A stretch of DNA of 64,000 bases from a virus, in the IMG/VR virus record IMGVR_UViG_3300018414_000007, positions 17,107 to 81,106 of that record. The stretch is one strand, 5' to 3'. A program made the translations under genes and the position numbers. This document shows, piece after piece, positions 1 through 64,000 of the stretch (within the stretch, counting starts at the first letter, position 1; each line of letters begins with the position of its first letter). The notes under the pieces are model-generated. The model had not been told where the DNA came from, ran no database searches, and saw only the letters and a program-made list of their open reading frames with translations.

Positions 1-1528
1 CTACAGATTGAGATAAAGTCATATCAACTCCAGCAAACTGATTAAAGTTTGATGTCTGTCCTTGGAATTTACCTTTACCTTCTTCAAATGAGTTTATGAA
101 TGCTATACCAGCTGTATCAAAGTAATACATCCATTTATCAATATCTATACCTTGTGATCTAGGAATTTGTGCAATATCCATAATCATCTTCTTACCTTTA
201 GCTTTAGCTATCTCAAGTTCCATTCTATACATGATGATGTTGTATAGATATTGGTGATGTTTAACTAAGTCTACTAAAGAAGTTGGTTGAGAGTTTCTAC
301 CATTAGATACTGCTCCTACAAATCCAAGTTTACAAAGACTAGGATTATCTATAGTTCTATATTGAATACTCTTAGGTCTAATTCTTGTATAAATAGCTTG
401 ACCTATTTTAGTACCTTCCCATACTTCAGATATCCAAATCCATTCTACAGTTTCTCCATTTTCCTTTACAGGTTTATATGTTTCATCTACTATAGTTTCA
501 GACTTCTCAAGTGTTTGTGGATCATAAGTAGTTAGATAACCTATTTTTCTCATAGACTTCCATTCTACTCTTGTAACTCTTACATAACCACTTCTATGAG
601 TATTATCAAAGCTTGGTCTAGTATAAGAGATAGGAACAATAGGACCAGTAGCTGGACCCATAGGCATTCTAGTTTGACCTGCTACACCTGTTGTACCACT
701 GTCTATTGCAGTTATATCATCCTCTGATAGATCACTACCATAAGTATCTATAACTTCACTAGGAGTACAATACTTAGTATGAGCTCCCCATTGAGAGTCT
801 TCAATAAAGTCTTTATCTGGGTTTTTATCATAATCAAAATCTAATGGATTAACTACTTCACAAATAGGTTCACCATTTTCAATACCAACATAGTAGAACT
901 CTTCAGAAGTAATTAAACTATCTTTAAATCCTTTATTAAATTTATATTCTAGATTTTGTTGTTTTACAAGATATTCAGCTATTCTATTAGCTGTTACTTC
1001 TCTCATATCATTTAGAGAGTATGTAGAGTAATCCTGTAATTGTTTTGGAGTTTGTTGTTGAGGAGGATTAGGATTTTGTATATTAACTCCTTGTTGTTGT
1101 AACTGTCCTACTAGTTCTTGTTCTAAGAAGTCTAGTACTAGTTCTTTCTTTTTATCTTCTATCTGAGATACTGCATCTTCATTTACAGCAACTACTCTAA
1201 AGTTAAAAGGACGCTTAATTTCTTCTCCTTCTAAAAGTTTTAGTTTAGGAGTAATGATATTATAGTTTTGTAACTTAGCTGGAAACTCTTCTTTTAATCC
1301 ATATGGATTAGTAATGTATCTCCAGTCTTCAGGATCTATAATAGAGTTATATAAATCATAATTGATCTTTTTCTTTTGAAAAGAGTTATATCCTACACTT
1401 AATGAGTGTGAAGTAGATAGTCCAATAATGAAGTCTACATTTTGCTTTCCCCACTCTTCATCCTTTTTTGATCTAGGAAGTTTCTGTCTTGGAAAGGAAT
1501 ATGGTAAATTATAATTTATATCTGACAT
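1..1528 (-). CDS. Portal protein (crAss-like), runs off the left edge of the window
   Basis: Not in the ORF track. Read by hand from ATG at 1528: MSDINYNLPYSFPRQKLPRSKKDEEWGK...KINYDLYN...PAKLQNYNIITPKLKLLEGEEIKRPFNFRVVAVNEDAVS, the typical crAss-like portal N-terminus. Directly downstream of TerL. Confidence 0.9.
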   Translation of the reverse strand, partial: MSDINYNLPYSFPRQKLPRSKKDEEWGKQNVDFIIGLSTSHSLSVGYNSFQKKKINYDLYNSIIDPEDWRYITNPYGLKEEFPAKLQNYNIITPKLKLLEGEEIKRPFNFRVVAVNEDAVSQIEDKKKELVLDFLEQELVGQLQQQGVNIQNPNPPQQQTPKQLQDYSTYSLNDMREVTANRIAEYLVKQQNLEYKFNKGFKDSLITSEEFYYVGIENGEPICEVVNPLDFDYDKNPDKDFIEDSQWGAHTKYCTPSEVIDTYGSDLSEDDITAIDSGTTGVAGQTRMPMGPATGPIVPISYTRPSFDNTHRSGYVRVTRVEWKSMRKIGYLTTYDPQTLEKSETIVDETYKPVKENGETVEWIWISEVWEGTKIGQAIYTRIRPKSIQYRTIDNPSLCKLGFVGAVSNGRNSQPTSLVDLVKHHQYLYNIIMYRMELEIAKAKGKKMIMDIAQIPRSQGIDIDKWMYYFDTAGIAFINSFEEGKGKFQGQTSNFNQFAGVDMTLSQSV

Positions 1529-1546
1529 TAAGAAATAATAATTTTA

Positions 1547-1578
1547 CAAAATTAATCAATTTATTTTGAATTTCCAAA
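1547..1578 (-). promoter_or_regulatory. Bacteroidota primary-sigma promoter upstream of portal
   Basis: Minus strand TTTG-N20-TAATTTTG matches the -33/-7 consensus TTTG/TAnnTTTG. Confidence 0.7.
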
Positions 1579-3783
1579 TTAATAATATTGAGGCTTTCTA
1601 TTTACAAATAATTGTCTAGTAAAAAAGTTATCAACTTCATCAACATCTAACTGAGGTTCTTCTACTTGGATCTTGTGCATTTCCAAATCTTGCATCATTA
1701 CAAGCATAAAAGCAATGACTCTATCAAAGTTACCATCTTTATTATAACCTATTAATTCTTTTAATAGAGGTATACTAGGTATCTTAGTTAATTGTAATTT
1801 CCCTGGTTCTAATTCAGTCTTTAACCAATCTCTAGTCATAATCTCTATAGCATCTTTTATTTGGTTAGTCATGTGAGTACCAAATACTCTATCTACTTTA
1901 GTATTAGGAGATATAGACTTTATAATAGCAGGTTGTCTACAAAGTAAATGTAAACTATTCTTTGTTTCAAAATAAGCTTTAATTCCTGGAGTTTGATTTT
2001 CATACAATGCTTGTGCATTATAATACTCTAGTAATCTTCTACACTGTTCATAGAAATCACTAGCAAATTCTGGTCTACCAGTGTATTCAGCTACAAGTGT
2101 ATGATAAGTTTGGTCTGCATTAACAAATCTTTTATATATCATTATAGAACCCATAGAAGAAGAGCTATCAGCTTGATCTTGGTCTATACTATCTATACCA
2201 GCTATATATGTACCATATTGAGGATTCTCAATAGGTTGTTCCCATATTACTACAGCTCCTCTAGGATCTTTAGAATACTTAGTAGGATAGTCACAAGGAG
2301 TTAAATCATGGTCTACTTTAAACATAGCTTTACCATTTTCATCTCTTTGCATCCAACCAGTAGCACCTAATTCTTTTAATCTTCTATTAGATTCTATATT
2401 AGCTAGATGTTCTTTTAGTTCAGCTGTAGGGAATATATTACCTTGTTGTACTAAAAATGCTTCAGATGGAACTACTGGTCTATTCTGTAACTCATCATAT
2501 AGAGGTTGTTTACTTCTACCATTAGCTAGTTTAACTCTTTCATTCTCTAAGAACTTTCTAGCTTGAACTTCATCAGTAACTCCTTCATCATTCTTAAACT
2601 GATTAAGAGTTTTCCAAGCAGGTACAAAATAACCTATCTTACCTTTGTTTTCATACTCATCTTCAAATACTAAACAATCATAAGGTTCAGGATGGTAGAA
2701 CACTTCTTTAACAGCTTCAGTACTACCTCCAGCCATATCACCACCTGTACCAAACATCCATATAGTACCAAACTTTTCTGAACCATTCATAGTACATTCT
2801 TTTAATTGACCTAGAGCTAATAAGAGATTACCCATAAAACCAATCTCTTCTAAAGCTACAAATCCTGGTCTTGTTCCATTGGCAGCCATAGGATTGTCTG
2901 CAAATGACCTATGATGAATCATAGACTTCGACCCTTTCTTTACCCAGTTATTACCTATCTTTTGATCATACTCAGCTACAACAGTTTTACCAGATTCCCA
3001 AGAGCCTGAGAATTTCTTTAAGAAAGGAGCAGGATAATATCTATCACCTAACTCCATTCCACCAGTAAGATTCTCTAGTCCTAGTCTAACTTTCTTAAGT
3101 AAACCAGAACTATATTTAGTATCAATAGCTCCTACTAGAGTTTCACTCTTAGCTTCTTTTAAATCACTATAAGAGAATACTCCATCATGTAAGAAGTTCC
3201 AAGCTATAAGATTAGCTGCAAAGAAAGATTTACCACCACCTCTAGCTTCTATATCAACAACATTCTTAGCATTGTTATACATAAGAGGTCTACCAAGATC
3301 TTCTTTATGATTCCATCTTAAGTAGTCTCTAGCTTCAACATAATTAACTGGAACATATCTTTTAGGTAAACTACGAGCTTCTCCTAATCTAATATCATCC
3401 CAAGGTTCTATCTGAATTTGTTTACATTCAAACTCATCATAGAATAACATTGTATCTTTTAATGACCTATCACAAGTATTGTAATGGTCATATTCAAAAC
3501 CAGAGAAACCTCTAGCTTCCATAAAAAGATATCCTTTCTCCCATTCTAAATCTCTGAGGAAAGGATGATCTATTACCTTATTTTTACTATTCTTAGTTTT
3601 ATTTAATTCTATCTTCCAATGGTTAATGTATTGATATACAGGTCCAGGCATATACTTACCACCAGACCAATAACCTTCAATACATCTCCTTCTCTCCTCT
3701 TTCCAGAAAGTTCTATAGTCTAAACTGAGAGGATTTAACTTCTCAATCTTTTGTTTGAAATTAGAATTAGATACATAACTCAT
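1579..3783 (-). CDS. terL: Terminase large subunit
   Basis: Walker A-like EARGGGKS, Walker B VALEEIG, motif III FGTGG, RNase H-like nuclease YIAGIDSID and C-terminal GNFDRVIAFM. Adjacent to portal. Confidence 0.95.
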   Translation of the reverse strand: MSYVSNSNFKQKIEKLNPLSLDYRTFWKEERRRCIEGYWSGGKYMPGPVYQYINHWKIELNKTKNSKNKVIDHPFLRDLEWEKGYLFMEARGFSGFEYDHYNTCDRSLKDTMLFYDEFECKQIQIEPWDDIRLGEARSLPKRYVPVNYVEARDYLRWNHKEDLGRPLMYNNAKNVVDIEARGGGKSFFAANLIAWNFLHDGVFSYSDLKEAKSETLVGAIDTKYSSGLLKKVRLGLENLTGGMELGDRYYPAPFLKKFSGSWESGKTVVAEYDQKIGNNWVKKGSKSMIHHRSFADNPMAANGTRPGFVALEEIGFMGNLLLALGQLKECTMNGSEKFGTIWMFGTGGDMAGGSTEAVKEVFYHPEPYDCLVFEDEYENKGKIGYFVPAWKTLNQFKNDEGVTDEVQARKFLENERVKLANGRSKQPLYDELQNRPVVPSEAFLVQQGNIFPTAELKEHLANIESNRRLKELGATGWMQRDENGKAMFKVDHDLTPCDYPTKYSKDPRGAVVIWEQPIENPQYGTYIAGIDSIDQDQADSSSSMGSIMIYKRFVNADQTYHTLVAEYTGRPEFASDFYEQCRRLLEYYNAQALYENQTPGIKAYFETKNSLHLLCRQPAIIKSISPNTKVDRVFGTHMTNQIKDAIEIMTRDWLKTELEPGKLQLTKIPSIPLLKELIGYNKDGNFDRVIAFMLVMMQDLEMHKIQVEEPQLDVDEVDNFFTRQLFVNRKPQYY

Positions 3784-3983
3784 TACTGTTTAAAATAACC
3801 TGATGGTACATGGAGTGTTGTGACTATTTCTATATTACTATCATCTTCTTTATAGTACATACTAAGGTCTCCTTTTTCAGTATCATCTATAAACTCTGTT
3901 TTAAAATTAGTAGGCATCTTATAATTAATATCTTCCTTTATAATTTGTACAAAGTCTTCTGGTAATTTTAGTTCTTTTTCCAT
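3783..3983 (-). CDS. Hypothetical protein (66 aa, likely start MEKELK)
   Basis: The ATG at 3983 avoids overlap with the upstream gene and fits the tight operon packing. Confidence 0.6.
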   Translation of the reverse strand: MEKELKLPEDFVQIIKEDINYKMPTNFKTEFIDDTEKGDLSMYYKEDDSNIEIVTTLHVPSGYFKQ

Positions 3984-3984
3984 A

Positions 3985-4515
3985 TTATATATCTTCACTA
4001 TCTGCAAGTGACAACTCATGTCCACCTTTAGTTGCACCTACATTCTTTTCTTTACTTAATTCTTCTTGTATAATTTTAAATGTCTTAAATATCTTTTCAG
4101 TACCTACAGACATTTTATCTATCTTATCAAAGTTATCTAAATCATATTCAGTATCTCTGAGGAACTTAGTTCTTTTATCTAGAGTTTCTAACCACTGTCT
4201 TAAGTGTCTTTTAGCTGGAGTATCTACAAGTTTCATAATCATTTCTATAGCAGGATTAATCATCTTAAGATTCTTATTATAGAAATCTTTATCTTTAAGA
4301 TAATCTTTACCTACTATAGAAACTCTTTCTTCTAGTTCTAAATTATAGAATCTAGAATCTAAATCAAAGCAAGCTACTATAAACCACATAACATCAGATG
4401 ACTTAGTTTTAAACTCTTTCTGTATAGTCTTAAACTCTTCAATCTTTTTAAACTCTGGATACATTTCCCAGAAGTTATACTCAGGATCTATAATATTAAA
4501 TACTTTGTCTGTCAT
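3985..4515 (-). CDS. Hypothetical protein upstream of TerL (candidate small terminase)
   Basis: 176-aa helical ORF in the packaging operon. Function inferred from position only. Confidence 0.55.
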   Translation of the reverse strand: MTDKVFNIIDPEYNFWEMYPEFKKIEEFKTIQKEFKTKSSDVMWFIVACFDLDSRFYNLELEERVSIVGKDYLKDKDFYNKNLKMINPAIEMIMKLVDTPAKRHLRQWLETLDKRTKFLRDTEYDLDNFDKIDKMSVGTEKIFKTFKIIQEELSKEKNVGATKGGHELSLADSEDI

Positions 4516-4711
4516 TCTTATTCTTTATGTAGTTTTCAACTCTTCTAGGTTTGACACCAAATACACCTAAATGATGTAATCTAATTGCTTGAAATTCTCC
4601 TTGCTCCATAGTATCTCTAACAAATTCAAATTGAGATCTAATCACCCTTTCAATTACTTCTTCATCTAGATTATATTTACTCGCTAGAACTGTTAGTATC
4701 TTCTGATTCAT
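4496..4711 (-). CDS. IHF/HU-like DNA-binding protein
   Basis: LASKYNLDEEVIERVIRSQFEFVRDTMEQG...IRLHHLGVFGVK resembles the HU/IHF helices plus beta-arm start. Such genes are typical next to TerL in crAss-like phages. Confidence 0.7.
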   Translation of the reverse strand: MNQKILTVLASKYNLDEEVIERVIRSQFEFVRDTMEQGEFQAIRLHHLGVFGVKPRRVENYIKNKNDRQSI

Positions 4712-4982
4712 TTTGATGTCTTTTAATATAATCTTTTAAATCAGTAAATGAAGTCTCTCCAATATGACTAATCATAAATGTAACTCTATTACCTTCTGAA
4801 TCTACACAACTCTTCCAGATTCTTTTATAATCTATTCCTTTAGTAATTGCACTATATCCTAAGTATAAGTAATCTGTTTTACTTAATGGATAAATAAGTG
4901 TATCATATTTTTTAGCATAAGGAGATTTCTTTTTTGCTGGTTTAAATCCAATGCTAATTATTTGTTCTCTTGTAATGGACAT
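4677..4982 (-). CDS. Hypothetical protein
   Basis: 101-aa ORF in a contiguous operon. Confidence 0.6.
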   Translation of the reverse strand: MSITREQIISIGFKPAKKKSPYAKKYDTLIYPLSKTDYLYLGYSAITKGIDYKRIWKSCVDSEGNRVTFMISHIGETSFTDLKDYIKRHQNESEDTNSSSE

Positions 4983-4983
4983 A

Positions 4984-5184
4984 TTAATCCTTTAATTTAA
5001 TTCTAAGTTTTAATGTATATTTATTATTCTTAACTATAATTTCTTTATCTAGAAACTCATAAGCATCTTCTCTATCTAGATAATTAGTAAGAGTCTTAAT
5101 CATAGTATTCTCTCTATCAAATAACTCATCAAGTGAATTGTAACTAATTGTTATTATTTTTATATATTCTTTTGTATCTTCCAT
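4984..5184 (-). CDS. Hypothetical protein
   Basis: 66-aa ORF with 1-2 nt spacing to its neighbours. Confidence 0.6.
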   Translation of the reverse strand: MEDTKEYIKIITISYNSLDELFDRENTMIKTLTNYLDREDAYEFLDKEIIVKNNKYTLKLRIKLKD

Positions 5185-5186
5185 TA

Positions 5187-5576
5187 TTAATCTTGTATTG
5201 TAAATTTAAATTCATTAATATACTCTGTACCTACCTCTGGTATCTGTACAAATAATCTAGGATTAATTGTAAGAGCTCTTACATTATCATCTGTTTCTCT
5301 TTTAACAAATACACCTTTATCTGTTAAAGATTTGATGTAGTTATTTAAATTATAGATAGAAATGCCCAATGCCTCTGCTATGATTTTACGGTTAGCAGAG
5401 GAGAAGGTAATAGCTTCTTGTTGATTGGGTGTCAACTCATTGGGAAGACTAGCTAGTGTATTTGTGAAGTGCACTAAGATTGCTAGTTCTTGTTTGGATA
5501 GATTGAGTATAAAGTTTATTGATTTGTAGAAATTTGTATAAAAATCTTTTCTACTAATTGTTTTTTTAAATATCAT
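5187..5576 (-). CDS. Winged HTH protein (RepL/MarR-like)
   Basis: NLSKQELAIL...RKIIAEALGISIYNLNNYIKSLTDKGVF...INPRLF shows a wHTH pattern with a RepL-like INP motif. Confidence 0.7.
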   Translation of the reverse strand: MIFKKTISRKDFYTNFYKSINFILNLSKQELAILVHFTNTLASLPNELTPNQQEAITFSSANRKIIAEALGISIYNLNNYIKSLTDKGVFVKRETDDNVRALTINPRLFVQIPEVGTEYINEFKFTIQD

Positions 5577-5594
5577 ATTTATATTTTAACTTTG

Positions 5595-5668
5595 TAGCGG
5601 GAGTTTGACTCGAACAAACAATACTTAGGATAATGAAACCTACCAGCCTACCCAGGCTTGTTCCCGCA
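5595..5668 (-). tRNA. Degenerate tRNA(CAT), initiator-Met-like
   Basis: Minus strand TGCGGGA-AC-AAGC..GCTG-G-TAGGT TT CAT TA TCCTA-AGTATT-GTTTG TTCGAGT CAAAC-TCCCGCT-A. Mismatches at 1:72 and 31:39; no encoded CCA. Confidence 0.7.
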
Positions 5669-5829
5669 ATATTTAAAGTAAGCTCCTGCTCCTGGATAAA
5701 GGAATTAAGCAGTATTTGCTGCACTTACTTATTAATTTTATTTATCTTTCTTTAGACCTGTGTATAATGCTAGTATAAATAAACCTCCACCTACTCCAAC
5801 AAATACACACAGTTCTAAAAGATGTTCCA

Positions 5830-6111
5830 TTACAAATTTTCTATTAGTTCAATTAATTTCTTTTCAGCTCTTTCTCTAGCTTTATCCATTAAAATTGGAA
5901 CTTGGGTATTACCTAAGAATTTTTTCTTCCCAATATTAATTGGATCTGATTCATATTCTGGCATAAGTATCATTGTACCTAATGCTTTAACTACTGCTTC
6001 AACTTCTTGTGGAGATGAGTGTCTTATATAATTTGATGGTACTGTTCCTTGGTATACACCACTAAATGAATCACTTTTCATACTTTCTATTGCTATTTCT
6101 TTTCCTGCCAT
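5830..6111 (-). CDS. Hypothetical protein
   Basis: 93-aa ORF on the coding strand of this block. Confidence 0.6.
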   Translation of the reverse strand: MAGKEIAIESMKSDSFSGVYQGTVPSNYIRHSSPQEVEAVVKALGTMILMPEYESDPINIGKKKFLGNTQVPILMDKARERAEKKLIELIENL

Positions 6112-6192
6112 AATTCTTCTTTTAAATCTTCTAAGAATTTCTTCTTAGCTTTTTCTGTTTTTAATTCTAAATATATATCTAATTCTTTATCT

Positions 6193-6774
6193 TTAAGCAA
6201 TCTCTTTGAGTGGTAAACCACTTTGTTTTCTAACTTCATCTACTGTTACTAAGTACTGAATGTACTTCTTTTTATTTACATCTGCTGTATTAGGCATTAA
6301 ATAAGCTTGTATAATATCATTACCAAACTTAATTACTTTCCAACAGAATGTAGGTATAACAAACTTACTCTCTATTAATCCTTGATTACCAAAACTACCA
6401 CACCATACTTCTACTTGTTTATCTTCTAATGCTAGAGCTCTAGTATCTTCTTCTAAAGCTTTCCAAGTAATCCTATTTAAGTGAGGATGTTGAGGAGCCA
6501 TATTAGTATAATAGAAAGATTCATCTTCGTCTTCTTTATTATCTTCACTATCCTTTGCAGGACAATTATGACCTCTATCCCATTCACTACTATTCCATAC
6601 TTGATCTACTTCTTGTAGTTCTGGATCAGCTTTAAAGTCATCTGCTCTTTCTACACTTGTAGAACCAGGAGTTAGCTCTTCTTTAGTTTCTATCCAATGT
6701 ACTAATATAGGATAATGCAGATCAGTATCATAGTTAGTAGTATAATGATTATGTTGTATTATTACTATTCCCAT
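6193..6774 (-). CDS. DNA/RNA non-specific endonuclease (NucA/EndoG beta-beta-alpha-Me family)
   Basis: WDRGHNCPA, ESFYYTNMAPQHPHLNRITWKALE and IPTFCWKVI motifs. Confidence 0.92.
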   Translation of the reverse strand: MGIVIIQHNHYTTNYDTDLHYPILVHWIETKEELTPGSTSVERADDFKADPELQEVDQVWNSSEWDRGHNCPAKDSEDNKEDEDESFYYTNMAPQHPHLNRITWKALEEDTRALALEDKQVEVWCGSFGNQGLIESKFVIPTFCWKVIKFGNDIIQAYLMPNTADVNKKKYIQYLVTVDEVRKQSGLPLKEIA

Positions 6775-6775
6775 A

Positions 6776-7399
6776 TTATAATTTACTTAAGTCTGTACCA
6801 TTAAAATAATCTAAATCAAACTCACCACCTATTTCTTTACCATCAATAGTACCATACTGACTATACTGCCAGAAATCCCATTTAGAATAACCTTTAGGTA
6901 ATCCAGGTTCAGTCTTTTGATAAGAAGCTAACCATAGATAGTTATTAGGCCAAGCCATATTATTTAGATACTCAGCAAAGAAGTTTTTATAACTATAGAT
7001 AACTACTTTCCTTTTTGTTGCTGCTTGTACTAAATCTATCCATTCATCTATTAATTGGATGAATCCTTGTTTATTTTTAGTTATTTCAATATTTAAATCT
7101 GCTGGTACTTGATCTTCTACATCTAGCATAGGAGGAAGTACATTTGGTTTAGAGAAATCAATATCTAAACTTAAGAAGTTATCAGCTTGAGATTTAGCAT
7201 CTGCATTAACTGTTAAGAAGTGATAAGCTCCTCTATATATATCTTTAGTCTTTAAGTATTGCCAATAAGTATTAAACTTAGGATCTCTAAAACCATTTCC
7301 TTGTGTAGCTTTACAATAGACAAACTTAATGTTTGGATCCAGCTTAGTAAAGTCTACTGTATTATTGTGACTAATGTCTATTCCTTTTATATAACTCAT
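6776..7399 (-). CDS. Endolysin, glycoside hydrolase family 25 muramidase
   Basis: GIDISH, KATQG, RGAYHF, LPPMLDVE, WDFWQYS and DLDYF motifs. Confidence 0.93.
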   Translation of the reverse strand: MSYIKGIDISHNNTVDFTKLDPNIKFVYCKATQGNGFRDPKFNTYWQYLKTKDIYRGAYHFLTVNADAKSQADNFLSLDIDFSKPNVLPPMLDVEDQVPADLNIEITKNKQGFIQLIDEWIDLVQAATKRKVVIYSYKNFFAEYLNNMAWPNNYLWLASYQKTEPGLPKGYSKWDFWQYSQYGTIDGKEIGGEFDLDYFNGTDLSKL

Positions 7400-7400
7400 A

Positions 7401-7577
7401 TTACTCTTTTATTCCATATTTTTCTTCTGCAATCTTTTTAAATCTTTCTACTAACTCTGTATCAGTAGGATTTAAACTCTCTTGCTTCTTTAGTATCTCT
7501 TGCATATAAGCTAGAGCTCTACCATTACTCCTTAACTGACTTTTACCTCTAGTCTTTCCAAATAAATTTCTACTCAC
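7401..7577 (-). CDS. Small basic hypothetical protein (58 aa)
   Basis: Read by hand from GTG: MSRNLFGKTRGKSQLRSNGRALAYMQE...YGIKE*. Fills the gap between neighbouring genes. Confidence 0.55.
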   Translation of the reverse strand: MSRNLFGKTRGKSQLRSNGRALAYMQEILKKQESLNPTDTELVERFKKIAEEKYGIKE

Positions 7578-7784
7578 CTAATTAATTATAAAATCTTTAT
7601 ATCTTTTTCTAACTATATCTGAAGCTTTCTTTTCAGACATCTTAGAAGCATTCATTAAATCTATTACCTCATTATCATAACTCTGATAGATTCCTAGAAG
7701 TTGATTAATAATAATATTCATATCATAATCATTTATAGGAAGATTCTCATTCTTCATAACAAGATAGAATCCATCTTGAATCAT
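7578..7784 (-). CDS. Hypothetical protein
   Basis: 68-aa ORF coupled to the upstream gene. Confidence 0.55.
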   Translation of the reverse strand: MIQDGFYLVMKNENLPINDYDMNIIINQLLGIYQSYDNEVIDLMNASKMSEKKASDIVRKRYKDFIIN

Positions 7785-8161
7785 TATACTAGTCTACAAG
7801 GTATATCCAAATCTTCACTAAGGTAATAAGCAGCACATACTCTATGATATCCATCTGCAATAATTAAAGTATCATTAGAACCTCTTACTAACAGTACTGG
7901 TGATAACTTCTTACCTTTATTTACCTTCTTTATATTCTCTTTAACATGTTGATTAGAACTAGGTAGCAATTCTAGCTTACTAGCTCTTAGTATATCTTTA
8001 GCTTTCTTCTTTATAGTTCTAGTAGTCTTAAGATACTCAACAATTACATCTACAACTTCAGATTCTTTAATTAACTCTAAATAATCTGCAGCAGCAGGAT
8101 AATCATGTTCCTCTGGGTCTTTTAACCAAATACTTTTATTCCTTTTTAATTCCTTTGACAT
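7784..8161 (-). CDS. Stand-alone ParB/Srx-like domain protein
   Basis: LSPVLLVR...LIIADGYHRVCAA is the ParB/Srx GxHR motif. Confidence 0.75.
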   Translation of the reverse strand: MSKELKRNKSIWLKDPEEHDYPAAADYLELIKESEVVDVIVEYLKTTRTIKKKAKDILRASKLELLPSSNQHVKENIKKVNKGKKLSPVLLVRGSNDTLIIADGYHRVCAAYYLSEDLDIPCRLV

Positions 8162-8294
8162 CTAATAATCTTTTTAAAAAATCTATCAACATAGATCTTT
8201 CTATTTCCATTCTAGGAGATATATTACTATCACTAATAACAATATATTCTTTTTCTAGAATAACTTTATCATCTATACTTAATTTAATAATCAT
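8136..8294 (-). CDS. Hypothetical protein (likely start MIIKLSIDD)
   Basis: ATG at 8294. The tracked TTG start lies inside a structured leader. Confidence 0.45.
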   Translation of the reverse strand: MIIKLSIDDKVILEKEYIVISDSNISPRMEIERSMLIDFLKRLLDVKGIKKE

Positions 8295-8326
8295 AATATT
8301 AATAATAGAGAGGTTTCCCCATTTAT

Positions 8327-8450
8327 AGGACAACCTTGGCTTAACTAGTCTTAGAAGCAGTCATACCTCTCAAAACCCATAATGATTGGGGCATCTCTAT
8401 CAACCTTTTAGCCTTATTCCAATCCAACTAATCCTAGTTAAGTTGCTCTT
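8327..8450 (-). ncRNA. Candidate structured RNA or 5' leader
   Basis: 9-bp CTTAACTAG/CTAGTTAAG stem (8340-8348/8434-8442) enclosing GATTGG/CCAATC and an AGAGGTA-TGAC-TGCTTCT hairpin, right after a promoter. Confidence 0.45.
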
Positions 8451-8460
8451 TATATAAGTA

Positions 8461-8492
8461 CAAATGTAAGTAAAATAAATGACAATTCCAAA
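8461..8492 (-). promoter_or_regulatory. Bacteroidota primary-sigma promoter
   Basis: TTTG-N20-TACATTTG on the minus strand. Confidence 0.72.
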
Positions 8493-8493
8493 T

Positions 8494-8871
8494 TTATTTT
8501 ATTATATTTTTATTATATTCTAATAGAACTGTTTTATCTATTATATTAATCATCCAGTCTAATAACTCAAATGGTTCTACACATTCTTCTATAAATAAAA
8601 CTCTAGGCAGTATACCATTTAATCTATCTTCTTTCCACATTTTAATATGAAGATTAATACTACCCTTTGTTTTTAAAAGTGTTCTTAGTAAATTAGGATG
8701 TTTAGTAGGCTTTAACTTTCCTTGTGAATCAAATAAAAAGAAAGCCTTTTTACCATCTATTCCTTTAGTATCATACTCTATATCTCTATCTAATCTACCA
8801 TCAAAATCAAATGTGTGTCTAAACTTTAAATACCAATTAAAGTCTCTATTGAAGTTATCACTATACTTCAT
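8494..8871 (-). CDS. Hypothetical protein
   Basis: 125-aa ORF, first gene downstream of the promoter at 9000. Confidence 0.65.
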   Translation of the reverse strand: MKYSDNFNRDFNWYLKFRHTFDFDGRLDRDIEYDTKGIDGKKAFFLFDSQGKLKPTKHPNLLRTLLKTKGSINLHIKMWKEDRLNGILPRVLFIEECVEPFELLDWMINIIDKTVLLEYNKNIIK

Positions 8872-8999
8872 AAAAAATTTTAAAAATTTTAAAAAAATGT
8901 TTGTGGTTAATCTTTATATCTACCCTATTATCATTACCCCATCCTAACATTTGACCTGATTATACCGGGTTGTTTCTTATTAGGTGGAAGTGATTTCTG

Positions 9000-9031
9000 C
9001 AAATATAAGAATTCTTTTTTACAATTGCAAA
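9000..9031 (-). promoter_or_regulatory. Bacteroidota primary-sigma promoter at the strand switch
   Basis: TTTG-N20-TATATTTG on the minus strand. Confidence 0.72.
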
Positions 9032-9066
9032 TTAATCAATTAAATAATTACTCAAACATTAAACAC

Positions 9067-9384
9067 ATGAACAAGATTAAATCTTTATTTGTTTTCAACA
9101 AGGTTGATAACAATGGTAATGCAAGGACAGTTGCTTGCATCAATGGTGATACATTCATCAATGCTAAATGGTTAGCAAGTCAAACTGAATTAACTATTGC
9201 TTCATTACCACTATTGGTAGGTAGTAGCATAGAAGTTGAATACTTTGTTGAAGGTGAAGTATTGCAAGCTGCAGAAGGTGATATAGCTGAAAAGCTTTGC
9301 ACCAAGAATAATACTATAGTTAAAAGCTTTAGTGTTGAGTACAGCATTGCACTTACAGTTGCTAAAATGTATAAAGCTGCATAA
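9067..9384 (+). CDS. Early hypothetical protein (MNKIKSLF..., 105 aa)
   Basis: ATG at 9067 follows the recurrent AATTAATCAA...TTACTCAAAC leader. Confidence 0.7.
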   Translation: MNKIKSLFVFNKVDNNGNARTVACINGDTFINAKWLASQTELTIASLPLLVGSSIEVEYFVEGEVLQAAEGDIAEKLCTKNNTIVKSFSVEYSIALTVAKMYKAA

Positions 9385-9399
9385 TGATGCAATTAACAT

Positions 9400-9432
9400 T
9401 AGGAATAAGTGTCATAGTGATGCTTATTCCTA
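9400..9432 (+). other. 15-bp hairpin (processing or termination site)
   Basis: TAGGAATAAGTGTCA-TAG-TGATGCTTATTCCTA just after a stop codon. Confidence 0.55.
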
Positions 9433-9502
9433 TTATACTTGCAATCAAGGATGAGAGAAAAGACAAACAGTCTAAATGGTATAAAGAGAATAGATGATTA
9501 AA

Positions 9503-9610
9503 TAAACTAAAGGTAAGCATAAAGGTTAAAGTTAGCTCTGCACTAAAGTAGCTAATTAGGTATCTAACTGCTGGTATTCTCGATGAATACTATTGCTTAT
9601 CTTTAGTTTA
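9503..9610 (+). ncRNA. Stem-closed multibranch RNA candidate
   Basis: 17-bp TAAACTAAAGGTAAGCA/TGCTTATCTTTAGTTTA closing stem; internal TTAGCT/AGCTAA and TGGTATTC/GAATACTA hairpins. Confidence 0.5.
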
Positions 9611-9710
9611 ATATCTTATGTAAAAGAGTGTTAATTGAGTACTCTCTATCTCTCAGCACTATTTCTCACTAATCAACTTATCAGTTAACTTACACTAATT
9701 CATTATTATT

Positions 9711-10004
9711 ATGGCTAATCAAGAGTTTAATCCTTCTGAAAATAGTATAATATTACTATCAGTTTTAAAGTATATTACAGGTGAAGTTGTTCAAATAAAT
9801 AGAACAAATAGAACAATTTACCTTAGTAATAACACTCATTGGAATGCTCATACATTTCATCAAAACGTTCAATTATTAAGAATGTTTATGAATAGAGAAA
9901 TATCTATTGACCCAACTATACAATTAATGCAAAATGCAGTAAAGTCAACAATAGATGCTATGAAAAAGCAATGTCCAATGAAAGTTATATCTTTAATAAA
10001 ATAA
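9711..10004 (+). CDS. Hypothetical protein
   Basis: 97-aa ORF with ATG start. Confidence 0.6.
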   Translation: MANQEFNPSENSIILLSVLKYITGEVVQINRTNRTIYLSNNTHWNAHTFHQNVQLLRMFMNREISIDPTIQLMQNAVKSTIDAMKKQCPMKVISLIK

Positions 10005-10159
10005 ATATATTACTTCCTAATGGTAAATACAAAGGACAATCTGTTTCTTATGTATATTCAATTCATCCAAGCTATATTAAATGGTATTTTGACCATGTTA
10101 AAGAGCTTAATGAATTCATTGAATTGCAAAGAAAATACGACAGTAAACAAGGTGATTAA
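9971..10159 (+). CDS. Small protein with GKYKG motif (DUF3820/ExoX C-terminal-like)
   Basis: LPNGKYKGQSVSYV...PSYIKWY pattern. Confidence 0.55.
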   Translation: MSNESYIFNKINILLPNGKYKGQSVSYVYSIHPSYIKWYFDHVKELNEFIELQRKYDSKQGD

Positions 10160-10208
10160 TTTCGCCTTTAACTAATCATTTTATTAACCTATTTTAATTA
10201 TCAGCATT

Positions 10209-10400
10209 ATGTACCTTTTATTACTCCTAATAATACTATCAGTAATACTCTTTTACTTAGTATTTAAGACAAACAAGATTAAAAAGTCTTATCAATATAA
10301 TAATTATAAGATTGATAAGGCTAAGAATACACCTGTTTATACAAAGACTAAAGACCTTTGTAGAAGAGGAATGCATCATTCATTTAAGTTTAAATACTAA
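10209..10400 (+). CDS. Small membrane-anchored protein
   Basis: N-terminal hydrophobic helix followed by a basic tail. Confidence 0.5.
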   Translation: MYLLLLLIILSVILFYLVFKTNKIKKSYQYNNYKIDKAKNTPVYTKTKDLCRRGMHHSFKFKY

Positions 10401-10404
10401 ACTT

Positions 10405-10596
10405 ATGGCAAGACAAGAATTACATAAATGTTCTATATGTGGTAAAACATATGATATTCAAAAACATGAGTTTTGTCCTAAGTGTGGAGAAAATGAAAAA
10501 GAATGGAAAAAAACACATTCAATGCTTAGTAATTTGAGTAATAACTTCATTGATGAAATGGAGTCTTTTCATGGATTTCAAGAAGTATTTGATTAA
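10405..10596 (+). CDS. Zn-ribbon protein
   Basis: MARQELHKCSICGK...FCPKCG from ATG at 10405. Confidence 0.6.
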   Translation: MARQELHKCSICGKTYDIQKHEFCPKCGENEKEWKKTHSMLSNLSNNFIDEMESFHGFQEVFD

Positions 10597-10632
10597 AATA
10601 CTACAAAGAACTTTATAAATTACATTCAGATT

Positions 10633-10852
10633 TTTCAATTACTACTGGTAGTAAGTATAATTGAAATTAGAGAGAGTAGTTTATATTGAATAGGATTCTA
10701 AAGTTGATTATACAGTCTTAAGTAGACTTAGACTACAAACTTCTTGCCTATTATTTAAATGCATAACACGATAAAGAGGAATAATAAACTATCTAGTTAA
10801 TAACCAATTGCAACAGGTGAAAACTAAAAGGATGTGATAGCAGCCTCTTTAT
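10633..10852 (+). ncRNA. Three consecutive structured elements
   Basis: Hairpin 10633-10666; AATAGG/CCTATT-closed element 10689-10752; ATAAAGAGG/CCTCTTTAT-closed element 10771-10852 with nested CTATC/GATAG and TAGTT/AACTA helices. Confidence 0.45.
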
Positions 10853-10882
10853 TAAATTAAATTGAAATCAAATTAAATAACT

Positions 10883-11020
10883 ATGATACCTACAGTAATA
10901 CTTTTAATTATTCTATTTGCATTGTTAATCAATATCTGTACAAATACAGATTGGAAACAAGAGAATGAAGATTTAATAACTATTTGGAAATGGTTATTTA
11001 AATCAAAAATATTGAAATAG
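10883..11020 (+). CDS. Small membrane protein (45 aa)
   Basis: Read by hand: MIPTVILLIILFALLINIC..., with an A-rich leader. Confidence 0.5.
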   Translation: MIPTVILLIILFALLINICTNTDWKQENEDLITIWKWLFKSKILK

Positions 11021-11085
11021 TATAGATAACAATGCTTCTCAATTAGGCACGGTTAATTGAGTATACTATTTTAAAGAACTTCATT

Positions 11086-11267
11086 TAACTCTTCAAACTT
11101 GTACAAAGGAGTTATCTTATAGAAGCAGAGATTAGTTGCAAATAATCTTTGCAGTACAAGTGTGGTGCACATCATCAAAACGAGAAAGAAAAGATCATTT
11201 AAAAAAGACTATTATGTAGAAAACGGCATGAAGAGCCCTTAATAGTCGAAAACTTAGCTTGTGTGCA
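11086..11267 (+). ncRNA. Candidate pseudoknotted RNA
   Basis: Stem TAACTCTT/AGGAGTTA whose loop ACTTGTAC pairs with GTACAAGT (11154-11161); further stems 11125-11152, 11166-11267 and 11207-11247. Confidence 0.5.
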
Positions 11268-11313
11268 GAGCTATTTTATTAATTAATCAAACAAATTACT
11301 CAAACTTAAAACT

Positions 11314-11451
11314 ATGCAAATAGAAATCTTTAACCATATTAGTCTAGGACAGGTATGGAATGTGAAACAGCGTGGAACTAAAATGTATTGTAGAACTGTT
11401 TCAGATAATATACAATACAAAATTAATCTAATTGATTTAATTGATTACTAA
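11314..11451 (+). CDS. Small hypothetical protein (45 aa)
   Basis: Read by hand: MQIEIFNHISLGQVW..., after the conserved AATTAATCAA leader. Confidence 0.55.
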   Translation: MQIEIFNHISLGQVWNVKQRGTKMYCRTVSDNIQYKINLIDLIDY

Positions 11452-11452
11452 T

Positions 11453-11671
11453 ATGTGGTATTTTGTTTTAATATGTATAGTAATATTTCAAGGATATATT
11501 ATTTATAAACAATACAGAATAATTCAGTTAGATAATAAATTACATGAATTAGCGGATCAATGTGCTGAATTAGCAGAATTATTCAGACCAAAAGATAACT
11601 CATTACCAATAAAATCAACAGGATATTATAAAACTGATGAAAATGGTAAATTAATATTTGTTGAACATTAA
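11453..11671 (+). CDS. Small membrane-anchored protein
   Basis: MWYFVLICIVIFQGYII N-terminal transmembrane segment. Confidence 0.55.
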   Translation: MWYFVLICIVIFQGYIIYKQYRIIQLDNKLHELADQCAELAELFRPKDNSLPIKSTGYYKTDENGKLIFVEH

Positions 11672-11676
11672 AATAT

Positions 11677-11755
11677 TAAGGGTAATAGCATCGTTCTTTT
11701 CCATTTTGCGTTTTTGTGAACTTTTATTTAACATCTAAAAAGTCTATTACCCTTA
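11677..11755 (+). ncRNA. Stem-closed small RNA candidate
   Basis: Perfect 12-bp TAAGGGTAATAG/CTATTACCCTTA stem enclosing a pyrimidine-rich loop. Confidence 0.45.
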
Positions 11756-11771
11756 TTTAAAACTTAAAATT

Positions 11772-11957
11772 ATGGTATCAATAACAGTATTAACAATAGG
11801 ATTTTTATTCTTTCTATCCTATATATATTTAATGACAACTCCTACACCAAGAAAACATTGTGATAGATGTGGTAGAGAGTTAAAAGAAAGACATTATGGA
11901 AATATCTATTATTGGATATGTCCTATTCATGGTATAAAAGAAACTAAAGTTAAATAA
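11772..11957 (+). CDS. Membrane-anchored Zn-ribbon protein
   Basis: Transmembrane helix followed by CDRC...CPIH. Confidence 0.55.
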   Translation: MVSITVLTIGFLFFLSYIYLMTTPTPRKHCDRCGRELKERHYGNIYYWICPIHGIKETKVK

Positions 11958-11958
11958 T

Positions 11959-12150
11959 ATGAAATGGTTTAAAGCAATAACAACAATTTTAATACTTATA
12001 TGTATTATGGTTGGAATCAATTGGTTTGTTATATCCATTAATAGTATTAAGCGAGGTATCAATAAACCAAGAATTGATACAGTATTAACTATAAGAACTA
12101 TTAGACATTATAGAGATACTGATACAGTAATATTAAAACATTTAAATTAA
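11959..12150 (+). CDS. Small membrane protein
   Basis: N-terminal transmembrane helix; operon packing. Confidence 0.5.
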   Translation: MKWFKAITTILILICIMVGINWFVISINSIKRGINKPRIDTVLTIRTIRHYRDTDTVILKHLN

Positions 12151-12155
12151 ATTTA

Positions 12156-12359
12156 ATGGCATCAAAACAAGAACAATTAGAATTAGACTTTCTAAAAGTG
12201 AAAGTTAGAATTGTAAGAGATATTACTGATTGTTCTACATTTGAACAATTAGATGAATATATTCATAATGTAAACAAAATATTTGATATAACCTCATTCT
12301 TAGACAAAAATAAAGCGAGTCATAAAGAGATTGGTAATGTTGAAATATTAGAAGAATAG
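12156..12359 (+). CDS. Hypothetical protein
   Basis: 67-aa ORF. Confidence 0.55.
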   Translation: MASKQEQLELDFLKVKVRIVRDITDCSTFEQLDEYIHNVNKIFDITSFLDKNKASHKEIGNVEILEE

Positions 12360-12392
12360 TAAAGATCCAGGGAAATACTGTATGGAAACAGT

Positions 12393-12480
12393 ATAATAGT
12401 AGGTGAAGGTTTCACCTTAAATGAAGTTATCTTGAAGAGACTAACGACTCTTTAAAGAGAATTAATCAGCCTACTATTAT
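12393..12480 (+). ncRNA. Stem-closed multibranch RNA candidate
   Basis: ATAATAGTAGG/CCTACTATTAT 11-bp closing stem enclosing three small hairpins. Confidence 0.45.
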
Positions 12481-12520
12481 TATTTTAATTAATCAAATTT
12501 ACTACTCTAAACAATAAACT

Positions 12521-12718
12521 ATGACAGATGAAATAGTACAATCAAATGTAAGAGCATATAATGTAGTCCAACAAGGATATAGTGATGATGCTTTAAAGGT
12601 AAGAGAGTCATTAGGTAAAGACTTTACTGATATTCTATTTAGGAAGTTGTGTACTTTATCTAAATTAGAAAGAATTGAAGTAATAACTAGTCTTTCTAAA
12701 GTTATTAACAAAATTTAA
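12521..12718 (+). CDS. Hypothetical protein
   Basis: 65-aa ORF preceded by the conserved leader. Confidence 0.6.
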   Translation: MTDEIVQSNVRAYNVVQQGYSDDALKVRESLGKDFTDILFRKLCTLSKLERIEVITSLSKVINKI

Positions 12719-12728
12719 CCAATTTATT

Positions 12729-12902
12729 ATGAAATATAAATATTTTATATATAATATAAATGGTACTTTATTATATGAATCAATGTGCTCATATAAAGAA
12801 CCATTAGCATTAAAATTAGCTGAAAAGCATTGTTTAATATCACAATTAAATGGTAATAAAGGTGCATATAGCAAATTAATGCCAGAAGGAATTGCAGTTT
12901 AG
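12729..12902 (+). CDS. Hypothetical protein (57 aa)
   Basis: Read by hand: MKYKYFIYNINGTLLYES...GIAV*. Confidence 0.5.
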   Translation: MKYKYFIYNINGTLLYESMCSYKEPLALKLAEKHCLISQLNGNKGAYSKLMPEGIAV

Positions 12903-12934
12903 TTAGGAGTAATTACTGTAATTTGATTAGTTTT

Positions 12935-13029
12935 TAATATAGTGGGAGACAGTGGTGCAAAGCCATTCTTGCCAAGGTTGAAACCCAGTCTTGGTTAGTA
13001 GTATAACAGTTATTACGCCTACTATATTA
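12935..13029 (+). ncRNA. Circularly permuted, anticodon-less tRNA-like RNA
   Basis: Order: anticodon-stem 3' strand, variable loop AGAC, T-arm AGTGG-TGCAAAG-CCATT, acceptor 3' CTTGCCA, linker hairpin, acceptor 5' TGGTTAG, TA, D-arm GTAT-AACAGTTA-TTAC, G, anticodon-stem 5' strand. Confidence 0.7.
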
Positions 13030-13193
13030 TTTTATTTAGCTTACCTAACAATAATTATTATGAAACCAGAAAATTTTGCGATAGTGAATGGTGTAATAGT
13101 TTCAGATGAAGATGCAATCATTTGGGATTTTCAATAAATAGGATATAAGTATATATCCTGCATTTGTAAGCGTATTGGATGTATAAAATATCC

Positions 13194-13349
13194 CCTAAGA
13201 TGATGGAACATAAACAGAACTATACGTATTCCCCAAGAATATAGTCCTTCTGTTAGGCAAACATGAGCATTTAGATTTAATGCTTGGGAACTATAGGAAA
13301 ATCTCGACGATATAACTATCCCTTGAAGGTTCGTACCCTTCTCTTAGGA
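13194..13349 (+). tRNA. Expanded (156 nt) tRNA-Leu-like gene with inserts in D-loop, anticodon loop and variable arm
   Basis: Acceptor CCTAAGA/TCTTAGG plus A73; T-arm GAAGG-TTCGTAC-CCTTC; D-stem ATG/CAT with GGC; anticodon stem AGCAT/ATGCT; variable stem GGGA/TCCC. Confidence 0.7.
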
Positions 13350-13423
13350 CTATTCTATATGATAGGATATAGAGTATGAAGTTAACACAAATTATCTACA
13401 AACAAATTTAAATTTAAAACAAA

Positions 13424-13954
13424 ATGAATAAAAGATTTTTAACAGGCTTTGCTATGATGCATTTAGCCGCTGATGCTGCTTCTCAAGGTGGAAATAGCAA
13501 TGAATTAACTAAAGAACAAGTTAAACAAATCATTGAATCTCGTAAAATTGTTACAGAACCTGGTCAATATCAGGCTAAAGTAACTAATGTTACTCTTTAT
13601 ACAAGAGAAGATGATACATTAGTACAAATCAATAACTTTGATTTGATGACTCCTTGGAATCTATCTGAAGCAAAGCGTTTGTATAAAGAAGGAGAGTATA
13701 CTGAAGCTGCAAGCCAAAAGCTCTCTAACAATTCAAGAGTAGGTACTGATTTCTGCCCTAAGAAAGGAGATATTGTAAATGTTGTATTAGATATAATTGC
13801 TACTAAGAATCAACCAAATGGTGTTCTTTTGATTAAAGCAATTATGCCTCTTGAAACAAAGAAAGCATCTGCTGTATCTTTTGGTTTTGATGATGAAACT
13901 GAAGAAGTTAATTTAGCAACTGAAAAAGCAGTTGAAGAACCAGCATTAACTTAA
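13424..13954 (+). CDS. Hypothetical protein (acidic C-terminus)
   Basis: 176-aa ORF with a strong A-rich initiation region, followed by a hairpin. Confidence 0.7.
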   Translation: MNKRFLTGFAMMHLAADAASQGGNSNELTKEQVKQIIESRKIVTEPGQYQAKVTNVTLYTREDDTLVQINNFDLMTPWNLSEAKRLYKEGEYTEAASQKLSNNSRVGTDFCPKKGDIVNVVLDIIATKNQPNGVLLIKAIMPLETKKASAVSFGFDDETEEVNLATEKAVEEPALT

Positions 13955-13966
13955 TTGTAAACCTAA

Positions 13967-13994
13967 TAGTAGTAGAGCCTATCCTCTACTACTA
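13967..13994 (+). terminator. 11-bp hairpin after the gene
   Basis: TAGTAGTAGAG-CCTATC-CTCTACTACTA; weak U-tract. Confidence 0.45.
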
Positions 13995-14009
13995 ATTTAA
14001 ATTAAAACT

Positions 14010-14192
14010 ATGAAATCAAAAGCATTTGGAATAACATTTTTAATATTGTTATTCTTGTTACATCTCATACCACTTATTATATATATTATATCAAGAAATA
14101 TCAATACTCTTAGTATGTATGCTGGTCTTTTAGTACTTGATATAATTATAATAACAATTTGCGATATGAATGGTTTATTTACTGATTATTAA
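14010..14192 (+). CDS. Small membrane protein (2 TM)
   Basis: Two hydrophobic segments. Confidence 0.55.
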   Translation: MKSKAFGITFLILLFLLHLIPLIIYIISRNINTLSMYAGLLVLDIIIITICDMNGLFTDY

Positions 14193-14203
14193 CCTTAATT
14201 AAT

Positions 14204-14680
14204 ATGAAATTAAAACAAAAATCTTGGTATGCTTGGTATTATCAGAACTTTTATGGTGAAGATTTACCAGTATCTTTATGTGTATTCTTTTGGAAAGAAT
14301 TACTAGCAATAATACTATTTCCTATTACATGGCTTAATGTTATATTTAATTACAAAAAACAAGACTACGATAGACTTCCTATTGGATTAACTATTGCATT
14401 ACATTGTGTAGGAATAGGAGTTGGGTTATTAATTACAATTCCATTACATCTTAAAAATCCAATACATTTACTTTGGGTAGGTATTCCCGGTTTAATTTTA
14501 TTAGCAATATTAATTGGTATCGTAGTAGGAGTAGGTTTTGTATTATATCAATTAGTTGGATTTATATCTAGATTATTTTATAAATATAAACCTGCTTATA
14601 AAGAACCTAAACCCAGTTGGTTTAAAGAAGGTATAAAAGCATTCTTTGGTAAATATTGTCCTAAAATAGATTGGTTATGA
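14204..14680 (+). CDS. Membrane protein (about 3 TM)
   Basis: SWYAWYY...LPVSLCVFFWK, hydrophobic helices, C-terminal KYCPKIDW. Confidence 0.7.
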   Translation: MKLKQKSWYAWYYQNFYGEDLPVSLCVFFWKELLAIILFPITWLNVIFNYKKQDYDRLPIGLTIALHCVGIGVGLLITIPLHLKNPIHLLWVGIPGLILLAILIGIVVGVGFVLYQLVGFISRLFYKYKPAYKEPKPSWFKEGIKAFFGKYCPKIDWL

Positions 14681-14832
14681 TTTATAGACTTATTATAATA
14701 CTTTCAGTATTATTCTTTGCTATGCACAATAAAATAACTATTGGAGAATTTTATATTATCTGGTGTATATTATTAGTAGATCTAATAAAAATAATGATGA
14801 ATATGGAAATAATGATTATTTCTATTAAATAA
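14677..14832 (+). CDS. Small membrane protein (51 aa)
   Basis: Read by hand; ATGA overlap with the upstream stop. Confidence 0.45.
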   Translation: MIYRLIIILSVLFFAMHNKITIGEFYIIWCILLVDLIKIMMNMEIMIISIK

Positions 14833-14837
14833 GGTAA

Positions 14838-14909
14838 GGTCCTGTAGTTCAACGGATAGAACGGGAGATTTCTAATCTCTAGATAATGGTTCGATTCCAT
14901 TCAGGACTA
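14838..14909 (+). tRNA. tRNA-Arg(TCT)
   Basis: Canonical cloverleaf GGTCCTG-TA-GTTC AACGGATA GAAC-G-GGAGA TT TCT AA TCTCT-AGAT-AATGG TTCGATT CCATT-CAGGACT-A. Confidence 0.95.
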
Positions 14910-14930
14910 CAATTAATCAAATTAAATAAT

Positions 14931-15164
14931 ATAAAAATAGAATTAGAACAAACAACAAACAATACTGTACCAATTAAAATATCAGTTACAATAGAAACTC
15001 AAGAAGAATTTGATAGTATATCTAATTTTACAGGATGTGTTATTGTAAATGATTTAATAGATACTATTGAAAGACCTGCTGTAAAACAATTTTTATCAGT
15101 AAAGTCAAGAAAAACTATTATTGCAAACTTTTTACAAGGATTTTGGAAAAAACTAGTGTTATGA
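14931..15164 (+). CDS. Hypothetical protein, probable ATA start
   Basis: The tracked ATG (14886) lies in the tRNA T-arm. The in-frame ATA at 14931 follows the AATTAATCAA leader. Confidence 0.45.
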   Translation: MKIELEQTTNNTVPIKISVTIETQEEFDSISNFTGCVIVNDLIDTIERPAVKQFLSVKSRKTIIANFLQGFWKKLVL

Positions 15165-15997
15165 AAAAGTATAAATTAATTAAAGAATATCCGGGTTCAC
15201 CTAAACTGGGAACTATAGTAGAACATGAAACTAAATGTGTATGTCCTAATTATAAAGTTAGTATAAATCAAGAAACTTGGATATTTGCAGAATCTAGTAT
15301 ACAGAATTTCCCTGAATTTTGGAAAGAGATAATAGGAAAAGAATATGAAATATTATCTTTTAAAATTAATGAGGATATATATAGTCATGTAATTATACTA
15401 AATAAAACTCGAAAAGGATTTATGAATACATTAAACGGTTTATATTTATATGAAGAACAACTATTAACCAATAATGACTATAAAATATATTCAGTAAAAC
15501 GTTTATCAGATGGAGAAGTGTTTACTATTGGTGATGGTATTAAATCTACTGAATGGTCTAAAAAAGATGATCAAGATATAATTACAAATATATGCATTTG
15601 TACTGAAGATCATAGTAAAGTATTTGGAAATTTAAAACCAAATAAAATAATTTTACAAACAGAAATAACTTGGCAATGTAATTTAGAATCTGCAATTAAA
15701 GTTAAAAAACCATTATTTACTACAGAAGATGGAGTAGATATATTTGAAGGTGACACATTTAGTATAGTTTATTCTGATTTTTCTACTCATTACAATGTAA
15801 CCTTTAAAAATCTTATTAAACCATTTTGTAAGGTATTTTCAACAAAAGAAAAAGCAGAAGAATATATTTTATTAAATAAACCTGTTTTAACTTATAATGA
15901 TATCATTAATATTACTCAATTTATAACAGCAGTAGAAAGAGCGTGTGTATTAATTCAAACTGAAAAATTACTAAAACAAAAACTTAATATTAAATAA
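15161..15997 (+). CDS. Hypothetical protein (MKKYKLIKEYPGSP...)
   Basis: ATG at 15161 overlaps the upstream stop; contains SVKRLSDGEVFTIGD and LFTTEDGVDIFEGD segments. Confidence 0.7.
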   Translation: MKKYKLIKEYPGSPKLGTIVEHETKCVCPNYKVSINQETWIFAESSIQNFPEFWKEIIGKEYEILSFKINEDIYSHVIILNKTRKGFMNTLNGLYLYEEQLLTNNDYKIYSVKRLSDGEVFTIGDGIKSTEWSKKDDQDIITNICICTEDHSKVFGNLKPNKIILQTEITWQCNLESAIKVKKPLFTTEDGVDIFEGDTFSIVYSDFSTHYNVTFKNLIKPFCKVFSTKEKAEEYILLNKPVLTYNDIINITQFITAVERACVLIQTEKLLKQKLNIK

Positions 15998-15998
15998 C

Positions 15999-16376
15999 AT
16001 GAATGCAACAATAACAACTGGAATAATTTTATTAGCTACATTAATAGCTATTAATTTAACTTGTATAATAATCAATCATTTTGTAATTAAAGCGGAAATA
16101 AATGATATATTAGACAAGGATTTAAGAATAGATTTACTTCAATCTCTTCAACCTATTTATAAAATATTCTTTAAAAGGGTAATAATCTCAGCAAATACAG
16201 ATTATTTTAGTTGTAAAGAAGATTATATAAGATATTCAAGTTATTTAAATATTGAAGGATTGCAAGAAGATTTAAATAATTTTTATCATAAATCCAGAAG
16301 AAAAGAACATACAGATTATGAGTTATTTAATGAATTTAAAGAAAAGAAAGTTTTAGAAGTAGAAGAAATGTTTTGA
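15999..16376 (+). CDS. Membrane-anchored hypothetical protein
   Basis: N-terminal transmembrane segment. Confidence 0.6.
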   Translation: MNATITTGIILLATLIAINLTCIIINHFVIKAEINDILDKDLRIDLLQSLQPIYKIFFKRVIISANTDYFSCKEDYIRYSSYLNIEGLQEDLNNFYHKSRRKEHTDYELFNEFKEKKVLEVEEMF

Positions 16377-16403
16377 TTTTTCAATTATTTTATCGTATTT
16401 TTG
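16372..16403 (+). promoter_or_regulatory. Bacteroidota primary-sigma promoter
   Basis: TTTG-N20-TATTTTTG. Confidence 0.7.
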
Positions 16404-16423
16404 TATAATATTCCAATTATTTA

Positions 16424-16852
16424 ATGTATGAAATTAAAGACTTTACTAATCTCTTTACCTCTACTAAGCTATCTGAACTATTAATATTAGCAATTCTAGT
16501 ATTTTTAGGTGTTGCTGCAAGAATTAGTATAGATATTGAGATTAGTAAAAAGTCTTTTAAACAGATTAAATTTTTTCCTAGATATTTCTTAGCATTAGTA
16601 TTATCTTATGTTATTGAATTATATTTAGTGGAACATGAAGATGCAAGAAAATATTACGCAGAAATTATAATATTATTTTGTATCTTTGTAAATGATCTTA
16701 TTAAGTTTGTACTTAATAACACTGGTAGAATATTTATTTATATTTTAAGTGCCTTTACTAAAGGTGTATTTGATTTAAAGAAGTTTCTTGCTAAATCTGA
16801 GAATAATGGAAACAAACCAATAAATAAAGAATTTGATAATAAAGAAGAATAA
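16424..16852 (+). CDS. Membrane protein (holin-like topology)
   Basis: 3-4 hydrophobic segments and a charged C-terminal tail. Confidence 0.6.
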   Translation: MYEIKDFTNLFTSTKLSELLILAILVFLGVAARISIDIEISKKSFKQIKFFPRYFLALVLSYVIELYLVEHEDARKYYAEIIILFCIFVNDLIKFVLNNTGRIFIYILSAFTKGVFDLKKFLAKSENNGNKPINKEFDNKEE

Positions 16853-17298
16853 TGTATTATGCAGGACAATTAATTGATATTTCTCTATGGTCTTGGTTAC
16901 TTCTTATAATGATTAAGAGAGTAATATGTAGAGGCTTTGATATAAGATTAAATACAATAGTAACAGCTTTTAAACAACATAGCTTTATATCTATTACAAG
17001 AGAAAAACTTCACAATCTAATCAAGAATCATCATTACTATAGTGAAATATTAATATTAATTGCATCAGCATTAATGGTAATAAGTATAAGTAACGACTTA
17101 TATTTATACAGTCATAATCTTATAGATAAGATACAAACACTAGATATATTTAAACAATTAGTATTTAGTAAACTTATTAGTATAGGATTAATTTTTAAGT
17201 TTAGACGATCTCAGCCTAAACTATTCAGTAACATAAAGGAGGAAATCAAAGATGCATACAATAAAATTGTTTCTCCCTTTTCAGAAGCAGTTCATTGA
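16852..17298 (+). CDS. Membrane protein
   Basis: Three hydrophobic segments; coupled to the previous gene. Confidence 0.6.
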   Translation: MYYAGQLIDISLWSWLLLIMIKRVICRGFDIRLNTIVTAFKQHSFISITREKLHNLIKNHHYYSEILILIASALMVISISNDLYLYSHNLIDKIQTLDIFKQLVFSKLISIGLIFKFRRSQPKLFSNIKEEIKDAYNKIVSPFSEAVH

Positions 17299-17404
17299 CC
17301 TTGGAGAAGGTAAAGATTTAGAAGCAACTGCAATACAATCACAGAAAAAACTTTTAGAACAAAATATATTATCTTGGATAATATACATACGTAATGAGGA
17401 TTAA
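17252..17404 (+). CDS. Small hypothetical protein (50 aa)
   Basis: Read by hand: MHTIKLFLPFQKQFIDLGEG..., preceded by AAAGGAGG. Confidence 0.4.
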   Translation: MHTIKLFLPFQKQFIDLGEGKDLEATAIQSQKKLLEQNILSWIIYIRNED

Positions 17405-17418
17405 TAGTCCTCTTTTTT
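17396..17418 (+). terminator. Intrinsic terminator
   Basis: GAGGATT-AAT-AGTCCTC followed by T6. Confidence 0.7.
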
Positions 17419-17429
17419 ATTTTATATAT

Positions 17430-17564
17430 ATGAGTAAATCAAGTAGAAAAAGAAAAGCACAGAGGAGATTAGACTCTAAGATGGGTAATTATGATAAATT
17501 TGGAGGTAAGTCTCCTTATAGTGGTCATAAATTAAATAAACCAGGAAGTAAACAAATTAAATAG
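17430..17564 (+). CDS. Small very basic protein (44 aa)
   Basis: Read by hand: MSKSSRKRKAQRRLDSKMGNYDKFGGKSPYSGHKLNKPGSKQIK*. Ends 2 nt before the next ATG. Confidence 0.6.
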   Translation: MSKSSRKRKAQRRLDSKMGNYDKFGGKSPYSGHKLNKPGSKQIK

Positions 17565-17566
17565 AA

Positions 17567-18091
17567 ATGGGATCAACAATTTTAAATAATATAACAGACA
17601 CACCTTATTATATAAATTGGTTAAAAGATCAAGATTTTGTACAAAATTTCCATAAAACAATTATAAATCAAAATACATACCAATCACAAATAAATAATAC
17701 TATGGCAAAAGCAGTAAAAGAAGAAGGAGAACCCGCTCCTTCAGAAGAAAATAAAGGTAAAAAATGTTTTAGAGATTTAAAAATAGGTGATGAATATTAC
17801 CAAACAATACCTACTACTGGTATGTTATCAGTTATTAAAGTAACTTCTTTAGTTAAGTATGATGATAAAAGAGTTGTAGTTAATGGTAGTCATACAGTTA
17901 ATTTTGAGAATACACTACACAACGCAACTACTTTTATAGTATATTTAGATAAAGATGAAGCTGAATTTTCTATTATAGAAGGTTTAGAAAAGAAATTAGA
18001 ACAAGAGGTAAAAGATCTTGTGATAAGAGAACAATCTTTAAAAGAAAAAACTCAAAGACTTGAAGAATTAAAAAATAAATTTAAAAAATAA
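17567..18091 (+). CDS. Hypothetical protein with C-terminal coiled coil
   Basis: 174-aa ORF; an internal start (MAKAVKE) is also possible. Confidence 0.65.
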   Translation: MGSTILNNITDTPYYINWLKDQDFVQNFHKTIINQNTYQSQINNTMAKAVKEEGEPAPSEENKGKKCFRDLKIGDEYYQTIPTTGMLSVIKVTSLVKYDDKRVVVNGSHTVNFENTLHNATTFIVYLDKDEAEFSIIEGLEKKLEQEVKDLVIREQSLKEKTQRLEELKNKFKK

Positions 18092-18114
18092 AAACAAATA
18101 AAACTTTCATTAAC

Positions 18115-18438
18115 ATGGAAAAAAATAATAACTCTATATTCTTCTTCTATCCAGATGCAGAAGAAGGTCAACCAAGAAAAGTAATTGCTGGAGTATTTAA
18201 CTCTAATACTAATACTCTTATAATTGCTAAATCAGAATGTTCTCCTAAAGACAACTTCTGTAAAGATAAAGGTAGGAAGATTGCATTAGGTAGAGCCTTA
18301 TGTAATAGAGAAATTAAAGTTAAAGAGTATAAAGGTAAACAATCTAAAACAAATAAAAATTTGTTACCAAGAATCTTTAACTTAGAATCTGCTGAAAAAC
18401 CACAACAAAAATTCATTCAAATAGCAAAATCACTTTAA
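18115..18438 (+). CDS. Hypothetical phage protein
   Basis: Contains a CSPKDNFCKDKGRKIALGRA motif of the type common in small phage proteins. Confidence 0.7.
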   Translation: MEKNNNSIFFFYPDAEEGQPRKVIAGVFNSNTNTLIIAKSECSPKDNFCKDKGRKIALGRALCNREIKVKEYKGKQSKTNKNLLPRIFNLESAEKPQQKFIQIAKSL

Positions 18439-18439
18439 C

Positions 18440-19159
18440 ATGGCTAGGCTACAAGATATAGAAAAAATAATAGATAACTACGAAGAGAAGTTAAGAAAAG
18501 AAAAGCCTTTAAAAGCGTATAGTCATAGTAACAATTCTCTTGAATTAGAATCTGTACCTTATAATAAAACAGATTTAAAAAGCTTTATCATAGACTTCTT
18601 TAAAGACAATCATGGATACAATCCTAAACCTTGTTTTGCTAGAACTATTCAAACTAGAGAAGGGAAAGAAGAAACAACTAGTAGAGGACAAAGAAGAACT
18701 GCTGGAGATATATTCAGGTTTGCATTAAGATATTATTCTGATGATATTACTTTATATGATGTTATGGAAATATTATATGATTTAGTACAAAATGAATATA
18801 AATTTCAGACTCCTAACAGTAATAGTGATTATGCTACTCTTTATATGAATATTTGTAGTACTATTTATAGAAGGGTATTTAATTTATCACCTGGTTATAA
18901 AGGAAAATATAAATTTGATTCTAGTAATCAATATTATACTGATACTAGCACTAGTTCTATTAGAAATGAATTTCATATATTTGGATCTGATTACACTTTA
19001 CTTTTTGATACTAAAGAAGGTAAGGAATTAGTTTCAAGTAAACGTAATGAAATTGTTATTCCTGCTAATATGACTAGTGAAGAGCTAGATAGGTTAGTTA
19101 TGGAAAAACTAAAAAAATTGAAATCTCCAATAAAATTGGATAAAGTAGGTTATTTCTAA
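18440..19159 (+). CDS. Hypothetical protein
   Basis: 239-aa ORF. Confidence 0.7.
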   Translation: MARLQDIEKIIDNYEEKLRKEKPLKAYSHSNNSLELESVPYNKTDLKSFIIDFFKDNHGYNPKPCFARTIQTREGKEETTSRGQRRTAGDIFRFALRYYSDDITLYDVMEILYDLVQNEYKFQTPNSNSDYATLYMNICSTIYRRVFNLSPGYKGKYKFDSSNQYYTDTSTSSIRNEFHIFGSDYTLLFDTKEGKELVSSKRNEIVIPANMTSEELDRLVMEKLKKLKSPIKLDKVGYF

Positions 19160-19160
19160 A

Positions 19161-19195
19161 CTATCTCCTCCAATAAAGCGTTAAAAAGGAGGTAG
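19161..19195 (+). promoter_or_regulatory. Hairpin sequestering the polA Shine-Dalgarno
   Basis: CTATCTCCT (19161-19169) pairs with AGGAGGTAG (19187-19195). Confidence 0.6.
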
Positions 19196-21085
19196 ATTAT
19201 AGAAAGTAAAATAAATTTTGTAGGTCCAGAGGATTTATACAAAGAGGAAGGTAATCAACTATATGATCTAAAATCTATAGAAGATTGCCTTTCTTGGTTA
19301 AAGACATTATCATCAGTATCTTTAGATACAGAAACAGAAGGATTTTTTAATTTTAAGAATAAAATTATAATGCTTCAGTTATCTGACGGTAAAGAAGTTT
19401 GGGTGATAGATGTAAGAGGAAAAGAATACTATAATAAGTTAAAACCTGTATTAGAAAGTATTTTAGTATTAGGTCAAAATTTAAAGTTTGATTACAAATT
19501 CTTAAAATTTGAAGGAATAGAACTAAATAATATATATGATACATTCTTAGCTGAATGTGCTTTAACTAACGGTCTTACTGAAAGGCAATTAGGATTAGGA
19601 GCTATTGCTAAGAAGTATTTAGATGTTAATTTAGATAAATCTGTTAGAAATCAATTTATAGGATTAGAAGGTAAACCCTTTACATTCAAACAAATTATAT
19701 ATGGTGCAGAAGATGTACTGTATTTACATAAAATAAGAGAATTACAATTACAGAAAGCAGCAGAGTTAGATCTAGTAGATTATATACTATTAGAATGTCA
19801 AGCTTGTCTTGCAATCAGTGATATTGAATATAATGGTCTTGGATTTAATCCTCAAGCTTGGTTAGATTTAGCTAAAAAGGTAAATAGTAATATACCTCAG
19901 CTAGAATTAGAATTAGATCAGTTTATATTATCTGAACCAAAGAAGTATTATAAGTTTATTAACCAAACTCCTCAATTAGATATATTTGGAGGTGAAAGTA
20001 GAAGAGTATTAGTTGAATGGAGTAGTCCTACACAAATGCTTAAGCTACTTAAAGTAGTCTTAAATGATCCAAATTTAGAAAAGACTGAGGAAAAAGAAAT
20101 TGCTAAATATCAATTTGATTATCCATTTATTAGTAAATTCATAGATTATAAGAAAGAAGCTAAACTTGCTTCTACTTATGGTGAAGATTTTATTAAGTAT
20201 GTTAATCCTGTTACAGGTAGAATCCATAGTGATTTTTGGCAGATTCTAGTTACTAGTAGAGTTAGTTCTAATAATCCTAATTTACAAAACCTTCCAGCTA
20301 AAAATGATTATTTAAATTGTTTTGTAGCAGATAAAGGTAAGAAAATAATAGGTATAGATTACAAAGGACAAGAAGCAAGAATAGCTGCTTGTTTTAGTAA
20401 AGAAGCTACTTGGTTAGATGCTATTAAAGATGATAAAGACTTACATGGTGAAGTTGCTAAGCTTATGTTTAATATTACAGATGCTGAAGTAAGAAATAAA
20501 CCAGATTTTCTTAGAGGTAAATCTTATAGAGATATAGCTAAGAATATTAACTTTATGGCTTTATTTGGTGGTACTAAATGGAAGTTAAGTAAAATGCTTT
20601 TGTGTAGCTTAGATGAAGCTCAGGATCTATTAGACAGATACTTTTCTGCAACTAAGAACTTACAAGTATATTTAAATAAATGTGCTTCTTATGGCCTTAA
20701 AAGAGGTTATATAAGAAGTGGTAAACCATATAGTGCTATTAGATGGTTTGAGAATTGGAAAGAAAATTTAGATATTTATAAAGACTCTAAAATTATTGGA
20801 GAAATTACAAGAAACTGTTTTAATAGTCCAATTCAATCTACTGCAGCTATTACTACTAAATTAGCATTAATTAAACTAAGAGATTATATAAAAGATAATT
20901 CTTTGTCTAACAAAGTAAAGATTATTCATGTAGTTCATGATGCAATATATACTGAAGTAGATGATGATATTTGTAATGAATTTGCAGAAATTCAATCAAA
21001 TATAATGAAAAAGGCTGGTAAAGTATTCATACAAGATTTAATTATGGATACAGATATAACCATAGATATATATTGGAAAAAATAA
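19196..21085 (+). CDS. polA: DNA polymerase family A with 3'-5' exonuclease; non-AUG (ATT/ATA) start
   Basis: The frame is open from 19196 and includes ExoI DTET (19325). ExoII GQNLKFD, ExoIII YGAEDV, SSNNPNLQN, motif A IDYKGQEARI, motif B RDIAKNINF, motif C VHDAI. Confidence 0.92.
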   Translation: MIESKINFVGPEDLYKEEGNQLYDLKSIEDCLSWLKTLSSVSLDTETEGFFNFKNKIIMLQLSDGKEVWVIDVRGKEYYNKLKPVLESILVLGQNLKFDYKFLKFEGIELNNIYDTFLAECALTNGLTERQLGLGAIAKKYLDVNLDKSVRNQFIGLEGKPFTFKQIIYGAEDVLYLHKIRELQLQKAAELDLVDYILLECQACLAISDIEYNGLGFNPQAWLDLAKKVNSNIPQLELELDQFILSEPKKYYKFINQTPQLDIFGGESRRVLVEWSSPTQMLKLLKVVLNDPNLEKTEEKEIAKYQFDYPFISKFIDYKKEAKLASTYGEDFIKYVNPVTGRIHSDFWQILVTSRVSSNNPNLQNLPAKNDYLNCFVADKGKKIIGIDYKGQEARIAACFSKEATWLDAIKDDKDLHGEVAKLMFNITDAEVRNKPDFLRGKSYRDIAKNINFMALFGGTKWKLSKMLLCSLDEAQDLLDRYFSATKNLQVYLNKCASYGLKRGYIRSGKPYSAIRWFENWKENLDIYKDSKIIGEITRNCFNSPIQSTAAITTKLALIKLRDYIKDNSLSNKVKIIHVVHDAIYTEVDDDICNEFAEIQSNIMKKAGKVFIQDLIMDTDITIDIYWKK

Positions 21086-21103
21086 ATATTAAATTAAAAA
21101 ATA

Positions 21104-22747
21104 ATGCAAATAAGAAATAAAAAAAGAAAGGCATTAGAAGCAGAAATACAAAGAGAAAAAGACCCCAACTTTAACCCTGTAGAACATATAGTAGTAAACT
21201 CATTAGAGTATATTTTTGGTAAAGATCCTTCTGAATGGGGGATTTTATGTAAACCAATTGAAACTGTAGTTTCATATATGTGGGAAGAAAAGAAAAGAAA
21301 GCCTTTACATAAAAGGTTAAAACCTAAAAAGAATTTTCCTACTAATAGTCCTTCTACTAGTTTTGAACCAGTAAGCGTAACTTTTAGTTCAGGAACATCT
21401 ACAATAATATCTTCAACACCTAGTTGGGAATTAACAGAATCTTCTGATCAAGAAGAATCAATTGTAGATATTGAATTTGATGGAGAAGAATCTACTTCTA
21501 TTACTGATCATGGTGTAATTACAGCTACTGATGCACAAAAATTTAATTACTATACTCATGATGCTAAGTTGTCAAATCTTAATCTTGGAGAATTACAAGA
21601 GTATATAAATATATTATATAAGTATATTAATAAAGCTAACCAAAGAATAGAGCATTATAGTAATATAATGTTAACTAGTCCTAATCCTGCAATTAATGAA
21701 TTAAGAAACAGTTCAATTTCAAATAGAGACGAACTTCTTAATAAATTAAATCTTATTAAAATCTATATAAGTAATTTTAAAGAAAGTGTTGTTAAACAAC
21801 CATTAGAAGAGATAAATAAAAAGGAATCTTTTAATGATAAGATTAAACAGGGATTTAGATCTTTTTATTCAGCTACACTTGGATATCCTACTGTTATAAA
21901 GGGTTATATAATCAATGATAAAATATTTACTAATAATAGTGAATTAGCTTTATATGCAAGTACTAATAAAATACTTTGGGATCTTACAAAAATGATTTTA
22001 AGGGTTTCAAGATTCAATTATGAAACAAATGAAATTGAAACTAAAACTAAAATTGTTTCATTTAAACCTTTAAGTAAAGTTAAAGAAAGTTTAATACTTT
22101 CAGTACTACCTTTATTAGTAGATTTTAAAATCTGTTCATTTAAAAATAGTAACAATTTCTTTAATGATAAGATAGATAGAGAAAAGTTTCTTTATACTAA
22201 AACTCCATTTTGGAAAGTTAAAACAGTTAAATCCTTAATTGGTAAAAACAGATTAAGTAATTCCGTAGTTTCTATTGAAAATCCAGATAAAGGAGATGAA
22301 ATTTACTTTTTATTAGGTGATTGTAAAGTAGAAAATAAAGAACTTTGTGGTTATAGTATACCAATGGATAAGACTATAACTATAAATTCTATAGTAAAAG
22401 TAAAGGATAGTAAAATATCTAAATATAATTTAAAACAAGTAACAAATACAGAGGCTGAAGTTATCTCTATTAAACCAAATTCTTCTAGTAAAAAGATATC
22501 TAAGAATTCTAATAATCATAGATTGGATATTATAACTATTAGAAATAGATTTAAAGAGATGAAAGTCTATGCACAAGATCTAAAATTTATTAAAAACAAA
22601 TCAATTAAAACAAATGACAGCAGTATTAAAAAAGAAAGTGGTAATAAAGAGCCTTACCACGGAATCTCCAAAGACTGGTTTGAAAGTACAATCCAAAATA
22701 TCTACCAAAGTGAGTACATCCAATACACATCCAGTCCAAACTTCTAA
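21104..22747 (+). CDS. Large hypothetical protein
   Basis: 547-aa ORF; its 3' end overlaps the next gene. Confidence 0.7.
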   Translation: MQIRNKKRKALEAEIQREKDPNFNPVEHIVVNSLEYIFGKDPSEWGILCKPIETVVSYMWEEKKRKPLHKRLKPKKNFPTNSPSTSFEPVSVTFSSGTSTIISSTPSWELTESSDQEESIVDIEFDGEESTSITDHGVITATDAQKFNYYTHDAKLSNLNLGELQEYINILYKYINKANQRIEHYSNIMLTSPNPAINELRNSSISNRDELLNKLNLIKIYISNFKESVVKQPLEEINKKESFNDKIKQGFRSFYSATLGYPTVIKGYIINDKIFTNNSELALYASTNKILWDLTKMILRVSRFNYETNEIETKTKIVSFKPLSKVKESLILSVLPLLVDFKICSFKNSNNFFNDKIDREKFLYTKTPFWKVKTVKSLIGKNRLSNSVVSIENPDKGDEIYFLLGDCKVENKELCGYSIPMDKTITINSIVKVKDSKISKYNLKQVTNTEAEVISIKPNSSSKKISKNSNNHRLDIITIRNRFKEMKVYAQDLKFIKNKSIKTNDSSIKKESGNKEPYHGISKDWFESTIQNIYQSEYIQYTSSPNF

Positions 22748-23558
22748 AATTCCTACTTATCGTCCACAAGTAAGAAGTAGACATCCTTCACATAATGGAT
22801 TAAGGACATTATTAGCTAAATTACCTTTTAAATCTTTAATTAGATTTGGAAGTACTACCGAAGTAAATGATGGTATAAAAAGAGTAGAACTTAATTCTCC
22901 TGAAGCTATTAGAAAAAGTAGTAATAAACTACTTATGAAACAAAGCTTCTCTGAAGGTAATGTTAAAACAGCAGATTGGACTAATCAAGTTGCTAATGTA
23001 CCTGCAATTACAGAAAACTGGAAATATAAGTGTGTAATCAAAAAGCATTTTGGTAGTAGAGGTGAAGGTAATACTTTAGTATCTACTCAAAAGGAGTTTG
23101 ATTTGTTTATGAAGGGTAAAAGTGCTTCTGAATATATATTTGAGAGATTCTATAATTATGATAGAGAATACAGACTTCATGTAAATGAAGATGGTTGTTA
23201 TTATACTTGTAGAAAAGCATTAAAATCAGATACTCCAGAAAGCTCTAAATGGTTTAAAAATGATAGTAATTGTGTTTGGTATTTAGAAACTAATCCAAGC
23301 TTTGATAAACCAGTAAATTGGGATAGTGTTGTTAGTCAGAGTGTTAAAGCTCTTAAAGCAGTAGGATTAGACTTTGGAGCAGTTGATTTGAGAATTCAAT
23401 CAGCTAAAGATTCAAAAGGTAGAGTTAGGGAAGATCCTGACTTTATTGTAATTGAAATTAATAGTGCTCCAAGTTTGAATGATAGTGAAAGTATTGTATT
23501 TGCTAAATACTTAGAAGTACTTCCTACCATGTTAAAGAAAAAGTTTTTAAAAAGTTAA
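22614..23558 (+). CDS. ATP-grasp peptide/amide ligase
   Basis: SNKLLMK, FGSRGEG, REYRLHV, LDFGAVD and IEINSAP motifs. Confidence 0.9.
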   Translation: MTAVLKKKVVIKSLTTESPKTGLKVQSKISTKVSTSNTHPVQTSKIPTYRPQVRSRHPSHNGLRTLLAKLPFKSLIRFGSTTEVNDGIKRVELNSPEAIRKSSNKLLMKQSFSEGNVKTADWTNQVANVPAITENWKYKCVIKKHFGSRGEGNTLVSTQKEFDLFMKGKSASEYIFERFYNYDREYRLHVNEDGCYYTCRKALKSDTPESSKWFKNDSNCVWYLETNPSFDKPVNWDSVVSQSVKALKAVGLDFGAVDLRIQSAKDSKGRVREDPDFIVIEINSAPSLNDSESIVFAKYLEVLPTMLKKKFLKS

Positions 23559-23570
23559 TATAAAAGAATA

Positions 23571-24383
23571 ATGAATAAACATAAAAATTTTAAAGTATTT
23601 GTAGTAGGATTTAATACTGGCTACGCTAGGTGGATACAAGGTGAACTTGCTAAAAATATGAAAGAGGCTGATGTTGTTCTGTTTACAGGGGGAGAAGATA
23701 TTTCTCCCTCTTTATACGGAGAAACAGCTGGAAGACATACATTTCCCTATGATAGACCAAATGGTCAATTACCTTTAAGAGATGAATTTGAGGTAAGGAA
23801 TTATAAAGAAGCGTTAGAGTTAGGTAAACCTATGTGGGGTACTTGTAGAGGTGCTCAATTGTTATGTGCTTTAGCTGGTGGTAAATTAGTACAGGATATG
23901 AGTCATCATAGTTCTCATAAATTGTATTTCTATGATAATGAGTATGAGTGTGTAAGTAATACTTTACATCACCAAATGCAATATCCTTACACTATGAAAG
24001 ATGGTGAAGACTATAAAATCTTAGCTCATGCTATAGGTCAGAGCCCTTACTTCTTAGATGGTAATGATAAACCTCTTATTATGCCTGAAACAGTGAAAAA
24101 ACAAGGATATGCTAAACCTCTTATTAAAGAACCAGAGTTTGTATATTATCCTAAAATTAAATCTTTAGGTATACAAGGACATCCTGAAATGATGTCTACT
24201 AATAGTGATATGGTTTTAGTATGTCATGCATTTTTAAATCTTTTGATAGAGGATAAGTTAAATGATGCTCTCCTTTTAAATATTCCTGTTAAATCTATTA
24301 TAAGTAGAGCTTGGGATTTTAATTTTACAAAAGAAGAAAATGCATTATTAAATCAAATTAAAGAAGTCCCTATCGAGGTATAA
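23571..24383 (+). CDS. Class I glutamine amidotransferase / peptidase C26
   Basis: FTGGEDISP, GTCRGAQLL (nucleophile Cys), NTLHHQ and GIQGHPE (His-Glu). Confidence 0.9.
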   Translation: MNKHKNFKVFVVGFNTGYARWIQGELAKNMKEADVVLFTGGEDISPSLYGETAGRHTFPYDRPNGQLPLRDEFEVRNYKEALELGKPMWGTCRGAQLLCALAGGKLVQDMSHHSSHKLYFYDNEYECVSNTLHHQMQYPYTMKDGEDYKILAHAIGQSPYFLDGNDKPLIMPETVKKQGYAKPLIKEPEFVYYPKIKSLGIQGHPEMMSTNSDMVLVCHAFLNLLIEDKLNDALLLNIPVKSIISRAWDFNFTKEENALLNQIKEVPIEV

Positions 24384-24384
24384 A

Positions 24385-25014
24385 ATGAAAGAAGTAACAA
24401 TAGATAATATATTAGAGATTTTAAAAGAAGATATAGCAGGTTTAACTGAAGATAATAGAGAATCTACTATAGAAAAAATACAGTCTTATTTAATTAAATT
24501 TAGTTTCTTAACAAAAATTCCAAATATATTATTTGTTTATGGAAGCTTAAGAAAAGGAGAATTTAATTTTAAAAAGATTCAAGAAACTTTTGGGGAAAAT
24601 AGTATAATACATCTTTATCCTACAAGAGCAGATTATATGACTCTTTATGATTTAGGTGATTATCCTGTAATGATGAAGGCTAAAGGAACTTATCATACAT
24701 TTGGTGAATTAGTTTACTGTACTGATGAAGTAGTTGAAGTTATTAAACAAATGGAGTTAGAAGCAGGTTATCTATATGATACTTGTAATATATGGATTGA
24801 AAATAATAATAATCCATCTACAAAATATAGATTAATAAGTGTTCCTACTTATGTAGCAGGACCTCGCCTTAAAGATAAAATTTTCTTAAATCCAAGTACA
24901 TATCCAAGAATTACTTGTGGAGACTGGAAAAAGTATTTAAAATCTGTAGAAATAGAAGATACAAGAACTGATTTAGAAAAATTGCAAGAATCTTATTTTG
25001 GTTATTGCTACTAA
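24385..25014 (+). CDS. Gamma-glutamylcyclotransferase (AIG2-like)
   Basis: LFVYGSLRKGEFN, LYDLGDYP, GELV, LEAGY and ITCGDW motifs. Confidence 0.88.
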   Translation: MKEVTIDNILEILKEDIAGLTEDNRESTIEKIQSYLIKFSFLTKIPNILFVYGSLRKGEFNFKKIQETFGENSIIHLYPTRADYMTLYDLGDYPVMMKAKGTYHTFGELVYCTDEVVEVIKQMELEAGYLYDTCNIWIENNNNPSTKYRLISVPTYVAGPRLKDKIFLNPSTYPRITCGDWKKYLKSVEIEDTRTDLEKLQESYFGYCY

Positions 25015-25029
25015 ATTAAATATATATAA

Positions 25030-25869
25030 ATGAAAATAAAAATTGATAATTGGAAAATAGGTTCTGATCCAGAAGTTTTCCTTCATAATAAAAGTACAAA
25101 AGAAGTAGTATCTGCAATTCCCTTTATTCCGGGAGATAAACATGATCCATACCAAATACCTACATTACCAGAGGGTCATATGATTCAAACTGATAATATA
25201 ATGGTAGAGTATTGTTTACCTCCTACAAGTGATTATAGGGCTTTAATTAAGTCTTTTAGAGACTGTATAGCATATACTAATAATACTATACCAAGTGAAT
25301 TAGAAGTGGTTGTTAAAGCTTCTGCAAATGTAAGTGAACAATACTTACAAGATGAACAAGCTAAAAGATTTGGATGTGATCCAGATTTTAATGCTTGGAC
25401 AGATGATTTAAACAATCCTCCTAATAGTGATACTAATCTTAGAACTTGTGGTGGTCATATCCATATTGGCTATGATAATCCAGACTATGAACTTTCAAAG
25501 AAATTAATTAAAGCGTTAGATATATTTTTAGGTGTTCCATCTATTCTTTTAGATCCTGATAAAGATAGAAAGAAAATGTATGGTAAAGCTGGTGCACATA
25601 GGTTAAAAACTTATGGTGTAGAATATAGAGGTTTATCTAATTTCTGGTTGGCAGAAGAAGAATTAACTCAGTTAGTATTTAATGGAGTTAGAATGGCCAT
25701 TGCTATGATTAATAGTTCTGAATCTTACTTAGATAAGATGAGTGATACATTACAGTTAAAGATTCAAACTTGTATTAATACAGGAGACGAAGAGTTAGCT
25801 CAACAACTTGTACATCAACTTAGTTTATCTAGTTTATTGGCTGGTTCTACTAAAGTATATATTGACTAA
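25030..25869 (+). CDS. phiEco32-like COOH-NH2 ligase (type 2)
   Basis: IGSDPEVF, DNIMVEY, FGCDPDFNAW, RTCGGHIHIG, YGKAG and GVEYRGLSNFW motifs. Confidence 0.9.
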   Translation: MKIKIDNWKIGSDPEVFLHNKSTKEVVSAIPFIPGDKHDPYQIPTLPEGHMIQTDNIMVEYCLPPTSDYRALIKSFRDCIAYTNNTIPSELEVVVKASANVSEQYLQDEQAKRFGCDPDFNAWTDDLNNPPNSDTNLRTCGGHIHIGYDNPDYELSKKLIKALDIFLGVPSILLDPDKDRKKMYGKAGAHRLKTYGVEYRGLSNFWLAEEELTQLVFNGVRMAIAMINSSESYLDKMSDTLQLKIQTCINTGDEELAQQLVHQLSLSSLLAGSTKVYID

Positions 25870-25880
25870 TTAAAGAAACT

Positions 25881-25951
25881 TAAGAGTAGTGATAGCCTTG
25901 AGTTCGCTTTAGTTACTAATTTATTGGTAGCCTCCGGCTATCCTACTTTTA
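25881..25951 (+). ncRNA. Structured element upstream of the GATase start
   Basis: TAAGAGTAG-T-GATAGCC/GGCTATC-CTACTTTTA closing stem; inner GTTACTAA/TTGGTAGC hairpin. Confidence 0.5.
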
Positions 25952-25968
25952 AATTAAATAAAACAAAT

Positions 25969-26000
25969 ATGTGTGGATTAATATTTTGATGTGTGGATTA
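25969..26000 (+). repeat. Duplicated GATase start ATGTGTGGATTA (MCGL) x2
   Basis: Exact 12-bp direct repeat at 25969 and 25989, giving mini-ORFs MCGLIF* and MCGLYSLSLY*. Confidence 0.85.
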
Positions 26001-26015
26001 TATTCACTATCTTTG
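25985..26015 (+). promoter_or_regulatory. Bacteroidota promoter for the HNH gene
   Basis: TTTG-N19-TATCTTTG, ending 5 nt before ATG 26021. Confidence 0.65.
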
Positions 26016-26020
26016 TATTA

Positions 26021-26551
26021 ATGAAAATATGTAAAAAATGTAATGTTGAAAAATCTCTAGGAGAGTTTCACAAAGATAAAAGAACTAAGGATGGATTATA
26101 TAAATGGTGTAAATCTTGTAAAAAAGAGTATGATTTAATATACAGAAAAACAGATAAAATTCAAAATTTATATAAGTCTAAAGAGTATAGAAATAGAAAA
26201 AAGGAATATAAAAAATGGAGAGATATGACTGATCCAAGAGAACAACTTTTAATATCTGCTAAAGCTAGGGCTAAAAAGTATAATATACCTTTTAATTTAA
26301 CTATAGATGATATAGAATTAAGAGCTTATTGCCCTTTATTGGAAATTAAATTAGAAAGAAAACAATATGGAAAGGTGGGTTCATTTAATCCAAATTCCCC
26401 TTCTTTAGATAGAATAATTCCTAGTTTAGGTTATGTAAAAGGAAATATAGAGGTAATTTCAATGAAAGCAAATATAATGAAAAATAACGCAAGTATAGAA
26501 GAATTAAAAACATTTGCGAATAATATATTAAGGTGGTATGATTATGATTAA
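26021..26551 (+). CDS. HNH-type homing endonuclease with N-terminal Zn finger
   Basis: CKKC...CKSC, then CPLL and SPSLDRIIPSLGYVKGNIEVISMKAN. Confidence 0.85.
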   Translation: MKICKKCNVEKSLGEFHKDKRTKDGLYKWCKSCKKEYDLIYRKTDKIQNLYKSKEYRNRKKEYKKWRDMTDPREQLLISAKARAKKYNIPFNLTIDDIELRAYCPLLEIKLERKQYGKVGSFNPNSPSLDRIIPSLGYVKGNIEVISMKANIMKNNASIEELKTFANNILRWYDYD

Positions 26552-28142
26552 AATAATATTAATATTAGCATTTATAAATTATTTGCTATACTTCCTTAAT
26601 GGAAGAAAAAAGACTAATTTAGCTCTTTGTGGCTTAATTGGTTACTCTGGACAAGAGAACTATAATATAGACAAAATAAGGTTTCTAATGCTATGGAATA
26701 GTGTAGAAAGAGGTAAAGATGCTACAGGCATATATACCCCCTCAACAGGACTTATAAAAGATAATGAACCTGCTGGTAAGTTTCTATTTCAAAGTCATTT
26801 TAAAAAATTAGTTGATGATAATCAATTAATAGCTCATGTAAGAGCTAAAACAATTGGAGCAAATTTAGTTAAAAACGCTCATCCATTTGATGAAGAGAAT
26901 ATTGTATTAGCTCATAATGGTACTTTAGTTGACTATGTAGCGTTAGCATCCAAATATGATATGAAAGCTCTTAATTGGGATGTAGATTCTCAAGTATTAT
27001 CTTTTGGTATTAATAGAGCATTTAATGCTGAAACTACTTTAGATAACTTAAATATTGAAACTTTAAGTGAATATAAAGGTGCTGCTGCTTTACTATTTTA
27101 TAGTAAAAACTTAGATATGATATTTGTATTTAAGGATAAAGAGAGACCTTTATTTTATGGGTATGATCTTGATGGAGGAATGTATATGTCTTCTATTGAA
27201 GAGTCATTAAAAGCTGCAGGATTATTTGAAATTAAAGCGTTTACTGATAATACTTTGTATGCTATTGATCATGGTGAAATTGTAAAGACTTGGGTTTATA
27301 AAACCTATGCTGAACTTAATAAAACAGCTTATGTTGGTAAAGTTCGAGGGAGGGAACCAGGTCAGAGATTCCCAAAGTTAAAAAAAGGGGAAAGAGGAAT
27401 AGACATCACAAATGGAACCACTAAAGCATATTGGTTCTTAGATATGTGGCTATATTCTAATACCCAAACATGGAATCATCAAAGAGGAATCTATGGTAAG
27501 TTTGCTGAAATGAAAACTGGAAGGTTTTATTTAGTAACTGGATTCTATGCTGAAGATATAATGTTTGTTCAGGTAAAAGATGAGAATGGAAATGATGGAA
27601 TGGCAGCCTTAAGTTCATTTGATATAGATAGGTGTATTCCTCAACCTGAACAGTTATTTAGAATAACGGCTCCCCTTGTTGCTAAAAAGACAAAACAAAA
27701 ACTTTGGGAAAAAGGACAAATAGTTGAATTGATGAGTTATGATATAACAGAAGGATCAGTTTCTTTCTGGTCTGATTCAGAAAATGCAGAATACGAAATT
27801 CCTATGAAGTGTTGTAAACCATTAACACCTCAAGAAGTTATAGATTTCTGCTTAGAAACAGAAGATCCTAAAGATAAAGGAACTAAAGAACCATTACTTA
27901 TTCAACCCGCTCCTGAACCATCACCTTTTATAGAAAATACACCTGAGCCTGAACCTTTAGGAGATTTCATATCAACTCCAGTATTCTTGGGAGCTTTGGA
28001 ATTAATTGAAAGTGGATTAGGTAAATTAGAAGAAAAGTATGATGAAAATGGAGATTTAACCCCAGAAATTAATGCTATACGTATGGACATCACAAATTGC
28101 AAAGATAAGACATATCTTGACAACTTACTGGTACATAATTAA
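26538..28142 (+). CDS. Class II (Ntn) glutamine amidotransferase; catalytic Cys at 26628
   Basis: CGLIGYSG, RGKDATG, AHVRAKT, NAHPF, HNGTL and VDSQ motifs. Confidence 0.88.
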   Translation: MIMIKIILILAFINYLLYFLNGRKKTNLALCGLIGYSGQENYNIDKIRFLMLWNSVERGKDATGIYTPSTGLIKDNEPAGKFLFQSHFKKLVDDNQLIAHVRAKTIGANLVKNAHPFDEENIVLAHNGTLVDYVALASKYDMKALNWDVDSQVLSFGINRAFNAETTLDNLNIETLSEYKGAAALLFYSKNLDMIFVFKDKERPLFYGYDLDGGMYMSSIEESLKAAGLFEIKAFTDNTLYAIDHGEIVKTWVYKTYAELNKTAYVGKVRGREPGQRFPKLKKGERGIDITNGTTKAYWFLDMWLYSNTQTWNHQRGIYGKFAEMKTGRFYLVTGFYAEDIMFVQVKDENGNDGMAALSSFDIDRCIPQPEQLFRITAPLVAKKTKQKLWEKGQIVELMSYDITEGSVSFWSDSENAEYEIPMKCCKPLTPQEVIDFCLETEDPKDKGTKEPLLIQPAPEPSPFIENTPEPEPLGDFISTPVFLGALELIESGLGKLEEKYDENGDLTPEINAIRMDITNCKDKTYLDNLLVHN

Positions 28143-28152
28143 AGAATATATA

Positions 28153-29805
28153 ATGTTAGAAGAGATAAAAACAAAAGAAGAATTAAAAAACAAAAAAGAT
28201 TTTCTTTTAAAGAACCCATTTCATCCTAATAAGTTTATATACGCCGAAGAAGGAGAATCTCCTAAAGAGATTGTAATAATTAATGGAAGAGGATATGATG
28301 TAGATAAAAGTAATTTATCAGAAGATTTTTACCATCCTGGGTATTTCTTTTTGGCTGGAACAGGAGCAATGCTTGCGTTTGTTACTGCTACTAAAGCTAG
28401 AAGAGTGTTTGATCCAGAAAACCCTGAAACCTGGTGTCAAATAGTTTCTGAGTACAAACCTTCTAAAGAAAGGTATAAGAACGTTGAAACATCTGATTAT
28501 GAAACTTATAATGCTTCTCTTAAAAAGATTATTTCACAAGCTTATGGTGAATTAAAACCAGTATCTAATACAGAAGAGGAGTTATTAAACTTAAGTTTTG
28601 TAAAAGGAACTGTTAATCCTGATTTTTGGTTTCCTTTACAAGAAAAACAACATTTAGACAAGATGTTACCTTATAAAAAGTTTGAAAATATATATCACAA
28701 GGTTGATATAAATGATCTTGAGCATCAAATGAGATCTCAAGGATACCCAGAAGAAGAAATAAAGAAAAGAATAACAGAAGCTTTACAAAAGAATATTTTG
28801 TATGGTGTTGACTCTTTAACTTACACAGCTTTTGAAGGAATAAGATTTACATTTGGTGTTGAAATTGAGACTTGTATTGGAAGACTTGATGATGATCAAA
28901 TTAAATTTTTAAATGTTAAAGCAGTTCATGATGGTTCTCTAAGAGATAAAAATGGTAATACTCCTGGTGGAGAATATGTTACTGGTGTATTAACTGGAGA
29001 TGCTGGATTGACTCAATTAAGTGACTTATGTAGAGCTTTGTCTTCTAAATGTAGAGTAAATGCTCAGTGTGGAGTTCACGTTCATGCAGGAAGTTTAAAT
29101 TGGAATAGAGAAGATATTGTTTATTCTTATATTTTAGCAGAAATGTTAGAAGATGAGTTATTTATGATGCTTCCTAAATCAAGAAGAAGTAATACTTACT
29201 GTAGAAGATTAACTGAACTTACTTTAGATAAAGTTCCTTTGTTAAAAACAGCAGTTAGATCTGAATATAATATTCTTATAGATACAATCTATAATGATAT
29301 TTTGAAAGAAGTAACTCAAGTTAAAAATAAAGGTAAAATATATTCTGGAGTAGAAGAAGGAGTAGAAGAACCAATAATTGCTAGTGGGATTTATAACAGA
29401 GAAAAGCAACATCCAAATGGAGCTAAATGTGGTTATGATAAATCTGCACAAAGATATTGTTGGTTAAACTATGTTACTCTTATGTATAATACTAAAGGGG
29501 GTAAAAATAGTAACACTTTAGAGATTAGAAGTCATAGTGCTACAATGAATTTCAAAAAGATAAAGAATTGGATTAAGATTTTCTTTGCTTTTTGTAAGTA
29601 TGTAGAAACTAGTAAATCTAAGATTAGAAAAGGAAATGTAACTCTTGCTCATGTAATTAAAAAGGCATATCCTAAAACTGGAGATAAACTTCTTAAGTAT
29701 ATTGAAGAAAGAAAACAAGTGTTTAATTCTCATGATGAGTCTGTAGATTATGTAGAAATCTCAGAAGAAAGAAAGACTATAAAGGAGATAGTAGCAGCAG
29801 AATAA
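28153..29805 (+). CDS. Putative amidoligase (Amidoligase_2-type)
   Basis: TFGVEIET, HDGSL, GGEYVT, CGVHVH, RYCWLN and TLEIRSHSAT motifs; likely start MLEEIK at 28153. Confidence 0.88.
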   Translation: MLEEIKTKEELKNKKDFLLKNPFHPNKFIYAEEGESPKEIVIINGRGYDVDKSNLSEDFYHPGYFFLAGTGAMLAFVTATKARRVFDPENPETWCQIVSEYKPSKERYKNVETSDYETYNASLKKIISQAYGELKPVSNTEEELLNLSFVKGTVNPDFWFPLQEKQHLDKMLPYKKFENIYHKVDINDLEHQMRSQGYPEEEIKKRITEALQKNILYGVDSLTYTAFEGIRFTFGVEIETCIGRLDDDQIKFLNVKAVHDGSLRDKNGNTPGGEYVTGVLTGDAGLTQLSDLCRALSSKCRVNAQCGVHVHAGSLNWNREDIVYSYILAEMLEDELFMMLPKSRRSNTYCRRLTELTLDKVPLLKTAVRSEYNILIDTIYNDILKEVTQVKNKGKIYSGVEEGVEEPIIASGIYNREKQHPNGAKCGYDKSAQRYCWLNYVTLMYNTKGGKNSNTLEIRSHSATMNFKKIKNWIKIFFAFCKYVETSKSKIRKGNVTLAHVIKKAYPKTGDKLLKYIEERKQVFNSHDESVDYVEISEERKTIKEIVAAE

Positions 29806-31397
29806 TGTGTTTATTAATCGCAGTAAAGTCAGGAGTAGATAAGTCTAGTGACATCCTCTTTGACGCTATAAGAACAGGAGCTACTACTAATACAGATGGA
29901 ATTGGGTATGCATTTAAAAAAAGCAAACAAAATAAAATTTGGATTAGTAAAGGTTTTCAAGATGTAGATAAATTCATTACAACTCTACAAAAGAAGCACT
30001 TAAAACCAGAAGATGAACTTATTGTTCATTTAAGAATTGGTAATAAGGGTGCTAAAACTGTTGAAATGAATCATCCATTTGTTATATCTGATGATGCTGA
30101 TACAATTTTATCTAATGATGAATATGTACAGCTTCCAGTACTTGCACATAATGGTACTTTTCATAGTTACTCCATAACTAATAGTCAACTATCAGATACA
30201 TTCTATTTTACTAAAGACTTTATGTCTATTCCAGAAATACAAAGTCTTCTGAAAAGAGATACAGATACTTTTAAAAGAATCTTTACTTCTACACTGGGAA
30301 TTAATAGACTAGCTCTATTATTCCCAGATAATACTCCACTAATAACACTTGGTAACTTTATTGAATCAGAAGGATATTTATTTTCTAATGAATCATATAA
30401 GAAAAAGGTGTATAATGTTGGAGGATATGAAAGTTGGGATGATGAAAGGTATGCTACTAGTCGTGGTGGTGGACAAAATATATCTGATGGATGTTGGCAA
30501 AATGGAGTGTACCACAGTGGAAGTAAATACCCAGTAACACATTCTAGTATTCCAATTAATACTCCACATAAAGATACTAAATGGTTAGATAGAGATGATG
30601 AAGATGAAGATGTTGTTATTGCTAATAAGAAGTTTTGTAAAGTAGGAGAAAGAAAAAGAGATGTTAGGGGCTTTTTACAAGCTGATCCTAAGTTTGATAT
30701 TATTCCTCCAACAACTCCATTTTGGTGTATATTTAACAAAGCTACTAAACAATGGTATGATTCAACTGAAGGAAATATAGCTTATGTACCTCGTGCATAT
30801 CCTGTTAATCAGTTTGATAGAACATTCTTTACTCCAACAGTATTTAACTATACTCATTTCACCTATTATAGTCCAATAGGAGATTCAATAAAAGGGATAA
30901 ATCCTACAAAAAGATATCGTATTTATAACTTTGATTCTAGAGATCCTAGAGGAGCTACTTCAAAAGGTGTACATTTAGTTAATGAAATAAATTCTTATAA
31001 AAATGGTGAACCTCTTTATGGTACAACTGTTAGATCTTTGTGGTTAACTACTGAATCTTTAGTAGAACTATTTATACCTCAGTTAGAATCACCAAAACTA
31101 ACATTAGCTTATAGAACTCTCTATAGACTTATGCATAGATTTAGCACCCCTTCTAAGAATTTAATGAATGCTACTGAGAAAGCTATCAGAGGAGCTGAAA
31201 AGAATGGAAAAGAATCTAATATTAACTTTAAGAATCAACAAGGATTAGAGTTATTAGGATTGAAGTTATTCTATAATTATTTATTAATAGACCTTCTTCC
31301 TTTTGATCAAGCTAGATTGAAATTTCTTGAAGTTCAAGATTTAACTCCAGACAATACAGTTTCTTATAAAGAAGCTTTAGAAGCATTAAATAATTAA
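29805..31397 (+). CDS. Second class II (Ntn) glutamine amidotransferase
   Basis: N-terminal MCLLIA, NTDGIG, HLRIG, HPF, HNGT and SDT motifs. Confidence 0.88.
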   Translation: MCLLIAVKSGVDKSSDILFDAIRTGATTNTDGIGYAFKKSKQNKIWISKGFQDVDKFITTLQKKHLKPEDELIVHLRIGNKGAKTVEMNHPFVISDDADTILSNDEYVQLPVLAHNGTFHSYSITNSQLSDTFYFTKDFMSIPEIQSLLKRDTDTFKRIFTSTLGINRLALLFPDNTPLITLGNFIESEGYLFSNESYKKKVYNVGGYESWDDERYATSRGGGQNISDGCWQNGVYHSGSKYPVTHSSIPINTPHKDTKWLDRDDEDEDVVIANKKFCKVGERKRDVRGFLQADPKFDIIPPTTPFWCIFNKATKQWYDSTEGNIAYVPRAYPVNQFDRTFFTPTVFNYTHFTYYSPIGDSIKGINPTKRYRIYNFDSRDPRGATSKGVHLVNEINSYKNGEPLYGTTVRSLWLTTESLVELFIPQLESPKLTLAYRTLYRLMHRFSTPSKNLMNATEKAIRGAEKNGKESNINFKNQQGLELLGLKLFYNYLLIDLLPFDQARLKFLEVQDLTPDNTVSYKEALEALNN

Positions 31398-31403
31398 AAT
31401 AAA

Positions 31404-31435
31404 CTTGTAAATTAAAATAAAAAACATTAAATTTG
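31404..31435 (+). promoter_or_regulatory. Bacteroidota-type promoter
   Basis: CTTG-N20-TAAATTTG immediately before ATG 31437. Confidence 0.55.
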
Positions 31436-31436
31436 T

Positions 31437-31697
31437 ATGGAAAATTTAGCATCAATCCTTATTGGTATAGCATTAATTGCAGCAGGAATACTGTCTTATT
31501 GGTTATTTAAACCAAAAGATAAGAAGTCTATAGATAGTAATACACCTATTGAAGTAGATGAAAAGAAAGCTGAAGTAACTGAAGCAATTGTGACAAAACC
31601 AAAGAGAGTGTATAAGAAAAAAGTAGCAAAAGAAGAGGAGATTAGTGGAGAAGGAGAAAGTTTACCAAGTACAACAGAAGGAGGACAGCAATCTTAG
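31437..31697 (+). CDS. Small membrane-anchored protein
   Basis: N-terminal transmembrane helix and a charged tail. Confidence 0.6.
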   Translation: MENLASILIGIALIAAGILSYWLFKPKDKKSIDSNTPIEVDEKKAEVTEAIVTKPKRVYKKKVAKEEEISGEGESLPSTTEGGQQS

Positions 31698-33540
31698 TAA
31701 TAAGATTCTATCTGATATTGTAGTATTTAACAAATATGCAAAGTATATTCCAGAACTTAATAGAAGAGAGTCTTGGGAAGAGATAGTAACTAGATATGTA
31801 AATATGCTTACAGATAAATATCCACTCTTAACAGAGGAGATATTAGTCAAAAGTAAATTTATATTTGAAAAGAAGGTATTACCTTCTATGAGAGCATTAC
31901 AATTCGCTGGTATTCCTATTGAAAGGAATCCTAGTAGAGTATATAATTGTGCTTACTTACCAGTTGATGATTACAGAGCTTTTAGTGAAGCTATGTTTTT
32001 ATTATTAGGTGGTACAGGAGTAGGATATAGTGTACAATTTGCTCATATAGAAAAATTACCAGAGATAGTTAAACCAACTAAAACTAAACGTTACTTAGTT
32101 AGTGATAGTATAGAAGGTTGGGCAGATTCCATTAAAGCTCTTATAAAGAGTTATCTGGGATATACTAATGCAAAGCCAAGATTTGATCTTTCTGATATTA
32201 GAAAGAAAGGAGCTAGGTTAATAACTGCTGGAGGTAAAGCTCCAGGTCCAGAACCACTAAAGACTTGTTTGTTTCAAATTGAAACATTACTAGAAAGGAA
32301 AGAAAATGGGAGTAAACTAACAGATGTAGAATGTCATGATATTATGTGTTATATTGCAAATGCAGTATTAGCAGGTGGTATTAGAAGAGCTGCAATGATT
32401 AGTTTATTCTCATTTGATTCCGAAGCTATGCTTACTAGTAAAACAGGTAATTGGTGGGAATTAAATGAACAAAGAGGTAGAGCAAATAACTCTGCTGTAA
32501 TTGTTAGAAATAGAATAAACAAAGAAGATTGGGATAGAGTTTGGAAGATAATTGAAAATAGTAATTCAGGAGAACCTGGAGTCTATTTTACAAATGATGC
32601 TAATTGGGGTACTAACCCTTGTTGTGAAATAGCATTAAGACCATTTCAATTTTGTAATCTTACTGAAGTAAATGTATCTGATGTTGAATCTCAAGAAGAT
32701 TTAAATGAGAGAGTAACAATAGCTGCATTCTTTGGTACACTTCAAGCAGGATTTACAGATTTCCATTATCTAAGAGATATATGGAGAAAAACAACTGAAA
32801 AAGAAGCTCTGATTGGAGTAGGTATGACTGGAATAGGTTCTGGTCAAGTATTAAAATATGATTTAAAAAGTGCTAGTAAAGAAGTTAAAAAAGAAAATGC
32901 AAGAGTATCTGATATTATATCTATCAACTCTGCAGCTAGGTGTACAACAATTAAACCTTCTGGGACTAGTAGTTGTGTACTTGGTACTTCTAGTGGAATT
33001 CATGCATGGCATGATACTTATTATCTCAGATCTATTAGAGTTGGTAAAAACGAGTCTTTATATACTTATTTAAGTATATATCATCCAGAACTAATAGAAG
33101 ATGACTTTTTTAAACCAGAGACACAAGCAGTAATAAGAATTCCACAGAAAGCTCCTAAAGGTTCTATATTAAGAACTGAAAGTGCTTTAGACCTATTAAA
33201 TAGAGTAAAGAAATTTAATCTTGAGTGGGTTAAATCTGGTCATAATAAAGGTAGTAATACTAATAATGTATCAGCTACAATATCAATTAAACCTGAAGAA
33301 TGGGTAGAAGTTGGTGAATGGATGTGGAATAATAAAGAGACATTTAATGGATTAAGTGTATTACCATATGATAATGGTAGTTATATCCAGGCACCCTTTG
33401 AAGTAATAACTGAAGAGGAATACAATAAGAAATTTGAAACACTAAAAAATATAGATTTAACAAAAGTAATAGAACTAGATGATAGTACACAGCATTCTCA
33501 AGAAGCTTCTTGTGCAGGAGGACTATGTGAAGTTACTTAA
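31645..33540 (+). CDS. nrdJ: Class II (B12-dependent) ribonucleotide reductase
   Basis: YNCAY, LLGGTGVGYSV, GGIRRAA, GTNPCCEI, FCNLTE, TIKPSGT and C-terminal CAGGLCE. No small subunit present. Confidence 0.93.
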   Translation: MEKEKVYQVQQKEDSNLSNKILSDIVVFNKYAKYIPELNRRESWEEIVTRYVNMLTDKYPLLTEEILVKSKFIFEKKVLPSMRALQFAGIPIERNPSRVYNCAYLPVDDYRAFSEAMFLLLGGTGVGYSVQFAHIEKLPEIVKPTKTKRYLVSDSIEGWADSIKALIKSYLGYTNAKPRFDLSDIRKKGARLITAGGKAPGPEPLKTCLFQIETLLERKENGSKLTDVECHDIMCYIANAVLAGGIRRAAMISLFSFDSEAMLTSKTGNWWELNEQRGRANNSAVIVRNRINKEDWDRVWKIIENSNSGEPGVYFTNDANWGTNPCCEIALRPFQFCNLTEVNVSDVESQEDLNERVTIAAFFGTLQAGFTDFHYLRDIWRKTTEKEALIGVGMTGIGSGQVLKYDLKSASKEVKKENARVSDIISINSAARCTTIKPSGTSSCVLGTSSGIHAWHDTYYLRSIRVGKNESLYTYLSIYHPELIEDDFFKPETQAVIRIPQKAPKGSILRTESALDLLNRVKKFNLEWVKSGHNKGSNTNNVSATISIKPEEWVEVGEWMWNNKETFNGLSVLPYDNGSYIQAPFEVITEEEYNKKFETLKNIDLTKVIELDDSTQHSQEASCAGGLCEVT

Positions 33541-33551
33541 TACATAAAATT

Positions 33552-34103
33552 ATGAATTCAAGTCCAAGACTGAAATTTAGTTCTTTCATGAGAAGAACAC
33601 CAAAAGTAACAACAGTTACAACTCCTACAGTAACTACAGAAAGAAGGAGAAGATCAGCATTAATGGAAGAAACTCCTGCACAACAAATAGTTGAGAAAAA
33701 GGAAGAACCAAAACCAGTTAAAAAGGTTAAATTAGAAGTTACAGTAAAAGAGACTTCTTATGACATTTATGAATGTGGTACAAAATCATTGGGTAGATTA
33801 TGTAGTGTTTATCCCAGTCCTACAAACAATTGTCAAATTCAATCAATTTCTGGTATAGATTATGTTTTAGCTAATTTAAATACAGAAGATACTATTACAT
33901 TTCTTCATGAAGTTTATGAGAATACAGCTATGAAAACATTATTTCTAGTAGATGTATCTTCTCCTTATTTAAAAAGGATAGAAGCTATATTTGAACCTAG
34001 TGAAATGTTAGTTAAAGCTCCTTATATTAATAATACAGGGAGTAGTATGTGTTTATACCTTCTTCAAATAAAACAAATGTTGGAAAGAAGAGATTTAATA
34101 TGA
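33552..34103 (+). CDS. Hypothetical protein
   Basis: 183-aa ORF. Confidence 0.65.
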   Translation: MNSSPRLKFSSFMRRTPKVTTVTTPTVTTERRRRSALMEETPAQQIVEKKEEPKPVKKVKLEVTVKETSYDIYECGTKSLGRLCSVYPSPTNNCQIQSISGIDYVLANLNTEDTITFLHEVYENTAMKTLFLVDVSSPYLKRIEAIFEPSEMLVKAPYINNTGSSMCLYLLQIKQMLERRDLI

Positions 34104-34312
34104 TTGATAAGAGAACGTTTAATAGACTTAAAAATTATTATTTTTCATTATATGAGATAGAACAAGAGCTAAGTGAAGCTCAATATCCCCAAAAATCTAC
34201 TATTAATGTAGATGAATATGACTTTTTAGAGTCTTTAAAGAGTAGACAAACTGATCAAATTGATAAAATAAAACAATTACTAGATGAATATAAAAATTCA
34301 GAAAGCACATGA
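34100..34312 (+). CDS. Hypothetical protein (likely start MIDKRTF)
   Basis: ATGA overlap with the upstream stop. Confidence 0.55.
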   Translation: MIDKRTFNRLKNYYFSLYEIEQELSEAQYPQKSTINVDEYDFLESLKSRQTDQIDKIKQLLDEYKNSEST

Positions 34313-34712
34313 GGATGCAATCATCCCAAAATATCAAACTAAAGGAGCTGCAGGATTTGATTTTCATGCAATAGAGGATTTTACTCTATTAGAAGGACAA
34401 ACAAGTCTTATTAAAACAGGATTAGTTTTTGAAGTTCCAGAAGGTTATGAATTACAGATTAGATCAAGGAGTGGTCTAGCTTTAAAGCACGGTGTATTTG
34501 TATTAAATGGTCCGGGTACTATAGACTCTGATTACAGAGGAGAAGTAGGTATTATTTTAACAAATGCAGGTAAGAATTTTACAATTAAAAAAGGAGACAG
34601 AATTGCACAAGGAGTAATTAACGCAATTATACAAGCAGAGTTTGAAGAGGCTTTAGAAGTTTCAGAAACTGGTAGAGGTAAAGGTGGTTTTGGTAGCACA
34701 AAATTAAAATAA
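34284..34712 (+). CDS. dut: Trimeric dUTPase
   Basis: AAGFD, RSRSGLA, GTIDSDYRGE, RIAQ and RGKGGFGST: the five dUTPase motifs. Confidence 0.96.
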   Translation: MNIKIQKAHEDAIIPKYQTKGAAGFDFHAIEDFTLLEGQTSLIKTGLVFEVPEGYELQIRSRSGLALKHGVFVLNGPGTIDSDYRGEVGIILTNAGKNFTIKKGDRIAQGVINAIIQAEFEEALEVSETGRGKGGFGSTKLK

Positions 34713-34714
34713 TT

Positions 34715-34966
34715 ATGAATAATGTAATTGAAGTATCAAAGAAAAGAACTCCTTTAGATGAGGTAGAACTCTGGCTAGGAGTTGCTAAAGCTAGATTTGC
34801 TTATGAAATTAAAGATATGACTAGTTTACAATTATCAAACTTTCTGAATAGACAGTTTAGTATCAATTGTAGAGAAAGTGATATCTTTCTTTTATATGAA
34901 CCTACCGTTGATGAAATGGAAATAGATCTAGTAGCTCAGTTTAGTGCAATGGGTCTTTATTATTAG
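34715..34966 (+). CDS. Hypothetical protein
   Basis: 83-aa ORF. Confidence 0.6.
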   Translation: MNNVIEVSKKRTPLDEVELWLGVAKARFAYEIKDMTSLQLSNFLNRQFSINCRESDIFLLYEPTVDEMEIDLVAQFSAMGLYY

Positions 34967-34974
34967 AATGTAGA

Positions 34975-35211
34975 ATGATTACAAACAAAACAAAATGTAA
35001 AACTTGTAATGGAACAGGTAGAGTTATAGACACTATTATTCCAGGACGAGTAGATGAATTAAAATTATGTCCAGTATGTGAAGGATTAGGAGTTCCTTTA
35101 AGAACTATTGTAGAAGATCAATTTGATGAATCTGCAGAGATTGAAGGAACACTCTTACATAATGATGATGTTGGATATATAGATTTTGAAGAAGAGGATT
35201 ACGAGTTTTAA
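34975..35211 (+). CDS. DnaJ-type Zn-finger protein
   Basis: CKTCNGTG and CPVCEGLG repeats. Confidence 0.7.
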   Translation: MITNKTKCKTCNGTGRVIDTIIPGRVDELKLCPVCEGLGVPLRTIVEDQFDESAEIEGTLLHNDDVGYIDFEEEDYEF

Positions 35212-35219
35212 AAAAATAA

Positions 35220-35903
35220 ATGAAATTTGAGATAGATATAGAGAGATTAATAGATGAAGGAGTAAAACTCCATCAATTCTTTTTATGTCAATTAGTATAT
35301 CAACAAGACAGTAAAATATTAAACTATTACTTAGAACAATTTGGTACTTTTTTAGATAAAAATGATTTTGAATTTTTAGTAAGTAATGAATATTTAGGTT
35401 TACATAATCCACAAAAAGGATATGTATTCAGTAATCTATTTATTACTAAGAAATTTATAAATAAGTTTATTGAAAAAGAAGTTAAATCAAAATTGGAACA
35501 AGAATCAGTTGAAGATTGGATTGATTTGTGGTATAATTTATTTCCTAAAGGAGTAAAATCAGGAGGTTATCTTGTCAGAAGTGATAAGAATGGCTGTCTT
35601 AATAAGATGAAGAAATTCTGTAAGAAGAATCCTGATTTTACTAAGGAGATAATCTTAAAAGCTACTAGTGATTATATAGATTATTATAGAATGAGGAATT
35701 GGAGTTATATGACTTCAGCTCATTATCTAATATATAAGAATGATATATCACTATTAGCAGGTCAATGTGAGATGATACTAGACAAAATAAATTCTGGTAA
35801 AGAAGTAAATCTAAAAATAGAACAATATAAAATTGATTCTAAAGATAAAGATTATTTCTCAGAAACAGATATATTTGGTAGTAACATGATGGATAGATTG
35901 TAG
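35220..35903 (+). CDS. Replication-module protein upstream of the helicase
   Basis: 227 aa with WYNLFP...KMKKF...ILKAT; position suggests an initiator or loader. Confidence 0.6.
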   Translation: MKFEIDIERLIDEGVKLHQFFLCQLVYQQDSKILNYYLEQFGTFLDKNDFEFLVSNEYLGLHNPQKGYVFSNLFITKKFINKFIEKEVKSKLEQESVEDWIDLWYNLFPKGVKSGGYLVRSDKNGCLNKMKKFCKKNPDFTKEIILKATSDYIDYYRMRNWSYMTSAHYLIYKNDISLLAGQCEMILDKINSGKEVNLKIEQYKIDSKDKDYFSETDIFGSNMMDRL

Positions 35904-35911
35904 GGAGGAAA

Positions 35912-37048
35912 TTGACAGGAGAAGTAACAAGTTCTTCATATTACCGTAAAGTAATAGAAGACATAAAAAATAACAAGAAAAGAAGGTTAGAAGGAAAACT
36001 AAATTGTATACCTTGGAGAAGTTTTCCTAAATTATGTACAAAAATTCCAGGTATAGAACAAGAACAATATGTTATTGTTACAGCAAATAGTAAAGTAGGT
36101 AAGACTCAACTTGCAGATTTTCTATATGTATTAGAGCCATATAAGTTTATTAAGGATAATCCTGATTGTGGTATTAAGTTAAAGATATTTTATTTCTCTT
36201 TAGAAATTAGTAGAAAGAAGAAACTAATATCTCTATTAACAAATAAGATTTATAATGAAACTGGTAAAATAATTGATGCTCAGAATATTAATTCTAAGTT
36301 TGATAATTATATACTAGAAGATGATATAGAACAATTAATAGAAAAATATATACCCTATTTTGATGAGTTCGAGAAAACTGTATCTATTATTGATAATATT
36401 AGGAATCCTTTTGGTATTTATAAGTATATGCGAACCTATGCGGAAACTCATGGTAAGTATGTTAAAAAGGAAATAGAAATAATAGATGAATATGGAAATG
36501 TAAAGAATGAACTAGTAAATGATTACTATGTTCCAAATGATCCAGATGAATATGTAATTGTGTTAACTGACTCAGCTAACTTATTAGCTCCTGAGAATGG
36601 AGGTAATTTGCATCAAGCTATGAGTAAGTTTAGTAGTGATTATTGTCTTCATATGAGAGATAAATGGAAGTACACAGTAGTTAATATACAGCAACAAGCT
36701 GCAGAACAAGAGAAACAACAATTTAATAACTTTGGTGGTTCTATCACTAATAAACTAAGACCATCAGCAGATGGATTAGGTGATAATAAGCTAACTGGTA
36801 GAGATTGTAATCTTATGTTTGGTTTATTTGCTCCACATAGATATGAAATAAAAACATATAATGGCTATGATATTGAAAGATTAAAAGACAATTATAGAGA
36901 ATTAAATGTTTTATTTAATAGAGATGGTGGTGGATTTTTTACAGATGACTTACTATTTAGTGGTGCTGTAAATCATTTTGAAGAAGCTCCTAGAGAAATC
37001 AGAGGAGATGAAGAATATAGTAAATTGTTAAAAAGGATAAGGAGTTAA
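35912..37048 (+). CDS. DnaB-like (SF4) replicative helicase
   Basis: Walker A ANSKVGKT, FSLEIS, IVLTDSANLL, NIQQQ and NRDG motifs; TTG start. Confidence 0.85.
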   Translation: MTGEVTSSSYYRKVIEDIKNNKKRRLEGKLNCIPWRSFPKLCTKIPGIEQEQYVIVTANSKVGKTQLADFLYVLEPYKFIKDNPDCGIKLKIFYFSLEISRKKKLISLLTNKIYNETGKIIDAQNINSKFDNYILEDDIEQLIEKYIPYFDEFEKTVSIIDNIRNPFGIYKYMRTYAETHGKYVKKEIEIIDEYGNVKNELVNDYYVPNDPDEYVIVLTDSANLLAPENGGNLHQAMSKFSSDYCLHMRDKWKYTVVNIQQQAAEQEKQQFNNFGGSITNKLRPSADGLGDNKLTGRDCNLMFGLFAPHRYEIKTYNGYDIERLKDNYRELNVLFNRDGGGFFTDDLLFSGAVNHFEEAPREIRGDEEYSKLLKRIRS

Positions 37049-37660
37049 GTGAGAGAAGAAGAAGTAATGATAATGAGTGATACTAGTAGAGACTTAGTAA
37101 TTCAAAAAACTAACCAAGATACAATGTTGCAAGAAGCACATACTTGGGTTAAGAGTGGATTATTGCCTGCTAATATCAAAACTCCAGAGCAAGCTGTAGT
37201 AATAGCTCTGAAGGGTAAAGAATTAAATCTACAGACTATGGCATCATTTGAAATGATTGATGTTATAATGGGTAAACCTTGTCTAAAGCCTAAAGGAATG
37301 GCAGCTTTAGTAAGAAAAGGTGGAGTAAAAACTAAAACCATCAAAGACTTTGAACCTGTTTATAATGAAGAGGGAAAGAAAGTAGATATGGAAACTGTTA
37401 TCAGATTCTATAGAGATGGTATTGAAGAAGACGTAAAATATACTTATATGGATGCTTCTAATTTAGGTTTAACTTCCAAAGATAATTGGAAGAAACAACC
37501 TGGGGTTATGATGTATTGGAGGTGTTATAGCAAAGGAGCTAATAGAGTTTGTCCAGACTTGATTGGAGGATTATATACAACAGAAGAATTAGCATCCTTT
37601 ACAGCAAATGCACCAGAAATCATCTTAACAGAAGATGGAGAATCTGTAGTAGTACAATAA
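37049..37660 (+). CDS. RecT/Bet-like single-strand annealing protein
   Basis: WKKQPGVMMYWRC...CPDLIGGLYTTEE motif; GTG start. Confidence 0.75.
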   Translation: MREEEVMIMSDTSRDLVIQKTNQDTMLQEAHTWVKSGLLPANIKTPEQAVVIALKGKELNLQTMASFEMIDVIMGKPCLKPKGMAALVRKGGVKTKTIKDFEPVYNEEGKKVDMETVIRFYRDGIEEDVKYTYMDASNLGLTSKDNWKKQPGVMMYWRCYSKGANRVCPDLIGGLYTTEELASFTANAPEIILTEDGESVVVQ

Positions 37661-37666
37661 ATAATA

Positions 37667-37828
37667 ATGAAAGTTGATAAAGTAGAAATAGCTAAAGAAG
37701 TATTAAGAGAAATGAAGATTTCATTTTGTAATGATATAGATGATAATGAATGGTATATTAGTACAGATGAAGATCATATAATTAATGCTATGTTAGTATT
37801 TTTAGAAAAAGTAAATAATTTAAAATAG
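37667..37828 (+). CDS. Small hypothetical protein (53 aa)
   Basis: Read by hand: MKVDKVEIAKEVLRE... Confidence 0.5.
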   Translation: MKVDKVEIAKEVLREMKISFCNDIDDNEWYISTDEDHIINAMLVFLEKVNNLK

Positions 37829-37836
37829 ATAGATAA

Positions 37837-38388
37837 GTGAACGAGGTAATGACAGAAAATAATAACGTAGTAGATTTTAGCCAAGTAGTAGAACCTACAA
37901 ATACTAATAAACCAGCAGTAAAAAGAGTATCTAAAGGTGCTCAAGTATTAACAATTACTGCTATTGAAGATACAATGAGTAGAGGTGGAACTCCAGGTTT
38001 TGCTGTAACTTTTGCAAATGTAGAAGGAGCAACTTTTCCACATACATTTTGGAATACACCAAAAGCAGTTGTAAGGATTCAAAATTTAGTAACAGGTTTT
38101 ACTGGTGAAAAACCTACTGGTAAAATGGATACAGCATCTTTAAGTGCAGCTTTAGTAGGGCAATCCTCAAACTGTATTGTTGATGCTAATATCAAATTAA
38201 ATGAAAGTAATGGAAAGGTATACAGAAATGAATATCCTACATTAAGATATAGTGGTTTTGCTAATAAAGTAACTCCATTTAAAGATTCTGATGCAGTAGT
38301 TAATGAACCAGCAGAACTTGGAAGTGTAACTTCTAATACTGTATTAGGAGTTATGGATCAACCAGATAATGGAGGACTTCCTTTTTAA
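37837..38388 (+). CDS. Probable ssDNA-binding protein (DUF669-like)
   Basis: Beta-rich core and C-terminal DNGGLPF tail; next to the annealing protein. Confidence 0.65.
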   Translation: MNEVMTENNNVVDFSQVVEPTNTNKPAVKRVSKGAQVLTITAIEDTMSRGGTPGFAVTFANVEGATFPHTFWNTPKAVVRIQNLVTGFTGEKPTGKMDTASLSAALVGQSSNCIVDANIKLNESNGKVYRNEYPTLRYSGFANKVTPFKDSDAVVNEPAELGSVTSNTVLGVMDQPDNGGLPF

Positions 38389-38402
38389 AATGGTAAGTTA
38401 AA

Positions 38403-38434
38403 TTTGTAATTACCGTTTTAATTTAGTATCTTTA
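38403..38434 (+). promoter_or_regulatory. Bacteroidota-type promoter for the second HNH gene
   Basis: TTTG-N20-TATCTTTA, 3 nt before the ATG. Confidence 0.55.
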
Positions 38435-38437
38435 TAC

Positions 38438-38977
38438 ATGAAGAATTGTATCATATGTAAAGAAGTACAGCCATTAGATAACTTTTATAAACATAAGGGT
38501 ATGTCTGATGGCTTACTTAATAAATGTAAGTCTTGTTGTAAAAATCAGAGTAAGAAAAGAGAAAAGTTTCTAAGATTAAATAATCCTGAATGGGTTAAAA
38601 AGGATAGAAATAGGTGTAGATTAAAATTTCATAGGCTTAGTAAAAATTGGAAACAGCCCTCTGTAGAAGTTAAAAGAAAGAGAAATATGAATTATAAAAA
38701 GAATTATCCAGAAAAATATGCTGCTCATTTAGCTTGTAAAAATTTAATCAAAGGAGATTCAAGTAATCACTTACACCATTGGTCTTATAATGAACAACAT
38801 TATACAGATTGTATTGAACTAAATTCTGAATGTCATAATTATGTACATAGATTTATCATATATGATCAAGAGTATATGATGTATAGAACTATAGATAATA
38901 AACTTTTAGATACAAAGGAAAAGCATTTGGATTATATAAATCAATGTTTTAAAGACAATTTAATTAATAAACTTTGA
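38438..38977 (+). CDS. HNH endonuclease with N-terminal Zn finger
   Basis: CIIC...CKSC and HLHHWSYN...ECHNYVH. Confidence 0.8.
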   Translation: MKNCIICKEVQPLDNFYKHKGMSDGLLNKCKSCCKNQSKKREKFLRLNNPEWVKKDRNRCRLKFHRLSKNWKQPSVEVKRKRNMNYKKNYPEKYAAHLACKNLIKGDSSNHLHHWSYNEQHYTDCIELNSECHNYVHRFIIYDQEYMMYRTIDNKLLDTKEKHLDYINQCFKDNLINKL

Positions 38978-39993
38978 TCGTAGATTTTGATAGTATACCT
39001 TTAACAAGTGCTGAGGATTTACTTAGTAAGGTTTCTGAAAAAGAAATCTATGAGTACTATCTTGGAGAATCTATTAAGGAAGGACGAGCTTATACTTGTC
39101 CTTTCCATAAAGATAACACTCCATCTTTAAGCTTCAAATTGATGCCTAGTGGTTTATTATATCACAAATGCTTTGGATGTGGAGAGGGAGGAAGTGCAAT
39201 TAACTTTGTAAGTAAATTAAAACATTTGTACTCAACCAGAGATGCAATAAGCCTAATACAGAGAGATTTAAACTTGGGTTTAGGAGGACCTGTAAGTTCT
39301 TCTACTACTCCTAGAGAAAGAGTATTAAATACGGGCTTTACTACAGAGGATAATACTGTTATTATACCAGTGAAACAATCTTTCACTCTAGCTGATTATA
39401 GATATTGGCAGCAGTATTATATATCTCTTAACATGTTACTAAAGTATAATATAAGTAGCTGCAAGGAAGTATATATCAAAAGAATCAAAGAAAATAGTCT
39501 AGCTTTATTTGCAGTGTATTCTAATACTAATCCTATTTATTGTTATGAGATAGGAAACAAATATAAGATTTATAGACCGTTAAATCCTACCAAATCATTT
39601 AAATGGCTTAGTACCTGTAAAGCCATTGATATACAGGGGATGGAACAATTACCTTCTAAAGGTGATTTGCTTATTATAACATCCTCAATGAAAGATCTAC
39701 TTGTACTCAAACTATTTGGATATAATGCTATAGCATTAGGAGGAGAAGGTAATAGAATATCTGCAAAAATTCTAGACTATCTCTATGCCTGTTTTAATAA
39801 AATTATTGTATTTTATGATAATGATGAAGCAGGATTAAAGTATGGAGAAAAGTTTGCCTCTGAGATAGAGTCTAATTACATTTATATTCCAACAGAATAT
39901 AGTGATACAAAAGATATCTCAGATTTTATTAAAAAGTATGGAAAAGAACAGACGGGAAGTTTGCTCAAAAATTTAATTAATGATAGTAAGTAA
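38974..39993 (+). CDS. DNA primase (CHC2 Zn finger plus Toprim)
   Basis: CPFHKDNTPS...KCFGCG, IITSSMKD, FYDNDEAG and KDISD motifs. Confidence 0.9.
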   Translation: MIVDFDSIPLTSAEDLLSKVSEKEIYEYYLGESIKEGRAYTCPFHKDNTPSLSFKLMPSGLLYHKCFGCGEGGSAINFVSKLKHLYSTRDAISLIQRDLNLGLGGPVSSSTTPRERVLNTGFTTEDNTVIIPVKQSFTLADYRYWQQYYISLNMLLKYNISSCKEVYIKRIKENSLALFAVYSNTNPIYCYEIGNKYKIYRPLNPTKSFKWLSTCKAIDIQGMEQLPSKGDLLIITSSMKDLLVLKLFGYNAIALGGEGNRISAKILDYLYACFNKIIVFYDNDEAGLKYGEKFASEIESNYIYIPTEYSDTKDISDFIKKYGKEQTGSLLKNLINDSK

Positions 39994-40615
39994 TGTTAAC
40001 AAGGAGTCAATTGAAGAAAAGACAGTTAAGGACAAAGAGTATCAGTTACTTAAGAGGACTGAAATCCCCTTTAGTGAATATGTCCAAGTCTCAAAGAAAA
40101 GAAGACCAGTACCATATATAAAAGGAAGATGTAGACTTCCTAAAAGATATCAGGATAAAACTTTGTATGATTTTAATGCAAAAGGTTATCTTGCAGTTAT
40201 AGCTACAGGAGAAGTATTAGTATCTAATACAAAGACTGTAGGAACTCCTAGAATAAAGAAAGTAAATGGTCAAAACATATATAATGGTAATGTTAGTAGA
40301 CAAGCAAGAGCGAGTCTAGTAAAAGGATTACATGAACAATTTGGTAGATATATCAAAGATATAGAACCAATTCAAGATATTAAGCATTTTCCTTTAGGAT
40401 TACATCTACATTTTAAAGTGCATGATAAAGGAAATCTTAATTTAGATAATGATAATAGGTGGATTTGGAGAAAGGCTATTCAAGATACAATGGTACAAGA
40501 AGGTATAATTCCAGAAGATAATCCATATGTTATTTGGGAAAACTTAGAAAGAACAATACTAATATCTCCAGAAAAGGAGCCATCATTAGTAATAGAAATT
40601 TGGGGATATGCGTAA
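39980..40615 (+). CDS. RusA-like Holliday junction resolvase
   Basis: NLDNDN...KAIQDTMVQEGIIPEDN matches the RusA catalytic D/K/D spacing. Confidence 0.65.
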   Translation: MIVSNVNKESIEEKTVKDKEYQLLKRTEIPFSEYVQVSKKRRPVPYIKGRCRLPKRYQDKTLYDFNAKGYLAVIATGEVLVSNTKTVGTPRIKKVNGQNIYNGNVSRQARASLVKGLHEQFGRYIKDIEPIQDIKHFPLGLHLHFKVHDKGNLNLDNDNRWIWRKAIQDTMVQEGIIPEDNPYVIWENLERTILISPEKEPSLVIEIWGYA

Positions 40616-41423
40616 TTTAGCAATATTAGATGCAGATTTTTTATTATTTAGTTGTACTGCTGGAAATAAAGTATTAGATTCTGAAGGTGATCCTATAAGA
40701 GAAGATAATAAATTTGTATATACAGATAAAACCTTAGAAGAGGTTTTTAAGGCTGCTGACGTCACTATTAGTAATTTACTAGATAAGTGTTCAGCTGATT
40801 ATTATTGTGGCTTCCTAGGGGCTTGTAAGAGCTTTAGAAAGGAAATCTATCCAGATTATAAAGCCAATAGAAAAGATTTTGAAAGACCAAGATTTTATAG
40901 AGAGTTAATAAACTATTTATATGATACTTGGAAATTTATAGGTACTACTGATGGTCTTGAAGCAGATGATGCTGTTAATATAGTTAAGAATAATTTTAAA
41001 AATGACTATAACTGTATAATTGTATCATCTGATAAAGACTTGATTAAGTGCATTGAAGGAACTTATTTAAATCCAAGAGATTTAAGTATAGTTGAAACAG
41101 ATAATACAGAAGCCAGAAGAAGTTTCTGGAAGAGTATGATAACAGGAGATCCTATTGATAATATCAAGGGTTTACCTGGAAAAGGTATTGTTTATGCAAA
41201 TAGTGTAATAGATTTTTGTGAAGAAAAGAAGGAGAATTATGCTATTGAAGTGCTAGATAGATACATTAGACAGTTTGGTGAGGAGGATGGAATAGAAGAA
41301 TTTAGAAAAAACTATAAATGTTTGAAAATATTAGATAATTTTCGTAACTTTGTTTTGCCGACATTGCGAAGTTGGGAATTATCTTTTACTAAATCTTCTA
41401 AATTAGATTTGGAAGGAGTTTAA
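40608..41423 (+). CDS. 5'-3' exonuclease (T7 gp6/PolA N-terminal-like)
   Basis: LDADFL, YKANR, LEADDAV, SSDKDL and GDPIDNIKGLPGKG motifs. Confidence 0.92.
   Translation: MRNLAILDADFLLFSCTAGNKVLDSEGDPIREDNKFVYTDKTLEEVFKAADVTISNLLDKCSADYYCGFLGACKSFRKEIYPDYKANRKDFERPRFYRELINYLYDTWKFIGTTDGLEADDAVNIVKNNFKNDYNCIIVSSDKDLIKCIEGTYLNPRDLSIVETDNTEARRSFWKSMITGDPIDNIKGLPGKGIVYANSVIDFCEEKKENYAIEVLDRYIRQFGEEDGIEEFRKNYKCLKILDNFRNFVLPTLRSWELSFTKSSKLDLEGV
41321..41352 (+). promoter_or_regulatory. Internal Bacteroidota promoter
   Basis: TTTG-N20-TAACTTTG inside the 3' end of the exonuclease gene. Confidence 0.55.
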
Positions 41424-42028
41424 TGAATAAAAACGAGGAGGCAGAAACATTTAATTTAAGGGACCAAATCAGTCCTAAAGAAGCATATGTTCCTAAAAAG
41501 AATAAATCATGTTTCTTTGTATTACCATTATTAGGATATCCTAGTTATTGGTATTATGGATTAATAAACTGTTACTTAAGAGATAATATAAATAAACCTG
41601 AACTTGGTTATAAGATTTTCTTAAATCTATCAAATTATGATAAAAAGGTATTAAATATACATGAGTTTAATCAATTCTATCAATTAGAAGATAAGACTTA
41701 TATGTATGTATTTGATATACCTAAGAGATTTGAAGATGATTATTATAAATTTTGTGAAGGTAAATATTCTAAAATTTCACCTGAAGCTAAAACATTAATT
41801 TGTAAGCTGAGTGGGATTAAACCAGTTACAGAAAGTGTTGTACACAAAGTATTGTACAAAACTTCAGATATGAAACAAAGAATAGAAGAATTAATAGGTG
41901 AGATATTACCAATGGAAGCTGAAGTATATTCAGTACCCAATTTAGATAAAGAAACATATTCTATTTTTAAAATTAGAAATAGTAATATAGTTAAAGCAGT
42001 GGAGGATGAGGTAAGTGAAAGAGGATAA
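41423..42028 (+). CDS. Hypothetical protein (crAss-like replication block)
   Basis: FVLPLLG...LINCYL...MYVFDIP...GKYSKIS. Confidence 0.7.
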   Translation: MNKNEEAETFNLRDQISPKEAYVPKKNKSCFFVLPLLGYPSYWYYGLINCYLRDNINKPELGYKIFLNLSNYDKKVLNIHEFNQFYQLEDKTYMYVFDIPKRFEDDYYKFCEGKYSKISPEAKTLICKLSGIKPVTESVVHKVLYKTSDMKQRIEELIGEILPMEAEVYSVPNLDKETYSIFKIRNSNIVKAVEDEVSERG

Positions 42029-42347
42029 ATTCTTTAAATTTGTTGATTGGAGAGTAAAACAAATAGTTACTGTTCTAGCAAGTAAAGGAAAAGAATATAG
42101 TACAGAAGATAATAAACTGCATAATTTTGATAAAGCTTCAATTAAATCTGGAAAGATTAGAGAAGAAGTAATTAAAGATTTTATGTTAAAACATGAAATT
42201 AGTGTAGATGATATTATTGATAATATTAAGGAAGGTAAACTTCCAAGTAAAAGTTTAGTAGCTGAAAAAGTAGGAGATATAATTAACTATTATATTCTAC
42301 TAGAAGCTTCAATATATGATAGAATAGATAAGGAGGTGAATGGATAA
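42015..42347 (+). CDS. Nucleotide-modification-associated (DUF1599/Nmad1-like) protein
   Basis: LASKGKEYS...LHNF...K..DIINYYIL pattern. Confidence 0.65.
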   Translation: MKEDKFFKFVDWRVKQIVTVLASKGKEYSTEDNKLHNFDKASIKSGKIREEVIKDFMLKHEISVDDIIDNIKEGKLPSKSLVAEKVGDIINYYILLEASIYDRIDKEVNG

Positions 42348-43224
42348 GGAAAGAGTAAGAAAGTTTTTATTAGCTAATAGAGGATATTTAAAGAAAGGAG
42401 CTAATACTGTATCTATAAGAGTCTTTGGAGTAAATACTTCAGATAAAGTAGATTTAGTTAAATTAGTACAACAAGAAATTAGGAGAGGAACTAAAGTTAA
42501 AGTAGAAAAAGCCATAGAATTAGAGGAAAAACCTCAAAAAGCTTCTTTTAATATTAACAGTTATAAGAATCTTGATATTCTAGTTGTAGGAGATTTACAT
42601 GCACCTTTTGCTCTACCTGATTATATTGAATGGTGCTATCAACTTAGTAAAGAGTATAAAACAAATAAAACTATCTTTATAGGTGATGTAATAGATTCAC
42701 ATAGTTGGAGCTATCATGAACATGATGTAGATGGTTTAAGTGTAGGACATGAATTAGATGCTGGTATTAGACAACTAAGAGTAGCATATAAAATGTTTCC
42801 TGAAGTTGATATAACTCTTGGAAATCATGATTTACTTATTGCTAGGAAAGCTAAAACAGCTGGATTATCAAGAAGGTTTATTAGAGATTTAGGAGAAGTA
42901 TTAGAAGCACCTAAAACATGGAATTTTGTACATGAAGTTAAATATCATGATGTTAATTATATTCATGGTACAACTGGTAATGCTTTTACAAGAGCTAAGG
43001 ATAGTAGAACAAGTACAGTGCAAGGTCATTTACATAGCCAAGCATTTGTACAATATAGTGTTTCTGAAAAAGATGCAATTTTTGGATTGCAAATAGGATG
43101 TGGTGTAGATCATCATAAATATGCATTTGAATATGCTAAACCTATGACTAAGAAACCAATAATTAGTGCAGGAGTTGTTCTTGAAAATGGAACACTTCCT
43201 ATTTTAAGATTAATGAAATTATAA
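42340..43224 (+). CDS. Calcineurin-like metallophosphoesterase
   Basis: GDLH, GDVID, GNHD, IHG and GHLH motifs. Confidence 0.88.
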   Translation: MDKERVRKFLLANRGYLKKGANTVSIRVFGVNTSDKVDLVKLVQQEIRRGTKVKVEKAIELEEKPQKASFNINSYKNLDILVVGDLHAPFALPDYIEWCYQLSKEYKTNKTIFIGDVIDSHSWSYHEHDVDGLSVGHELDAGIRQLRVAYKMFPEVDITLGNHDLLIARKAKTAGLSRRFIRDLGEVLEAPKTWNFVHEVKYHDVNYIHGTTGNAFTRAKDSRTSTVQGHLHSQAFVQYSVSEKDAIFGLQIGCGVDHHKYAFEYAKPMTKKPIISAGVVLENGTLPILRLMKL

Positions 43225-43226
43225 AT

Positions 43227-43412
43227 TTGAAAAAGAGTACAACAGGATATAAAGGGGTTTCCCAACAAACAGGAAAAAAGAAGAGATATGAGGCGTATTT
43301 TACAACTCATAATAATGATAAGACTAAGACAATCAAATATTATATTGGATTGTTTGATACACCACAATTAGCTCATATAGCTAGAATAAATTATATAGAT
43401 AGTCTTAAATAA
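43227..43412 (+). CDS. Stand-alone AP2-domain protein
   Basis: STTGYKGVS...YEAY...YIGLFDTPQLAHIAR. Confidence 0.75.
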   Translation: MKKSTTGYKGVSQQTGKKKRYEAYFTTHNNDKTKTIKYYIGLFDTPQLAHIARINYIDSLK

Positions 43413-43424
43413 ATATAAACATAC

Positions 43425-43449
43425 AGGGAGGTCAAAAGCCTCCCTTTTT
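43425..43449 (+). terminator. Intrinsic terminator
   Basis: AGGGAGGT-CAAAA-GCCTCCCT followed by a T-run. Confidence 0.8.
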
Positions 43450-43460
43450 AATTTAATAAG

Positions 43461-43673
43461 ATGTTAGAAATTGAATCATTATCTTCTATAGCAGAAACAA
43501 AAGTAGAAAACATTGAGAAGGAGTTATCTTCAAGACAAAAAACAATTTTAAAAAATAGAATTGAAAAGAACTCTAAAATTACTTTAAAAAGAGCAGTTAA
43601 ACAACTAGGTAAAAGAAGAGTTAATAAAATTATAAAAGCAGTTAGAACTGTTATAAATAATAAAAATATATGA
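43461..43673 (+). CDS. Small basic protein
   Basis: 70 aa, K/R-rich helices. Confidence 0.6.
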   Translation: MLEIESLSSIAETKVENIEKELSSRQKTILKNRIEKNSKITLKRAVKQLGKRRVNKIIKAVRTVINNKNI

Positions 43674-44467
43674 TAGACACAGCAGAACTAGATGAACTAG
43701 TTATGAACAAAATATTAGGTAAGCCTAATAAAGTAATTATTCCTAAAGATGTAAAGGTTATAGATTCTTTTAGAAGAAAGGGATTAAATGAAGGAAGAGA
43801 TCATGGCTTAGGTTATTCTATATTACATAAAGAGTCAGATACTGAATTTAAAGCGTTAATGGCATTTACAGCCTGTAAAGATTACTTAAATGATTTTGTA
43901 TATGTAGAAACAACTGGTAAATCTCTTAGTAGTATTTATGGATTTAAACATAATTATACTGGATTATTAAAAGGTAAAGAACATTTCTATCTTGGTTTAA
44001 GACCTTTAAACTATTTACACGGTTCTAAGTATTCTGGTTTTGAAGCAGTTAGTAATTCATTAAAAGATAATAATTCTAATATTATTAAGTATTTAAATAA
44101 TCTTGAAGATAAATTTAAAGTTAATGGAAGAACAACATTTGAAACTTATACAGATGACATATTAATTCTGAAAGTTCCAATGTTTTGGATAAAATTTCCT
44201 TTTATGTTTAGTTTATATGGATTATTAGTAAGATGCTTTTTAAATATAACTAAAGAAGAATTAGAAAAAGATCCAATTACAACTATTAATGACAAGAAGT
44301 CAACTGTAATAGTTGGAGATAACTCTTTATTAAGTTCTTTAAAAAACTATTTAGACTCTTTAAATCCTGATAAATTATTAGATTATCAATATCCAACAGA
44401 TCCAAATAGTAGTTATATACATAATTTTGGGATTATTGGAAGATTAAATACAATAAAGAAAAAATGA
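43670..44467 (+). CDS. Hypothetical protein (possibly amidoligase-cluster associated)
   Basis: 265 aa with CKDYLND...LKVPMFW...SLYGLLVR...IHNFGI. Family resemblance is from memory only. Confidence 0.6.
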   Translation: MIDTAELDELVMNKILGKPNKVIIPKDVKVIDSFRRKGLNEGRDHGLGYSILHKESDTEFKALMAFTACKDYLNDFVYVETTGKSLSSIYGFKHNYTGLLKGKEHFYLGLRPLNYLHGSKYSGFEAVSNSLKDNNSNIIKYLNNLEDKFKVNGRTTFETYTDDILILKVPMFWIKFPFMFSLYGLLVRCFLNITKEELEKDPITTINDKKSTVIVGDNSLLSSLKNYLDSLNPDKLLDYQYPTDPNSSYIHNFGIIGRLNTIKKK

Positions 44468-44574
44468 AATACATATTAAGAAAAATGTACTGGGCTTTTA
44501 CAGAAGGATTAGCTGCAGGAATAGGATTTATTATTGGTCTTTGGATTACAATGAAAATATTTACACTTATTTAA

Positions 44575-44757
44575 ATGTCAGAAAAGATTAAAACATTGAT
44601 AGATTTCCAAGCAGCATCATTTGATAGAACAGCTTACATAGAAATAATAGGAGATGAAGTAGTTTATGATGTATCAGATGGAGAATATGGTCCTTGTTAT
44701 TTTTCATTGAAAGAATTAGAAGAAAAAATTAAAGAACATAAGGAGAAATTAAAGTAA
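44575..44757 (+). CDS. Hypothetical protein
   Basis: 60-aa ORF coupled to the next gene. Confidence 0.55.
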   Translation: MSEKIKTLIDFQAASFDRTAYIEIIGDEVVYDVSDGEYGPCYFSLKELEEKIKEHKEKLK

Positions 44758-45284
44758 TGAGTACATTTTTTATAGGATGTCTCCATTTTGGTCATGAATG
44801 GATGGCTAAGCATAGAGGTTTTACATCCTCTAAAGAACATGACGAAAATATTATTAATAATTGGAACAAAACTATTAGTAAAAATGATATAACTTTTATA
44901 CTTGGAGATATTACCATGGAAACTACTGAGTTTTATCCATATTTAGATGAACTTAAAGGTAGAAAAATAGTAGTTCTTGGAAATCATGACAATTGGAAAC
45001 ACACTAGAGAATTATTGAAGTATGTAGAAAGCGTAGCAGGAATGATAGATTATAAGGGTTATGTATTAACTCATTGCCCTATTCATCCAGTAGAAATAAG
45101 TTTTTGTAGAGGTAATATTCATGCTCATATACATGAAAATAAACTTTTAGAAGTAGAGTATTTATCTCGTTATGGAGATCCTGGATCAATAATTGAGCCT
45201 ACATTATTTAAATATATTAATGTAGATGCTCAGCAAATAGGTTATACACCATTAGCATTAGAGGAGATAAGAAAAAATGAATAA
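44757..45284 (+). CDS. Metallophosphoesterase
   Basis: GCLHFGH (Cys in place of the usual Asp), LGD, GNHD, THCP and HAHIH motifs. Confidence 0.85.
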   Translation: MSTFFIGCLHFGHEWMAKHRGFTSSKEHDENIINNWNKTISKNDITFILGDITMETTEFYPYLDELKGRKIVVLGNHDNWKHTRELLKYVESVAGMIDYKGYVLTHCPIHPVEISFCRGNIHAHIHENKLLEVEYLSRYGDPGSIIEPTLFKYINVDAQQIGYTPLALEEIRKNE

Positions 45285-46041
45285 AATATGGATAATAGGT
45301 GATATTCACGGAGCATATAAAGCTTTATTGCAATGCATTGAAAGAAGTAAATTTGATAAAGAAAAAGATACTCTAATTCAATTGGGTGATATTGCTGATG
45401 GATGGGATCAAGTTTATGAATGTATTGAAGAACTTTTAACTATTAAAAACTTAATTTCTATTAAAGGTAATCATGACCAATGGTTTTTAGAATGGATAAA
45501 TGAAAGTAGACATCCTACTCTTTGGACACAAGGAGGTTATGGTACTCTTGTTTCTTATTGTAAACACTTAGATAAAGAGTATCATCAAGGAATGTATTCA
45601 TGTATTACTAGCCTTCTTCCAGAAGATCTTCCTATTACCCATATTAATTTTTTTAAGAATCAACTACATTATTATGTAGATAAGAAAAATAATTGTTTTG
45701 TACATGGAGGATTTGATAGAAATTATCTTATAGAAGATATAGATTATTTAGATCCTTCTAGTTTATGGTGGGATAGAGATTTATGGAATAAAGCATTATC
45801 TCATCATAATTTTGATCAACCTAAACTTGTTACTAAAAATAATTTTAAAGAAATTTTTATAGGACATACTACTACAAGCACTTGGGATAAATCATTTAAA
45901 CCAATGAGTGCTGCAAATGTTTGGAATTTAGATCAAGGAGCAGGATGGGAAGGTAAATTAACTATTATGAATTTAGAAACAAAAGAATATTTTCAAAGTG
46001 ATATAGTAAAAAAATTATATCCTAATCAAAAGGGAAGGTAA
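45277..46041 (+). CDS. Ser/Thr protein phosphatase (lambda NinI-like)
   Basis: GDIHG, LGDIADG, KGNHD, VHGG, GHT and LDQGAG motifs. Confidence 0.88.
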   Translation: MNKIWIIGDIHGAYKALLQCIERSKFDKEKDTLIQLGDIADGWDQVYECIEELLTIKNLISIKGNHDQWFLEWINESRHPTLWTQGGYGTLVSYCKHLDKEYHQGMYSCITSLLPEDLPITHINFFKNQLHYYVDKKNNCFVHGGFDRNYLIEDIDYLDPSSLWWDRDLWNKALSHHNFDQPKLVTKNNFKEIFIGHTTTSTWDKSFKPMSAANVWNLDQGAGWEGKLTIMNLETKEYFQSDIVKKLYPNQKGR

Positions 46042-46043
46042 AA

Positions 46044-46220
46044 TTGAAAAAATTATATAATTACGTATTTCATTACAATCCACTTAGTAAGAAATGGGCT
46101 GCTATCCCAAGAGATAAGTATGATGAGTATTGGAATGATTACACTAGTAGAGTCAAAAATGGAGTATTATATGCAGATAATTGCCAAACCCTAATTGATT
46201 TTATTATCAATAAAAAATGA
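46044..46220 (+). CDS. Small hypothetical protein (58 aa)
   Basis: Read by hand from TTG: MKKLYNYVFHYNPLSKKWAAIPRD... Confidence 0.55.
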   Translation: MKKLYNYVFHYNPLSKKWAAIPRDKYDEYWNDYTSRVKNGVLYADNCQTLIDFIINKK

Positions 46221-46516
46221 GAGTAGAAGTAAGGAATCAAGGATTTGCAGTTCCATATCTTGAAAATGTACCCAAATGGATTCCTCAAGGAGACTCTGTT
46301 GTATTAAGTAAAGAGTGGTTTAAATACCATAAAGATACAAAAAGTCTTTTAGCTCTAAAGAAAGATCAGACAGGATTACCTCCTGGAATTCATGAAGCTA
46401 GATTAGTATTTCAAAAATATGATGTTAATCTAAGACAATGGGTAGAAATAGAAAGTCCTAGAGAAGTTAATGATCAAAGGGATTTTTGGAGACTAATCTT
46501 TATAGAAAAAGAATGA
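46217..46516 (+). CDS. Hypothetical protein
   Basis: 99-aa ORF. Confidence 0.6.
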   Translation: MRVEVRNQGFAVPYLENVPKWIPQGDSVVLSKEWFKYHKDTKSLLALKKDQTGLPPGIHEARLVFQKYDVNLRQWVEIESPREVNDQRDFWRLIFIEKE

Positions 46517-46566
46517 TTCTATTTGTATTAATTTGGACTTGTATCCTTGAAATTTTATGGTTAAGT

Positions 46567-46597
46567 ACTAGCTGGAGTAATAAATATTCCAGCTAGT
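46567..46597 (+). terminator. 13-bp hairpin
   Basis: ACTAGCTGGAGTA-ATAAA-TATTCCAGCTAGT. Confidence 0.55.
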
Positions 46598-46610
46598 TTA
46601 AAAATTAAAT

Positions 46611-46910
46611 ATGGGTTATAGATTAGCTAATATAGACAAAGTATTGCTTATAAATTTTGTAAAACATATTGATGGTAACTTAGTTTATAATACAATTAAT
46701 AACATAACTACTGTTAAACTAAAATTTAATAAAAAGTCTTTTGAATTAAATTGTAAGTTTTATAATTTAGATAAGATACAAAGTATAAATATGTGTGATG
46801 CATTTAATTATACAACAGGCTTATTTGGACATAAGAATTATCAATTCAATAGGGACACTTTAAATAGTATTATAAAAACTTATAATGATGCAATAAAAGT
46901 AGCTAGTTAA
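46611..46910 (+). CDS. Hypothetical protein
   Basis: 99-aa ORF, last plus-strand gene. Confidence 0.55.
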   Translation: MGYRLANIDKVLLINFVKHIDGNLVYNTINNITTVKLKFNKKSFELNCKFYNLDKIQSINMCDAFNYTTGLFGHKNYQFNRDTLNSIIKTYNDAIKVAS

Positions 46911-46927
46911 TTCCAGCTACTTTTTTT
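46895..46927. terminator. Bidirectional terminator between convergent blocks
   Basis: AAAA-GTAGCT...AGCTAC-TTTTTTT. Confidence 0.7.
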
Positions 46928-46940
46928 AATCTGCGGGGAA

Positions 46941-49900
46941 TTACTTGTTGTCAATAGCTTGTTTAGTAGCTGAATAAACCTTTTCAGGTATATTTACTAT
47001 AGGCAATGCTTTAGCAAGTTTAACTGCTATCTTACTATGACCTTTATGTATTCCTGTTTTATAAGTACCTTTACCTTCAATTGTTTGAGCTACTGCTTGA
47101 CCTAAATCTGCAAAGTCCATTAAAGTTTTAAATGCTGGTATGGGCTCTCTTATTACTGCTTGGAATGAGTAAGGATTGTAGAAGAAAGTTAAATCTCCAG
47201 ATACTCTAGTAGTAGAATTTAATAAGAATGTTAATGCAGCTTTCTCTTTATCATCATCATGATACAATCCATGAAGCATTGCTTTCATAGCTAATGCAGC
47301 TCCCCAAAGAACAGGAATAAAAGCTAACTCATAAGCATTCATTCTTAAGTTTCTATTATCTATACTATCAGCATTTTCATCAGTAGTAAATGCCTTGTAC
47401 ATATCTTTGATTAAAGGAATAACGGCTAAGTGACTTAGTTTATAACTTAAGTATCTACCTTTCTGTATATCTCCAGATAGAGTTTGATACTCTTTACCAA
47501 ATCTTACAGAGATAGATCTTGGAAGCCACTTCCTCATAGTAAGAAGGTTTCTCAATATGTACTTCTGAGAAGCCATAGTAGCATCACCATAATCACCATG
47601 TACAGCTGTAACTACAGATTGAATATGAGAACTCATCTCTAATCTCTTTCTATCATCATCGTAAGGATTAGGACCAAATTGATCTGTTTTCCATTCACCT
47701 TTACCATCAAATGCATCAAATAAATCATGTTCAACTCCAGACAAATCTGTTACTTTCTCTTTCATAAGTACAGATATACCTGTTTGATGCTGAATAAAAT
47801 CTTCAGTTTTATTTACAAGTACATAAGGAGTAGCTTCAGCTAATGGATTATTAATACTTGGTAATTTAAACTTACCAAACTTAATCTCTCCTAACTGCTG
47901 TCTCATATCAAAATATTCAGCTAATGCTTTAACTTTAGAATGAGCTTCAGTCCAAGGTAAACTAGCTTCTAACATATAACCAAAGGATTTAATATTCTCT
48001 CTTTCACCATATGCTTTTCTATCACCTGCATAGATTGTATTAGATAATACTCCCCATATAACACGACCAATAGAAGATACAGGATTTAAACCTAATGCTT
48101 TTAATCTAGTATAAGCAGATACAGTATCAACAACTTTACTACCTGTTAAAGCTCTAGTTTCTGTAACTGGTTCTCCTTTAGCATTAAGTGTAGTTCTTTT
48201 GATTGTAGCATCTGGATTAGCTCCAGTATGTTCTACACCTCTATCATACAAGAAAGATTCTAACATATAGTTAGATTGAGATGTAATATTAGGAGCTCTA
48301 CCTGGACTTTCATCTAAGATAGGAGTACCATCATCATCTGTAACTATTTGATCTGAAGTATTAACTTTATAAGCAGGTTGTTTCTGAGTTAATTCTTTCA
48401 TCATTTGTAAATAAGGTTCTATCTCATTTTTATGATTAAGCATAAACTCTTGTAATTTAGCAGCTAATAATACTCTACCTAAGTCATATGATTTATCTGC
48501 TGGGTTCATAACATTACTCATCATATAAACAGGTATAGACTCATTAGGAAGACCATTTATATCTAAGCTATTAGTGTTAACAGTAGATTCTAATTTAGTT
48601 GTTACAGAGTCTGTAGCAAGCTGTTGGATAGCTTTAAATGCACCTTTGAAGTCTCCTTCTAACATTCTATCCATATAGTCTTTCTTTACTTCGGGTATAT
48701 AGTTAGATTCATTACCATAAAGTTTAGCCATAGATCTAAATTGAGAGTCTAGTTCATTATAAACTTTCATCTCTACAGAATCTTCACCAAATGCTTTTAA
48801 AGCAGTATATCTAGGATCTATCCACTTACTATTAGGAGTACTAGTAACATAGTCTTTATACTTATTTCTTTCTTCTTTAGATATGTAAGAACCTTTCTTA
48901 ACCTTAGCAATATATTGATCTGGATTATGAGAAGCAGTCCATTGTTTAAACTTAGCATAATCATGAGTACCTTCTTTATTCCAATCAGGTAATTCAGATT
49001 TTAACTGCTCAACATCAGCATTATATCTTTCTTTATCCTCTTCTGTAATCTTTACATCCCAATCTGTTCTATCATACTTCTTTTTAGTCCAGAACTCATG
49101 TTTATATTTATTAAGAAGTCTACCTGTAGGATTACCATCTTTATCTAATTGTAATACTGCATTGTAGTTTTTATATTTCTTTTGAAACTCTTTAAATACA
49201 GGAACTATTTTATCTTGGTATTTAGAAAAATCATCATTAGTTTTTAACTCAGCTTTTCTAATTACTGTTTGCATAGCTTGTAATTTAGGACTACTAGAAT
49301 ACATAGCAGATTCAAATGTAGATTCCATATTACCTACATCTTTGTTAGGTTGATTAAATACTTTACCTAAATCAACATTAGGATTAATATCAGTACCAAA
49401 GTAATAAGATAAAGTCTCTAATTTCTTTTTATCTAATTCATTATTTAAATCAATTGATTTTCTAACAATATCATCTAAGTTTTTATTTTCTTCAGCAAAA
49501 GCTTCATTATAAGTAATATAGTTTCTTATATTAGCATACCAAGATAAATATCTTTTAGTTTCATCTATATCATAAGCAGACATTCTTCCAGGTCTATTCA
49601 TAATAGTTTCAATAGAAGCTAACTTATCTTTAGCTTGAGCAGTAATTATACTAACTGTATTTTCAGCTTTAATCTGTTTGATTTGATTATTTATATCTTC
49701 TACTTTAGCTTGTAATCCAGGATTCTTTGCATAATTAGGATTAGATTGAAACTTGTTTCTAATATCATATAATCTCTTTAAAGACTTTTCAATAATTCTT
49801 TCTTCTTTAGACTTAGGCATAACTGGTTTAGGATCTATATCATATAAAGGAGTTCCACCTTTAGTAAATACTCTAAGAACTCTTTTACCATTTTCCCAAG

Positions 49901-52900
49901 CTAAATCTATTTTAATATTATTATATTTAGAATTCTTTTCCATAGCAGATTTAATCCTATCAAAATGAGGAGCTGTTAGTGGTTTACCATCATATAAATG
50001 ATACTTATTTAAGAACTCAGTTTTGGCATCTTTAGGAGCTAAATCATTCAATGAATCTGGATTTGTTAAAAGTTCTGAGAAACCCTCTTCAAATACCATA
50101 TTACTTGGTATAGGAAACTCACTAAACATCTTGGCCATTTCTGGATTTCCATAACCATTAAGGTTTTTACCAGCTCCATTATAAGCAACTAAAAAGTCTT
50201 TATCAGGATGTTGATTAGCATATTCATAAAGCTTTTGTATTTGAGATACTATTCTTTCTCTAGACACACTAGGATGTTTATCTTTAGTTAAATCCTTAGT
50301 TACAATAGCATAGGATTGTCCTTGTGGACCTTCTGCTTGACCATACTTAGCACCTGCAAATCTAGATGCAAATAAAGCAGCTCCCATACCATGTCTACCT
50401 TGAGTATTACTACCAAATACAAATACTTGATTAGGTTCTAATTTAGTAATTTGTCCTTCATAAGTTTTTACTTGTGGTGTATTAGGAGTTTCTTCTTTAG
50501 TTTCTTCAACTGATTTCTCTCTACCACCTAAATCTAAAGTAGTATTATATAATGCATCATAGTCATTTTTATAAGATTCATTTAATCCAAGAAGATTAGC
50601 TACAGCTTTCCATAATTTATCCCAGAAGTTGTTATCTTTTAACTTAGCTACAAAATTCATATCTGTTAATCCAGCTACAAACTCATGTATATTAGTTAGT
50701 GGATAAAATTCTGATTTATTATCCATAAACCACATCTTATCTTCATCAGATACTTGTTGTCCATTTCTGAGTTTCTCAGTAATATCTTTAAACTTTTGTA
50801 ATCCTTCTTGATCTGCAATTCTGTTATACTGATTAAATAATATTTTAATCTTATCTACAGATTTCTTATCTTCTGGAGACAACTTGTCATAATTATTTAT
50901 TTTGTATGCTGTAATGGCATGAATCATCTCATGAAGTATAGTCTTACTAATAGAGTTAATAGGATCTGTTGATCTATTTAATGCATTATCAATATTAATT
51001 GATATTGTATTATTAACATATGATCCAGCAACTCCTTCTCTAGATAAATTTGTATCTATCTTTAGATTAGGAAAGTTAACTAATACTCTCTTTAAATCAT
51101 TAGCAATATTAGCAAACTCCTTATTAGGACCATTAGCTATTGTAGTTAATGTAGATTCAGGATTATTATTATCTAAATTAAAGTGTTTAGTTAAGAAATT
51201 CTTATCTACAATTTGTACAGCTTTATCTGACTTAGTTAAATTATCATCTTGAGACTTATCTTCTTCTATCCTATTAGTGATTTCTCCTGGAATAGGAAGA
51301 TTAGCTTGATTATTTTTAAAGATACTATATTGACCTTCTTTAGCTGAAGCATTATATTCATCTATACCATCAGCTCCAAGTAAATCTATTCTACTATAAG
51401 AGCTTCCTAAAGGAGTAGACTTACTTATTTTATAAAGCATAAAGTCTTTAGCTTCTCTATCATATACACTCATATAAGTAGGATATGTAAGATTACCATA
51501 ACCATCTGGTACAAGATAACTACTTCTACCATCCATAGTAAATCCTTCTAATCTTTTATAATCATGTATATCCTTACTCTTTGGATCAAATGCAGAAGCT
51601 TTACTAGGATTATGTTGAAAGAATTGTTCTATAGCATTAGCTAATACATTAACTTGAGGGTCTCTAAGATTCTTATCTATTTCATGTAATTTATCACTAA
51701 ATCCATGCTCTTCTAATATATCATAAGGAATGAACTTAGCAATAGAACTAGGTCCTTGCTTAGCTCCAGTAAGTACAAAATAATTTACTAAATCTTTAGC
51801 AAGTTGTTTTTCTTCCTCTGTACCTTTATGATACATTCTATAGTAAGATAACATTGCTTCACTAGTATCACTAGTATTGGCTGCTGGTGTATTTAAAGCT
51901 TCTAATCTAATAGGATCAGATGTGCCTTTACCTCTTCTTACAAGAAGTCTCTCACTCAGCATATTTTTTTTACCTGCGGGAGTTTGAGTATAAGCTTCCC
52001 ATCTATTACCCAATGCTTGTGAACCAAATAGTAATCTATTTCTTTCTACATTAACATCTTCTATACCTAATAGATTGCTATGACTATATATGTAAGATTT
52101 GAAAGAATCATACATACTCTTTAAGTCCTTAGCATTGATTTCAGATCTATCAGCTTTACCCATTTCTTGAAGTACACTCTGAACATTAGATATGTAATCT
52201 CCAGTTTCATATGGAAGTATGTTAGAACCTATACCAAGAGCTTTATAAAGAACATCTGTAGCTTTACTAATAGTATTGTTTTGGAATAAATTCTCTGCAT
52301 TAATAATATCAGAAGTGTACTTAACAATATCAATATTATTAGCTTTAACTTGTAAGTCTACAAATCTAGTACCTAATCCATTAGTATCAACATTAATAGC
52401 ATTTTGTAGCATTCTAATAGACTTAGCCATATCCTTAATTTTAAGGAACTGATCTAAAATAGCTATTTGATTTTCATTAGTAGGATTTTTTAATTCCTCT
52501 TTTAATTCATCTATTGAGAATATATATTTAGAACTATTGTCTACTCCACCAGAAATGTATCCATGTAAACTTTCATCTTCTTTATTAGTTGTTGGATATT
52601 TTTCTATCTTAAGTTTTTGTAGAACTTCTAACTGTCTTTGAGCATTTGACTTAAATACAGGATTAGTTATATCATTAGCATTACTTAGCTCATTTACATA
52701 ATCTCTAAGGATAGGTTGAGATAAGAAATAACCAATATGATTTTCATCAAATCCAGCTAATAGAATAGTACCAGCTACATCCATAGTTAATGGATTAATA
52801 TTTAAATAACCAAGTAATTGTTCTTTAGCATTATCTACTGAAGCAGATTGTAAATATTGTACTACAGTAGAAGGAGATTTGTTTTCAATAAATCCTTTAC

Positions 52901-55900
52901 CATATAACTTATTACCTCTAACTATCTTATTGTCAATTTTAAAATCAATTGATTTATCTGTTGGTAAAGCTAATTTAGCATCTTGAGCAGCTCTAATAAA
53001 GGTACTAAACAAAGAGAATATACCCCTACCTGCTATACCATCATTATTGTTTTTATGAAACTCATTTTGTTTGATAGTACTAAAGAAGTGATTATCTGAA
53101 TCTAAATTCTGAATATACTTAATTTCATCAGCTAGTTTAGGTAAATCACCATAACCATTAGGTTCAAGAATCTTAGGAAGTAGATCTACATCCTTATATC
53201 TGTCTTCATAGTATTGTATAATAGAGTTATCTATTTGTTCATCACTAAATTTGGATATATCTGTATCTACAAGATTACCTTTTAAATCTCCATTCTCATC
53301 TACAGAAGTACCAGATTTAAAGTTACCTTCAATCTTAGAGAATTTATTACCATCAAATTTATAATGGTATCTGTACATAAATAATTTATCTACGTCAAAG
53401 TCAGAACCCATCTGAGCTACAATTTCAGCAGGAACAATAGCTAAATCTCCTACAGTCTTAGGTAAGAAACCTTTAACTTTAAAACTCATCATAGAGTTAT
53501 AACCTTGTGTAGGAATTCTAATACCTATAGTAGTAAGTAAGTTCTCAGGTAACCTATCTGTATCTAATGTACCATCTTCTTTTAAGAATTTAGTCATATC
53601 AATAAGTTTACCATCTTTACCAGTAAACCAACTAGGTACTAATATTTCAGCTTGTAAAAGAACTGTACCATCTTCACTTTTTCTAATATAATTAAGTGTA
53701 GTATCATTTGGATTAACCCAAACAATACTATCTTTAGCTTGAGCATTCAATTGATCTAAAGTTCTTAATCTGCTAAATCCAGCAGAAGAACCTTGTATCT
53801 TACTAAATCCAGGAAGTTCAGATTTAATAACTCTATTAGTAAATAGACTATTTAGAATAGACTCTAATCTACTACTACTATTATTAAATCCTAAAGGTAT
53901 TTTAAATCTTTGTACACCATCTACAGTTTCAATCTGTAAACCATATACATCATTTACATTATAATTTCTACTACTAGCTTCTTCAATTAGAATCTTTTGT
54001 AATTTACTAAGGTCCTTAATCTTAACGCTACTACCATCTGTTTCAGCTCCTATATCTTTTAATAATCCTTTAAGAGCTCTATTCATCTTCTCTATATGAA
54101 GATTTTCATATATTTGTTTAGCATCTTTACCAGATACAGGTGAATCAAATAAATGTAATGTATGGTCATCATCAACATCAAGAAGAATAAGTTTTCTACC
54201 TTGAGTACCTTCATTTACAGTAGAGTGACTCTCTGGACTATGATAAGGTACTTCTTGTTGTATTCTAAATCCATCCCTATCTAATGTAATAGCATTCTTA
54301 GATAAGTCTAAATCATCTCTAATAACACCCTGACTAGATTCAGTTTGTACTATGTTACTAATAGGTAAACCTAATTTAACACCAGACTCATATACAGCTC
54401 TATCTACTTTAGCTGTTTCCATAGCTACTCTAAGCTTATCTATTTCTAAACCTTTAGTAAGGGCTGGAATTAATGGGAAAGAAGATGTCTTAATATAGTA
54501 CATTCTATCTATACCCATAGACTTATCTACCATAGTACCAGCATATACTGGTTTCATAGGTTGTAAGATTAAATCTATATCTGATTCATTAGAACCACCA
54601 TCTATTAATCTTTTACCTGCCGCTTCAAGTTCTGGAGTTAATTTACCATAAGCTTTCATAACAGCTAAATGTTCAGCAAGAGTAGTATATTCTTGAGCAT
54701 CTGCAGGATTCATATTTTTATAAGCTTCTGCTCTTTCTTTAATTACTTCTTGGTACTTATCAAATAGTTTAGAAGTATACTTTAAGTCTTTTAAGAATAC
54801 AGTAGTATATTGAGGTTTATCAAATAAACCATCTAATCCAGGAGCAACATCTTTAGCTAACCTTTTATTATAGTTAATCCAAGTCTTATCTATATTACTT
54901 TTACCATGTAATGCTGGATCCCCTGATATTAATTGAGTATAGTTGAAGTGAGATATAAACTGATTAATAGCATACTCAGCAGCAAATGCAGCTAACTTAT
55001 GTTTATCATCTGTAAAGTCTCCAAACTTCTTATCAAAAGATTTATCATAGAAAGGAGTATCTTTTTCTAATAGACCTAATTGTTTCCAGTATTTAACTTG
55101 TTTTCTAATTAAATCTTCAGTAAACTTCTGTATTTCTGGAGTAACAATTCTTTCTAATGTTTGAGCATCAATAGTTCTTAATCTGCCCTTTTCATCAAAT
55201 AGTTCTTTATTCTTATTTAAGAAATCATAAACAAGGAATTTTTCTCCCATACCAAAGTGATATCCTTGTAATAGTCTATCTTGAAATTCAGGATTTTCTT
55301 GTTGAGATTGTACTTCTCTTATTCTGTTATATTCTGCAATAAATGGTGCATATAAAGCTCTTTTAGCTGCATCATTCTTTACTACTAAAGAACCTTCATT
55401 CAGTTTAACTGGAATTTTAGGAACTTCAATAACCATAGGAGTAGGTTTATCTGAATAGATTGGAGCTAAGAACATACTATTAGGTCTACCTTCATTTTGA
55501 TAGTTAGATATTCTAGTAAATTCTTTCTCTTTATTATTCATCTTACTAAACACTTTATTAGGTTGATTAGTTTCATTACTTCCTAATGAGTCAAGTGGAT
55601 GTATAACAAAGTTTTGTCTAAATGCTGGATCAGATACATATTTATTACCCCAAATAGAATTAGCAGCATAAGTTGTTGTTAACTTATTGTTAATAAATTG
55701 TAAACCCTTCTCTTCATTCTTCAGTCTATTAAAGAATTTAGATACCATAGTATTATTAGTAATAGAGTATCTAGGTTTACCATCTCCTCCTACATATGAA
55801 GATTCATATAAGAAAGGATTAGTAATATTCTCTAATCTAGCTAATTGAGTTAAAGCTCTGGTTTCAGATATAAATGGATTGTTTAATTCTAATTTACTAT

Positions 55901-58900
55901 CTTCTTCTTCAGCTACATCACCAATTAAATTTTCAGTTGGAGTATAACCAGCAGATAGTCTTTTAAATATTAGTGATACATAATCTTTTAAGAAGTTTTC
56001 TGCACTAACTTTCTTACCATTTATTTTAGTACCTTTTTTAAGTAAGTTATCTATTGTGTTTATAGACAAGTTAATACCAATAGCATCTAAACCATTCTTT
56101 AATCTTTTAGCATTATCTGTATTCTTAGAATCAAATGTTTTCAAGAAGTTATTAAATGAGTCATTAAACTCTTTACCTCTTTTAGTATCAACTACATAAT
56201 TACCATGACCATCATCTGTAACTACACTTGAATTCTTAAATTTATCATACCAACTATCCATCAAGATGTTATTAGCACCTTGTCTGTTAGTTCCAAATAC
56301 TCTAATAGTTCTTCTTGCAGTCTTATCTGCATAACCTATTTTAACAGTTACTGGACTTCTTTGATCTTGAGAAAATGCTACTACAAACTGATTCTGAATA
56401 GATGTATCTGGATCATTCATAATAGTTTGAAGAATAGTAGAATACATAGGGTTATTAACAGCCAATTCTGTTATTGTAGGAATAATTTCATCAGCAGATA
56501 AACCAGTTAAAACTCCTTGTAAAGAAGTCCAAACTTTATCTAAATCCATCATTTCTCCAGTACCTAAGAAGTTAGCAACAGGTTCTAATTTACCATCAAC
56601 TAATTCTACTTTAGGTATTAAAGATAACTTAAGTTTCAAATGAGCACTAGCTGTATCTTTAGTAGACTTCTGATCTACATCTAATGTATAGTCTCTTCTA
56701 TAATCTGCTTCAGTACCAACAAAATTATCTTGAGGATGCTCATCATCTTCAATAGGTTGAATATCTGATTTATCATCTTCAGAAGGAATATCAGGAGTAT
56801 TATTAACTACAAATGTTTTAGTTACTTTAACACCAATACCTTTTAAAGATTCAATAGTTTTTTCTTTAAATTTATCCCAATTATCATCAATATCTTTAAA
56901 CTTTTGAATAAGATTATCATATTGATTATTTGTATTAATATCTGGATCAGAGTAAAATTCTCTACTATTATCCATAACATCTCTAGCATAATCAAATAAG
57001 TCATCTACTGTAGTATAACCTTCTTTCTTACCTTCTTCAATAGCCCAGATAATAGATTTAATAACTGTTCTTTGTTGACTATCTGAAAACTTATCTAAGT
57101 TAACAAATAGTTTATCCATAACAGAGAAGTTAGGATTTATAGGAGTAAGATCATATAATTTATTAGATATATTATAATCTATATTTTTAAATGGGGCTCT
57201 TTTTAAGTTATAAGCAACGTCTTCATTACTATTAGTTTCTTGAAAGGTAGGAAAAAGAAATCTTTTATCTAGTACTTTACCAGCATATGCAAATGACATT
57301 AACTCATCATGTACATCTGAATTATAATTGAACTCAGCTTCCTTATAAGCCCAAGCTATATTAGCAGCAGCTTTTATTTCAGTTTCACTTAATTCTGGAT
57401 GGAGTTGTTTTAAAATATTAAGTAATATTTCCTGCTGACCTTTCCAGTTAGGACTATCTTTAAACTGTTCAGAAGCTGCTAGATGTTCAAATACATCCAT
57501 CTTAATATTTCTAGATGGAAGATACTTAACTTCTCCTTCTGCATATGGTCTAATAAAAGGTTCACCAAATTGATCACTAGCAATAGTATTAACTAATCCA
57601 AGTACTTGTCTAGCATAAATAGCAACTGCATCTTTGTTACCTAATTTTTTTATATCCTCTTCTAAATTTTTAAATAAACTATTAGTTTCATCACTATTTA
57701 GAATAGGATTAAGATCATCTAATGGAATATCTTTAATAGGAAGTTTTGGAAGAACTGTTTTAGTTTTCTTTTTACTTTTTTCTTCAACTTCTATTGGTTT
57801 TTCTTCTTCTATAGTTGGTTTTGTTTCTTCTGTATTAGGTTCTTTAACCTCTTCATTATTATTAGAAGTGATTTGTTTAGTTTCTTTTTCTACACTATTA
57901 GATATACCTATAACTGGTTGAGCTGTAAAAGCATACTCATTACCATCTATATGTACTCTTCTTAAATTAGTAGTAACAGCAGAGTGTTCATCTAAATAAT
58001 GTTGATAGCTGGGATTTTCTTTTTGTTGAATAACTCCATCATTATCTAAACTATAAGAGTAGTAAGGGTCTTTACTATTTAAATCTTTCAAACCAAAAGA
58101 GAAATACCTTTCAGCTAATTTATTAGCTAATTCATCTCTAGTAGCTTGATTATTAATAATATCATTTAAAGAATATTTATCTCCATCTAAACTACTCAAG
58201 TAAAGATTATCTTTAAATAATTTAAATACAGTATTAACTTGAGCATCTGATTTAGAAGAACTATACATAATTCTATTAATAAAATCAGTTACATCTTTAA
58301 AGTTATTAAAGTTAAACTCTGATATATTATTTATAGATTGTTTTTCTTTATCAGTTAAATTATCTTTCTTAGCAAATAATTTAATAGCTTCTACAATAGT
58401 CTTAGCATTACTTAATCCTATTTTATTAACTTTCATAGGATAAGCTATGTAAGAACCTTCTTTACTACTTGGAACAATAGAATACATAAATCCATTATGT
58501 AAAGTATCTGGGTTAATTATTTCTCCATCACTAAAGCTATTACCAGAAGTGTCTGTGTATAAATCACCTGCATCAGCAGCTATATCAGTATTAACCACTC
58601 TAACAATACCTAACTTAACTCTATCAGCTAATTTAGTACCATCTCCTAAAGCTTTGAATAAACTTTTCTGGTTTTCAAATTTATCAGAGATTAAATAACC
58701 TGGAGATTTAGAAGTAATAGAACCTTTAAATTTACCATCTTTGTTATCAAATATAAATTGTCTTAAAGTTAAATTATCAGCTAAAGCCTGTTCTTTAAAT
58801 TCATCTGCTACTCTTTTCTTTATATTGCTTTGAGTAGGAATATATGAAATTATTTTACCTTCCTCATTTTTAATAGCAATAGGAAATTCATTAACATCAT

Positions 58901-61900
58901 TAATAACATTTGTATATTTGTTGTCTCCAAACTCTTGAGTTCCTCTTTCATTCATCTCAGCAAAAGTAGGTACTTCAATAGAAACATTGTCTCCTACTTT
59001 ATAATGATTTGCAGAGAATAACTTTGGATCAACAAATTTGTTAACTTCTACATTTCCTTTGTCATCAAATGTATCATATATCTTTCCAGTAATGGAATTA
59101 GAATCTTCATCATAGTTTCCTATTTCAACTTTATCAATAGCTAAGTAAGCCATAGCATTACCTATAGTTCTTTTAGTATCTAAACTAATGATATTAACTT
59201 CACTATCTATATGATTAAAATGTTCTAATGAAACTTGTTTTACTAATTGATGTTCAGGACTAGTAATTAAATCTCTATTAGCTTTTAAATCTTTATTCTT
59301 TTCAATAGTAACTACAGCTGTTTCTTCTGGAGTTAATACTTCTGTACTAGACTCATTTGTAGCCTCTACAGGAGACTTTTCTACTTGAGTAGTATTAGTA
59401 TCTACTGAAGTATTATTAGTTGATTGTGAGGCTTCTTTAGTAGGTGTAGAAGGGATTTCTTCTTCATCATCCCAATCTTTAGTAGCACCATTACCTATAG
59501 GTTCATCTGTTTGAACATTCTGAGCTTTAGTTAAAGTCTCTTTAATGTTCTTTTTCTTAGTATCTTCTTCAGCTTTATCTTTAATATCTTTTAACTTATC
59601 TTGAACTTCAGCTTGCTGTTTATCTTTAATAAGCTGTTGAGCTTGTTCAAACTGTCTTTGACCTTCTTGAGTAAATAGATGATTATATACGTCTAAGTAA
59701 TCTTGTCTTTTTTGTCTAAGCTTCTGAGTATCTTGAAGTAATTGAACAATCTTATCACCATTTAAAACAGCAGCTGTAGGATTAACTTTTTGCAAGTTCT
59801 CCCAAGCCATTTGTTCTGGAGATTTTAATTCTGATTTATTTTTTAATTCTGCTTGATATTGAGATTTTTCAGCAGGAGTAGTGTCAGGATGATCTATTAA
59901 TTTCTTTAATGTATCAATTTCTAAGCCTAATTGACTTGAAGGAATATCAGAAGAATATCTTAAGTTAGTAATAACTCCATCAGACAATTGAGCTAATTGC
60001 TCATTCATCTGTTTTTCCCTAACATCTAAATTCTTAGCAGCAGCAATAGAATGAACTAAGTGATCTCTTAAATCATCATTATCTCCTCTATATACATCAT
60101 CAGCTATCTTCATAGCTTGTTTTGTATTCTCTGCTCTAGCTAAAAACTGATTAGTAGTATCTAACTGGAATTTAATCTTCTCCATATCAGTTGCTTTATC
60201 AGCAGCTTCATCTCCTTTAAAACTAGAATAGAATTCATCTGGAGATAATTTCTTCATATGATCTACTTCATCTAGTAAGTCTTGATACAGATTATTTTTT
60301 ATTCTACTACTTACATAACTATGGATTTGATCATCCTTAGCATTCTGAAAATTAAATATATCTCCAGCAGCAAGAGCAGCATCTTGGTCTTTTTGTAAAC
60401 TATGGTTTTCTACTAAAGTATCATAGTTAGCTTTAGCAGTTTTGAAGTAATTAGTATGTTGATTAAGGTCATTAAGTACTTTACCTATCTTACGTTCCTC
60501 TTCAGCTCTTTCATCAAAGCTTCCTTTAACACCACCAGTCCATAAAGGTAATTTTTCTTTACCTATTACATTACCATTAGCATCTGTAACATCTTTAAAA
60601 CCATATTTACCTAAAGGATTATTCTCACCTAATGGAGATAAAATACCTCTTCCTGGAGCCCCTAAAGCACCTATAATCATACCCATACCTATATTATTCC
60701 AACCTTCTTTAGTTGTATAGGTTTCAGCAAGTTTCTGTGCAAATGTAGTTAATAAATCACTGGTATTAGCCTTAGCTTCTTCATCATTCTTTCTATCCCA
60801 AAATTCTCTAGCAGTATTAGAAATAGTACCTTGTATACCAAACTTAGTAGATTCTTCAAATGGTTTAGTAAGACCTGTAGTTATATTATCTAATATAGAA
60901 TGTTTACCATTATTAGCTAATTTAAATAGACCACTTTCAGCATCTTTTACTATAGCACCTTCAGCAATTTTAGATGTTTCATGACCTAATCCAAATAGTT
61001 TAGGAAATAATAGTAAGTTAGTACCACCTACTAAAGCTAAGTTACCTAAGTAAGTAAATAAACCTGCTTTAGATAATCTATCATCTATATCATCTTTAAC
61101 AGATTGAGGCATATCCTCTCCAGGATGTTGCTTTTGATAATCATCAATCATCTTCTCTCTAAGTTCCATAGTAGCTTGTCTAGCTTCTACTATACCTTCA
61201 TAAGAAGCACCCATAGCCAAGTGTTTAATACTTGTACCTAAGTCTCCTGCAAGAGAAATTCCTTTTGTAGCTAATGAAGTTAATTGTGCTGTTGCTTCTG
61301 ATGCTTCTGCTCCTTCACTTAAATATTTCATAAACTTAAGTGCTCTTGGAACTAATGTTTCAGAACCTAATCCAGAAGTAGCAATTTCAGATAATACAGC
61401 TCCTGCCATGAAACTGGCTGTATCAGTTGCTTCATCTGTAAATTGGGTAGGATGGAGAAATAACTTCTGTAAGATATTATCATCCTTATAATCTGCGCTC
61501 TTATATACATGGAAGATATCATCTAATTTCTTATTACCAGAATCTACTGCATTAATAAATGAATTATCCCAAATCTTAGTAATATCTCCTTGTGCTATAG
61601 CATCACCAACACCATATACAGTACCTGCAATATTACCAACTGTAGATAAGAATGTCTTACCTAAAAATTTAGCTGTAGCATCTCCTAAAGCACCAATAGT
61701 ACTTTGATTTTGAGCCCTTTCATCTTCTAAATTTGGAATATCTGATTCATAAACACTCTTATCATCCAAGTCACTAGGTTGATACTGATTACCTACATAA
61801 TCAGCTGTACCTGTATCTGCAATTCTAGGAGTCTCAGAATAAGACTTAGAAAGATTAGGAATGCTAGATGGATCTACACTACCATATGAACTAAGAGGTA

Positions 61901-61958
61901 GGTTATTACTATCCAAGGGAGCTTGAGGGTCTACATACCTTGAAGATTTCTTAGCCAT
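46941..61958 (-). CDS. Giant virion (cargo) protein containing the crAss-type DNA-dependent RNA polymerase, a zincin protease and an extra domain
   Basis: 5005 aa. RIPTQG...GSDFDVDKL catalytic loop (53388-53402), ADAQEY and QPMKPVY motifs; HEMIH (50919-50933) with downstream HEFVA; VFVFGSNTQGRHGMGAA domain near 50.1-50.45 kb. Confidence 0.9.
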   Translation of the reverse strand: MAKKSSRYVDPQAPLDSNNLPLSSYGSVDPSSIPNLSKSYSETPRIADTGTADYVGNQYQPSDLDDKSVYESDIPNLEDERAQNQSTIGALGDATAKFLGKTFLSTVGNIAGTVYGVGDAIAQGDITKIWDNSFINAVDSGNKKLDDIFHVYKSADYKDDNILQKLFLHPTQFTDEATDTASFMAGAVLSEIATSGLGSETLVPRALKFMKYLSEGAEASEATAQLTSLATKGISLAGDLGTSIKHLAMGASYEGIVEARQATMELREKMIDDYQKQHPGEDMPQSVKDDIDDRLSKAGLFTYLGNLALVGGTNLLLFPKLFGLGHETSKIAEGAIVKDAESGLFKLANNGKHSILDNITTGLTKPFEESTKFGIQGTISNTAREFWDRKNDEEAKANTSDLLTTFAQKLAETYTTKEGWNNIGMGMIIGALGAPGRGILSPLGENNPLGKYGFKDVTDANGNVIGKEKLPLWTGGVKGSFDERAEEERKIGKVLNDLNQHTNYFKTAKANYDTLVENHSLQKDQDAALAAGDIFNFQNAKDDQIHSYVSSRIKNNLYQDLLDEVDHMKKLSPDEFYSSFKGDEAADKATDMEKIKFQLDTTNQFLARAENTKQAMKIADDVYRGDNDDLRDHLVHSIAAAKNLDVREKQMNEQLAQLSDGVITNLRYSSDIPSSQLGLEIDTLKKLIDHPDTTPAEKSQYQAELKNKSELKSPEQMAWENLQKVNPTAAVLNGDKIVQLLQDTQKLRQKRQDYLDVYNHLFTQEGQRQFEQAQQLIKDKQQAEVQDKLKDIKDKAEEDTKKKNIKETLTKAQNVQTDEPIGNGATKDWDDEEEIPSTPTKEASQSTNNTSVDTNTTQVEKSPVEATNESSTEVLTPEETAVVTIEKNKDLKANRDLITSPEHQLVKQVSLEHFNHIDSEVNIISLDTKRTIGNAMAYLAIDKVEIGNYDEDSNSITGKIYDTFDDKGNVEVNKFVDPKLFSANHYKVGDNVSIEVPTFAEMNERGTQEFGDNKYTNVINDVNEFPIAIKNEEGKIISYIPTQSNIKKRVADEFKEQALADNLTLRQFIFDNKDGKFKGSITSKSPGYLISDKFENQKSLFKALGDGTKLADRVKLGIVRVVNTDIAADAGDLYTDTSGNSFSDGEIINPDTLHNGFMYSIVPSSKEGSYIAYPMKVNKIGLSNAKTIVEAIKLFAKKDNLTDKEKQSINNISEFNFNNFKDVTDFINRIMYSSSKSDAQVNTVFKLFKDNLYLSSLDGDKYSLNDIINNQATRDELANKLAERYFSFGLKDLNSKDPYYSYSLDNDGVIQQKENPSYQHYLDEHSAVTTNLRRVHIDGNEYAFTAQPVIGISNSVEKETKQITSNNNEEVKEPNTEETKPTIEEEKPIEVEEKSKKKTKTVLPKLPIKDIPLDDLNPILNSDETNSLFKNLEEDIKKLGNKDAVAIYARQVLGLVNTIASDQFGEPFIRPYAEGEVKYLPSRNIKMDVFEHLAASEQFKDSPNWKGQQEILLNILKQLHPELSETEIKAAANIAWAYKEAEFNYNSDVHDELMSFAYAGKVLDKRFLFPTFQETNSNEDVAYNLKRAPFKNIDYNISNKLYDLTPINPNFSVMDKLFVNLDKFSDSQQRTVIKSIIWAIEEGKKEGYTTVDDLFDYARDVMDNSREFYSDPDINTNNQYDNLIQKFKDIDDNWDKFKEKTIESLKGIGVKVTKTFVVNNTPDIPSEDDKSDIQPIEDDEHPQDNFVGTEADYRRDYTLDVDQKSTKDTASAHLKLKLSLIPKVELVDGKLEPVANFLGTGEMMDLDKVWTSLQGVLTGLSADEIIPTITELAVNNPMYSTILQTIMNDPDTSIQNQFVVAFSQDQRSPVTVKIGYADKTARRTIRVFGTNRQGANNILMDSWYDKFKNSSVVTDDGHGNYVVDTKRGKEFNDSFNNFLKTFDSKNTDNAKRLKNGLDAIGINLSINTIDNLLKKGTKINGKKVSAENFLKDYVSLIFKRLSAGYTPTENLIGDVAEEEDSKLELNNPFISETRALTQLARLENITNPFLYESSYVGGDGKPRYSITNNTMVSKFFNRLKNEEKGLQFINNKLTTTYAANSIWGNKYVSDPAFRQNFVIHPLDSLGSNETNQPNKVFSKMNNKEKEFTRISNYQNEGRPNSMFLAPIYSDKPTPMVIEVPKIPVKLNEGSLVVKNDAAKRALYAPFIAEYNRIREVQSQQENPEFQDRLLQGYHFGMGEKFLVYDFLNKNKELFDEKGRLRTIDAQTLERIVTPEIQKFTEDLIRKQVKYWKQLGLLEKDTPFYDKSFDKKFGDFTDDKHKLAAFAAEYAINQFISHFNYTQLISGDPALHGKSNIDKTWINYNKRLAKDVAPGLDGLFDKPQYTTVFLKDLKYTSKLFDKYQEVIKERAEAYKNMNPADAQEYTTLAEHLAVMKAYGKLTPELEAAGKRLIDGGSNESDIDLILQPMKPVYAGTMVDKSMGIDRMYYIKTSSFPLIPALTKGLEIDKLRVAMETAKVDRAVYESGVKLGLPISNIVQTESSQGVIRDDLDLSKNAITLDRDGFRIQQEVPYHSPESHSTVNEGTQGRKLILLDVDDDHTLHLFDSPVSGKDAKQIYENLHIEKMNRALKGLLKDIGAETDGSSVKIKDLSKLQKILIEEASSRNYNVNDVYGLQIETVDGVQRFKIPLGFNNSSSRLESILNSLFTNRVIKSELPGFSKIQGSSAGFSRLRTLDQLNAQAKDSIVWVNPNDTTLNYIRKSEDGTVLLQAEILVPSWFTGKDGKLIDMTKFLKEDGTLDTDRLPENLLTTIGIRIPTQGYNSMMSFKVKGFLPKTVGDLAIVPAEIVAQMGSDFDVDKLFMYRYHYKFDGNKFSKIEGNFKSGTSVDENGDLKGNLVDTDISKFSDEQIDNSIIQYYEDRYKDVDLLPKILEPNGYGDLPKLADEIKYIQNLDSDNHFFSTIKQNEFHKNNNDGIAGRGIFSLFSTFIRAAQDAKLALPTDKSIDFKIDNKIVRGNKLYGKGFIENKSPSTVVQYLQSASVDNAKEQLLGYLNINPLTMDVAGTILLAGFDENHIGYFLSQPILRDYVNELSNANDITNPVFKSNAQRQLEVLQKLKIEKYPTTNKEDESLHGYISGGVDNSSKYIFSIDELKEELKNPTNENQIAILDQFLKIKDMAKSIRMLQNAINVDTNGLGTRFVDLQVKANNIDIVKYTSDIINAENLFQNNTISKATDVLYKALGIGSNILPYETGDYISNVQSVLQEMGKADRSEINAKDLKSMYDSFKSYIYSHSNLLGIEDVNVERNRLLFGSQALGNRWEAYTQTPAGKKNMLSERLLVRRGKGTSDPIRLEALNTPAANTSDTSEAMLSYYRMYHKGTEEEKQLAKDLVNYFVLTGAKQGPSSIAKFIPYDILEEHGFSDKLHEIDKNLRDPQVNVLANAIEQFFQHNPSKASAFDPKSKDIHDYKRLEGFTMDGRSSYLVPDGYGNLTYPTYMSVYDREAKDFMLYKISKSTPLGSSYSRIDLLGADGIDEYNASAKEGQYSIFKNNQANLPIPGEITNRIEEDKSQDDNLTKSDKAVQIVDKNFLTKHFNLDNNNPESTLTTIANGPNKEFANIANDLKRVLVNFPNLKIDTNLSREGVAGSYVNNTISINIDNALNRSTDPINSISKTILHEMIHAITAYKINNYDKLSPEDKKSVDKIKILFNQYNRIADQEGLQKFKDITEKLRNGQQVSDEDKMWFMDNKSEFYPLTNIHEFVAGLTDMNFVAKLKDNNFWDKLWKAVANLLGLNESYKNDYDALYNTTLDLGGREKSVEETKEETPNTPQVKTYEGQITKLEPNQVFVFGSNTQGRHGMGAALFASRFAGAKYGQAEGPQGQSYAIVTKDLTKDKHPSVSRERIVSQIQKLYEYANQHPDKDFLVAYNGAGKNLNGYGNPEMAKMFSEFPIPSNMVFEEGFSELLTNPDSLNDLAPKDAKTEFLNKYHLYDGKPLTAPHFDRIKSAMEKNSKYNNIKIDLAWENGKRVLRVFTKGGTPLYDIDPKPVMPKSKEERIIEKSLKRLYDIRNKFQSNPNYAKNPGLQAKVEDINNQIKQIKAENTVSIITAQAKDKLASIETIMNRPGRMSAYDIDETKRYLSWYANIRNYITYNEAFAEENKNLDDIVRKSIDLNNELDKKKLETLSYYFGTDINPNVDLGKVFNQPNKDVGNMESTFESAMYSSSPKLQAMQTVIRKAELKTNDDFSKYQDKIVPVFKEFQKKYKNYNAVLQLDKDGNPTGRLLNKYKHEFWTKKKYDRTDWDVKITEEDKERYNADVEQLKSELPDWNKEGTHDYAKFKQWTASHNPDQYIAKVKKGSYISKEERNKYKDYVTSTPNSKWIDPRYTALKAFGEDSVEMKVYNELDSQFRSMAKLYGNESNYIPEVKKDYMDRMLEGDFKGAFKAIQQLATDSVTTKLESTVNTNSLDINGLPNESIPVYMMSNVMNPADKSYDLGRVLLAAKLQEFMLNHKNEIEPYLQMMKELTQKQPAYKVNTSDQIVTDDDGTPILDESPGRAPNITSQSNYMLESFLYDRGVEHTGANPDATIKRTTLNAKGEPVTETRALTGSKVVDTVSAYTRLKALGLNPVSSIGRVIWGVLSNTIYAGDRKAYGERENIKSFGYMLEASLPWTEAHSKVKALAEYFDMRQQLGEIKFGKFKLPSINNPLAEATPYVLVNKTEDFIQHQTGISVLMKEKVTDLSGVEHDLFDAFDGKGEWKTDQFGPNPYDDDRKRLEMSSHIQSVVTAVHGDYGDATMASQKYILRNLLTMRKWLPRSISVRFGKEYQTLSGDIQKGRYLSYKLSHLAVIPLIKDMYKAFTTDENADSIDNRNLRMNAYELAFIPVLWGAALAMKAMLHGLYHDDDKEKAALTFLLNSTTRVSGDLTFFYNPYSFQAVIREPIPAFKTLMDFADLGQAVAQTIEGKGTYKTGIHKGHSKIAVKLAKALPIVNIPEKVYSATKQAIDNK

Positions 61959-61961
61959 ATT

Positions 61962-63869
61962 TTAGTCTCCTTTTATTTTATTGTTATTAACTATTTCTGT
62001 AAATAGTGATGTCTTTTCTTCATTTTCTATTCTAGAAAGAGGAATTGGAATTGGTTTACCTACATCTCTTCCTGTCTTAGGATCTACTTCTTGGAATATT
62101 CCTCCTCCTGCAAGCTTACCATTTTGATTCTGTTTAAATGGAATCATTCTACCTACATGACCAGCAATAGCATAAGGAATGGGTTCTTGGTTAGGATTAG
62201 TTAAAATAGTTTGTGGTTTTCCACCTACATTAACTTTAACTTCTTGTAAATTCTTTGGATCAAAATCTTGTATATAGTTTTCTATTGATTTACTTCCAGT
62301 AAATTTCTGTTGAATCTGATCTGGTAGTGGTGAATAATAATTAGTACCTTTATTACTAAACTGAGTAAATCCATTTAATGGTCCTAATGTTTTAGGACTA
62401 ATACCAGCGATTTGAATATTTTTAACTTCATTATCTTTAGTATTATCTGAACTACTTGAAGTTTGAATTTCATCTAATTCTTTTGGATCTGTCACTTTAG
62501 CTAATTGACCATTTGTTAATTTATATACTTCTCCAGTACTAATTTGTCTTCTAGCAACATCTGCCATAACATCATTTAATTTTTTATTATCAGTACTAGT
62601 TACTTTATAATTAGCTCTATCAAAATCACTAATTAAATTTTTATACTCAGTTAAAACTTGTTTAGCTGTACCATGACCTGGGGAATAACCTAATAGTTTT
62701 CTAGCAGTAGCTAAAGTATTAACTTCATTTTCATCATAACCTCCTGGAACTTGAAGTTTAGTATTTGCAGATCCTATACCTAAAGAAGACAATCCTGATT
62801 TATTACTAGAATAATCTACTGGAACAGCATCTTTGAATTTAGCTCTATTTTCAGGTGTATCTTCTATAAATCTAGAACCATGATTTAAATTACCTTTATC
62901 ATCTAAACCATCTAGAATTTTCTGTACTTGTAAACTTAATTGTGAATTAGGTGTACTTTGATCTTGACCATCTGATCCCTTTCCTGTTGGGGTTATAGCT
63001 TTGCTATAATCAAGTAATTGAAAAGGAGGAGTAGAAGTACCTAATAAAGCTTTCTTTTTGTCTTCTTCTTCTTTATTAAACTTCCATTTTTCCCAATCTA
63101 ATTTTTGTTGTTCCATATATAATGGATCGTTAGATTGTTGTAAATAGCCCATACCAGCATCTATATGATTTTTAACCTTAGCAATTGCTTGGTCATCATT
63201 TAATCCTTGCTGTTTATAATAATTAATACCTTCTTGTACATCTTGACTATTAGTGTTAAGAGTACCATCTTGGTTATAATAAGATTGACGTACAGTATTT
63301 AATGCATCTATATTAGACATATGTCTACCATCAGACTTCATAATATGCTCTTTATCTTTAAATGCATTATTAATATTCTGATCAAAGTTAGTAGCTCTCA
63401 AATCTCCAGGATTAGATAAGAAATTACCTTGAGAGTCTTTTCCTGTAAAATTAGGATTAGAATCTATGTACTTAATACCTTTAGCATCTAATTCATCTTT
63501 GATGCTTTGTTTCTTCTTTAAAGCTTCATTAGCTGACTTAATAACTTGAAGTCTAGGATCAGCAGCAAATTGCATATTTAATCTTCTTGCTTCTTGTTCA
63601 TACATAGGATCAGAAGTATTACCATGATACTTATCAAGTAAAGCACCTTGTTGGGATCTATAGTCATTAGCAAATTGATTTATAAAGTCTTTATGAGCAG
63701 GAGCTAAAGCTTCAGCACTAGATAATCCAGTTTGAACTTGATCATTCTGAGCTTGAGCTAAATCTCCCCTTGATTGAATTGCTTGTGCTGCTTGGTACAT
63801 AGATTGTAATGGAAGAGGAACATATTGCTCTAATGTATTATTTACAGGCGAGCTATACTCATTAATCAT
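61962..63869 (-). CDS. Probable virion cargo/ejection protein
   Basis: 635 aa, N-terminal QYVPLP motif, Q/N/D-rich, immediately upstream of the RNAP gene as in crAss-like cargo clusters. Confidence 0.7.
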   Translation of the reverse strand: MINEYSSPVNNTLEQYVPLPLQSMYQAAQAIQSRGDLAQAQNDQVQTGLSSAEALAPAHKDFINQFANDYRSQQGALLDKYHGNTSDPMYEQEARRLNMQFAADPRLQVIKSANEALKKKQSIKDELDAKGIKYIDSNPNFTGKDSQGNFLSNPGDLRATNFDQNINNAFKDKEHIMKSDGRHMSNIDALNTVRQSYYNQDGTLNTNSQDVQEGINYYKQQGLNDDQAIAKVKNHIDAGMGYLQQSNDPLYMEQQKLDWEKWKFNKEEEDKKKALLGTSTPPFQLLDYSKAITPTGKGSDGQDQSTPNSQLSLQVQKILDGLDDKGNLNHGSRFIEDTPENRAKFKDAVPVDYSSNKSGLSSLGIGSANTKLQVPGGYDENEVNTLATARKLLGYSPGHGTAKQVLTEYKNLISDFDRANYKVTSTDNKKLNDVMADVARRQISTGEVYKLTNGQLAKVTDPKELDEIQTSSSSDNTKDNEVKNIQIAGISPKTLGPLNGFTQFSNKGTNYYSPLPDQIQQKFTGSKSIENYIQDFDPKNLQEVKVNVGGKPQTILTNPNQEPIPYAIAGHVGRMIPFKQNQNGKLAGGGIFQEVDPKTGRDVGKPIPIPLSRIENEEKTSLFTEIVNNNKIKGD

Positions 63870-64000
63870 TTATAAACCTCCATTTAAATCCACCAGAAGT
63901 TTTTAATATTCCATGACAAACCATACTTATTCCAGTTCTATCTGTATTAGTTTCTCTTGAAGCCTGACTTATAGATCTGAATATATTTACAATATTATTG
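63862..64000 (-). CDS. C-terminus of a NUMOD1-domain (homing endonuclease-associated) protein, partial
   Basis: Read by hand: NNIVNIFRSISQASRETNTDRTGISMVCHGILKTSGGFKWRFIND*. Confidence 0.8.
   Translation of the reverse strand, partial: NNIVNIFRSISQASRETNTDRTGISMVCHGILKTSGGFKWRFIND

What the first reader, a model, noticed from the sequence alone, without database searches (positions are those of the whole stretch)
13194..13349. 156-nt giant tRNA-Leu-like RNA with three insertions
Seen: perfect acceptor stem CCTAAGA/TCTTAGG, A73, T-arm GAAGG-TTCGTAC-CCTTC, and a Leu-type D region (ATG-GAA...GGC-AAA-CAT, A15:U48). About 45 nt are inserted in the D-loop and fold on themselves (AACAGAA/TTCTGTT enclosing CTATA/TATAG). 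The anticodon stem AGCAT/ATGCT closes a 9-nt loop TTAGATTTA, and the variable stem GGGA/TCCC encloses 29 nt. The D-insert loop CCCAAG is complementary to CTTGGG at the variable-arm base, and GAACTATA occurs in both inserts, so alternative folds are possible. Known: bacterial LeuRS relies on A73 and the elbow rather than the anticodon. Inference: a chargeable but probably non-decoding RNA, or a tRNA with non-canonical introns. It lies 165 nt from the permuted element, suggesting a tRNA-mimic locus.
Basis: partly seen in the sequence, partly recalled or inferred. Interest (0 to 1): 0.85.

Follow-up and report, generated by a model that had tools for sequence, protein, structure and literature searches.

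The report
Oversized leucine-tRNA-shaped phage RNA gene
An uncultured freshwater phage carries a 156-base gene that looks like a leucine tRNA enlarged by extra hairpins, probably a non-decoding tRNA look-alike of a kind seen in phages such as T5 but never explained.

Summary
The minimum-energy fold is the proposed four-way cloverleaf. ARAGORN and Rfam do not call it as it stands.

A T-arm next to a 7-bp closing stem is expected by chance about 1.2 times per window. The interior, however, is tRNA-like beyond chance. After the inserts were deleted in silico, 1834 of 4200 variants were called tRNA; 0 of 1084 interior shuffles reached that number. The skeleton is most like leucine tRNAs: the top 4 of 43 phage tRNAs compared are Leu.

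I found no homologue anywhere, and no RNA run holds the stretch. Conservation and expression are therefore untested.

There is no support for introns. No bulge-helix-bulge sits at an insert border, and the phage encodes no splicing enzymes.

Best reading: a tRNA-Leu(UAG)-derived, oversized, probably non-decoding tRNA-shaped RNA. Its design matches phage T5 RNA1, annotated "tRNA-like stable RNA with unknown functions".

Earlier notes of this scan describe similar Leu-type shells on other phage DNA. I rate it a new variant of a known but unexplained kind, of moderate interest.

The parts
13194..13200 (+). acceptor stem, 5' strand (CCUAAGA)
   Evidence: Pairs 7 of 7 Watson-Crick with 13342-13348; pair probabilities 0.85-1.0.
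13201..13209 (+). U8-G9, D-stem 5' strand AUG, then G13-A14-A15-C16 (leucine-type D region)
   Evidence: The same UG + 3-bp stem + GAA pattern is present in T5 RNA1, the T5 and T4 tRNA-Leu, and L039a/b (alignment A3).
13210..13255 (+). about 45-nt hairpin inserted in the D loop between C16 and G18 (outer stem AACAGAA/UUCUGUU, inner stem, loop CCCAA)
   Evidence: outer stem 0.70-0.99. Not repeated elsewhere in the 81-kb genome.
13256..13265 (+). G18-G19-CAAA, D-stem 3' strand CAU, G26
   Evidence: D-stem pair probabilities 0.58-0.63.
13266..13284 (+). anticodon-type arm: AGCAU/AUGCU closing UUAGAUUUA. It contains UU-UAG-AU followed by four extra bases, so the triplet is out of register.
   Evidence: stem 0.97-1.0. 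Compared with the T5 tRNA-Leu(UAG) loop.
13286..13322 (+). 37-nt variable arm (GGGA/UCCC with two inner short helices)
   Evidence: 0.74-0.95.
13325..13341 (+). T-arm GAAGG-UUCGUAC-CCUUC. G53-C61 is kept; U stands where A58 is expected.
   Evidence: probabilities 0.72-0.88. T5 RNA1 has the same T-stem letters.
13342..13349 (+). acceptor 3' strand UCUUAGG and discriminator A73; no encoded CCA
   Evidence: The phage's ordinary tRNA-Arg also lacks an encoded CCA.
13177..13193 (+). 6-bp hairpin that abuts the 5' end of the element (context; not shown to belong to it)
   Evidence: Centroid fold of 13135-13425.
13351..13376 (+). 10-bp hairpin that starts 2 nt after A73, with no U tract (context; not shown to belong to it)
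   Evidence: Fold of 13135-13425. The scan found no + strand terminator here.

Best explanation
The stretch is a phage gene for an oversized tRNA-shaped RNA that descends from a leucine tRNA, most likely the UAG isoacceptor.

It keeps the parts that tRNA-handling enzymes read: a 7-bp acceptor helix stacked on a 5-bp T-arm, U8, A14, G18-G19, G53-C61, a leucine-type D region and A73.

It has grown at the three places where the tRNA fold tolerates extra length:
- a 45-nt hairpin in the D loop after C16;
- four extra bases in the anticodon loop, which push the UAG triplet out of register;
- a 37-nt variable arm.

Proposed working (all inferred, none shown). It is transcribed on the + strand with the early genes. 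Host RNase P and 3' processing cut it out and CCA is added. It then persists as a stable tRNA-like RNA that does not decode normally. It acts through its tRNA shell, by occupying a host protein that reads the acceptor/elbow of tRNA-Leu (LeuRS is the obvious candidate), while the hairpins serve as handles or cargo. Its excision would also cut the early transcript between two small genes.

What is shown: the sequence, the fold, the tRNA-Leu resemblance, and the parallel with phage T5 RNA1.
For: The fold is the MFE and the centroid, and it stays an independent domain in context.

The interior is tRNA-like beyond chance: 1834 of 4200 insert-deleted variants were called by ARAGORN, and 0 of 1084 interior shuffles reached that. 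In the wider grid 12,951 of 35,784 variants were called.

The skeleton is most like Leu tRNAs. The top 4 of 43 distinct phage tRNAs are Leu, with scores of 17 and 15 against 6 or less for all others.

All 20 core pairs (7 acceptor, 3 D, 5 anticodon, 5 T) are Watson-Crick.

It lies in an intergenic gap on the strand of the neighbouring genes, 1.5 kb from the phage's only ordinary tRNA, which also lacks an encoded CCA.

The design is matched by T5 RNA1, annotated 'tRNA-like stable RNA with unknown functions': UG, a 3-bp D stem, GAAUUGGUAGA, a long anticodon arm, a variable hairpin and a T-stem GAAGG/CCUUC.

Distant relatives of this phage carry other oversized tRNA-shaped genes that Rfam's tRNA model scores at 40-51 bits despite 23-57 extra bases in the anticodon region.
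Against: No homologue exists in any collection searched, not even in a complete relative with 70% identical terminase. Nothing therefore shows conservation or covariation.

ARAGORN and Rfam do not call the native sequence, even at E up to 10.

The skeleton only just passes ARAGORN: it fails at a 110% threshold.

The T-loop has U in place of the nearly invariant A58. The first pair is C1-G72. The D stem is only 3 bp with A10-U25.

The fold z-score is modest (-1.80), and the minus strand folds about as well (-36.2 kcal/mol, z = -1.46).

T-arm plus acceptor alone is expected 1.23 times per window by chance.

The early region is full of other stem-closed structured elements, so a closing stem is not special here.

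The deletion grid used in the control was fitted to the real hairpins.
Confidence: 0.5

Rival explanations
1. It is a decaying tRNA-Leu pseudogene. A former decoding tRNA picked up insertions and point changes (A58U, an anticodon-loop expansion) and is now junk in a long intergenic gap.
For: It is a singleton absent from the closest complete relative. It has U58 and a displaced anticodon. Its ARAGORN score after insert removal is marginal. Rfam is silent.
Against: All 20 core pairs and the insert stems are intact Watson-Crick helices. Random decay in a 38% G+C sequence should already have broken some of them. All the extra length sits at fold-tolerant sites and forms self-contained hairpins. 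The inserts are not copies of any repeat in the genome. Note one bias: an insert inside a stem would have made the element unrecognisable, so intact stems are partly a condition of finding it.
Confidence: 0.2
2. It is still a working tRNA-Leu. Either the enlarged RNA decodes CUN as it is, or the extra segments are removed as introns to give a tRNA of about 85 nt.
For: The UU-UAG-AU string and A73. Lak megaphages are reported to have tRNAs with 'enigmatic introns' (Devoto et al. 2019, PMC6784885; passages read). Relatives L006, L008 and L011 have a normal-looking 7-nt loop string directly 5' of a 16- to 80-nt insert.
Against: Loose bulge-helix-bulge motifs number 4 against 2.68 expected in shuffles, and none lies at an insert border. 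The phage has no RtcB, no tRNA splicing endonuclease and no CCA enzyme, and the 40 proteins scanned include no RNA ligase. The inserts are far too small for group I introns, and Rfam finds no ribozyme. A 4-nt 'intron' fits no known splicing route. A 45-nt hairpin at the elbow and U58 argue against normal ribosomal use (inference).
Confidence: 0.12
3. It is one more of the stem-closed structured elements of the early region (for example RNase III-type processing or regulatory hairpins), and its resemblance to a tRNA is coincidental.
For: At least seven neighbouring intergenic elements fold strongly behind long closing stems (z from -2.5 to -6.0). T-arm plus acceptor is expected about once per window by chance. 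170 of 1084 interior shuffles give at least one ARAGORN call.
Against: 0 of 1084 shuffles reach the real count. The leucine-specific resemblance puts Leu tRNAs in the top 4 of 43. The closing stem is exactly 7 bp, stacked directly on a 5-bp stem with a UUCG-type loop, whereas the neighbouring elements have 9- to 17-bp closing stems.
Confidence: 0.1

Closest known systems
Phage T5 RNA1 (AY543070.1 30501-30644, misc_RNA 'tRNA-like stable RNA with unknown functions'), and T5 RNA2 (32959-33083)
   Same: An oversized RNA (144 nt as annotated) in a phage tRNA region, with an acceptor helix stacked on a T-arm. It has U8-G9, a 3-bp D stem, a leucine-type D loop, a long variable hairpin and no usable anticodon loop. 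The T-stem letters GAAGG/CCUUC are even the same.
   Different: T5 RNA1 carries its extra length in the anticodon arm and has a normal D loop and a UUCAACU T-loop. The window element keeps a short anticodon-type arm and puts the extra length in the D loop and the variable arm, and it has U58. There is no sequence homology beyond the shell; my model R1 was not run on T5. T5 RNA1 is annotated as a stable RNA; this one has no expression data.
Phage T4 rnaC (species 1 RNA, 139 nt) and rnaD (species 2 RNA) at the end of the T4 tRNA cluster (AF158101.6 70908-71171)
   Same: Small stable phage RNAs of unknown function encoded next to tRNA genes. rnaC ends in a T-arm (CCGGG-UUCGAAU-CCCGG) closed by a terminal helix.
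   Different: rnaC has no leucine-type D region in the fold, and its body is one long helix. rnaD shows no T-arm.
'Intron'-containing tRNAs of Lak megaphages (Devoto et al. 2019, PMC6784885)
   Same: Phage tRNA genes longer than expected because of inserted sequence, with no known removal mechanism ('enigmatic introns'; passages read).
   Different: Those genes were re-predicted with eukaryote settings to name an intron and its excision points (methods passage). Here the large inserts are in the D loop and the variable arm, and only 4 nt are in the anticodon loop.
Class II bacterial and phage tRNA-Leu
   Same: U8-G9, a 3-bp D stem, G13-A14-A15, G18-G19, A21, a long variable arm, A73 and no dependence on the anticodon for LeuRS (this last point is recalled knowledge, not tested). 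The skeleton scores highest against Leu tRNAs.
   Different: It is 156 nt against 85-87 nt. It is not detected by ARAGORN or Rfam. It has U58, a 9- to 11-nt anticodon loop and a C1-G72 first pair.
YrlA-type Y RNAs with a tRNA-like module, bound by Ro60/Rsr (Rfam RF02553)
   Same: Bacterial and phage RNAs that mimic tRNA elbows (recalled, and named in an earlier scan note).
   Different: The phage has no TROVE/Ro60 gene (0 matches; the control hit 2 of 14 genomes). Rfam gives no match. Here the RNA ends form an acceptor stem, not a Ro-binding stem.

Membership tests
Canonical tRNA (Rfam RF00005 / ARAGORN) | Detected by the tRNA covariance model or by ARAGORN at default thresholds | tested here: not met
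   Only tRNA-Arg at 14838-14910 is called in the window and in the whole genome. There is no tRNA match on the element at E up to 10.
Canonical tRNA (Rfam RF00005 / ARAGORN) | 7-bp acceptor, 5-bp T stem with a U54-U55-C56-R57-A58 loop, G53-C61, U8, A14, G18-G19 | tested here: inconclusive
   All are present except A58, which is U. After in-silico removal of the inserts, 1834 of 4200 variants are called tRNA, but none at a 110% threshold.
Canonical tRNA (Rfam RF00005 / ARAGORN) | 7-nt anticodon loop with U33 and a purine at position 37 flanking the triplet | tested here: not met
   The loop is 9 nt (UUAGAUUUA) on the 5-bp stem, or UAGAUUU on the extended stem. UU-UAG-AU is in register only if 4 nt are ignored.
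Phage oversized leucine-type tRNA-shaped RNAs (type example: T5 RNA1) | Acceptor/T-arm minihelix plus a leucine-type D region (U8-G9, 3-bp stem, GAA...GG..A) | tested here: met
   The skeleton ranks Leu tRNAs as the top 4 of 43.
Phage oversized leucine-type tRNA-shaped RNAs (type example: T5 RNA1) | Extra structured sequence that rules out normal decoding | tested here: met
   There is a 45-nt D-loop hairpin, a 37-nt variable arm and a displaced triplet. The sites differ from those in T5 RNA1.
Phage oversized leucine-type tRNA-shaped RNAs (type example: T5 RNA1) | Accumulates as a stable, end-processed RNA | not testable with these tools
   Only one DNA run holds the stretch, and no RNA holder is listed.
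Phage oversized leucine-type tRNA-shaped RNAs (type example: T5 RNA1) | Sequence homology to, or recurrence in, other phages | tested here: not met
   Model R1 finds only itself in 475,575 bases of relatives and nothing in G006-G008. Pattern scans of three collections found no homologue.
Intron-containing tRNA (archaeal/eukaryal type) | Bulge-helix-bulge at the exon-intron borders, with a splicing endonuclease and a ligase available | tested here: not met
   There are 4 loose BHB matches against 2.68 in shuffles, none at an insert border. tRNA_int_endo and RtcB are absent from the phage. Host enzymes are unknown.
tmRNA | G3-U70 in the acceptor, a tag reading frame, detection by ARAGORN or RF00023 | tested here: not met
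   Acceptor pair 3-70 is U-A. There is no tmRNA call in the window, although relatives do encode tmRNAs.
YrlA / Y RNA | A partner Ro60 (TROVE) gene and an RF02553 match | tested here: not met

The most novel reading that the evidence does not exclude
Phages may use the leucine-tRNA shell as a general chassis whose three length-tolerant pockets (D-loop alpha region, anticodon loop, variable arm) can each carry structured RNA cargo. This element would be the first case with cargo in the D loop and the variable arm while the anticodon arm stays small. It would be matured by RNase P, charged by LeuRS without ever decoding, and would act by occupying or redirecting a host tRNA-Leu-binding protein early in infection.
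Probability: 0.25. Interest if true: 0.7.

Novelty: new variant of a known kind. Interest (0 to 1): 0.45.

Why it matters
Stable tRNA-like RNAs of unknown function are annotated in phage T5 and T4 records and remain unexplained there. This element, the oversized tRNA genes I found in distant relatives, and the earlier notes of this scan together suggest that leucine-tRNA-shaped, non-decoding RNAs are a recurrent phage invention.

A case where the extra sequence sits in the D loop and the variable arm, not in the anticodon arm, would show which parts of the shell must stay constant. That would narrow the search for the host partner: an enzyme that reads the acceptor helix, the elbow and A73.

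It also shows that standard tRNA finders miss such genes entirely.

Tried and rejected
Homologue searches, all blank.
- blastn of 12900-13420 and megablast of 8000-20000 against 50,697 phage records.
- The neighbouring 176-aa protein in viral contigs and in 5.8 billion proteins, where it matched only itself.
- The 284-aa downstream protein: best non-self hit 44% identical, from 1813 hits.
- Model R1 on 38 relatives' loci plus the window, on 4 terminase-anchored loci (one noise hit at E = 2.6) and on 3 whole records.
- Exact and gapped patterns in viral, genome and metagenome collections. The single hit, L049, is G+C-rich and not tRNA-like when read.

Sequencing runs: one DNA holder (a freshwater metagenome, possibly the source) and no RNA holder listed.

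A 192-nt T-arm/acceptor candidate in the closest complete relative (G006 66611-66802) was rejected: z = -0.53, and 58 of 200 shuffles fold as well.

ARAGORN with relaxed thresholds on the native region gave only scattered weak calls. One was a complementary-strand 'tRNA-Tyr with a 77-nt intron' across the element at an 80% threshold. I do not rely on it.

attP-remnant idea (the 3' part of a host tRNA): no bacterial or archaeal genome holds the 21-mer T-arm/acceptor string, and no integrase was seen among the 40 proteins scanned.

Mobile-hairpin idea: the inserts have no second copy in the genome. The best non-self matches are 12 nt at E = 0.57.

Alternative fold CCCAAG:CUUGGG and the GAACTATA duplication: chance level.

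A second covariance model of leucine shells (alignments A2 and A3) was not built. A 45-nt D-loop insertion would be penalised out of any score, so the test could not be informative.

Promoter and terminator scan: 9 promoter-like sites against 9.2 expected, and no + strand terminator near the element.

Literature searches and passages read in PMC7886860, PMC10690425 and PMC6784885 found no description of tRNA-shaped RNAs with D-loop hairpin inserts.

Full report
WHERE IT LIES. The window is bases 17107-81106 of an 81,106-base virus record rated 90% complete. It is a tailed phage. It has a large terminase, a family A DNA polymerase, ribonucleotide reductase, dUTPase, primase, a RecT-like protein, a flap endonuclease, a cluster of glutamine amidotransferase, COOH-NH2 ligase, GGACT and amidoligase genes, and a 5005-aa ORF. 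Long ORFs are open under table 11. The only run that holds the DNA is a freshwater metagenome.

The element lies in a 520-nt gap between small + strand ORFs (12729-12902 and 13424-13954). It is 165 nt after another structured element and 1.5 kb before the phage's only ordinary tRNA, tRNA-Arg(UCU) at 14838-14910.

THE OBSERVATION. RNAfold returns the proposed cloverleaf as MFE and centroid (-35.6 kcal/mol, z = -1.80). It keeps that fold as an independent domain within 291 nt of context (z = -2.80). All core helices have high probability. A 6-bp hairpin abuts the 5' end, and a 10-bp hairpin starts 2 nt after the discriminator.

Neither ARAGORN nor Rfam reports anything here, even at E up to 10.

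IS IT CHANCE?
- My own scan asked for a TTCR T-loop on a 5-bp stem directly followed by a strand that pairs 7 of 7 with a stretch 66-260 nt upstream. It finds this element, the tRNA-Arg and one weak minus-strand site. The same pattern turns up 1.23 times per shuffled window. The 'perfect acceptor plus T-arm' is therefore not evidence on its own.
- The interior is. I deleted the D-loop hairpin, the inner variable arm and 0-4 nt of the anticodon loop over a grid of borders. ARAGORN then called a full-length tRNA in 12,951 of 35,784 variants and in 1834 of 4200 on a thinner grid.
- With acceptor and T-arm fixed and the interior dinucleotide-shuffled, 0 of 1084 shuffles reached 1834. 170 of 1084 gave any call, and the maximum was 1126.
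- Two cautions apply. The grid was placed on the real hairpins. The skeleton is also only just a tRNA by ARAGORN's scale: 768 calls at a 105% threshold and none at 110%.

WHAT KIND OF tRNA? The 5' part reads U8-G9, a 3-bp D stem, G13-A14-A15-C16, then the insert, then G18-G19-C-A-A-A and G26. That is the class II leucine pattern. It is also present in the T5 and T4 tRNA-Leu, in T5 RNA1 and in two elements of a distant relative (alignment A3).

The anticodon region holds UU-UAG-AU followed by UUAA. T5 tRNA-Leu(UAG) has CU-UAG-AU. The discriminator is A.

I compared an 84-nt skeleton, made by slicing inside a script, with 43 distinct ARAGORN-called tRNAs from all loci held. The top four were all Leu, with scores of 17, 15, 6 and 5; three others tied at 5. 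The set holds six Leu-labelled genes by my count.

Departures from a working tRNA:
- U in place of A58;
- C1-G72 as the first pair;
- A10-U25 in the D stem;
- an anticodon loop of 9 nt on the 5-bp stem, or UAGAUUU on the 7-bp stem the fold prefers. In either case U33 and purine 37 do not flank the triplet.

NO RELATIVES OF THE ELEMENT. The phage is isolated. The adjacent protein matches only itself among 5.8 billion proteins. The next conserved protein is at most 44% identical to anything else.

Terminase finds three contigs at 70-71% identity. Neither their 10-kb flanks nor two whole 94- to 98-kb records contain a match to a covariance model of the element. The one T-arm/acceptor candidate in the complete relative does not fold. 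Pattern scans of viral, genome and metagenome collections gave nothing usable. No RNA run holds the stretch.

Conservation, covariation and expression, the three tests that would settle function, could therefore not be made.

WHAT THE WIDER CLADE SHOWS. I examined 38 loci anchored on the 284-aa protein, at 29-48% identity. The same scan found oversized tRNA-shaped genes on the gene strand:
- L006 (89 nt), L002 (94 nt), L011 (121 nt) and L039b (108 nt) score 40-51 bits on Rfam's tRNA model although 23-57 bases replace the 7-nt anticodon loop or the whole arm.
- L008 has a 152-nt example with a perfect 5' half that Rfam misses.
- In L006, L008 and L011 a normal-looking loop string (AUAAGGA, AUCAAAU, AUCUAAU) sits directly 5' of the insert.
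- L039 has two adjacent elements with the leucine-type D arm.

Several of these phages also encode tmRNA. Enlarged tRNA-derived genes are thus common in this group, but the window element is not homologous to any of them.

INTRONS? Lak megaphages were reported to have tRNAs with 'enigmatic introns' (Devoto et al. 2019, PMC6784885; passages read). For the window element I find no support:
- loose bulge-helix-bulge motifs are no more frequent than in shuffles, and none lies at an insert border;
- the phage has no RtcB, splicing endonuclease, CCA enzyme or Ro60 gene in six-frame searches whose controls worked;
- Rfam finds no ribozyme;
- one of the three 'inserts' is only 4 nt.

CLOSEST KNOWN. 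GenBank AY543070.1 annotates rna1 (30501-30644) and rna2 as 'tRNA-like stable RNA with unknown functions' inside the T5 tRNA region.

RNA1 folds with an acceptor helix, U8-G9, a 3-bp D stem, GAAUUGGUAGA, G26, a 59-nt anticodon arm, a 21-nt variable hairpin and the T-arm GAAGG-UUCAACU-CCUUC. T4 rnaC and rnaD are annotated as small stable RNAs after the T4 tRNA-Arg, and rnaC ends in a T-arm.

The window element shares the design of T5 RNA1 but places its extra length differently.

HOW IT MOST LIKELY WORKS (inferred). The intact acceptor/T minihelix and elbow nucleotides are what RNase P, 3' processing and the CCA enzyme read. The leucine-type D region and A73 are what bacterial LeuRS reads, without using the anticodon (recalled knowledge). 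So the RNA would be cut out of the early transcript, CCA-tailed and possibly leucylated, yet unable to decode normally. I propose that it acts by occupying a host tRNA-Leu-binding protein, with the hairpins as handles. I put this at about 0.5.

The rivals are a decaying pseudogene (0.2), a still-decoding or spliced tRNA-Leu (0.12) and a generic structured element with a chance resemblance (0.1).

VERDICT. It is a new variant of a known but unexplained kind. Earlier notes of this scan describe comparable leucine-type shells in other phages, so the class is not unique to this DNA. Interest is moderate (0.45), limited by its singleton status and the lack of expression data.

Noticed in passing
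window 12935-13029 (+): A 95-nt element closed by a 12-bp stem folds as a four-way junction with three hairpins (-31.2 kcal/mol, z = -4.31, 0 of 200 shuffles). ARAGORN and Rfam see no tRNA in it; the only match is a chance-level TLS-PK6 hit at E = 2.5.
   Followed up: partly
window 9503-9610, 10771-10852, 11015-11071, 11677-11755, 12393-12480, 25881-25951 (+): Intergenic elements of the early region, closed by 9- to 17-bp stems, fold far better than shuffles (z from -2.5 to -6.0). Two other listed elements (10689-10752 and 11166-11267) do not (z = -1.0 and -0.9). They may be processing sites between the small early genes.
   Followed up: partly
L006:2423-2511, L002:1413-1506, L011:1895-2015, L039:363-470, L008:3217-3368: Distant relatives carry tRNA genes with 23-85 extra bases in the anticodon region. 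Four of them still score 40-51 bits on RF00005. L011 reads AU-CUA-AU before its insert, which would be an amber-suppressor anticodon.
   Followed up: partly
L002:3140-3540, L006:3807-4200, L008:2595-3041, G006:69491-69861: Phage-encoded tmRNA genes in relatives of this phage (ARAGORN and RF00023 at 58-81 bits). There is none in the window.
   Followed up: no
L015:3875-3946, L012:3673-3748, L007:4878-4950: L015 is 80% identical over 65 nt to the ARAGORN-called tRNA-Pro(UGG) of L007, but has C at position 33 and U at position 37 by my reading. L012 is similar, with A at position 33. ARAGORN calls neither.
   Followed up: partly
L002:1507-1540 and L006:2512-2545: Two related phages have the same sequence directly downstream of their oversized tRNA-like genes, but the genes themselves and the upstream flanks differ. 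It looks as if a cassette had been exchanged.
   Followed up: no
L008:503-552 (+): A weak match to the type-P1 twister ribozyme (43.6 bits; the gathering score is 67.2; E = 2e-06).
   Followed up: no
window 23571-31397 (+): A run of genes for Peptidase_C26/GATase, a GGACT cyclotransferase, a phiEco32-like COOH-NH2 ligase, a class II amidotransferase-like protein and an amidoligase.
   Followed up: no
window 46941-61958 (-): A single 5005-aa ORF. It was not analysed.
   Followed up: no

What the first reader, a model, noticed from the sequence alone, without database searches (positions are those of the whole stretch)
19161..19372. DNA polymerase starts at AUU/AUA behind a hairpin-occluded perfect Shine-Dalgarno
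Seen: the essential ExoI motif DTET (19325) lies upstream of the first ATG (19370). The frame is open back to an in-frame TAG (19193-95) and has no ATG/GTG/TTG, so initiation must use ATT (19196) or ATA (19199). It is preceded by AAAGGAGGT, which is paired in a 9-bp stem with CTATCTCCT just after the upstream stop. Known: AUU starts (infC, pcnB) are IF3-sensitive, and Bacteroidota ribosomes normally hide their anti-SD. Inference: a triple translational lock on PolA, opened by ribosomes terminating at 19159 or by a phage-altered ribosome.
Basis: partly seen in the sequence, partly recalled or inferred. Interest (0 to 1): 0.75.

Follow-up and report, generated by a model that had tools for sequence, protein, structure and literature searches.

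The report
Phage polymerase gene lacking normal start
A freshwater crAss-like phage's DNA polymerase gene has no ordinary start codon and must begin at a rare AUU or AUA codon right behind a conserved RNA hairpin, which probably ties its translation to that of the gene in front.

Summary
The polA frame is open from 19196. Its first ATG/GTG/TTG is at 19370, which lies downstream of the ExoI motif DTET (19325) and inside the Pfam exonuclease domain. A second assembly of the only public run gives the same letters at depth 18.3.

All 137 related loci with DNA have a canonical start. In the two nearest (L013/L014, L003) a TTG aligns with the window's ATT. They share a 9-bp hairpin that ends at the start codon:
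- 26 of 26 cells are paired, and 7 of 9 pairs changed on both sides.
- The loop keeps an invariant motif, A-TAAAGCG.
- The 5' arm abuts or overlaps the stop codon of a homologous upstream gene.

That upstream gene encodes a winged-helix-like protein. A complex model supports its binding to the polymerase (score 0.80, best control 0.00).

Best reading: translational coupling by hairpin unfolding onto a weak start.
- The non-AUG codon is seen only in this genome.
- In the relatives GGAGG sits in the loop, not the stem.
- Nothing supports a phage-altered ribosome.

The scan has noted AUU-start-plus-hairpin cassettes before on other phage DNA (e1-123164, e1-121035).

The parts
18440..19159 (+). 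Upstream gene (239 aa) of unknown family. It has a winged-helix-like core (residues 43-152) and a C-terminal helix predicted to dock on the polymerase. It is in the same frame as polA.
   Evidence: ORF. Homologs directly upstream of polA in L013 (E 6e-23) and L003 (E 6e-14). No Pfam or PDB sequence hit. AF2 model pLDDT 87.3. VIA-align Z 4.4-6.3, with winged-helix DNA-binding domains (Fur, MarR, PadR and the like) making up most of the 50 rows listed and other folds among them. Complex model score 0.80 against best control 0.00.
19157..19159 (+). TAA stop of the upstream gene, 1 nt before the 5' arm of the hairpin
19161..19169 (+). 5' arm of the hairpin (CTATCTCCT)
19170..19186 (+). 17-nt loop. 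AATAAAGCG at 19172-19180 holds the positions invariant in window, L013 and L003 (A, then TAAAGCG).
   Evidence: The only other exact AATAAAGCG in the window (12309) lies inside a small ORF without a hairpin.
19187..19195 (+). 3' arm of the hairpin (AGGAGGTAG). It overlaps the Shine-Dalgarno-like AAAGGAGGT (19185-19193) and the in-frame TAG (19193-19195).
19196..19198 (+). ATT, candidate start codon. It aligns with the TTG start of L013 and L003. The spacer after GGAGG is 3 nt.
19199..19201 (+). ATA, alternative candidate start codon. It aligns with the first Met of the closest protein relatives P0002, P0004 and P0005. The spacer after GGAGG is 6 nt.
19196..21085 (+). Family A DNA polymerase with 3'-5' exonuclease domain (629 codons from ATT)
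   Evidence: Pfam PF01612 (residues 25-182) and PF00476 (276-622). phrog_17, E 1.2e-92.
19325..19336 (+). ExoI motif DTET, 15 codons upstream of the first ATG
19370..19372 (+). First canonical start in frame (an internal Met). Automatic gene calls begin here (P0001, 571 aa).

Best explanation
The polymerase gene of this crAss-like freshwater phage truly lacks ATG, GTG and TTG at its 5' end. It is translated from AUU (19196) or the adjacent AUA (19199). These codons sit directly 3' of a conserved 9-bp hairpin. The 3' arm of the hairpin holds the SD and the SD-to-start spacer. The 5' arm begins one base after the stop codon of the preceding gene.

The most likely mechanism is translational coupling by RNA unfolding or re-initiation. 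On its own the mRNA keeps the ribosome-binding site paired, and the start codon is weak, so free initiation is poor. A ribosome finishing the upstream gene covers and melts the 5' arm. This frees the SD and start for a waiting or scanning ribosome. PolA output is thereby tied to the output of the upstream winged-helix-like protein, which a structure model predicts to bind the polymerase through its C-terminal helix.

Shown: the missing canonical start, the covarying hairpin, the conserved stop-to-arm geometry and the gene adjacency. Inferred: the coupling itself, which of the two codons is used, and the protein-protein binding (model only).
For: Start:
- No in-frame ATG/GTG/TTG between TAG 19193 and ATG 19370.
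- The exonuclease domain spans residues 25-182 of the long ORF.
- tblastn to crAss-like phages aligns from residue 20-23.
- Relatives at 59-73% identity carry the same N-terminus, FVGPEDLY and so on.
- Logan's own contig of the only run (31,219 nt, depth 18.3) shows 0 differences over 18800-19800.

Hairpin:
- z-scores are -3.35, -3.28 and -5.00 in window, L013 and L003.
- 26/26 cells are paired, 7/9 pairs changed on both sides, and slid controls give 42-65% paired.
- The + strand is more stable than the - strand in all three.
- A covariance model finds the stem only in these leaders among 163 sources, about 0.99 Mb.

Geometry:
- The upstream stop lies at 19157-59 with the arm starting at 19161. 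In L013 the stop is at 2456-58 and the arm at 2459-66. In L003 the stop (2469-71) lies inside the arm.
- Blocking the 5' arm raises SD accessibility from 0.08 to 0.47-0.59.

Co-occurrence:
- The upstream-gene homolog abuts polA only in L003, L013 and L014 of 161 loci.
- L084 has the homolog 1.2 kb away and a related leader, but no stem.
- Window, L013 and L003 span one clade with 100/100 support.

Operon context: no terminator-like site, and no excess of promoter-like sites, in 18300-19500.

Partner: complex score 0.80 in three runs and best of 3 controls 0.00. The mark was reached by 58 of 80 solved complexes and 2 of 110 mismatched pairs. Runs agree in at least 81% of contacts and partner pLDDT is at least 76. 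The counts hold only roughly because my own alignments were used.

Literature: the RNA-unfolding and scanning models, with examples such as rpmI-rplT at +52 nt, are reviewed in PMC12548453 (passages read).
Against: - No expression data exist. No RNA run is listed, and only contigs, not reads, could be laid.
- The non-AUG codon is found in this genome alone among those with DNA.
- The closest protein relatives have Met at the ATA position, so a recent ATG-to-ATA change cannot be excluded.
- Simple coupling does not explain why seven loop bases are invariant.
- Chemla et al. (10.1101/2020.02.10.941153, abstract read; also as summarised in PMC12548453) report that structure right after a stop codon lowers re-initiation.
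- In L013 and L003 GGAGG is in the loop, so the SD itself is not hidden there.
- L003's upstream protein (173 aa) lacks the C-terminal helix that makes the whole predicted interface.
- If the host is a Bacteroidia, its ribosomes would be largely blind to the SD (PMC13000457, PMC13000453).
- Covariation rests on three sequences only.
Confidence: 0.5

Rival explanations
1. The hairpin is a protein-bound translational operator. Its invariant loop would be a binding site for the polymerase itself (autogenous repression, as T4/RB69 gp43 does on its own mRNA) or for the upstream winged-helix-like protein. Binding stabilises the closed hairpin and shuts off initiation when free protein accumulates. 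This could act together with coupling.
For: - The loop positions A-TAAAGCG are invariant in window, L013 and L003, while 7 of 9 stem pairs changed on both sides and the proteins are only about 60-65% identical.
- The motif with a hairpin occurs nowhere else in the window.
- The upstream protein's core resembles winged-helix nucleic-acid-binding domains (Z 4.4-6.3).
- Precedent: T4 gp43 binds an operator made of a hairpin plus sequence overlapping its RBS, with loop bases critical (PMC3014915, passages read).
Against: - No binding data.
- The polymerase here is family A, not a gp43 homolog.
- VIA Z values below 8 may reflect only a common arrangement.
- The Atlas hint to the RegA family scored 0.76, which is chance level.
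- Only three sequences define the invariant loop.
Confidence: 0.2
2. The missing start is an artefact or a lesion. The true sequence has ATG at 19199 (or 19196), or the assembled genome is a defective variant whose polA start codon mutated recently.
For: - The closest protein relatives (P0002, P0004, P0005) have their first Met aligned with ATA 19199. A single G-to-A change would produce the window's state.
- All 137 related loci keep a canonical start.
- Only one run holds the sequence. It may be the source sample, and only contigs could be laid.
Against: - An independent assembler gives the same letters at depth 18.3 with no differences.
- The rest of the 81-kb record has long intact ORFs, including one of 5005 aa.
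- The 58 codons upstream of ATG 19370 remain highly similar to P0002, so they are not decaying.
- The window's SD is longer (9 nt) and closer to the start than in L013 and L003, which fits compensation for a weaker codon.
- Five further members of the same 15-row clade have gene calls that lack the conserved N-terminus. P0003, sister to the window, starts at the conserved Leu of EDLY. P0010, P0042, P0049 and P0078 start at the same internal Met. This is expected if non-canonical starts recur, but it is unverified because their DNA could not be fetched.
Confidence: 0.12
3. Specialised-ribosome gate. In an SD-blind Bacteroidia host the long SD (AAAGGAGGU) makes polA translatable mainly by ribosomes whose anti-SD is free, such as those lacking bS21. 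The only known case of this is the host rpsU gene.
For: Host type:
- Gene leaders in the window are A-rich, with A at -3 (0.58) and -6 (0.67).
- 63 of 73 crude gene calls lack a strong SD.
- A Bacteroidota-type promoter pattern occurs 8 times against 2.7 expected; 1 of 100 shuffles reaches 8.
- polA's nearest named relatives are crAss-like phages.

SD:
- polA's SD is the only strong one before 31.6 kb.
- GGAGG is kept in L013 and L003 although it is not needed for the stem there.

Literature on Bacteroidia SD-blindness and the rpsU exception: PMC13000457 (abstract and passages), PMC13000453 (abstract).
Against: - The host is not identified.
- There is no S21 gene in the record.
- The window's SD complementarity is 9 nt, against the 13-bp helix described for rpsU.
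- Ten other genes of the phage (31.6-63.9 kb) also carry strong SDs, so SD use may be ordinary for this phage.
Confidence: 0.1
4. The protein starts at ATG 19370 and the phage makes an N-terminally truncated polymerase without ExoI.
For: It is the first canonical start and the automatic gene call (P0001, 571 aa).
Against: - It would remove ExoI and about 34 residues of the exonuclease domain.
- The upstream 58 codons are open. From base composition I estimate the chance of that at about 0.005.
- They are conserved at the protein level.
- There is no A-rich or SD-type leader before 19370 beyond coding sequence.
Confidence: 0.03

Closest known systems
AUU-initiated bacterial genes infC (IF3) and pcnB of E. 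coli
   Same: A gene with no ATG/GTG/TTG whose conserved N-terminus forces initiation at AUU (or AUA), behind a good SD. A weak codon keeps output low. According to 10.1101/063800 (passages read), infC and pcnB are the two confirmed E. coli cases, and AUA/AUU initiate at 1-2% of AUG.
   Different: In those genes the AUU is conserved across species and, for infC, is the sensor of an IF3 feedback loop (recalled). Here the codon is seen in one genome only, the relatives use TTG, and nothing links the product to initiation fidelity.
Translational coupling by RNA unfolding (phage f1 VII-IX, MS2 coat-lysis, E. coli rpmI-rplT)
   Same: The downstream RBS is locked in a stem whose other arm lies where ribosomes of the upstream cistron terminate. 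The stop-to-start spacing of +36 nt is compatible with a second ribosome loading while the first still holds the arm (PMC12548453).
   Different: It is untested here. The loop carries an invariant motif that coupling does not require. The start codon is non-canonical, and the host may not use SDs at all.
T4/RB69 gp43 autogenous translational operator
   Same: A phage DNA polymerase mRNA with a hairpin next to or overlapping its RBS and with conserved loop bases. In T4 a translational repressor gene (regA) also sits in the replication cluster (PMC3014915).
   Different: A family A rather than a family B polymerase. No sequence similarity of the operator. Binding has not been shown. The stem abuts the start codon instead of lying upstream of the SD.
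rpsU (bS21) extended-SD leader of Flavobacteriia
   Same: A rare strong SD in a genome context that otherwise relies on upstream adenines.
   Different: A 9-nt rather than a 13-bp complement. A phage gene rather than a ribosomal one. The SD is buried in a hairpin. The host is unproven.
Earlier notes of this scan: AUU start plus leader hairpin in phage genes (e1-123164, Klebsiella phage polymerase; e1-121035 and e1-146531, amidotransferases)
   Same: The same package: a rare AUU-type start, a strong RBS and a small conserved hairpin pressed against it. One case is also a DNA polymerase with ExoI upstream of the annotated start.
   Different: Other phage lineages and hosts. I did not re-test those notes, so they are leads and not support.

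Membership tests
Non-canonical (AUU/AUA) initiation, infC/pcnB type | No in-frame ATG/GTG/TTG upstream of residues that the protein family requires | tested here: met
   ExoI and part of PF01612 lie upstream of the first ATG
Non-canonical (AUU/AUA) initiation, infC/pcnB type | The non-canonical codon is conserved among relatives | tested here: not met
   137 of 137 loci have a canonical start. L013/L014 and L003 have TTG at the aligned position. DNA of the closest relatives (P0002-P0010) could not be fetched.
Non-canonical (AUU/AUA) initiation, infC/pcnB type | Protein N-terminus or ribosome position mapped to the codon | not testable with these tools
   No RNA run or raw reads
Translational coupling by RNA unfolding | Inhibitory secondary structure covering the downstream RBS | tested here: met
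   (SD unpaired 0.08); covariation
Translational coupling by RNA unfolding | The other arm lies within reach of ribosomes translating or terminating the upstream cistron | tested here: met
   The stop is 1 nt before, directly before, or inside the 5' arm in window, L013 and L003. The footprint size is recalled knowledge.
Translational coupling by RNA unfolding | Downstream expression depends on upstream translation | not testable with these tools
   Needs reporter constructs
T4 gp43-type autogenous operator | Hairpin with conserved loop next to the polymerase RBS | tested here: met
T4 gp43-type autogenous operator | The polymerase is a gp43 (family B) homolog | tested here: not met
   Pfam gives family A, PF00476
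T4 gp43-type autogenous operator | Specific binding of the polymerase to the leader RNA | not testable with these tools
   -
Bacteroidia rpsU-type specialised initiation | The host is a Bacteroidia with a sequestered anti-SD | tested here: inconclusive
   A-3/A-6 enrichment and few SDs. Bacteroidota-type promoter pattern 8 against 2.7 expected. crAss-like polA relatives. There is no direct host link.
Bacteroidia rpsU-type specialised initiation | Extended SD (about 13 bp with the 16S tail) | tested here: inconclusive
   9 contiguous complementary bases, judged against the canonical tail recalled from memory. The host 16S is unknown.
Winged-helix DNA/RNA-binding proteins (upstream gene product) | Winged-helix fold | tested here: inconclusive
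   VIA Z 4.4-6.3 over residues 43-152; winged-helix domains make up most of the 50 rows, with other folds among them. Foldseek found no match at E 0.001 or better, and there is no Pfam hit.

The most novel reading that the evidence does not exclude
A whole clade of environmental crAss-like phages controls its replicative polymerase through a dedicated leader RNA. This is a covarying hairpin with the invariant loop A-UAAAGCG, read by a trans-acting protein: the polymerase or its winged-helix partner encoded just upstream. Because initiation is driven by this operator, by coupling and by an SD used in an otherwise SD-blind Bacteroidota host, the start codon itself is free to drift among weak codons (UUG, AUU, AUA). 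That would explain why 6 of 15 clade members have gene calls lacking the conserved N-terminus.
Probability: 0.15. Interest if true: 0.8.

Novelty: new variant of a known kind. Interest (0 to 1): 0.55.

Why it matters
Practical point: automatic annotation truncates this polymerase by 58 residues and removes a catalytic proofreading motif. Probably it does the same to several relatives. Start-codon rules limited to ATG/GTG/TTG therefore mis-call an essential gene in crAss-like phages.

Biological points:
- The conserved leader is a compact, testable case of post-transcriptional control of a phage replicase outside the T4 paradigm.
- It links the polymerase to a previously unannotated winged-helix-like protein that a model predicts to be its partner.
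- If the host is a Bacteroidia, the leader offers a natural probe of when SD-blind ribosomes can use an SD.

Tried and rejected
- Stop-codon recoding or readthrough from the upstream in-frame ORF. Rejected: two different stops (TAA, TAG) intervene, the rest of the window reads well in table 11 including a 5005-aa ORF, and L013 and L003 have several stops in that frame.
- Frameshift from another frame. The only nearby ATG (19263) is followed by a stop after one codon.
- Group I intron. Rfam RF00028 scored 15.4 bits against a gathering score of 50, E 0.11, over 19157-19331. I treat this as chance, because 19196 onward encodes conserved polymerase residues.
- Intrinsic terminator. None in 18300-19500, and no T-run follows the stem.
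- Promoter inside the hairpin (the T4 lysozyme-type alternative-transcript model). There are 8 sigma-70-like sites against 7.7 expected. The Bacteroidota-type pattern has no match near polA; the nearest on the + strand is at 16372-16403. Phage-RNAP promoters are unknown, so this is not excluded.
- Second copy of the loop motif. AATAAAGCG at 12309 lies inside a small ORF without a hairpin.
- AGGAGGT is not enriched in the window: 7 against 5.3 expected.
- S21 gene in the record: none.
- RegA lead from the Atlas: score 0.76, below the chance range. Sequence searches of PDB gave nothing, or only a ribosome-recycling factor at E 0.099, which I take as noise.
- Expression: no RNA holder is listed.
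- Search for separately called N-terminal fragments of polA: no candidate.
- Word-index search for the upstream protein found only itself.
- The genome-contig scan returned only bacterial Pol I at 25-29% identity.
- megablast against phage records: no match.
- Alignments A5 and A6 put L003's 3' arm out of register and were not used.
- L090, L005 and L091 looked at first like ATA-for-ATG cases. They have a conserved N-terminal extension with GTG or ATG further upstream.
- Literature searches for prior description: 1 paper, unrelated; 64 papers with at least 4 of 5 terms, 15 listed, none on this by title; 3 papers, none on this by title. I found no description of this leader, but I did not read those papers in full, and supplements are closed.
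Full report
WHAT IS IN THE SEQUENCE. The window is 28.9% G+C. It is bases 17107-81106 of an 81,106-base virus record from a freshwater metagenome.
- Its polA-like protein finds crAss-like phages as the nearest named relatives, at 28-31% identity.
- The window carries a 5005-aa ORF on the minus strand.
These are TAA 19157-59, CTATCTCCT 19161-69, AAAGGAGGT 19185-93, in-frame TAG 19193-95, ATT 19196, ATA 19199, DTET at 19325 and the first in-frame ATG/GTG/TTG at 19370.
- Pfam places the 3'-5' exonuclease domain on residues 25-182 of the ORF read from 19196 (E 9.2e-23), and the polymerase domain on residues 276-622.
- A protein starting at 19370 would therefore lose ExoI and about 34 domain residues.

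IS IT AN ERROR? Only one public run holds the stretch. It may be the source sample, and it is kept as contigs. Logan's independent assembly gives a 31,219-nt contig at depth 18.3 with no difference over 18800-19800. That argues against an assembler slip. It cannot exclude a minority or majority variant, because raw reads were not available.

WHAT RELATIVES DO. I fetched 160 polA loci from IMG/VR and metagenomes.
- In 137 loci a tblastn match crosses the ExoI aspartate. All 137 have at least one ATG/GTG/TTG between the upstream in-frame stop and ExoI, mostly ATG 35-38 codons before it. The window is the only one without.
- Among 95 distinct leaders, 88 were scored as ATG starts. My script preferred ATG when one was present.
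- Only 4 of the 95 have an SD-like word: L013/L014, L003, L084 and L099.
- The two closest relatives with DNA are L013/L014 (65% identity over the N-terminal query) and L003 (61%). They share the window's architecture. The order is upstream gene stop, pyrimidine-rich arm, loop with A-TAAAGCG, purine-rich arm, in-frame stop, then TTG ATA. The TTG aligns with the window's ATT, and the ATA second codon is invariant.

THE HAIRPIN IS SELECTED.
- Each leader folds better than its shuffles. The z-scores are -3.35, -3.28 and -5.00, with 1, 0 and 0 of 200 shuffles as good.
- On the MAFFT alignment A2 the nine pairs are formed in 26 of 26 cells. Seven of nine pairs carry changes on both sides. Sliding the 3' partner by 1-3 columns gives 42-65% pairing and 1-3 such pairs.
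- G-U pairs occur, and the + strand is the more stable one in all three. This points to an RNA structure rather than a DNA operator.
- A covariance model built from A2 finds the stem only in these leaders, among the window and 162 loci, about 0.99 Mb. It picks up L084 at E 3e-4 as a homologous leader in which the stem is absent.
- Rfam has no family for it.
- Caveat: only three independent sequences exist.

WHAT THE HAIRPIN IS ATTACHED TO. The gene in front (18440-19159) has homologs directly in front of polA in L013 and L003 (E 6e-23 and 6e-14).
- Of 161 loci, only L003, L013 and L014 show this adjacency. L084 has the gene 1.2 kb away.
- In all three hairpin-bearing genomes the stop codon of that gene touches the 5' arm. 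It lies 1 nt before the arm in the window, directly before it in L013 and inside it in L003.
- A terminating ribosome protects roughly a dozen nucleotides 3' of the stop (recalled knowledge), so it would hold the arm open.
- Forbidding pairing of the arm raises the unpaired probability of the SD from 0.08 to 0.47-0.59.
- No terminator-like site, and no excess of promoter-like sites, separates the genes.
- This is the layout of translational coupling by RNA unfolding or scanning as reviewed in PMC12548453.

THE PARTNER PROTEIN. The family has 122 representatives at E 0.001 or better, with no Pfam or PDB sequence match.
- The AlphaFold2 model is confident (pLDDT 87.3, pTM 0.82).
- Foldseek finds nothing at E 0.001 or better.
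- VIA-align gives Z 4.4-6.3 over residues 43-152. Winged-helix domains make up most of the 50 rows, with other folds among them. These Z values are middling, so this is a lead and not an assignment.
- A complex model of this protein with the polymerase scored 0.80 in three runs against 0.00 for the best of three controls. The mark was reached by 58 of 80 solved complexes and 2 of 110 mismatched pairs. The runs agree in at least 81% of contacts and the partner's pLDDT is at least 76. The counts hold only roughly because I supplied my own alignments.
- The interface is the C-terminal helix (residues 205-233) against the exonuclease domain and a C-terminal segment of the polymerase.
- The model supports binding and does not show it. 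L003's shorter homolog lacks that helix.
- Coupled gene pairs are reported to often encode subunits of one complex (PMC10666635, title and abstract start seen in a listing).

WHICH CODON?
- ATT 19196 is the positional homolog of the TTG of L013 and L003. It is the first candidate a scanning ribosome would meet, and it is an accepted bacterial start.
- ATA 19199 aligns with the first Met of the window's closest protein relatives P0002, P0004 and P0005. It has the better spacing from GGAGG, 6 nt against 3.
- In E. coli both initiate at about 1-2% of AUG (10.1101/063800).
- I cannot decide between them. I would put ATT and ATA at roughly equal odds.

- The non-AUG codon is not conserved.
- In L013 and L003 GGAGG lies in the loop, 8-9 nt before TTG. 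The stem hides the spacer and the approach to the start codon rather than the SD.
- No S21 gene or other ribosome-modifying gene was found in the record.

HOST. The host is probably a Bacteroidota.
- Leaders are enriched in A at -3 and -6, and 63 of 73 crude gene calls lack a strong SD.
- A Bacteroidota-type promoter pattern occurs 8 times against 2.7 expected.
- This is not proven.
- If it holds, the recent F. johnsoniae work makes the retained GGAGG notable. According to it, ribosomes are blind to SDs except when bS21 is absent, and rpsU is the one SD-bearing gene (PMC13000457 abstract and passages; PMC13000453 abstract; PMC9976891 and PMC7797042 seen in the listing only).
- However, ten late-region genes of this phage also have strong SDs.

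A HINT OF RECURRENCE. In the polymerase tree the window, L013 and L003 span one clade of 15 rows with 100/100 support.
- Six of the 15 rows have gene calls that lack the conserved N-terminus. These are the window, its sister P0003 (called from the conserved Leu of EDLY), and P0010, P0042, P0049 and P0078 (all called from the same internal Met as the window).
- This is what gene callers restricted to ATG/GTG/TTG would produce if non-canonical starts recur in this clade.
- Introns or breaks would look the same.
- No separately called N-terminal fragments exist in the protein collection. That is weak evidence.

COMPARISON AND VERDICT. Each ingredient is known: AUU starts (infC, pcnB), RBS-sequestering hairpins opened by upstream translation, and a phage polymerase mRNA operator (T4 gp43; PMC3014915). 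New here are the following.
- Their combination on a family A polymerase of environmental crAss-like phages.
- The covarying stem with an invariant loop.
- The link to an unannotated, probably polymerase-binding, winged-helix-like protein.

Earlier notes of this scan describe the same kind of package on other phage DNA (e1-123164, e1-121035, e1-146531). I did not re-test them. I class the finding as a new variant of a known kind, with interest 0.55. The decisive data are the leaders of the closest relatives and simple reporter and toeprint experiments.

Noticed in passing
window 19125-19134 and 19168-19177: A 10-nt direct repeat (CTCCAATAAA). The first copy lies inside the end of the upstream ORF. 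The second spans the end of the 5' arm and the start of the loop. The first copy could offer an alternative partner for the SD. It is not present in L013 or L003.
   Followed up: partly
window 31645-63869: All 10 of 73 crude gene calls with a strong SD (GGAGG or AGGAG at -20..-4; background 2%) lie between 31.6 and 63.9 kb. There are none in the first 31 kb apart from polA. The other leaders are A-rich, with A at -3 and -6. This suggests a class of SD-bearing, possibly late, genes in a phage whose host probably ignores SDs.
   Followed up: partly
window 1547-1578(-), 8461-8492(-), 9000-9031(-), 16372-16403(+), 16677-16709(+), 25985-26015(+), 41321-41352(+), 61703-61735(+): A Bacteroidota-type promoter pattern (TTTG, 17-21 nt, TANNTTTG; consensus recalled) occurs 8 times against 2.7 expected. 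Several copies sit just upstream of genes.
   Followed up: no
window 22614-31397: Directly downstream of the polA neighbourhood lies a run of genes matching ATP-grasp/S6-glutaminyl-transferase-like, glutamine amidotransferase, COOH-NH2 ligase and amidoligase PHROGs. The scan has also noted this (e1-6129854).
   Followed up: no
L013 3784-4612: The polA ORF of L013 ends after 430 codons. It is followed by a 272-aa ORF, and the tblastn match to the window stops at residue 396. This looks like an insertion, an intron or a homing-endonuclease-type element, inside polA of that phage.
   Followed up: no
L013 and L014 (contig JGI24890J29729_1000009, 243,975 nt): Two identical copies of the polA locus lie 185,826 nt apart on one contig. 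This suggests a concatemeric assembly of a genome of about 93 kb.
   Followed up: no
L003 1498-2471: Two tandem paralogs of the upstream winged-helix-like gene precede polA in L003.
   Followed up: no
L082, L087, L012, L115, L134, L137 (15-25 nt before the polA ATG): Many more distant relatives have a strong, unrelated stem-loop (-15 to -22 kcal/mol) shortly before an ordinary ATG start of polA. A structured element in front of polA may therefore be a wider habit of these phages.
   Followed up: no
window 14838-14910: tRNA-Arg(TCT) gene. A 92-aa ORF call (14886..15164) overlaps it and is probably spurious.
   Followed up: no

Follow-up and report, generated by a model that had tools for sequence, protein, structure and literature searches.

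To our knowledge, rpsU is the only well-studied natural message that uses the conserved but hidden anti-Shine-Dalgarno (anti-SD) sequence of Bacteroidota. As described in PMC7797042, and as the first-pass annotation of this DNA had stated, the anti-SD is sequestered in this phylum. PMC13000457 reports that F. johnsoniae ribosomes form an SD–anti-SD helix on the rpsU mRNA and lose bS21, and that one mismatch is enough to prevent wild-type ribosomes from initiating on rpsU. The optimal SD spacing is given as 5–9 nt in PMC7264876 and as 7–9 nt in PMC13000457. The phage described here resembles the extended SD of rpsU in Flavobacteriales, which is read by ribosomes without bS21 (PMC7797042, PMC9976891, PMC13000457, and PMC13000453), in that a strong complement of the 16S tail is found on a few genes while nearly all others lack one. 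Unlike rpsU, the genes concerned are phage replication genes, they mostly start at non-AUG codons, their pairing is mostly limited to 5–8 bp, and no autoregulatory logic is apparent. In contrast to the core guanines of rpsU, which lie at −11, −12, and −15 judging from the mutant names G-11, G-12, and G-15 in PMC13000457, the phage cores occupy −8 to −4 rather than a position approximately 10 nt upstream.

Two further precedents concern weak start codons and phage use of the anti-SD. According to Belinky, Rogozin, and Koonin (2017; PMC5622118), GUG and UUG starts are associated with stronger or better-conserved SDs, and here four of five forced non-AUG starts carry a site. Unlike the SD-using prokaryotes of that work, the other genes of the phage and its presumed host do without SDs, and the spacing is unusually short. 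The phage-bS21 proposal of Chen et al. (2022; PMC9723584, cited in PMC9976891) likewise has a Bacteroidota phage exploiting the anti-SD and bS21 to favour its own messages, but the present record holds no bS21 gene and is a crAss-like, podovirus-type genome rather than a large myovirus. A full-text literature search returned no paper that addresses SD use in crAss-like phages in its title or abstract. The phage polA gene additionally recalls the non-canonical starts of infC, which begins at AUU in E. coli. The F. johnsoniae infC starts at ATA (PMC7797042). Unlike infC, polA encodes a DNA polymerase and has a near-perfect SD inside a hairpin upstream of its start.

The window, that is, the whole 64,000-nt stretch of DNA analysed, belongs to an 81-kb phage record estimated to be 90% complete, and our gene set comprises 99 longest-ORF calls. 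This freshwater phage is crAss-like (Crassvirales), with a crAss-type major capsid protein and the corresponding genome layout. The capsid protein matches 148 records at up to 52% identity; these are named as crAss-like phages or uncultured gut or faecal phages, and all of those with a known host are assigned to Bacteroidota. The placement of the ligase cluster and of the opposite-strand giant gene matches that in phi14:2. Moreover, promoters of the Bacteroidota type (TTTG..TAnnTTTG) are located in intergenic gaps, and the leaders of most genes are A-rich and G-poor. Based on capsid matches, promoters, and leader composition, the host is probably a member of Bacteroidota, and its ribosomes would hide the anti-SD, a property taken from the phylum rather than from a named host species. 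No near-identical phage record was found, and queries with the capsid protein, polymerase, primase, and phosphoesterase against viral contigs returned only distant or short relatives. The nrdJ gene was discarded as a marker for relatives; it retrieved 56 metagenome loci, mostly of unrelated phages. An Rfam search of this DNA yielded tRNA only, with no riboswitch ahead of nrdJ. Among the sequencing runs listed, one DNA run holds the phage and may be the source sample, and none was of RNA.

The first-pass annotation listed seven genes whose start codon lies exactly 3 nt past an SD-like core, and sequence inspection finds all seven motifs as written, each on the + strand. In the polA initiation region (19161–19198), AAAAAGGAGGT occupies 19183–19193, and its GGAGG (19188–19192) is followed by an in-frame TAG and by ATT at 19196; an alternative start, ATA, lies at 19199. 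This SD forms the 3′ arm of a hairpin in which it pairs with CUAUCUCCU. If read from ATT, polA (19196–21085) encodes a 629-aa family A DNA polymerase with a 3′–5′ exonuclease domain. For nrdJ, the initiation region (31635–31647) reads GAGGAGA, TTA, and GTG (GGAGA at 31637–31641, GTG at 31645), and the class II (B12-dependent) ribonucleotide reductase (31645–33540) has an N-terminal extension of 14 aa relative to its homologs. The DnaB-like replicative helicase (35912–37048, 378 aa) starts after AGGGAGG and AAA at a TTG (region 35902–35914; GGAGG at 35904–35908, TTG at 35912), with the upstream TAG stop immediately 5′ of the site. For the RecT-like annealing protein (37049–37660), which has a weak Pfam match, the region 37038–37051 consists of TAAGGAGT, the TAA stop of the helicase, and GTG (GGAGT at 37041–37045, GTG at 37049). 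Gene 41423, whose start overlaps the exonuclease gene through TAATG, is preceded by GAAGGAGT and TTA (region 41412–41425; GGAGT at 41415–41419, ATG at 41423). Gene 42015 (phrog_6802; region 42001–42017) has TGAGG (42007–42011), TAA, and GTG (42015); two cores precede this GTG, a GGAGG with a spacing of 9 nt and a GAGG with one of 3 nt. Finally, the metallophosphoesterase region (42326–42342) contains AGATAAGGAGGTGA followed by ATG (GGAGG at 42332–42336, TGA, ATG at 42340). The GGAGN pentamer claimed for all seven is present at six, while gene 42015 has TGAGG instead. The spacing is, as claimed, below the usual optimum: the cores lie 3 nt from the start rather than the approximately 5–9 nt of a canonical SD (the optimum stated in PMC7264876), and contigs from SD-using systems, with 30–59% SD genes by a four-letter measure, peak at 5–8 nt in the same register.

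For six of the seven genes, either the reading frame or comparison with homologs fixes the start codon. The RecT-like gene allows alternative starts at ATG codon 7 or 9. In polA, ATG, GTG, and TTG are absent for 58 codons, and the start must therefore be AUU or AUA; the exonuclease domain begins at residue 25 and the match to a relative (L002) at residue 6, both upstream of the first ATG. Other start-like codons are absent for at least 53 codons in nrdJ, the helicase gene, and gene 42015. Furthermore, the helicase N-terminus agrees with 17 homologs, and the protein encoded at 42340 aligns with its phi14:2 homolog from residue 1. Apart from the polA ATA, no alternative start lies 6–9 nt past the core at any of the seven sites. 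Read-through of the polA TAG, producing a fusion with the upstream gene, was ruled out by two in-frame stops between the genes and by a relative's polymerase that starts at the same place with ATG. A prfB-type +1 frameshift at 42340 was ruled out by eye, because the codon preceding the stop is unable to re-pair.

Compared with controls, the sites are strongly enriched at gene starts. A GGAGG-type core at spacing 3 precedes 7 of 99 starts (six longest-ORF starts plus polA), versus 0.3–0.7% of internal start-like triplets (4/564, 7/2307, and 3/420 in the three phases); at the worst-phase rate, the probability of at least 7 of 99 is 8e-6 (about 1e-5). The pattern core-N3-[ATG/GTG/TTG] occurs 28 times genome-wide, and six of these occurrences are gene starts, whereas other spacings give 0–3. 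Against the 8-nt anti-SD of Jha et al., all seven sites have duplex energies of −7 kcal/mol or lower, and strong pairing is observed at 14/99 starts versus 18/562 internal controls. Relative to the upstream frames, each of the three phases is represented among the seven sites, and two of the sites do not fall within an upstream gene. Thus, in this genome they are not a by-product of Glu/Gly codons, the background against which the original claim was to be judged.

The first-pass annotation described the 3-nt SD as shared by replication and nucleotide genes. The sites do sit in the replication block, but only 7 of its 43 genes carry one, and the best correlate is a weak start codon, not gene function. 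Among genes of at least 100 aa, a 3-nt site precedes 4/5 forced non-AUG starts versus 2/50 ATG starts (P = 2e-4); the primase has a TTG start without a site. The replication block contains five further strong sites at other spacings, which, together with two in the giant-gene operon, lie mostly 5–10 nt before the start. These include a conventionally spaced site ahead of the GGACT gene (24373–24387, + strand; ATG 24385), TAAGGAGA 10 nt before ATG 44757 of a metallophosphatase gene (44739–44759, + strand), and AGAGGAGA 9 nt before ATG 45277, also of a metallophosphatase gene (45260–45279, + strand). On the − strand, the 5005-aa giant gene has AAAGGAGA 7 nt ahead of its ATG (61956–61973), and the 635-aa gene upstream of it has TGGAGGTT, likewise 7 nt ahead of the ATG (63867–63882). 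Strong sites are therefore found in 12/43 replication-block genes, 2/2 genes of the giant-gene operon, and 0/54 genes of the early and structural blocks (P = 2e-5). Early genes are SD-free as described (0/21), but this also holds for the 33 genes of the structural block and for most replication genes.

This confinement bears on the proposal that the genes are translated by a modified ribosome state, whose premises (a probable Bacteroidota host, real complementary sites, and their restriction to one block and the giant operon) are supported. The sites would then mark a temporal class that is read only after the phage or infection stress exposes the anti-SD through loss or change of bS21, bS18, or bS6, which would amount to a translational timing switch. 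In accordance with this, PMC9976891 reports that F. johnsoniae ribosomes without bS21 translate SD-led messages better, and PMC7797042 describes a C-terminal helix of Bacteroidota bS6 that contacts the last 16S nucleotides. An ATP-grasp ligase with weak RimK-family likeness also adjoins polA. However, this ligase scores 38 bits against the TIGR00768 cut-off of 143 and owes its RimK-family label to PHROG alone, and the RimK domain PF08443 has no match in the record. Similarly, no bS21 homolog (PF01165) was matched at E ≤ 1 in the 81-kb record, whereas the same search hit 12 of 14 control genomes. Phage phi14:2 also carries this ligase cluster, yet only 2 of its 108 genes have strong sites, so possession of the cluster and SD use do not go together; moreover, 31 of the 43 block genes lack a strong site. 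We consider a timing switch of this kind unlikely.

When the extended 16S tail was compared with the genome (81 kb), the two best matches were the 42340 start, which ranks first, and the polA start. These two sites can form approximately 13 pairs if one mismatch or bulge is allowed, and the other five offer 5–8 bp. The match at the sites extends past GGAG toward the 16S tail, the core being preceded by AA and followed by T or TGA. Four of the seven initiation regions are less stably folded than most shuffles, and polA is the only one of the seven with a hairpin at the site. Phage T4 encodes the translational repressors RegA and gp43 as well as the RNA-cutting enzyme RegB, which cuts GGAG in T4 early leaders. 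By analogy, the motif might not be read by the 16S tail at all, but might serve as a repressor operator or RNA-cutting enzyme target, act as an unproductive ribosome trap, or have no function. The spacer is shorter than every optimum stated in PMC7264876 and PMC13000457, the possible pairing at polA and 42340 extends as far as the start codon or enters it, which is incompatible with decoding, and the polA site is locked in its hairpin. Nevertheless, we regard this as very improbable, given that the match continues past GGAG along the tail, that a start-like codon lies at equal distance in all seven cases, that the essential polymerase and helicase have no other usable start, and that no candidate regulator was found. 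The same geometry also weighs on the SD reading, since a core closer to the start than the norm could hinder initiation, and only two sites approach the 13-bp helix described as required in F. johnsoniae (PMC13000457).

The comparison with relatives, proposed as a check on the original claim, bears out the pattern in two of them, G005 and G006, which carry short-spaced sites on homologous genes, but not in approximately 70 others. In these two phages, GGAGG-type sites lie 3–6 nt before the starts, mostly GTG, of the phosphoesterase, phrog_6802, primase, post-helicase, nrdJ, and helicase genes and the homolog of gene 29805. In G005, 3/6 forced non-AUG starts have a site versus 1/44 ATG starts (P = 0.004). 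Across the approximately 70 other relatives, a site is found at 1/56 forced non-AUG starts versus 12/660 ATG starts; thus, non-AUG starts in this phage group need no site in general, and a rule to that effect across relatives is unsupported. In more distant relatives, the same genes start at ATG after A-rich leaders, which indicates that this lineage acquired the sites. That they are left over from genes transferred out of an SD-using phage was ruled out, as the genes belong to the crAss-like core and their homologs in relatives start at ATG behind A-rich leaders. The few SD-like cores at starts in other crAss-like phages fall at 3, 6, and 9 nt and are probably a codon by-product of the upstream gene; they were therefore left out as support.

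Restriction of the trait to this phage, G005, and G006 would also fit a host shift to a lineage with ordinary SD-capable ribosomes whose genes are rarely SD-led, the sites then being plain SDs used where an A-rich leader and AUG are unavailable. Low SD use alone is no proof of a hidden anti-SD, and Table 1 of PMC7797042 includes some Bacteroidota classes with strong SDs on many ribosomal-protein genes. Such a host would be expected to entail wide SD use; however, only 14/99 genes have a strong site, compared with 30–59% in the SD-using contigs. In addition, PMC7797042 reports phylum-wide conservation of the residues responsible for hiding the anti-SD, and a 3-nt spacing is odd for an ordinary SD. 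This explanation therefore appears quite unlikely to us.

We favour the reading that these sites, which are enriched, complementary to the 16S tail, fixed in position, linked to forced non-AUG starts, and present in two relatives, are true SD elements that support weak start codons, and we hold this full explanation with about even confidence. The SD would pair with the host 16S 3′ tail and thereby enable or tune initiation at poor start sites, namely those with a GUG, UUG, or AUU codon, a leader rich in G, and a position close against the upstream gene. The 3-nt spacer (4–5 nt in the two closest relatives) would leave no slack, so that a paired ribosome would be set on one codon only. A non-AUG codon may thus become usable in a phage whose other genes depend on AUG and an A-rich leader. 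Pairing with the anti-SD in a Bacteroidota host is presumed in this mechanism; the readers may be a minority of ribosomes without bS21, or ordinary ribosomes from which a long SD draws out the tail, as on rpsU, and the outcome may be modest, regulated expression of the replication enzymes.

Strong SDs on essential replication genes without another usable start suggest that the hidden tail is usable on other messages during infection. The phage is therefore a natural test case for how ribosomes that normally ignore SDs can be made to read them, and its sites are ready-made test sequences for the existing F. johnsoniae system, with its wild-type, bS21-truncated, and anti-SD-ablated strains. For annotation, a rule requiring ATG or a conventional spacer would truncate or miss the polymerase, helicase, reductase, and phrog_6802 genes. 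As a tentative and rather doubtful extension, the subclade may possess a specialised-ribosome regulon, in which the polymerase, helicase, reductase, and neighbouring genes would be readable only by ribosomes with a freed anti-SD, either bS21-free or phage-remodelled, and the short-spaced SDs would act as rulers that license GUG, UUG, and AUU. If true, this regulon would be the first set of natural messages, apart from rpsU, that such ribosomes translate, and it would tie phage replication to the state of the host ribosome pool.

All seven Shine–Dalgarno (SD)-like motifs that the first-pass annotation had placed 3 nt before the starts of polA (ATT, 19196), nrdJ (31645), the helicase (35912), a RecT-like protein (37049), the gene at 41423, the phrog_6802 gene at 42015 and a phosphoesterase (42340) were found in the sequence exactly as given. 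With the core defined as GGAG or GAGG in the GGAGG register and starts taken from longest-ORF calls (n = 99), the core lies 3 nt upstream of six of the 99 starts, plus polA, versus 4/564, 7/2307 and 3/420 start-like triplets within genes in the three phases. The probability of at least 7/99 at the worst-phase rate is 8e-6, or approximately 1e-4 allowing for 13 spacings. Genome-wide, core-N3-[ATG/GTG/TTG] occurs 28 times, six of them at gene starts, against 0–3 at other spacings. The annotation had asked whether the motif exceeds its codon background. It is enriched, and the sites are spread over all three phases of the upstream frames, two lying outside any upstream gene.

The starts at the seven sites are mostly forced; that is, no other start codon is usable. 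In polA, an in-frame TAG is followed by 58 codons without ATG, GTG or TTG, the exonuclease domain starts at residue 25 when the frame is read from ATT, and the polymerase of the relative locus L002 has an ATG at the equivalent position. A second start-like codon is absent for at least 53 codons in nrdJ, the helicase and the 42015 gene. The helicase N-terminus is consistent with 17 homologs, two of which are also non-ATG at the start, and alignment begins at residue 1 both for the 42340 protein with its homolog in Cellulophaga phage phi14:2 and for the 42015 protein with phrog_6802. The RecT start is ambiguous between GTG at codon 1 and ATG at codons 7 and 9. Among genes of at least 100 aa, the 3-nt site precedes four of five forced non-AUG starts versus 2/50 ATG starts (P = 2e-4), the exception being the primase, with TTG and no site. 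The 3-nt form goes with weak start codons, not with gene function.

Folding is less stable than in most shuffles in four of the seven initiation regions. Hairpin occlusion is restricted to polA, whose SD forms the 3' arm of an approximately 9-bp stem with CUAUCUCCU (19161–19195) and is thereby hidden in free RNA; the other six sites are not occluded. At 31645–31700, nrdJ encodes a 14-aa N-terminal extension relative to approximately 40 homologs starting M-x-L. A second in-frame AAGGAGG at 31678–31684, just 5' of the codon aligned with the homologs' Met, is possibly the remnant of an earlier start. In the stretch 31420–31700, a TAnnTTTG promoter motif stops 1 nt short of the ATG of an 86-aa ORF (31437–31697). 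Since this ORF matches no family and shares 53 nt with nrdJ, it may be an nrdJ leader rather than a gene.

Following Jha et al., strong sites were defined by a duplex with the 8-nt anti-SD at −7 kcal/mol or lower, and they occur at 14/99 starts versus 18/562 controls. They fall into two spacing classes, 3 nt (the seven) and 5–10 nt; the latter comprises 24385, 34049, 44757, 45277, both genes of the giant-gene operon (the giant and the 635-aa gene) and 17252, a 50-aa ORF of doubtful status, and on genes of at least 100 aa every one precedes ATG. Genome-wide, the extended 16S tail is matched best at two gene starts, 42340 and polA. Separately, a terminator-like hairpin at 43420–43445 (GGGAGG-loop-CCTCCC, then a T run) lies 3' of the gene at 43227–43412. 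By block, strong sites mark 12 of 43 replication-block genes and two genes of the giant-gene operon, but 0/21 early and 0/33 left-block genes (P = 2e-5). The first-pass gene-class bias thus holds in that strong sites are confined to the replication block and giant-gene operon and missing from early genes; the left block, however, lacks them likewise.

This real block bias fits the model of the first-pass annotation, a possible but less likely reading in which a modified ribosome state would act as a timing switch for SD-led genes. However, the record contains neither a bS21 homolog nor a Pfam RimK domain, the neighboring ATP-grasp ligase is weakly RimK-like, and its cluster is common to phi14:2, where SD use is scarce. 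This amide/peptide-ligase cluster (22614–31397) encodes that ligase, peptidase C26, GGACT, a phiEco32-type COOH-NH2 ligase, glutamine amidotransferases and an amidoligase, and phi14:2 g037–g041 are the same set.

The virus record comprises 81,106 bp (~29% G+C), of which the window covers bases 17107–81106. Leftward genes (− strand) extend up to ~9400, rightward genes (+ strand; small early ORFs, then replication and nucleotide genes) occupy 9700–46910, and leftward genes (− strand) run from 46941, the giant gene encoding 5005 aa and another encoding 635 aa. The giant gene, a single 5005-aa ORF (46941–61958, −), occupies the place of the phi14:2 genes for an RNA-polymerase-associated protein and the catalytic virion RNA polymerase. 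The major capsid protein gave 148 phage-record matches, named as crAss-like or uncultured gut/faecal phages; hosts recorded among the matches shown are Bacteroides, Flavobacterium, Cellulophaga and Azobacteroides. Intergenic gaps contain TTTG..TAnnTTTG promoter motifs, and in 51 confident ATG genes the leader at −15 to −1 is 50–58% A and 3–10% G. Based on these capsid-match hosts, promoters and A-rich, G-poor leaders, the host is likely a member of Bacteroidota. The sole sequencing run listed with this DNA is labelled freshwater metagenome. ARAGORN and Rfam find a single tRNA in the window, tRNA-Arg (TCT) at 14838–14910. Among long ORFs of the whole record, TGA stops end 13/48 on the + strand and 0/27 on the − strand, and TAG is rare (4/75).

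SDs are absent from most relatives. In four nearer ones (L002, L005, L006 and L010), the core lies within 14 nt in 0/96 genes; among 1086 distinct genes at 72 loci found by helicase alignment, 36 strong sites were counted, about background; and cultured crAss-like phages have 1/87 to 12/115, versus 14/99 here. Two relatives, G005 (67.6 kb) and G006 (36.9 kb), carry short-spaced sites on genes homologous to those here, with identities of 59% (helicase), 73% (nrdJ), 57% (phosphoesterase) and 51% (primase). Their starts read AAGGAGG-gaata-GTG (phosphoesterase), AGGGAGG-agat-GTG (phrog_6802 homolog), TAAGGAGA-ttat-GTG (primase), GAGGAGG-gaat or GAGGAGG-aaaa then GTG (gene after the helicase), AAGGAGG-taac or AAGGAGG-taat then ATG (29805 homolog) and AGGAGA-aaatga-ATG (nrdJ). 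The helicase start is AGAGGAGA-TTG-ATG in G006 only, that of G005 being without a site. In G005, short-spaced sites precede 3/6 forced non-AUG versus 1/44 ATG starts (P = 0.004). Outside this subclade, the site is found at 1/56 forced non-AUG versus 12/660 ATG starts, which speaks against a general rule across relatives. A strong site precedes the helicase in 7/55 homolog contexts, at spacings of ~3 to 11 nt, and nrdJ of relative locus L007 starts AAGGAGG-ata-ATG. SD-like cores also occur at gene starts in other crAss-like phages, with spacings of 3, 6 and 9 nt; this pattern resembles upstream GGA-GGN codons, and they were discounted as support. In phi14:2, the TTG start of nrdB (L067, 31843) is preceded by AAAGGAGT. 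The motif of the RecT site recurs in Flavobacterium phage FpV4 (L088, 2743), where TAAGGAGT-taa-TTG precedes a 67-aa ORF. Also in phi14:2 (15766–15865), an in-frame stop is immediately followed by the beginning of homology to the helicase, 33 codons ahead of the DnaB ATG as annotated, so this gene may be split or mis-started.

The seven sites are taken to be real SDs acting through anti-SD pairing, because the motif continues to match further along the 16S tail, a start-like codon follows at a fixed distance, essential enzymes have no alternative start and two relatives conserve the trait. The core lies 2–6 nt nearer the start than stated SD optima (PMC7264876, PMC13000457); the spacing peak in SD-using contigs was 5–8 nt in our analysis. 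Such a short spacer could serve as a tight ruler setting one codon in the P site, or it might instead be inhibitory. In Bacteroidia ribosomes, the anti-SD is described as hidden beneath bS21, bS18 and bS6 (PMC7797042), and only the 13-bp SD of rpsU, the bS21 gene, is described as read, with bS21 loss (PMC9976891, PMC13000457, PMC13000453). Compared with rpsU, whose core guanines are given at −11, −12 and −15 (PMC13000457), the phage core is ~7 nt nearer the start. A full-text literature search returned no title or abstract on SD use in crAss-like phages. What sets this case apart is its crAss-like lineage, lack of bS21, short fixed spacing and non-AUG link. Compensation of weak start codons by strong SDs is described as a known principle (PMC5622118); the unusual aspect is its setting, where Bacteroidia ribosomes hide the anti-SD.
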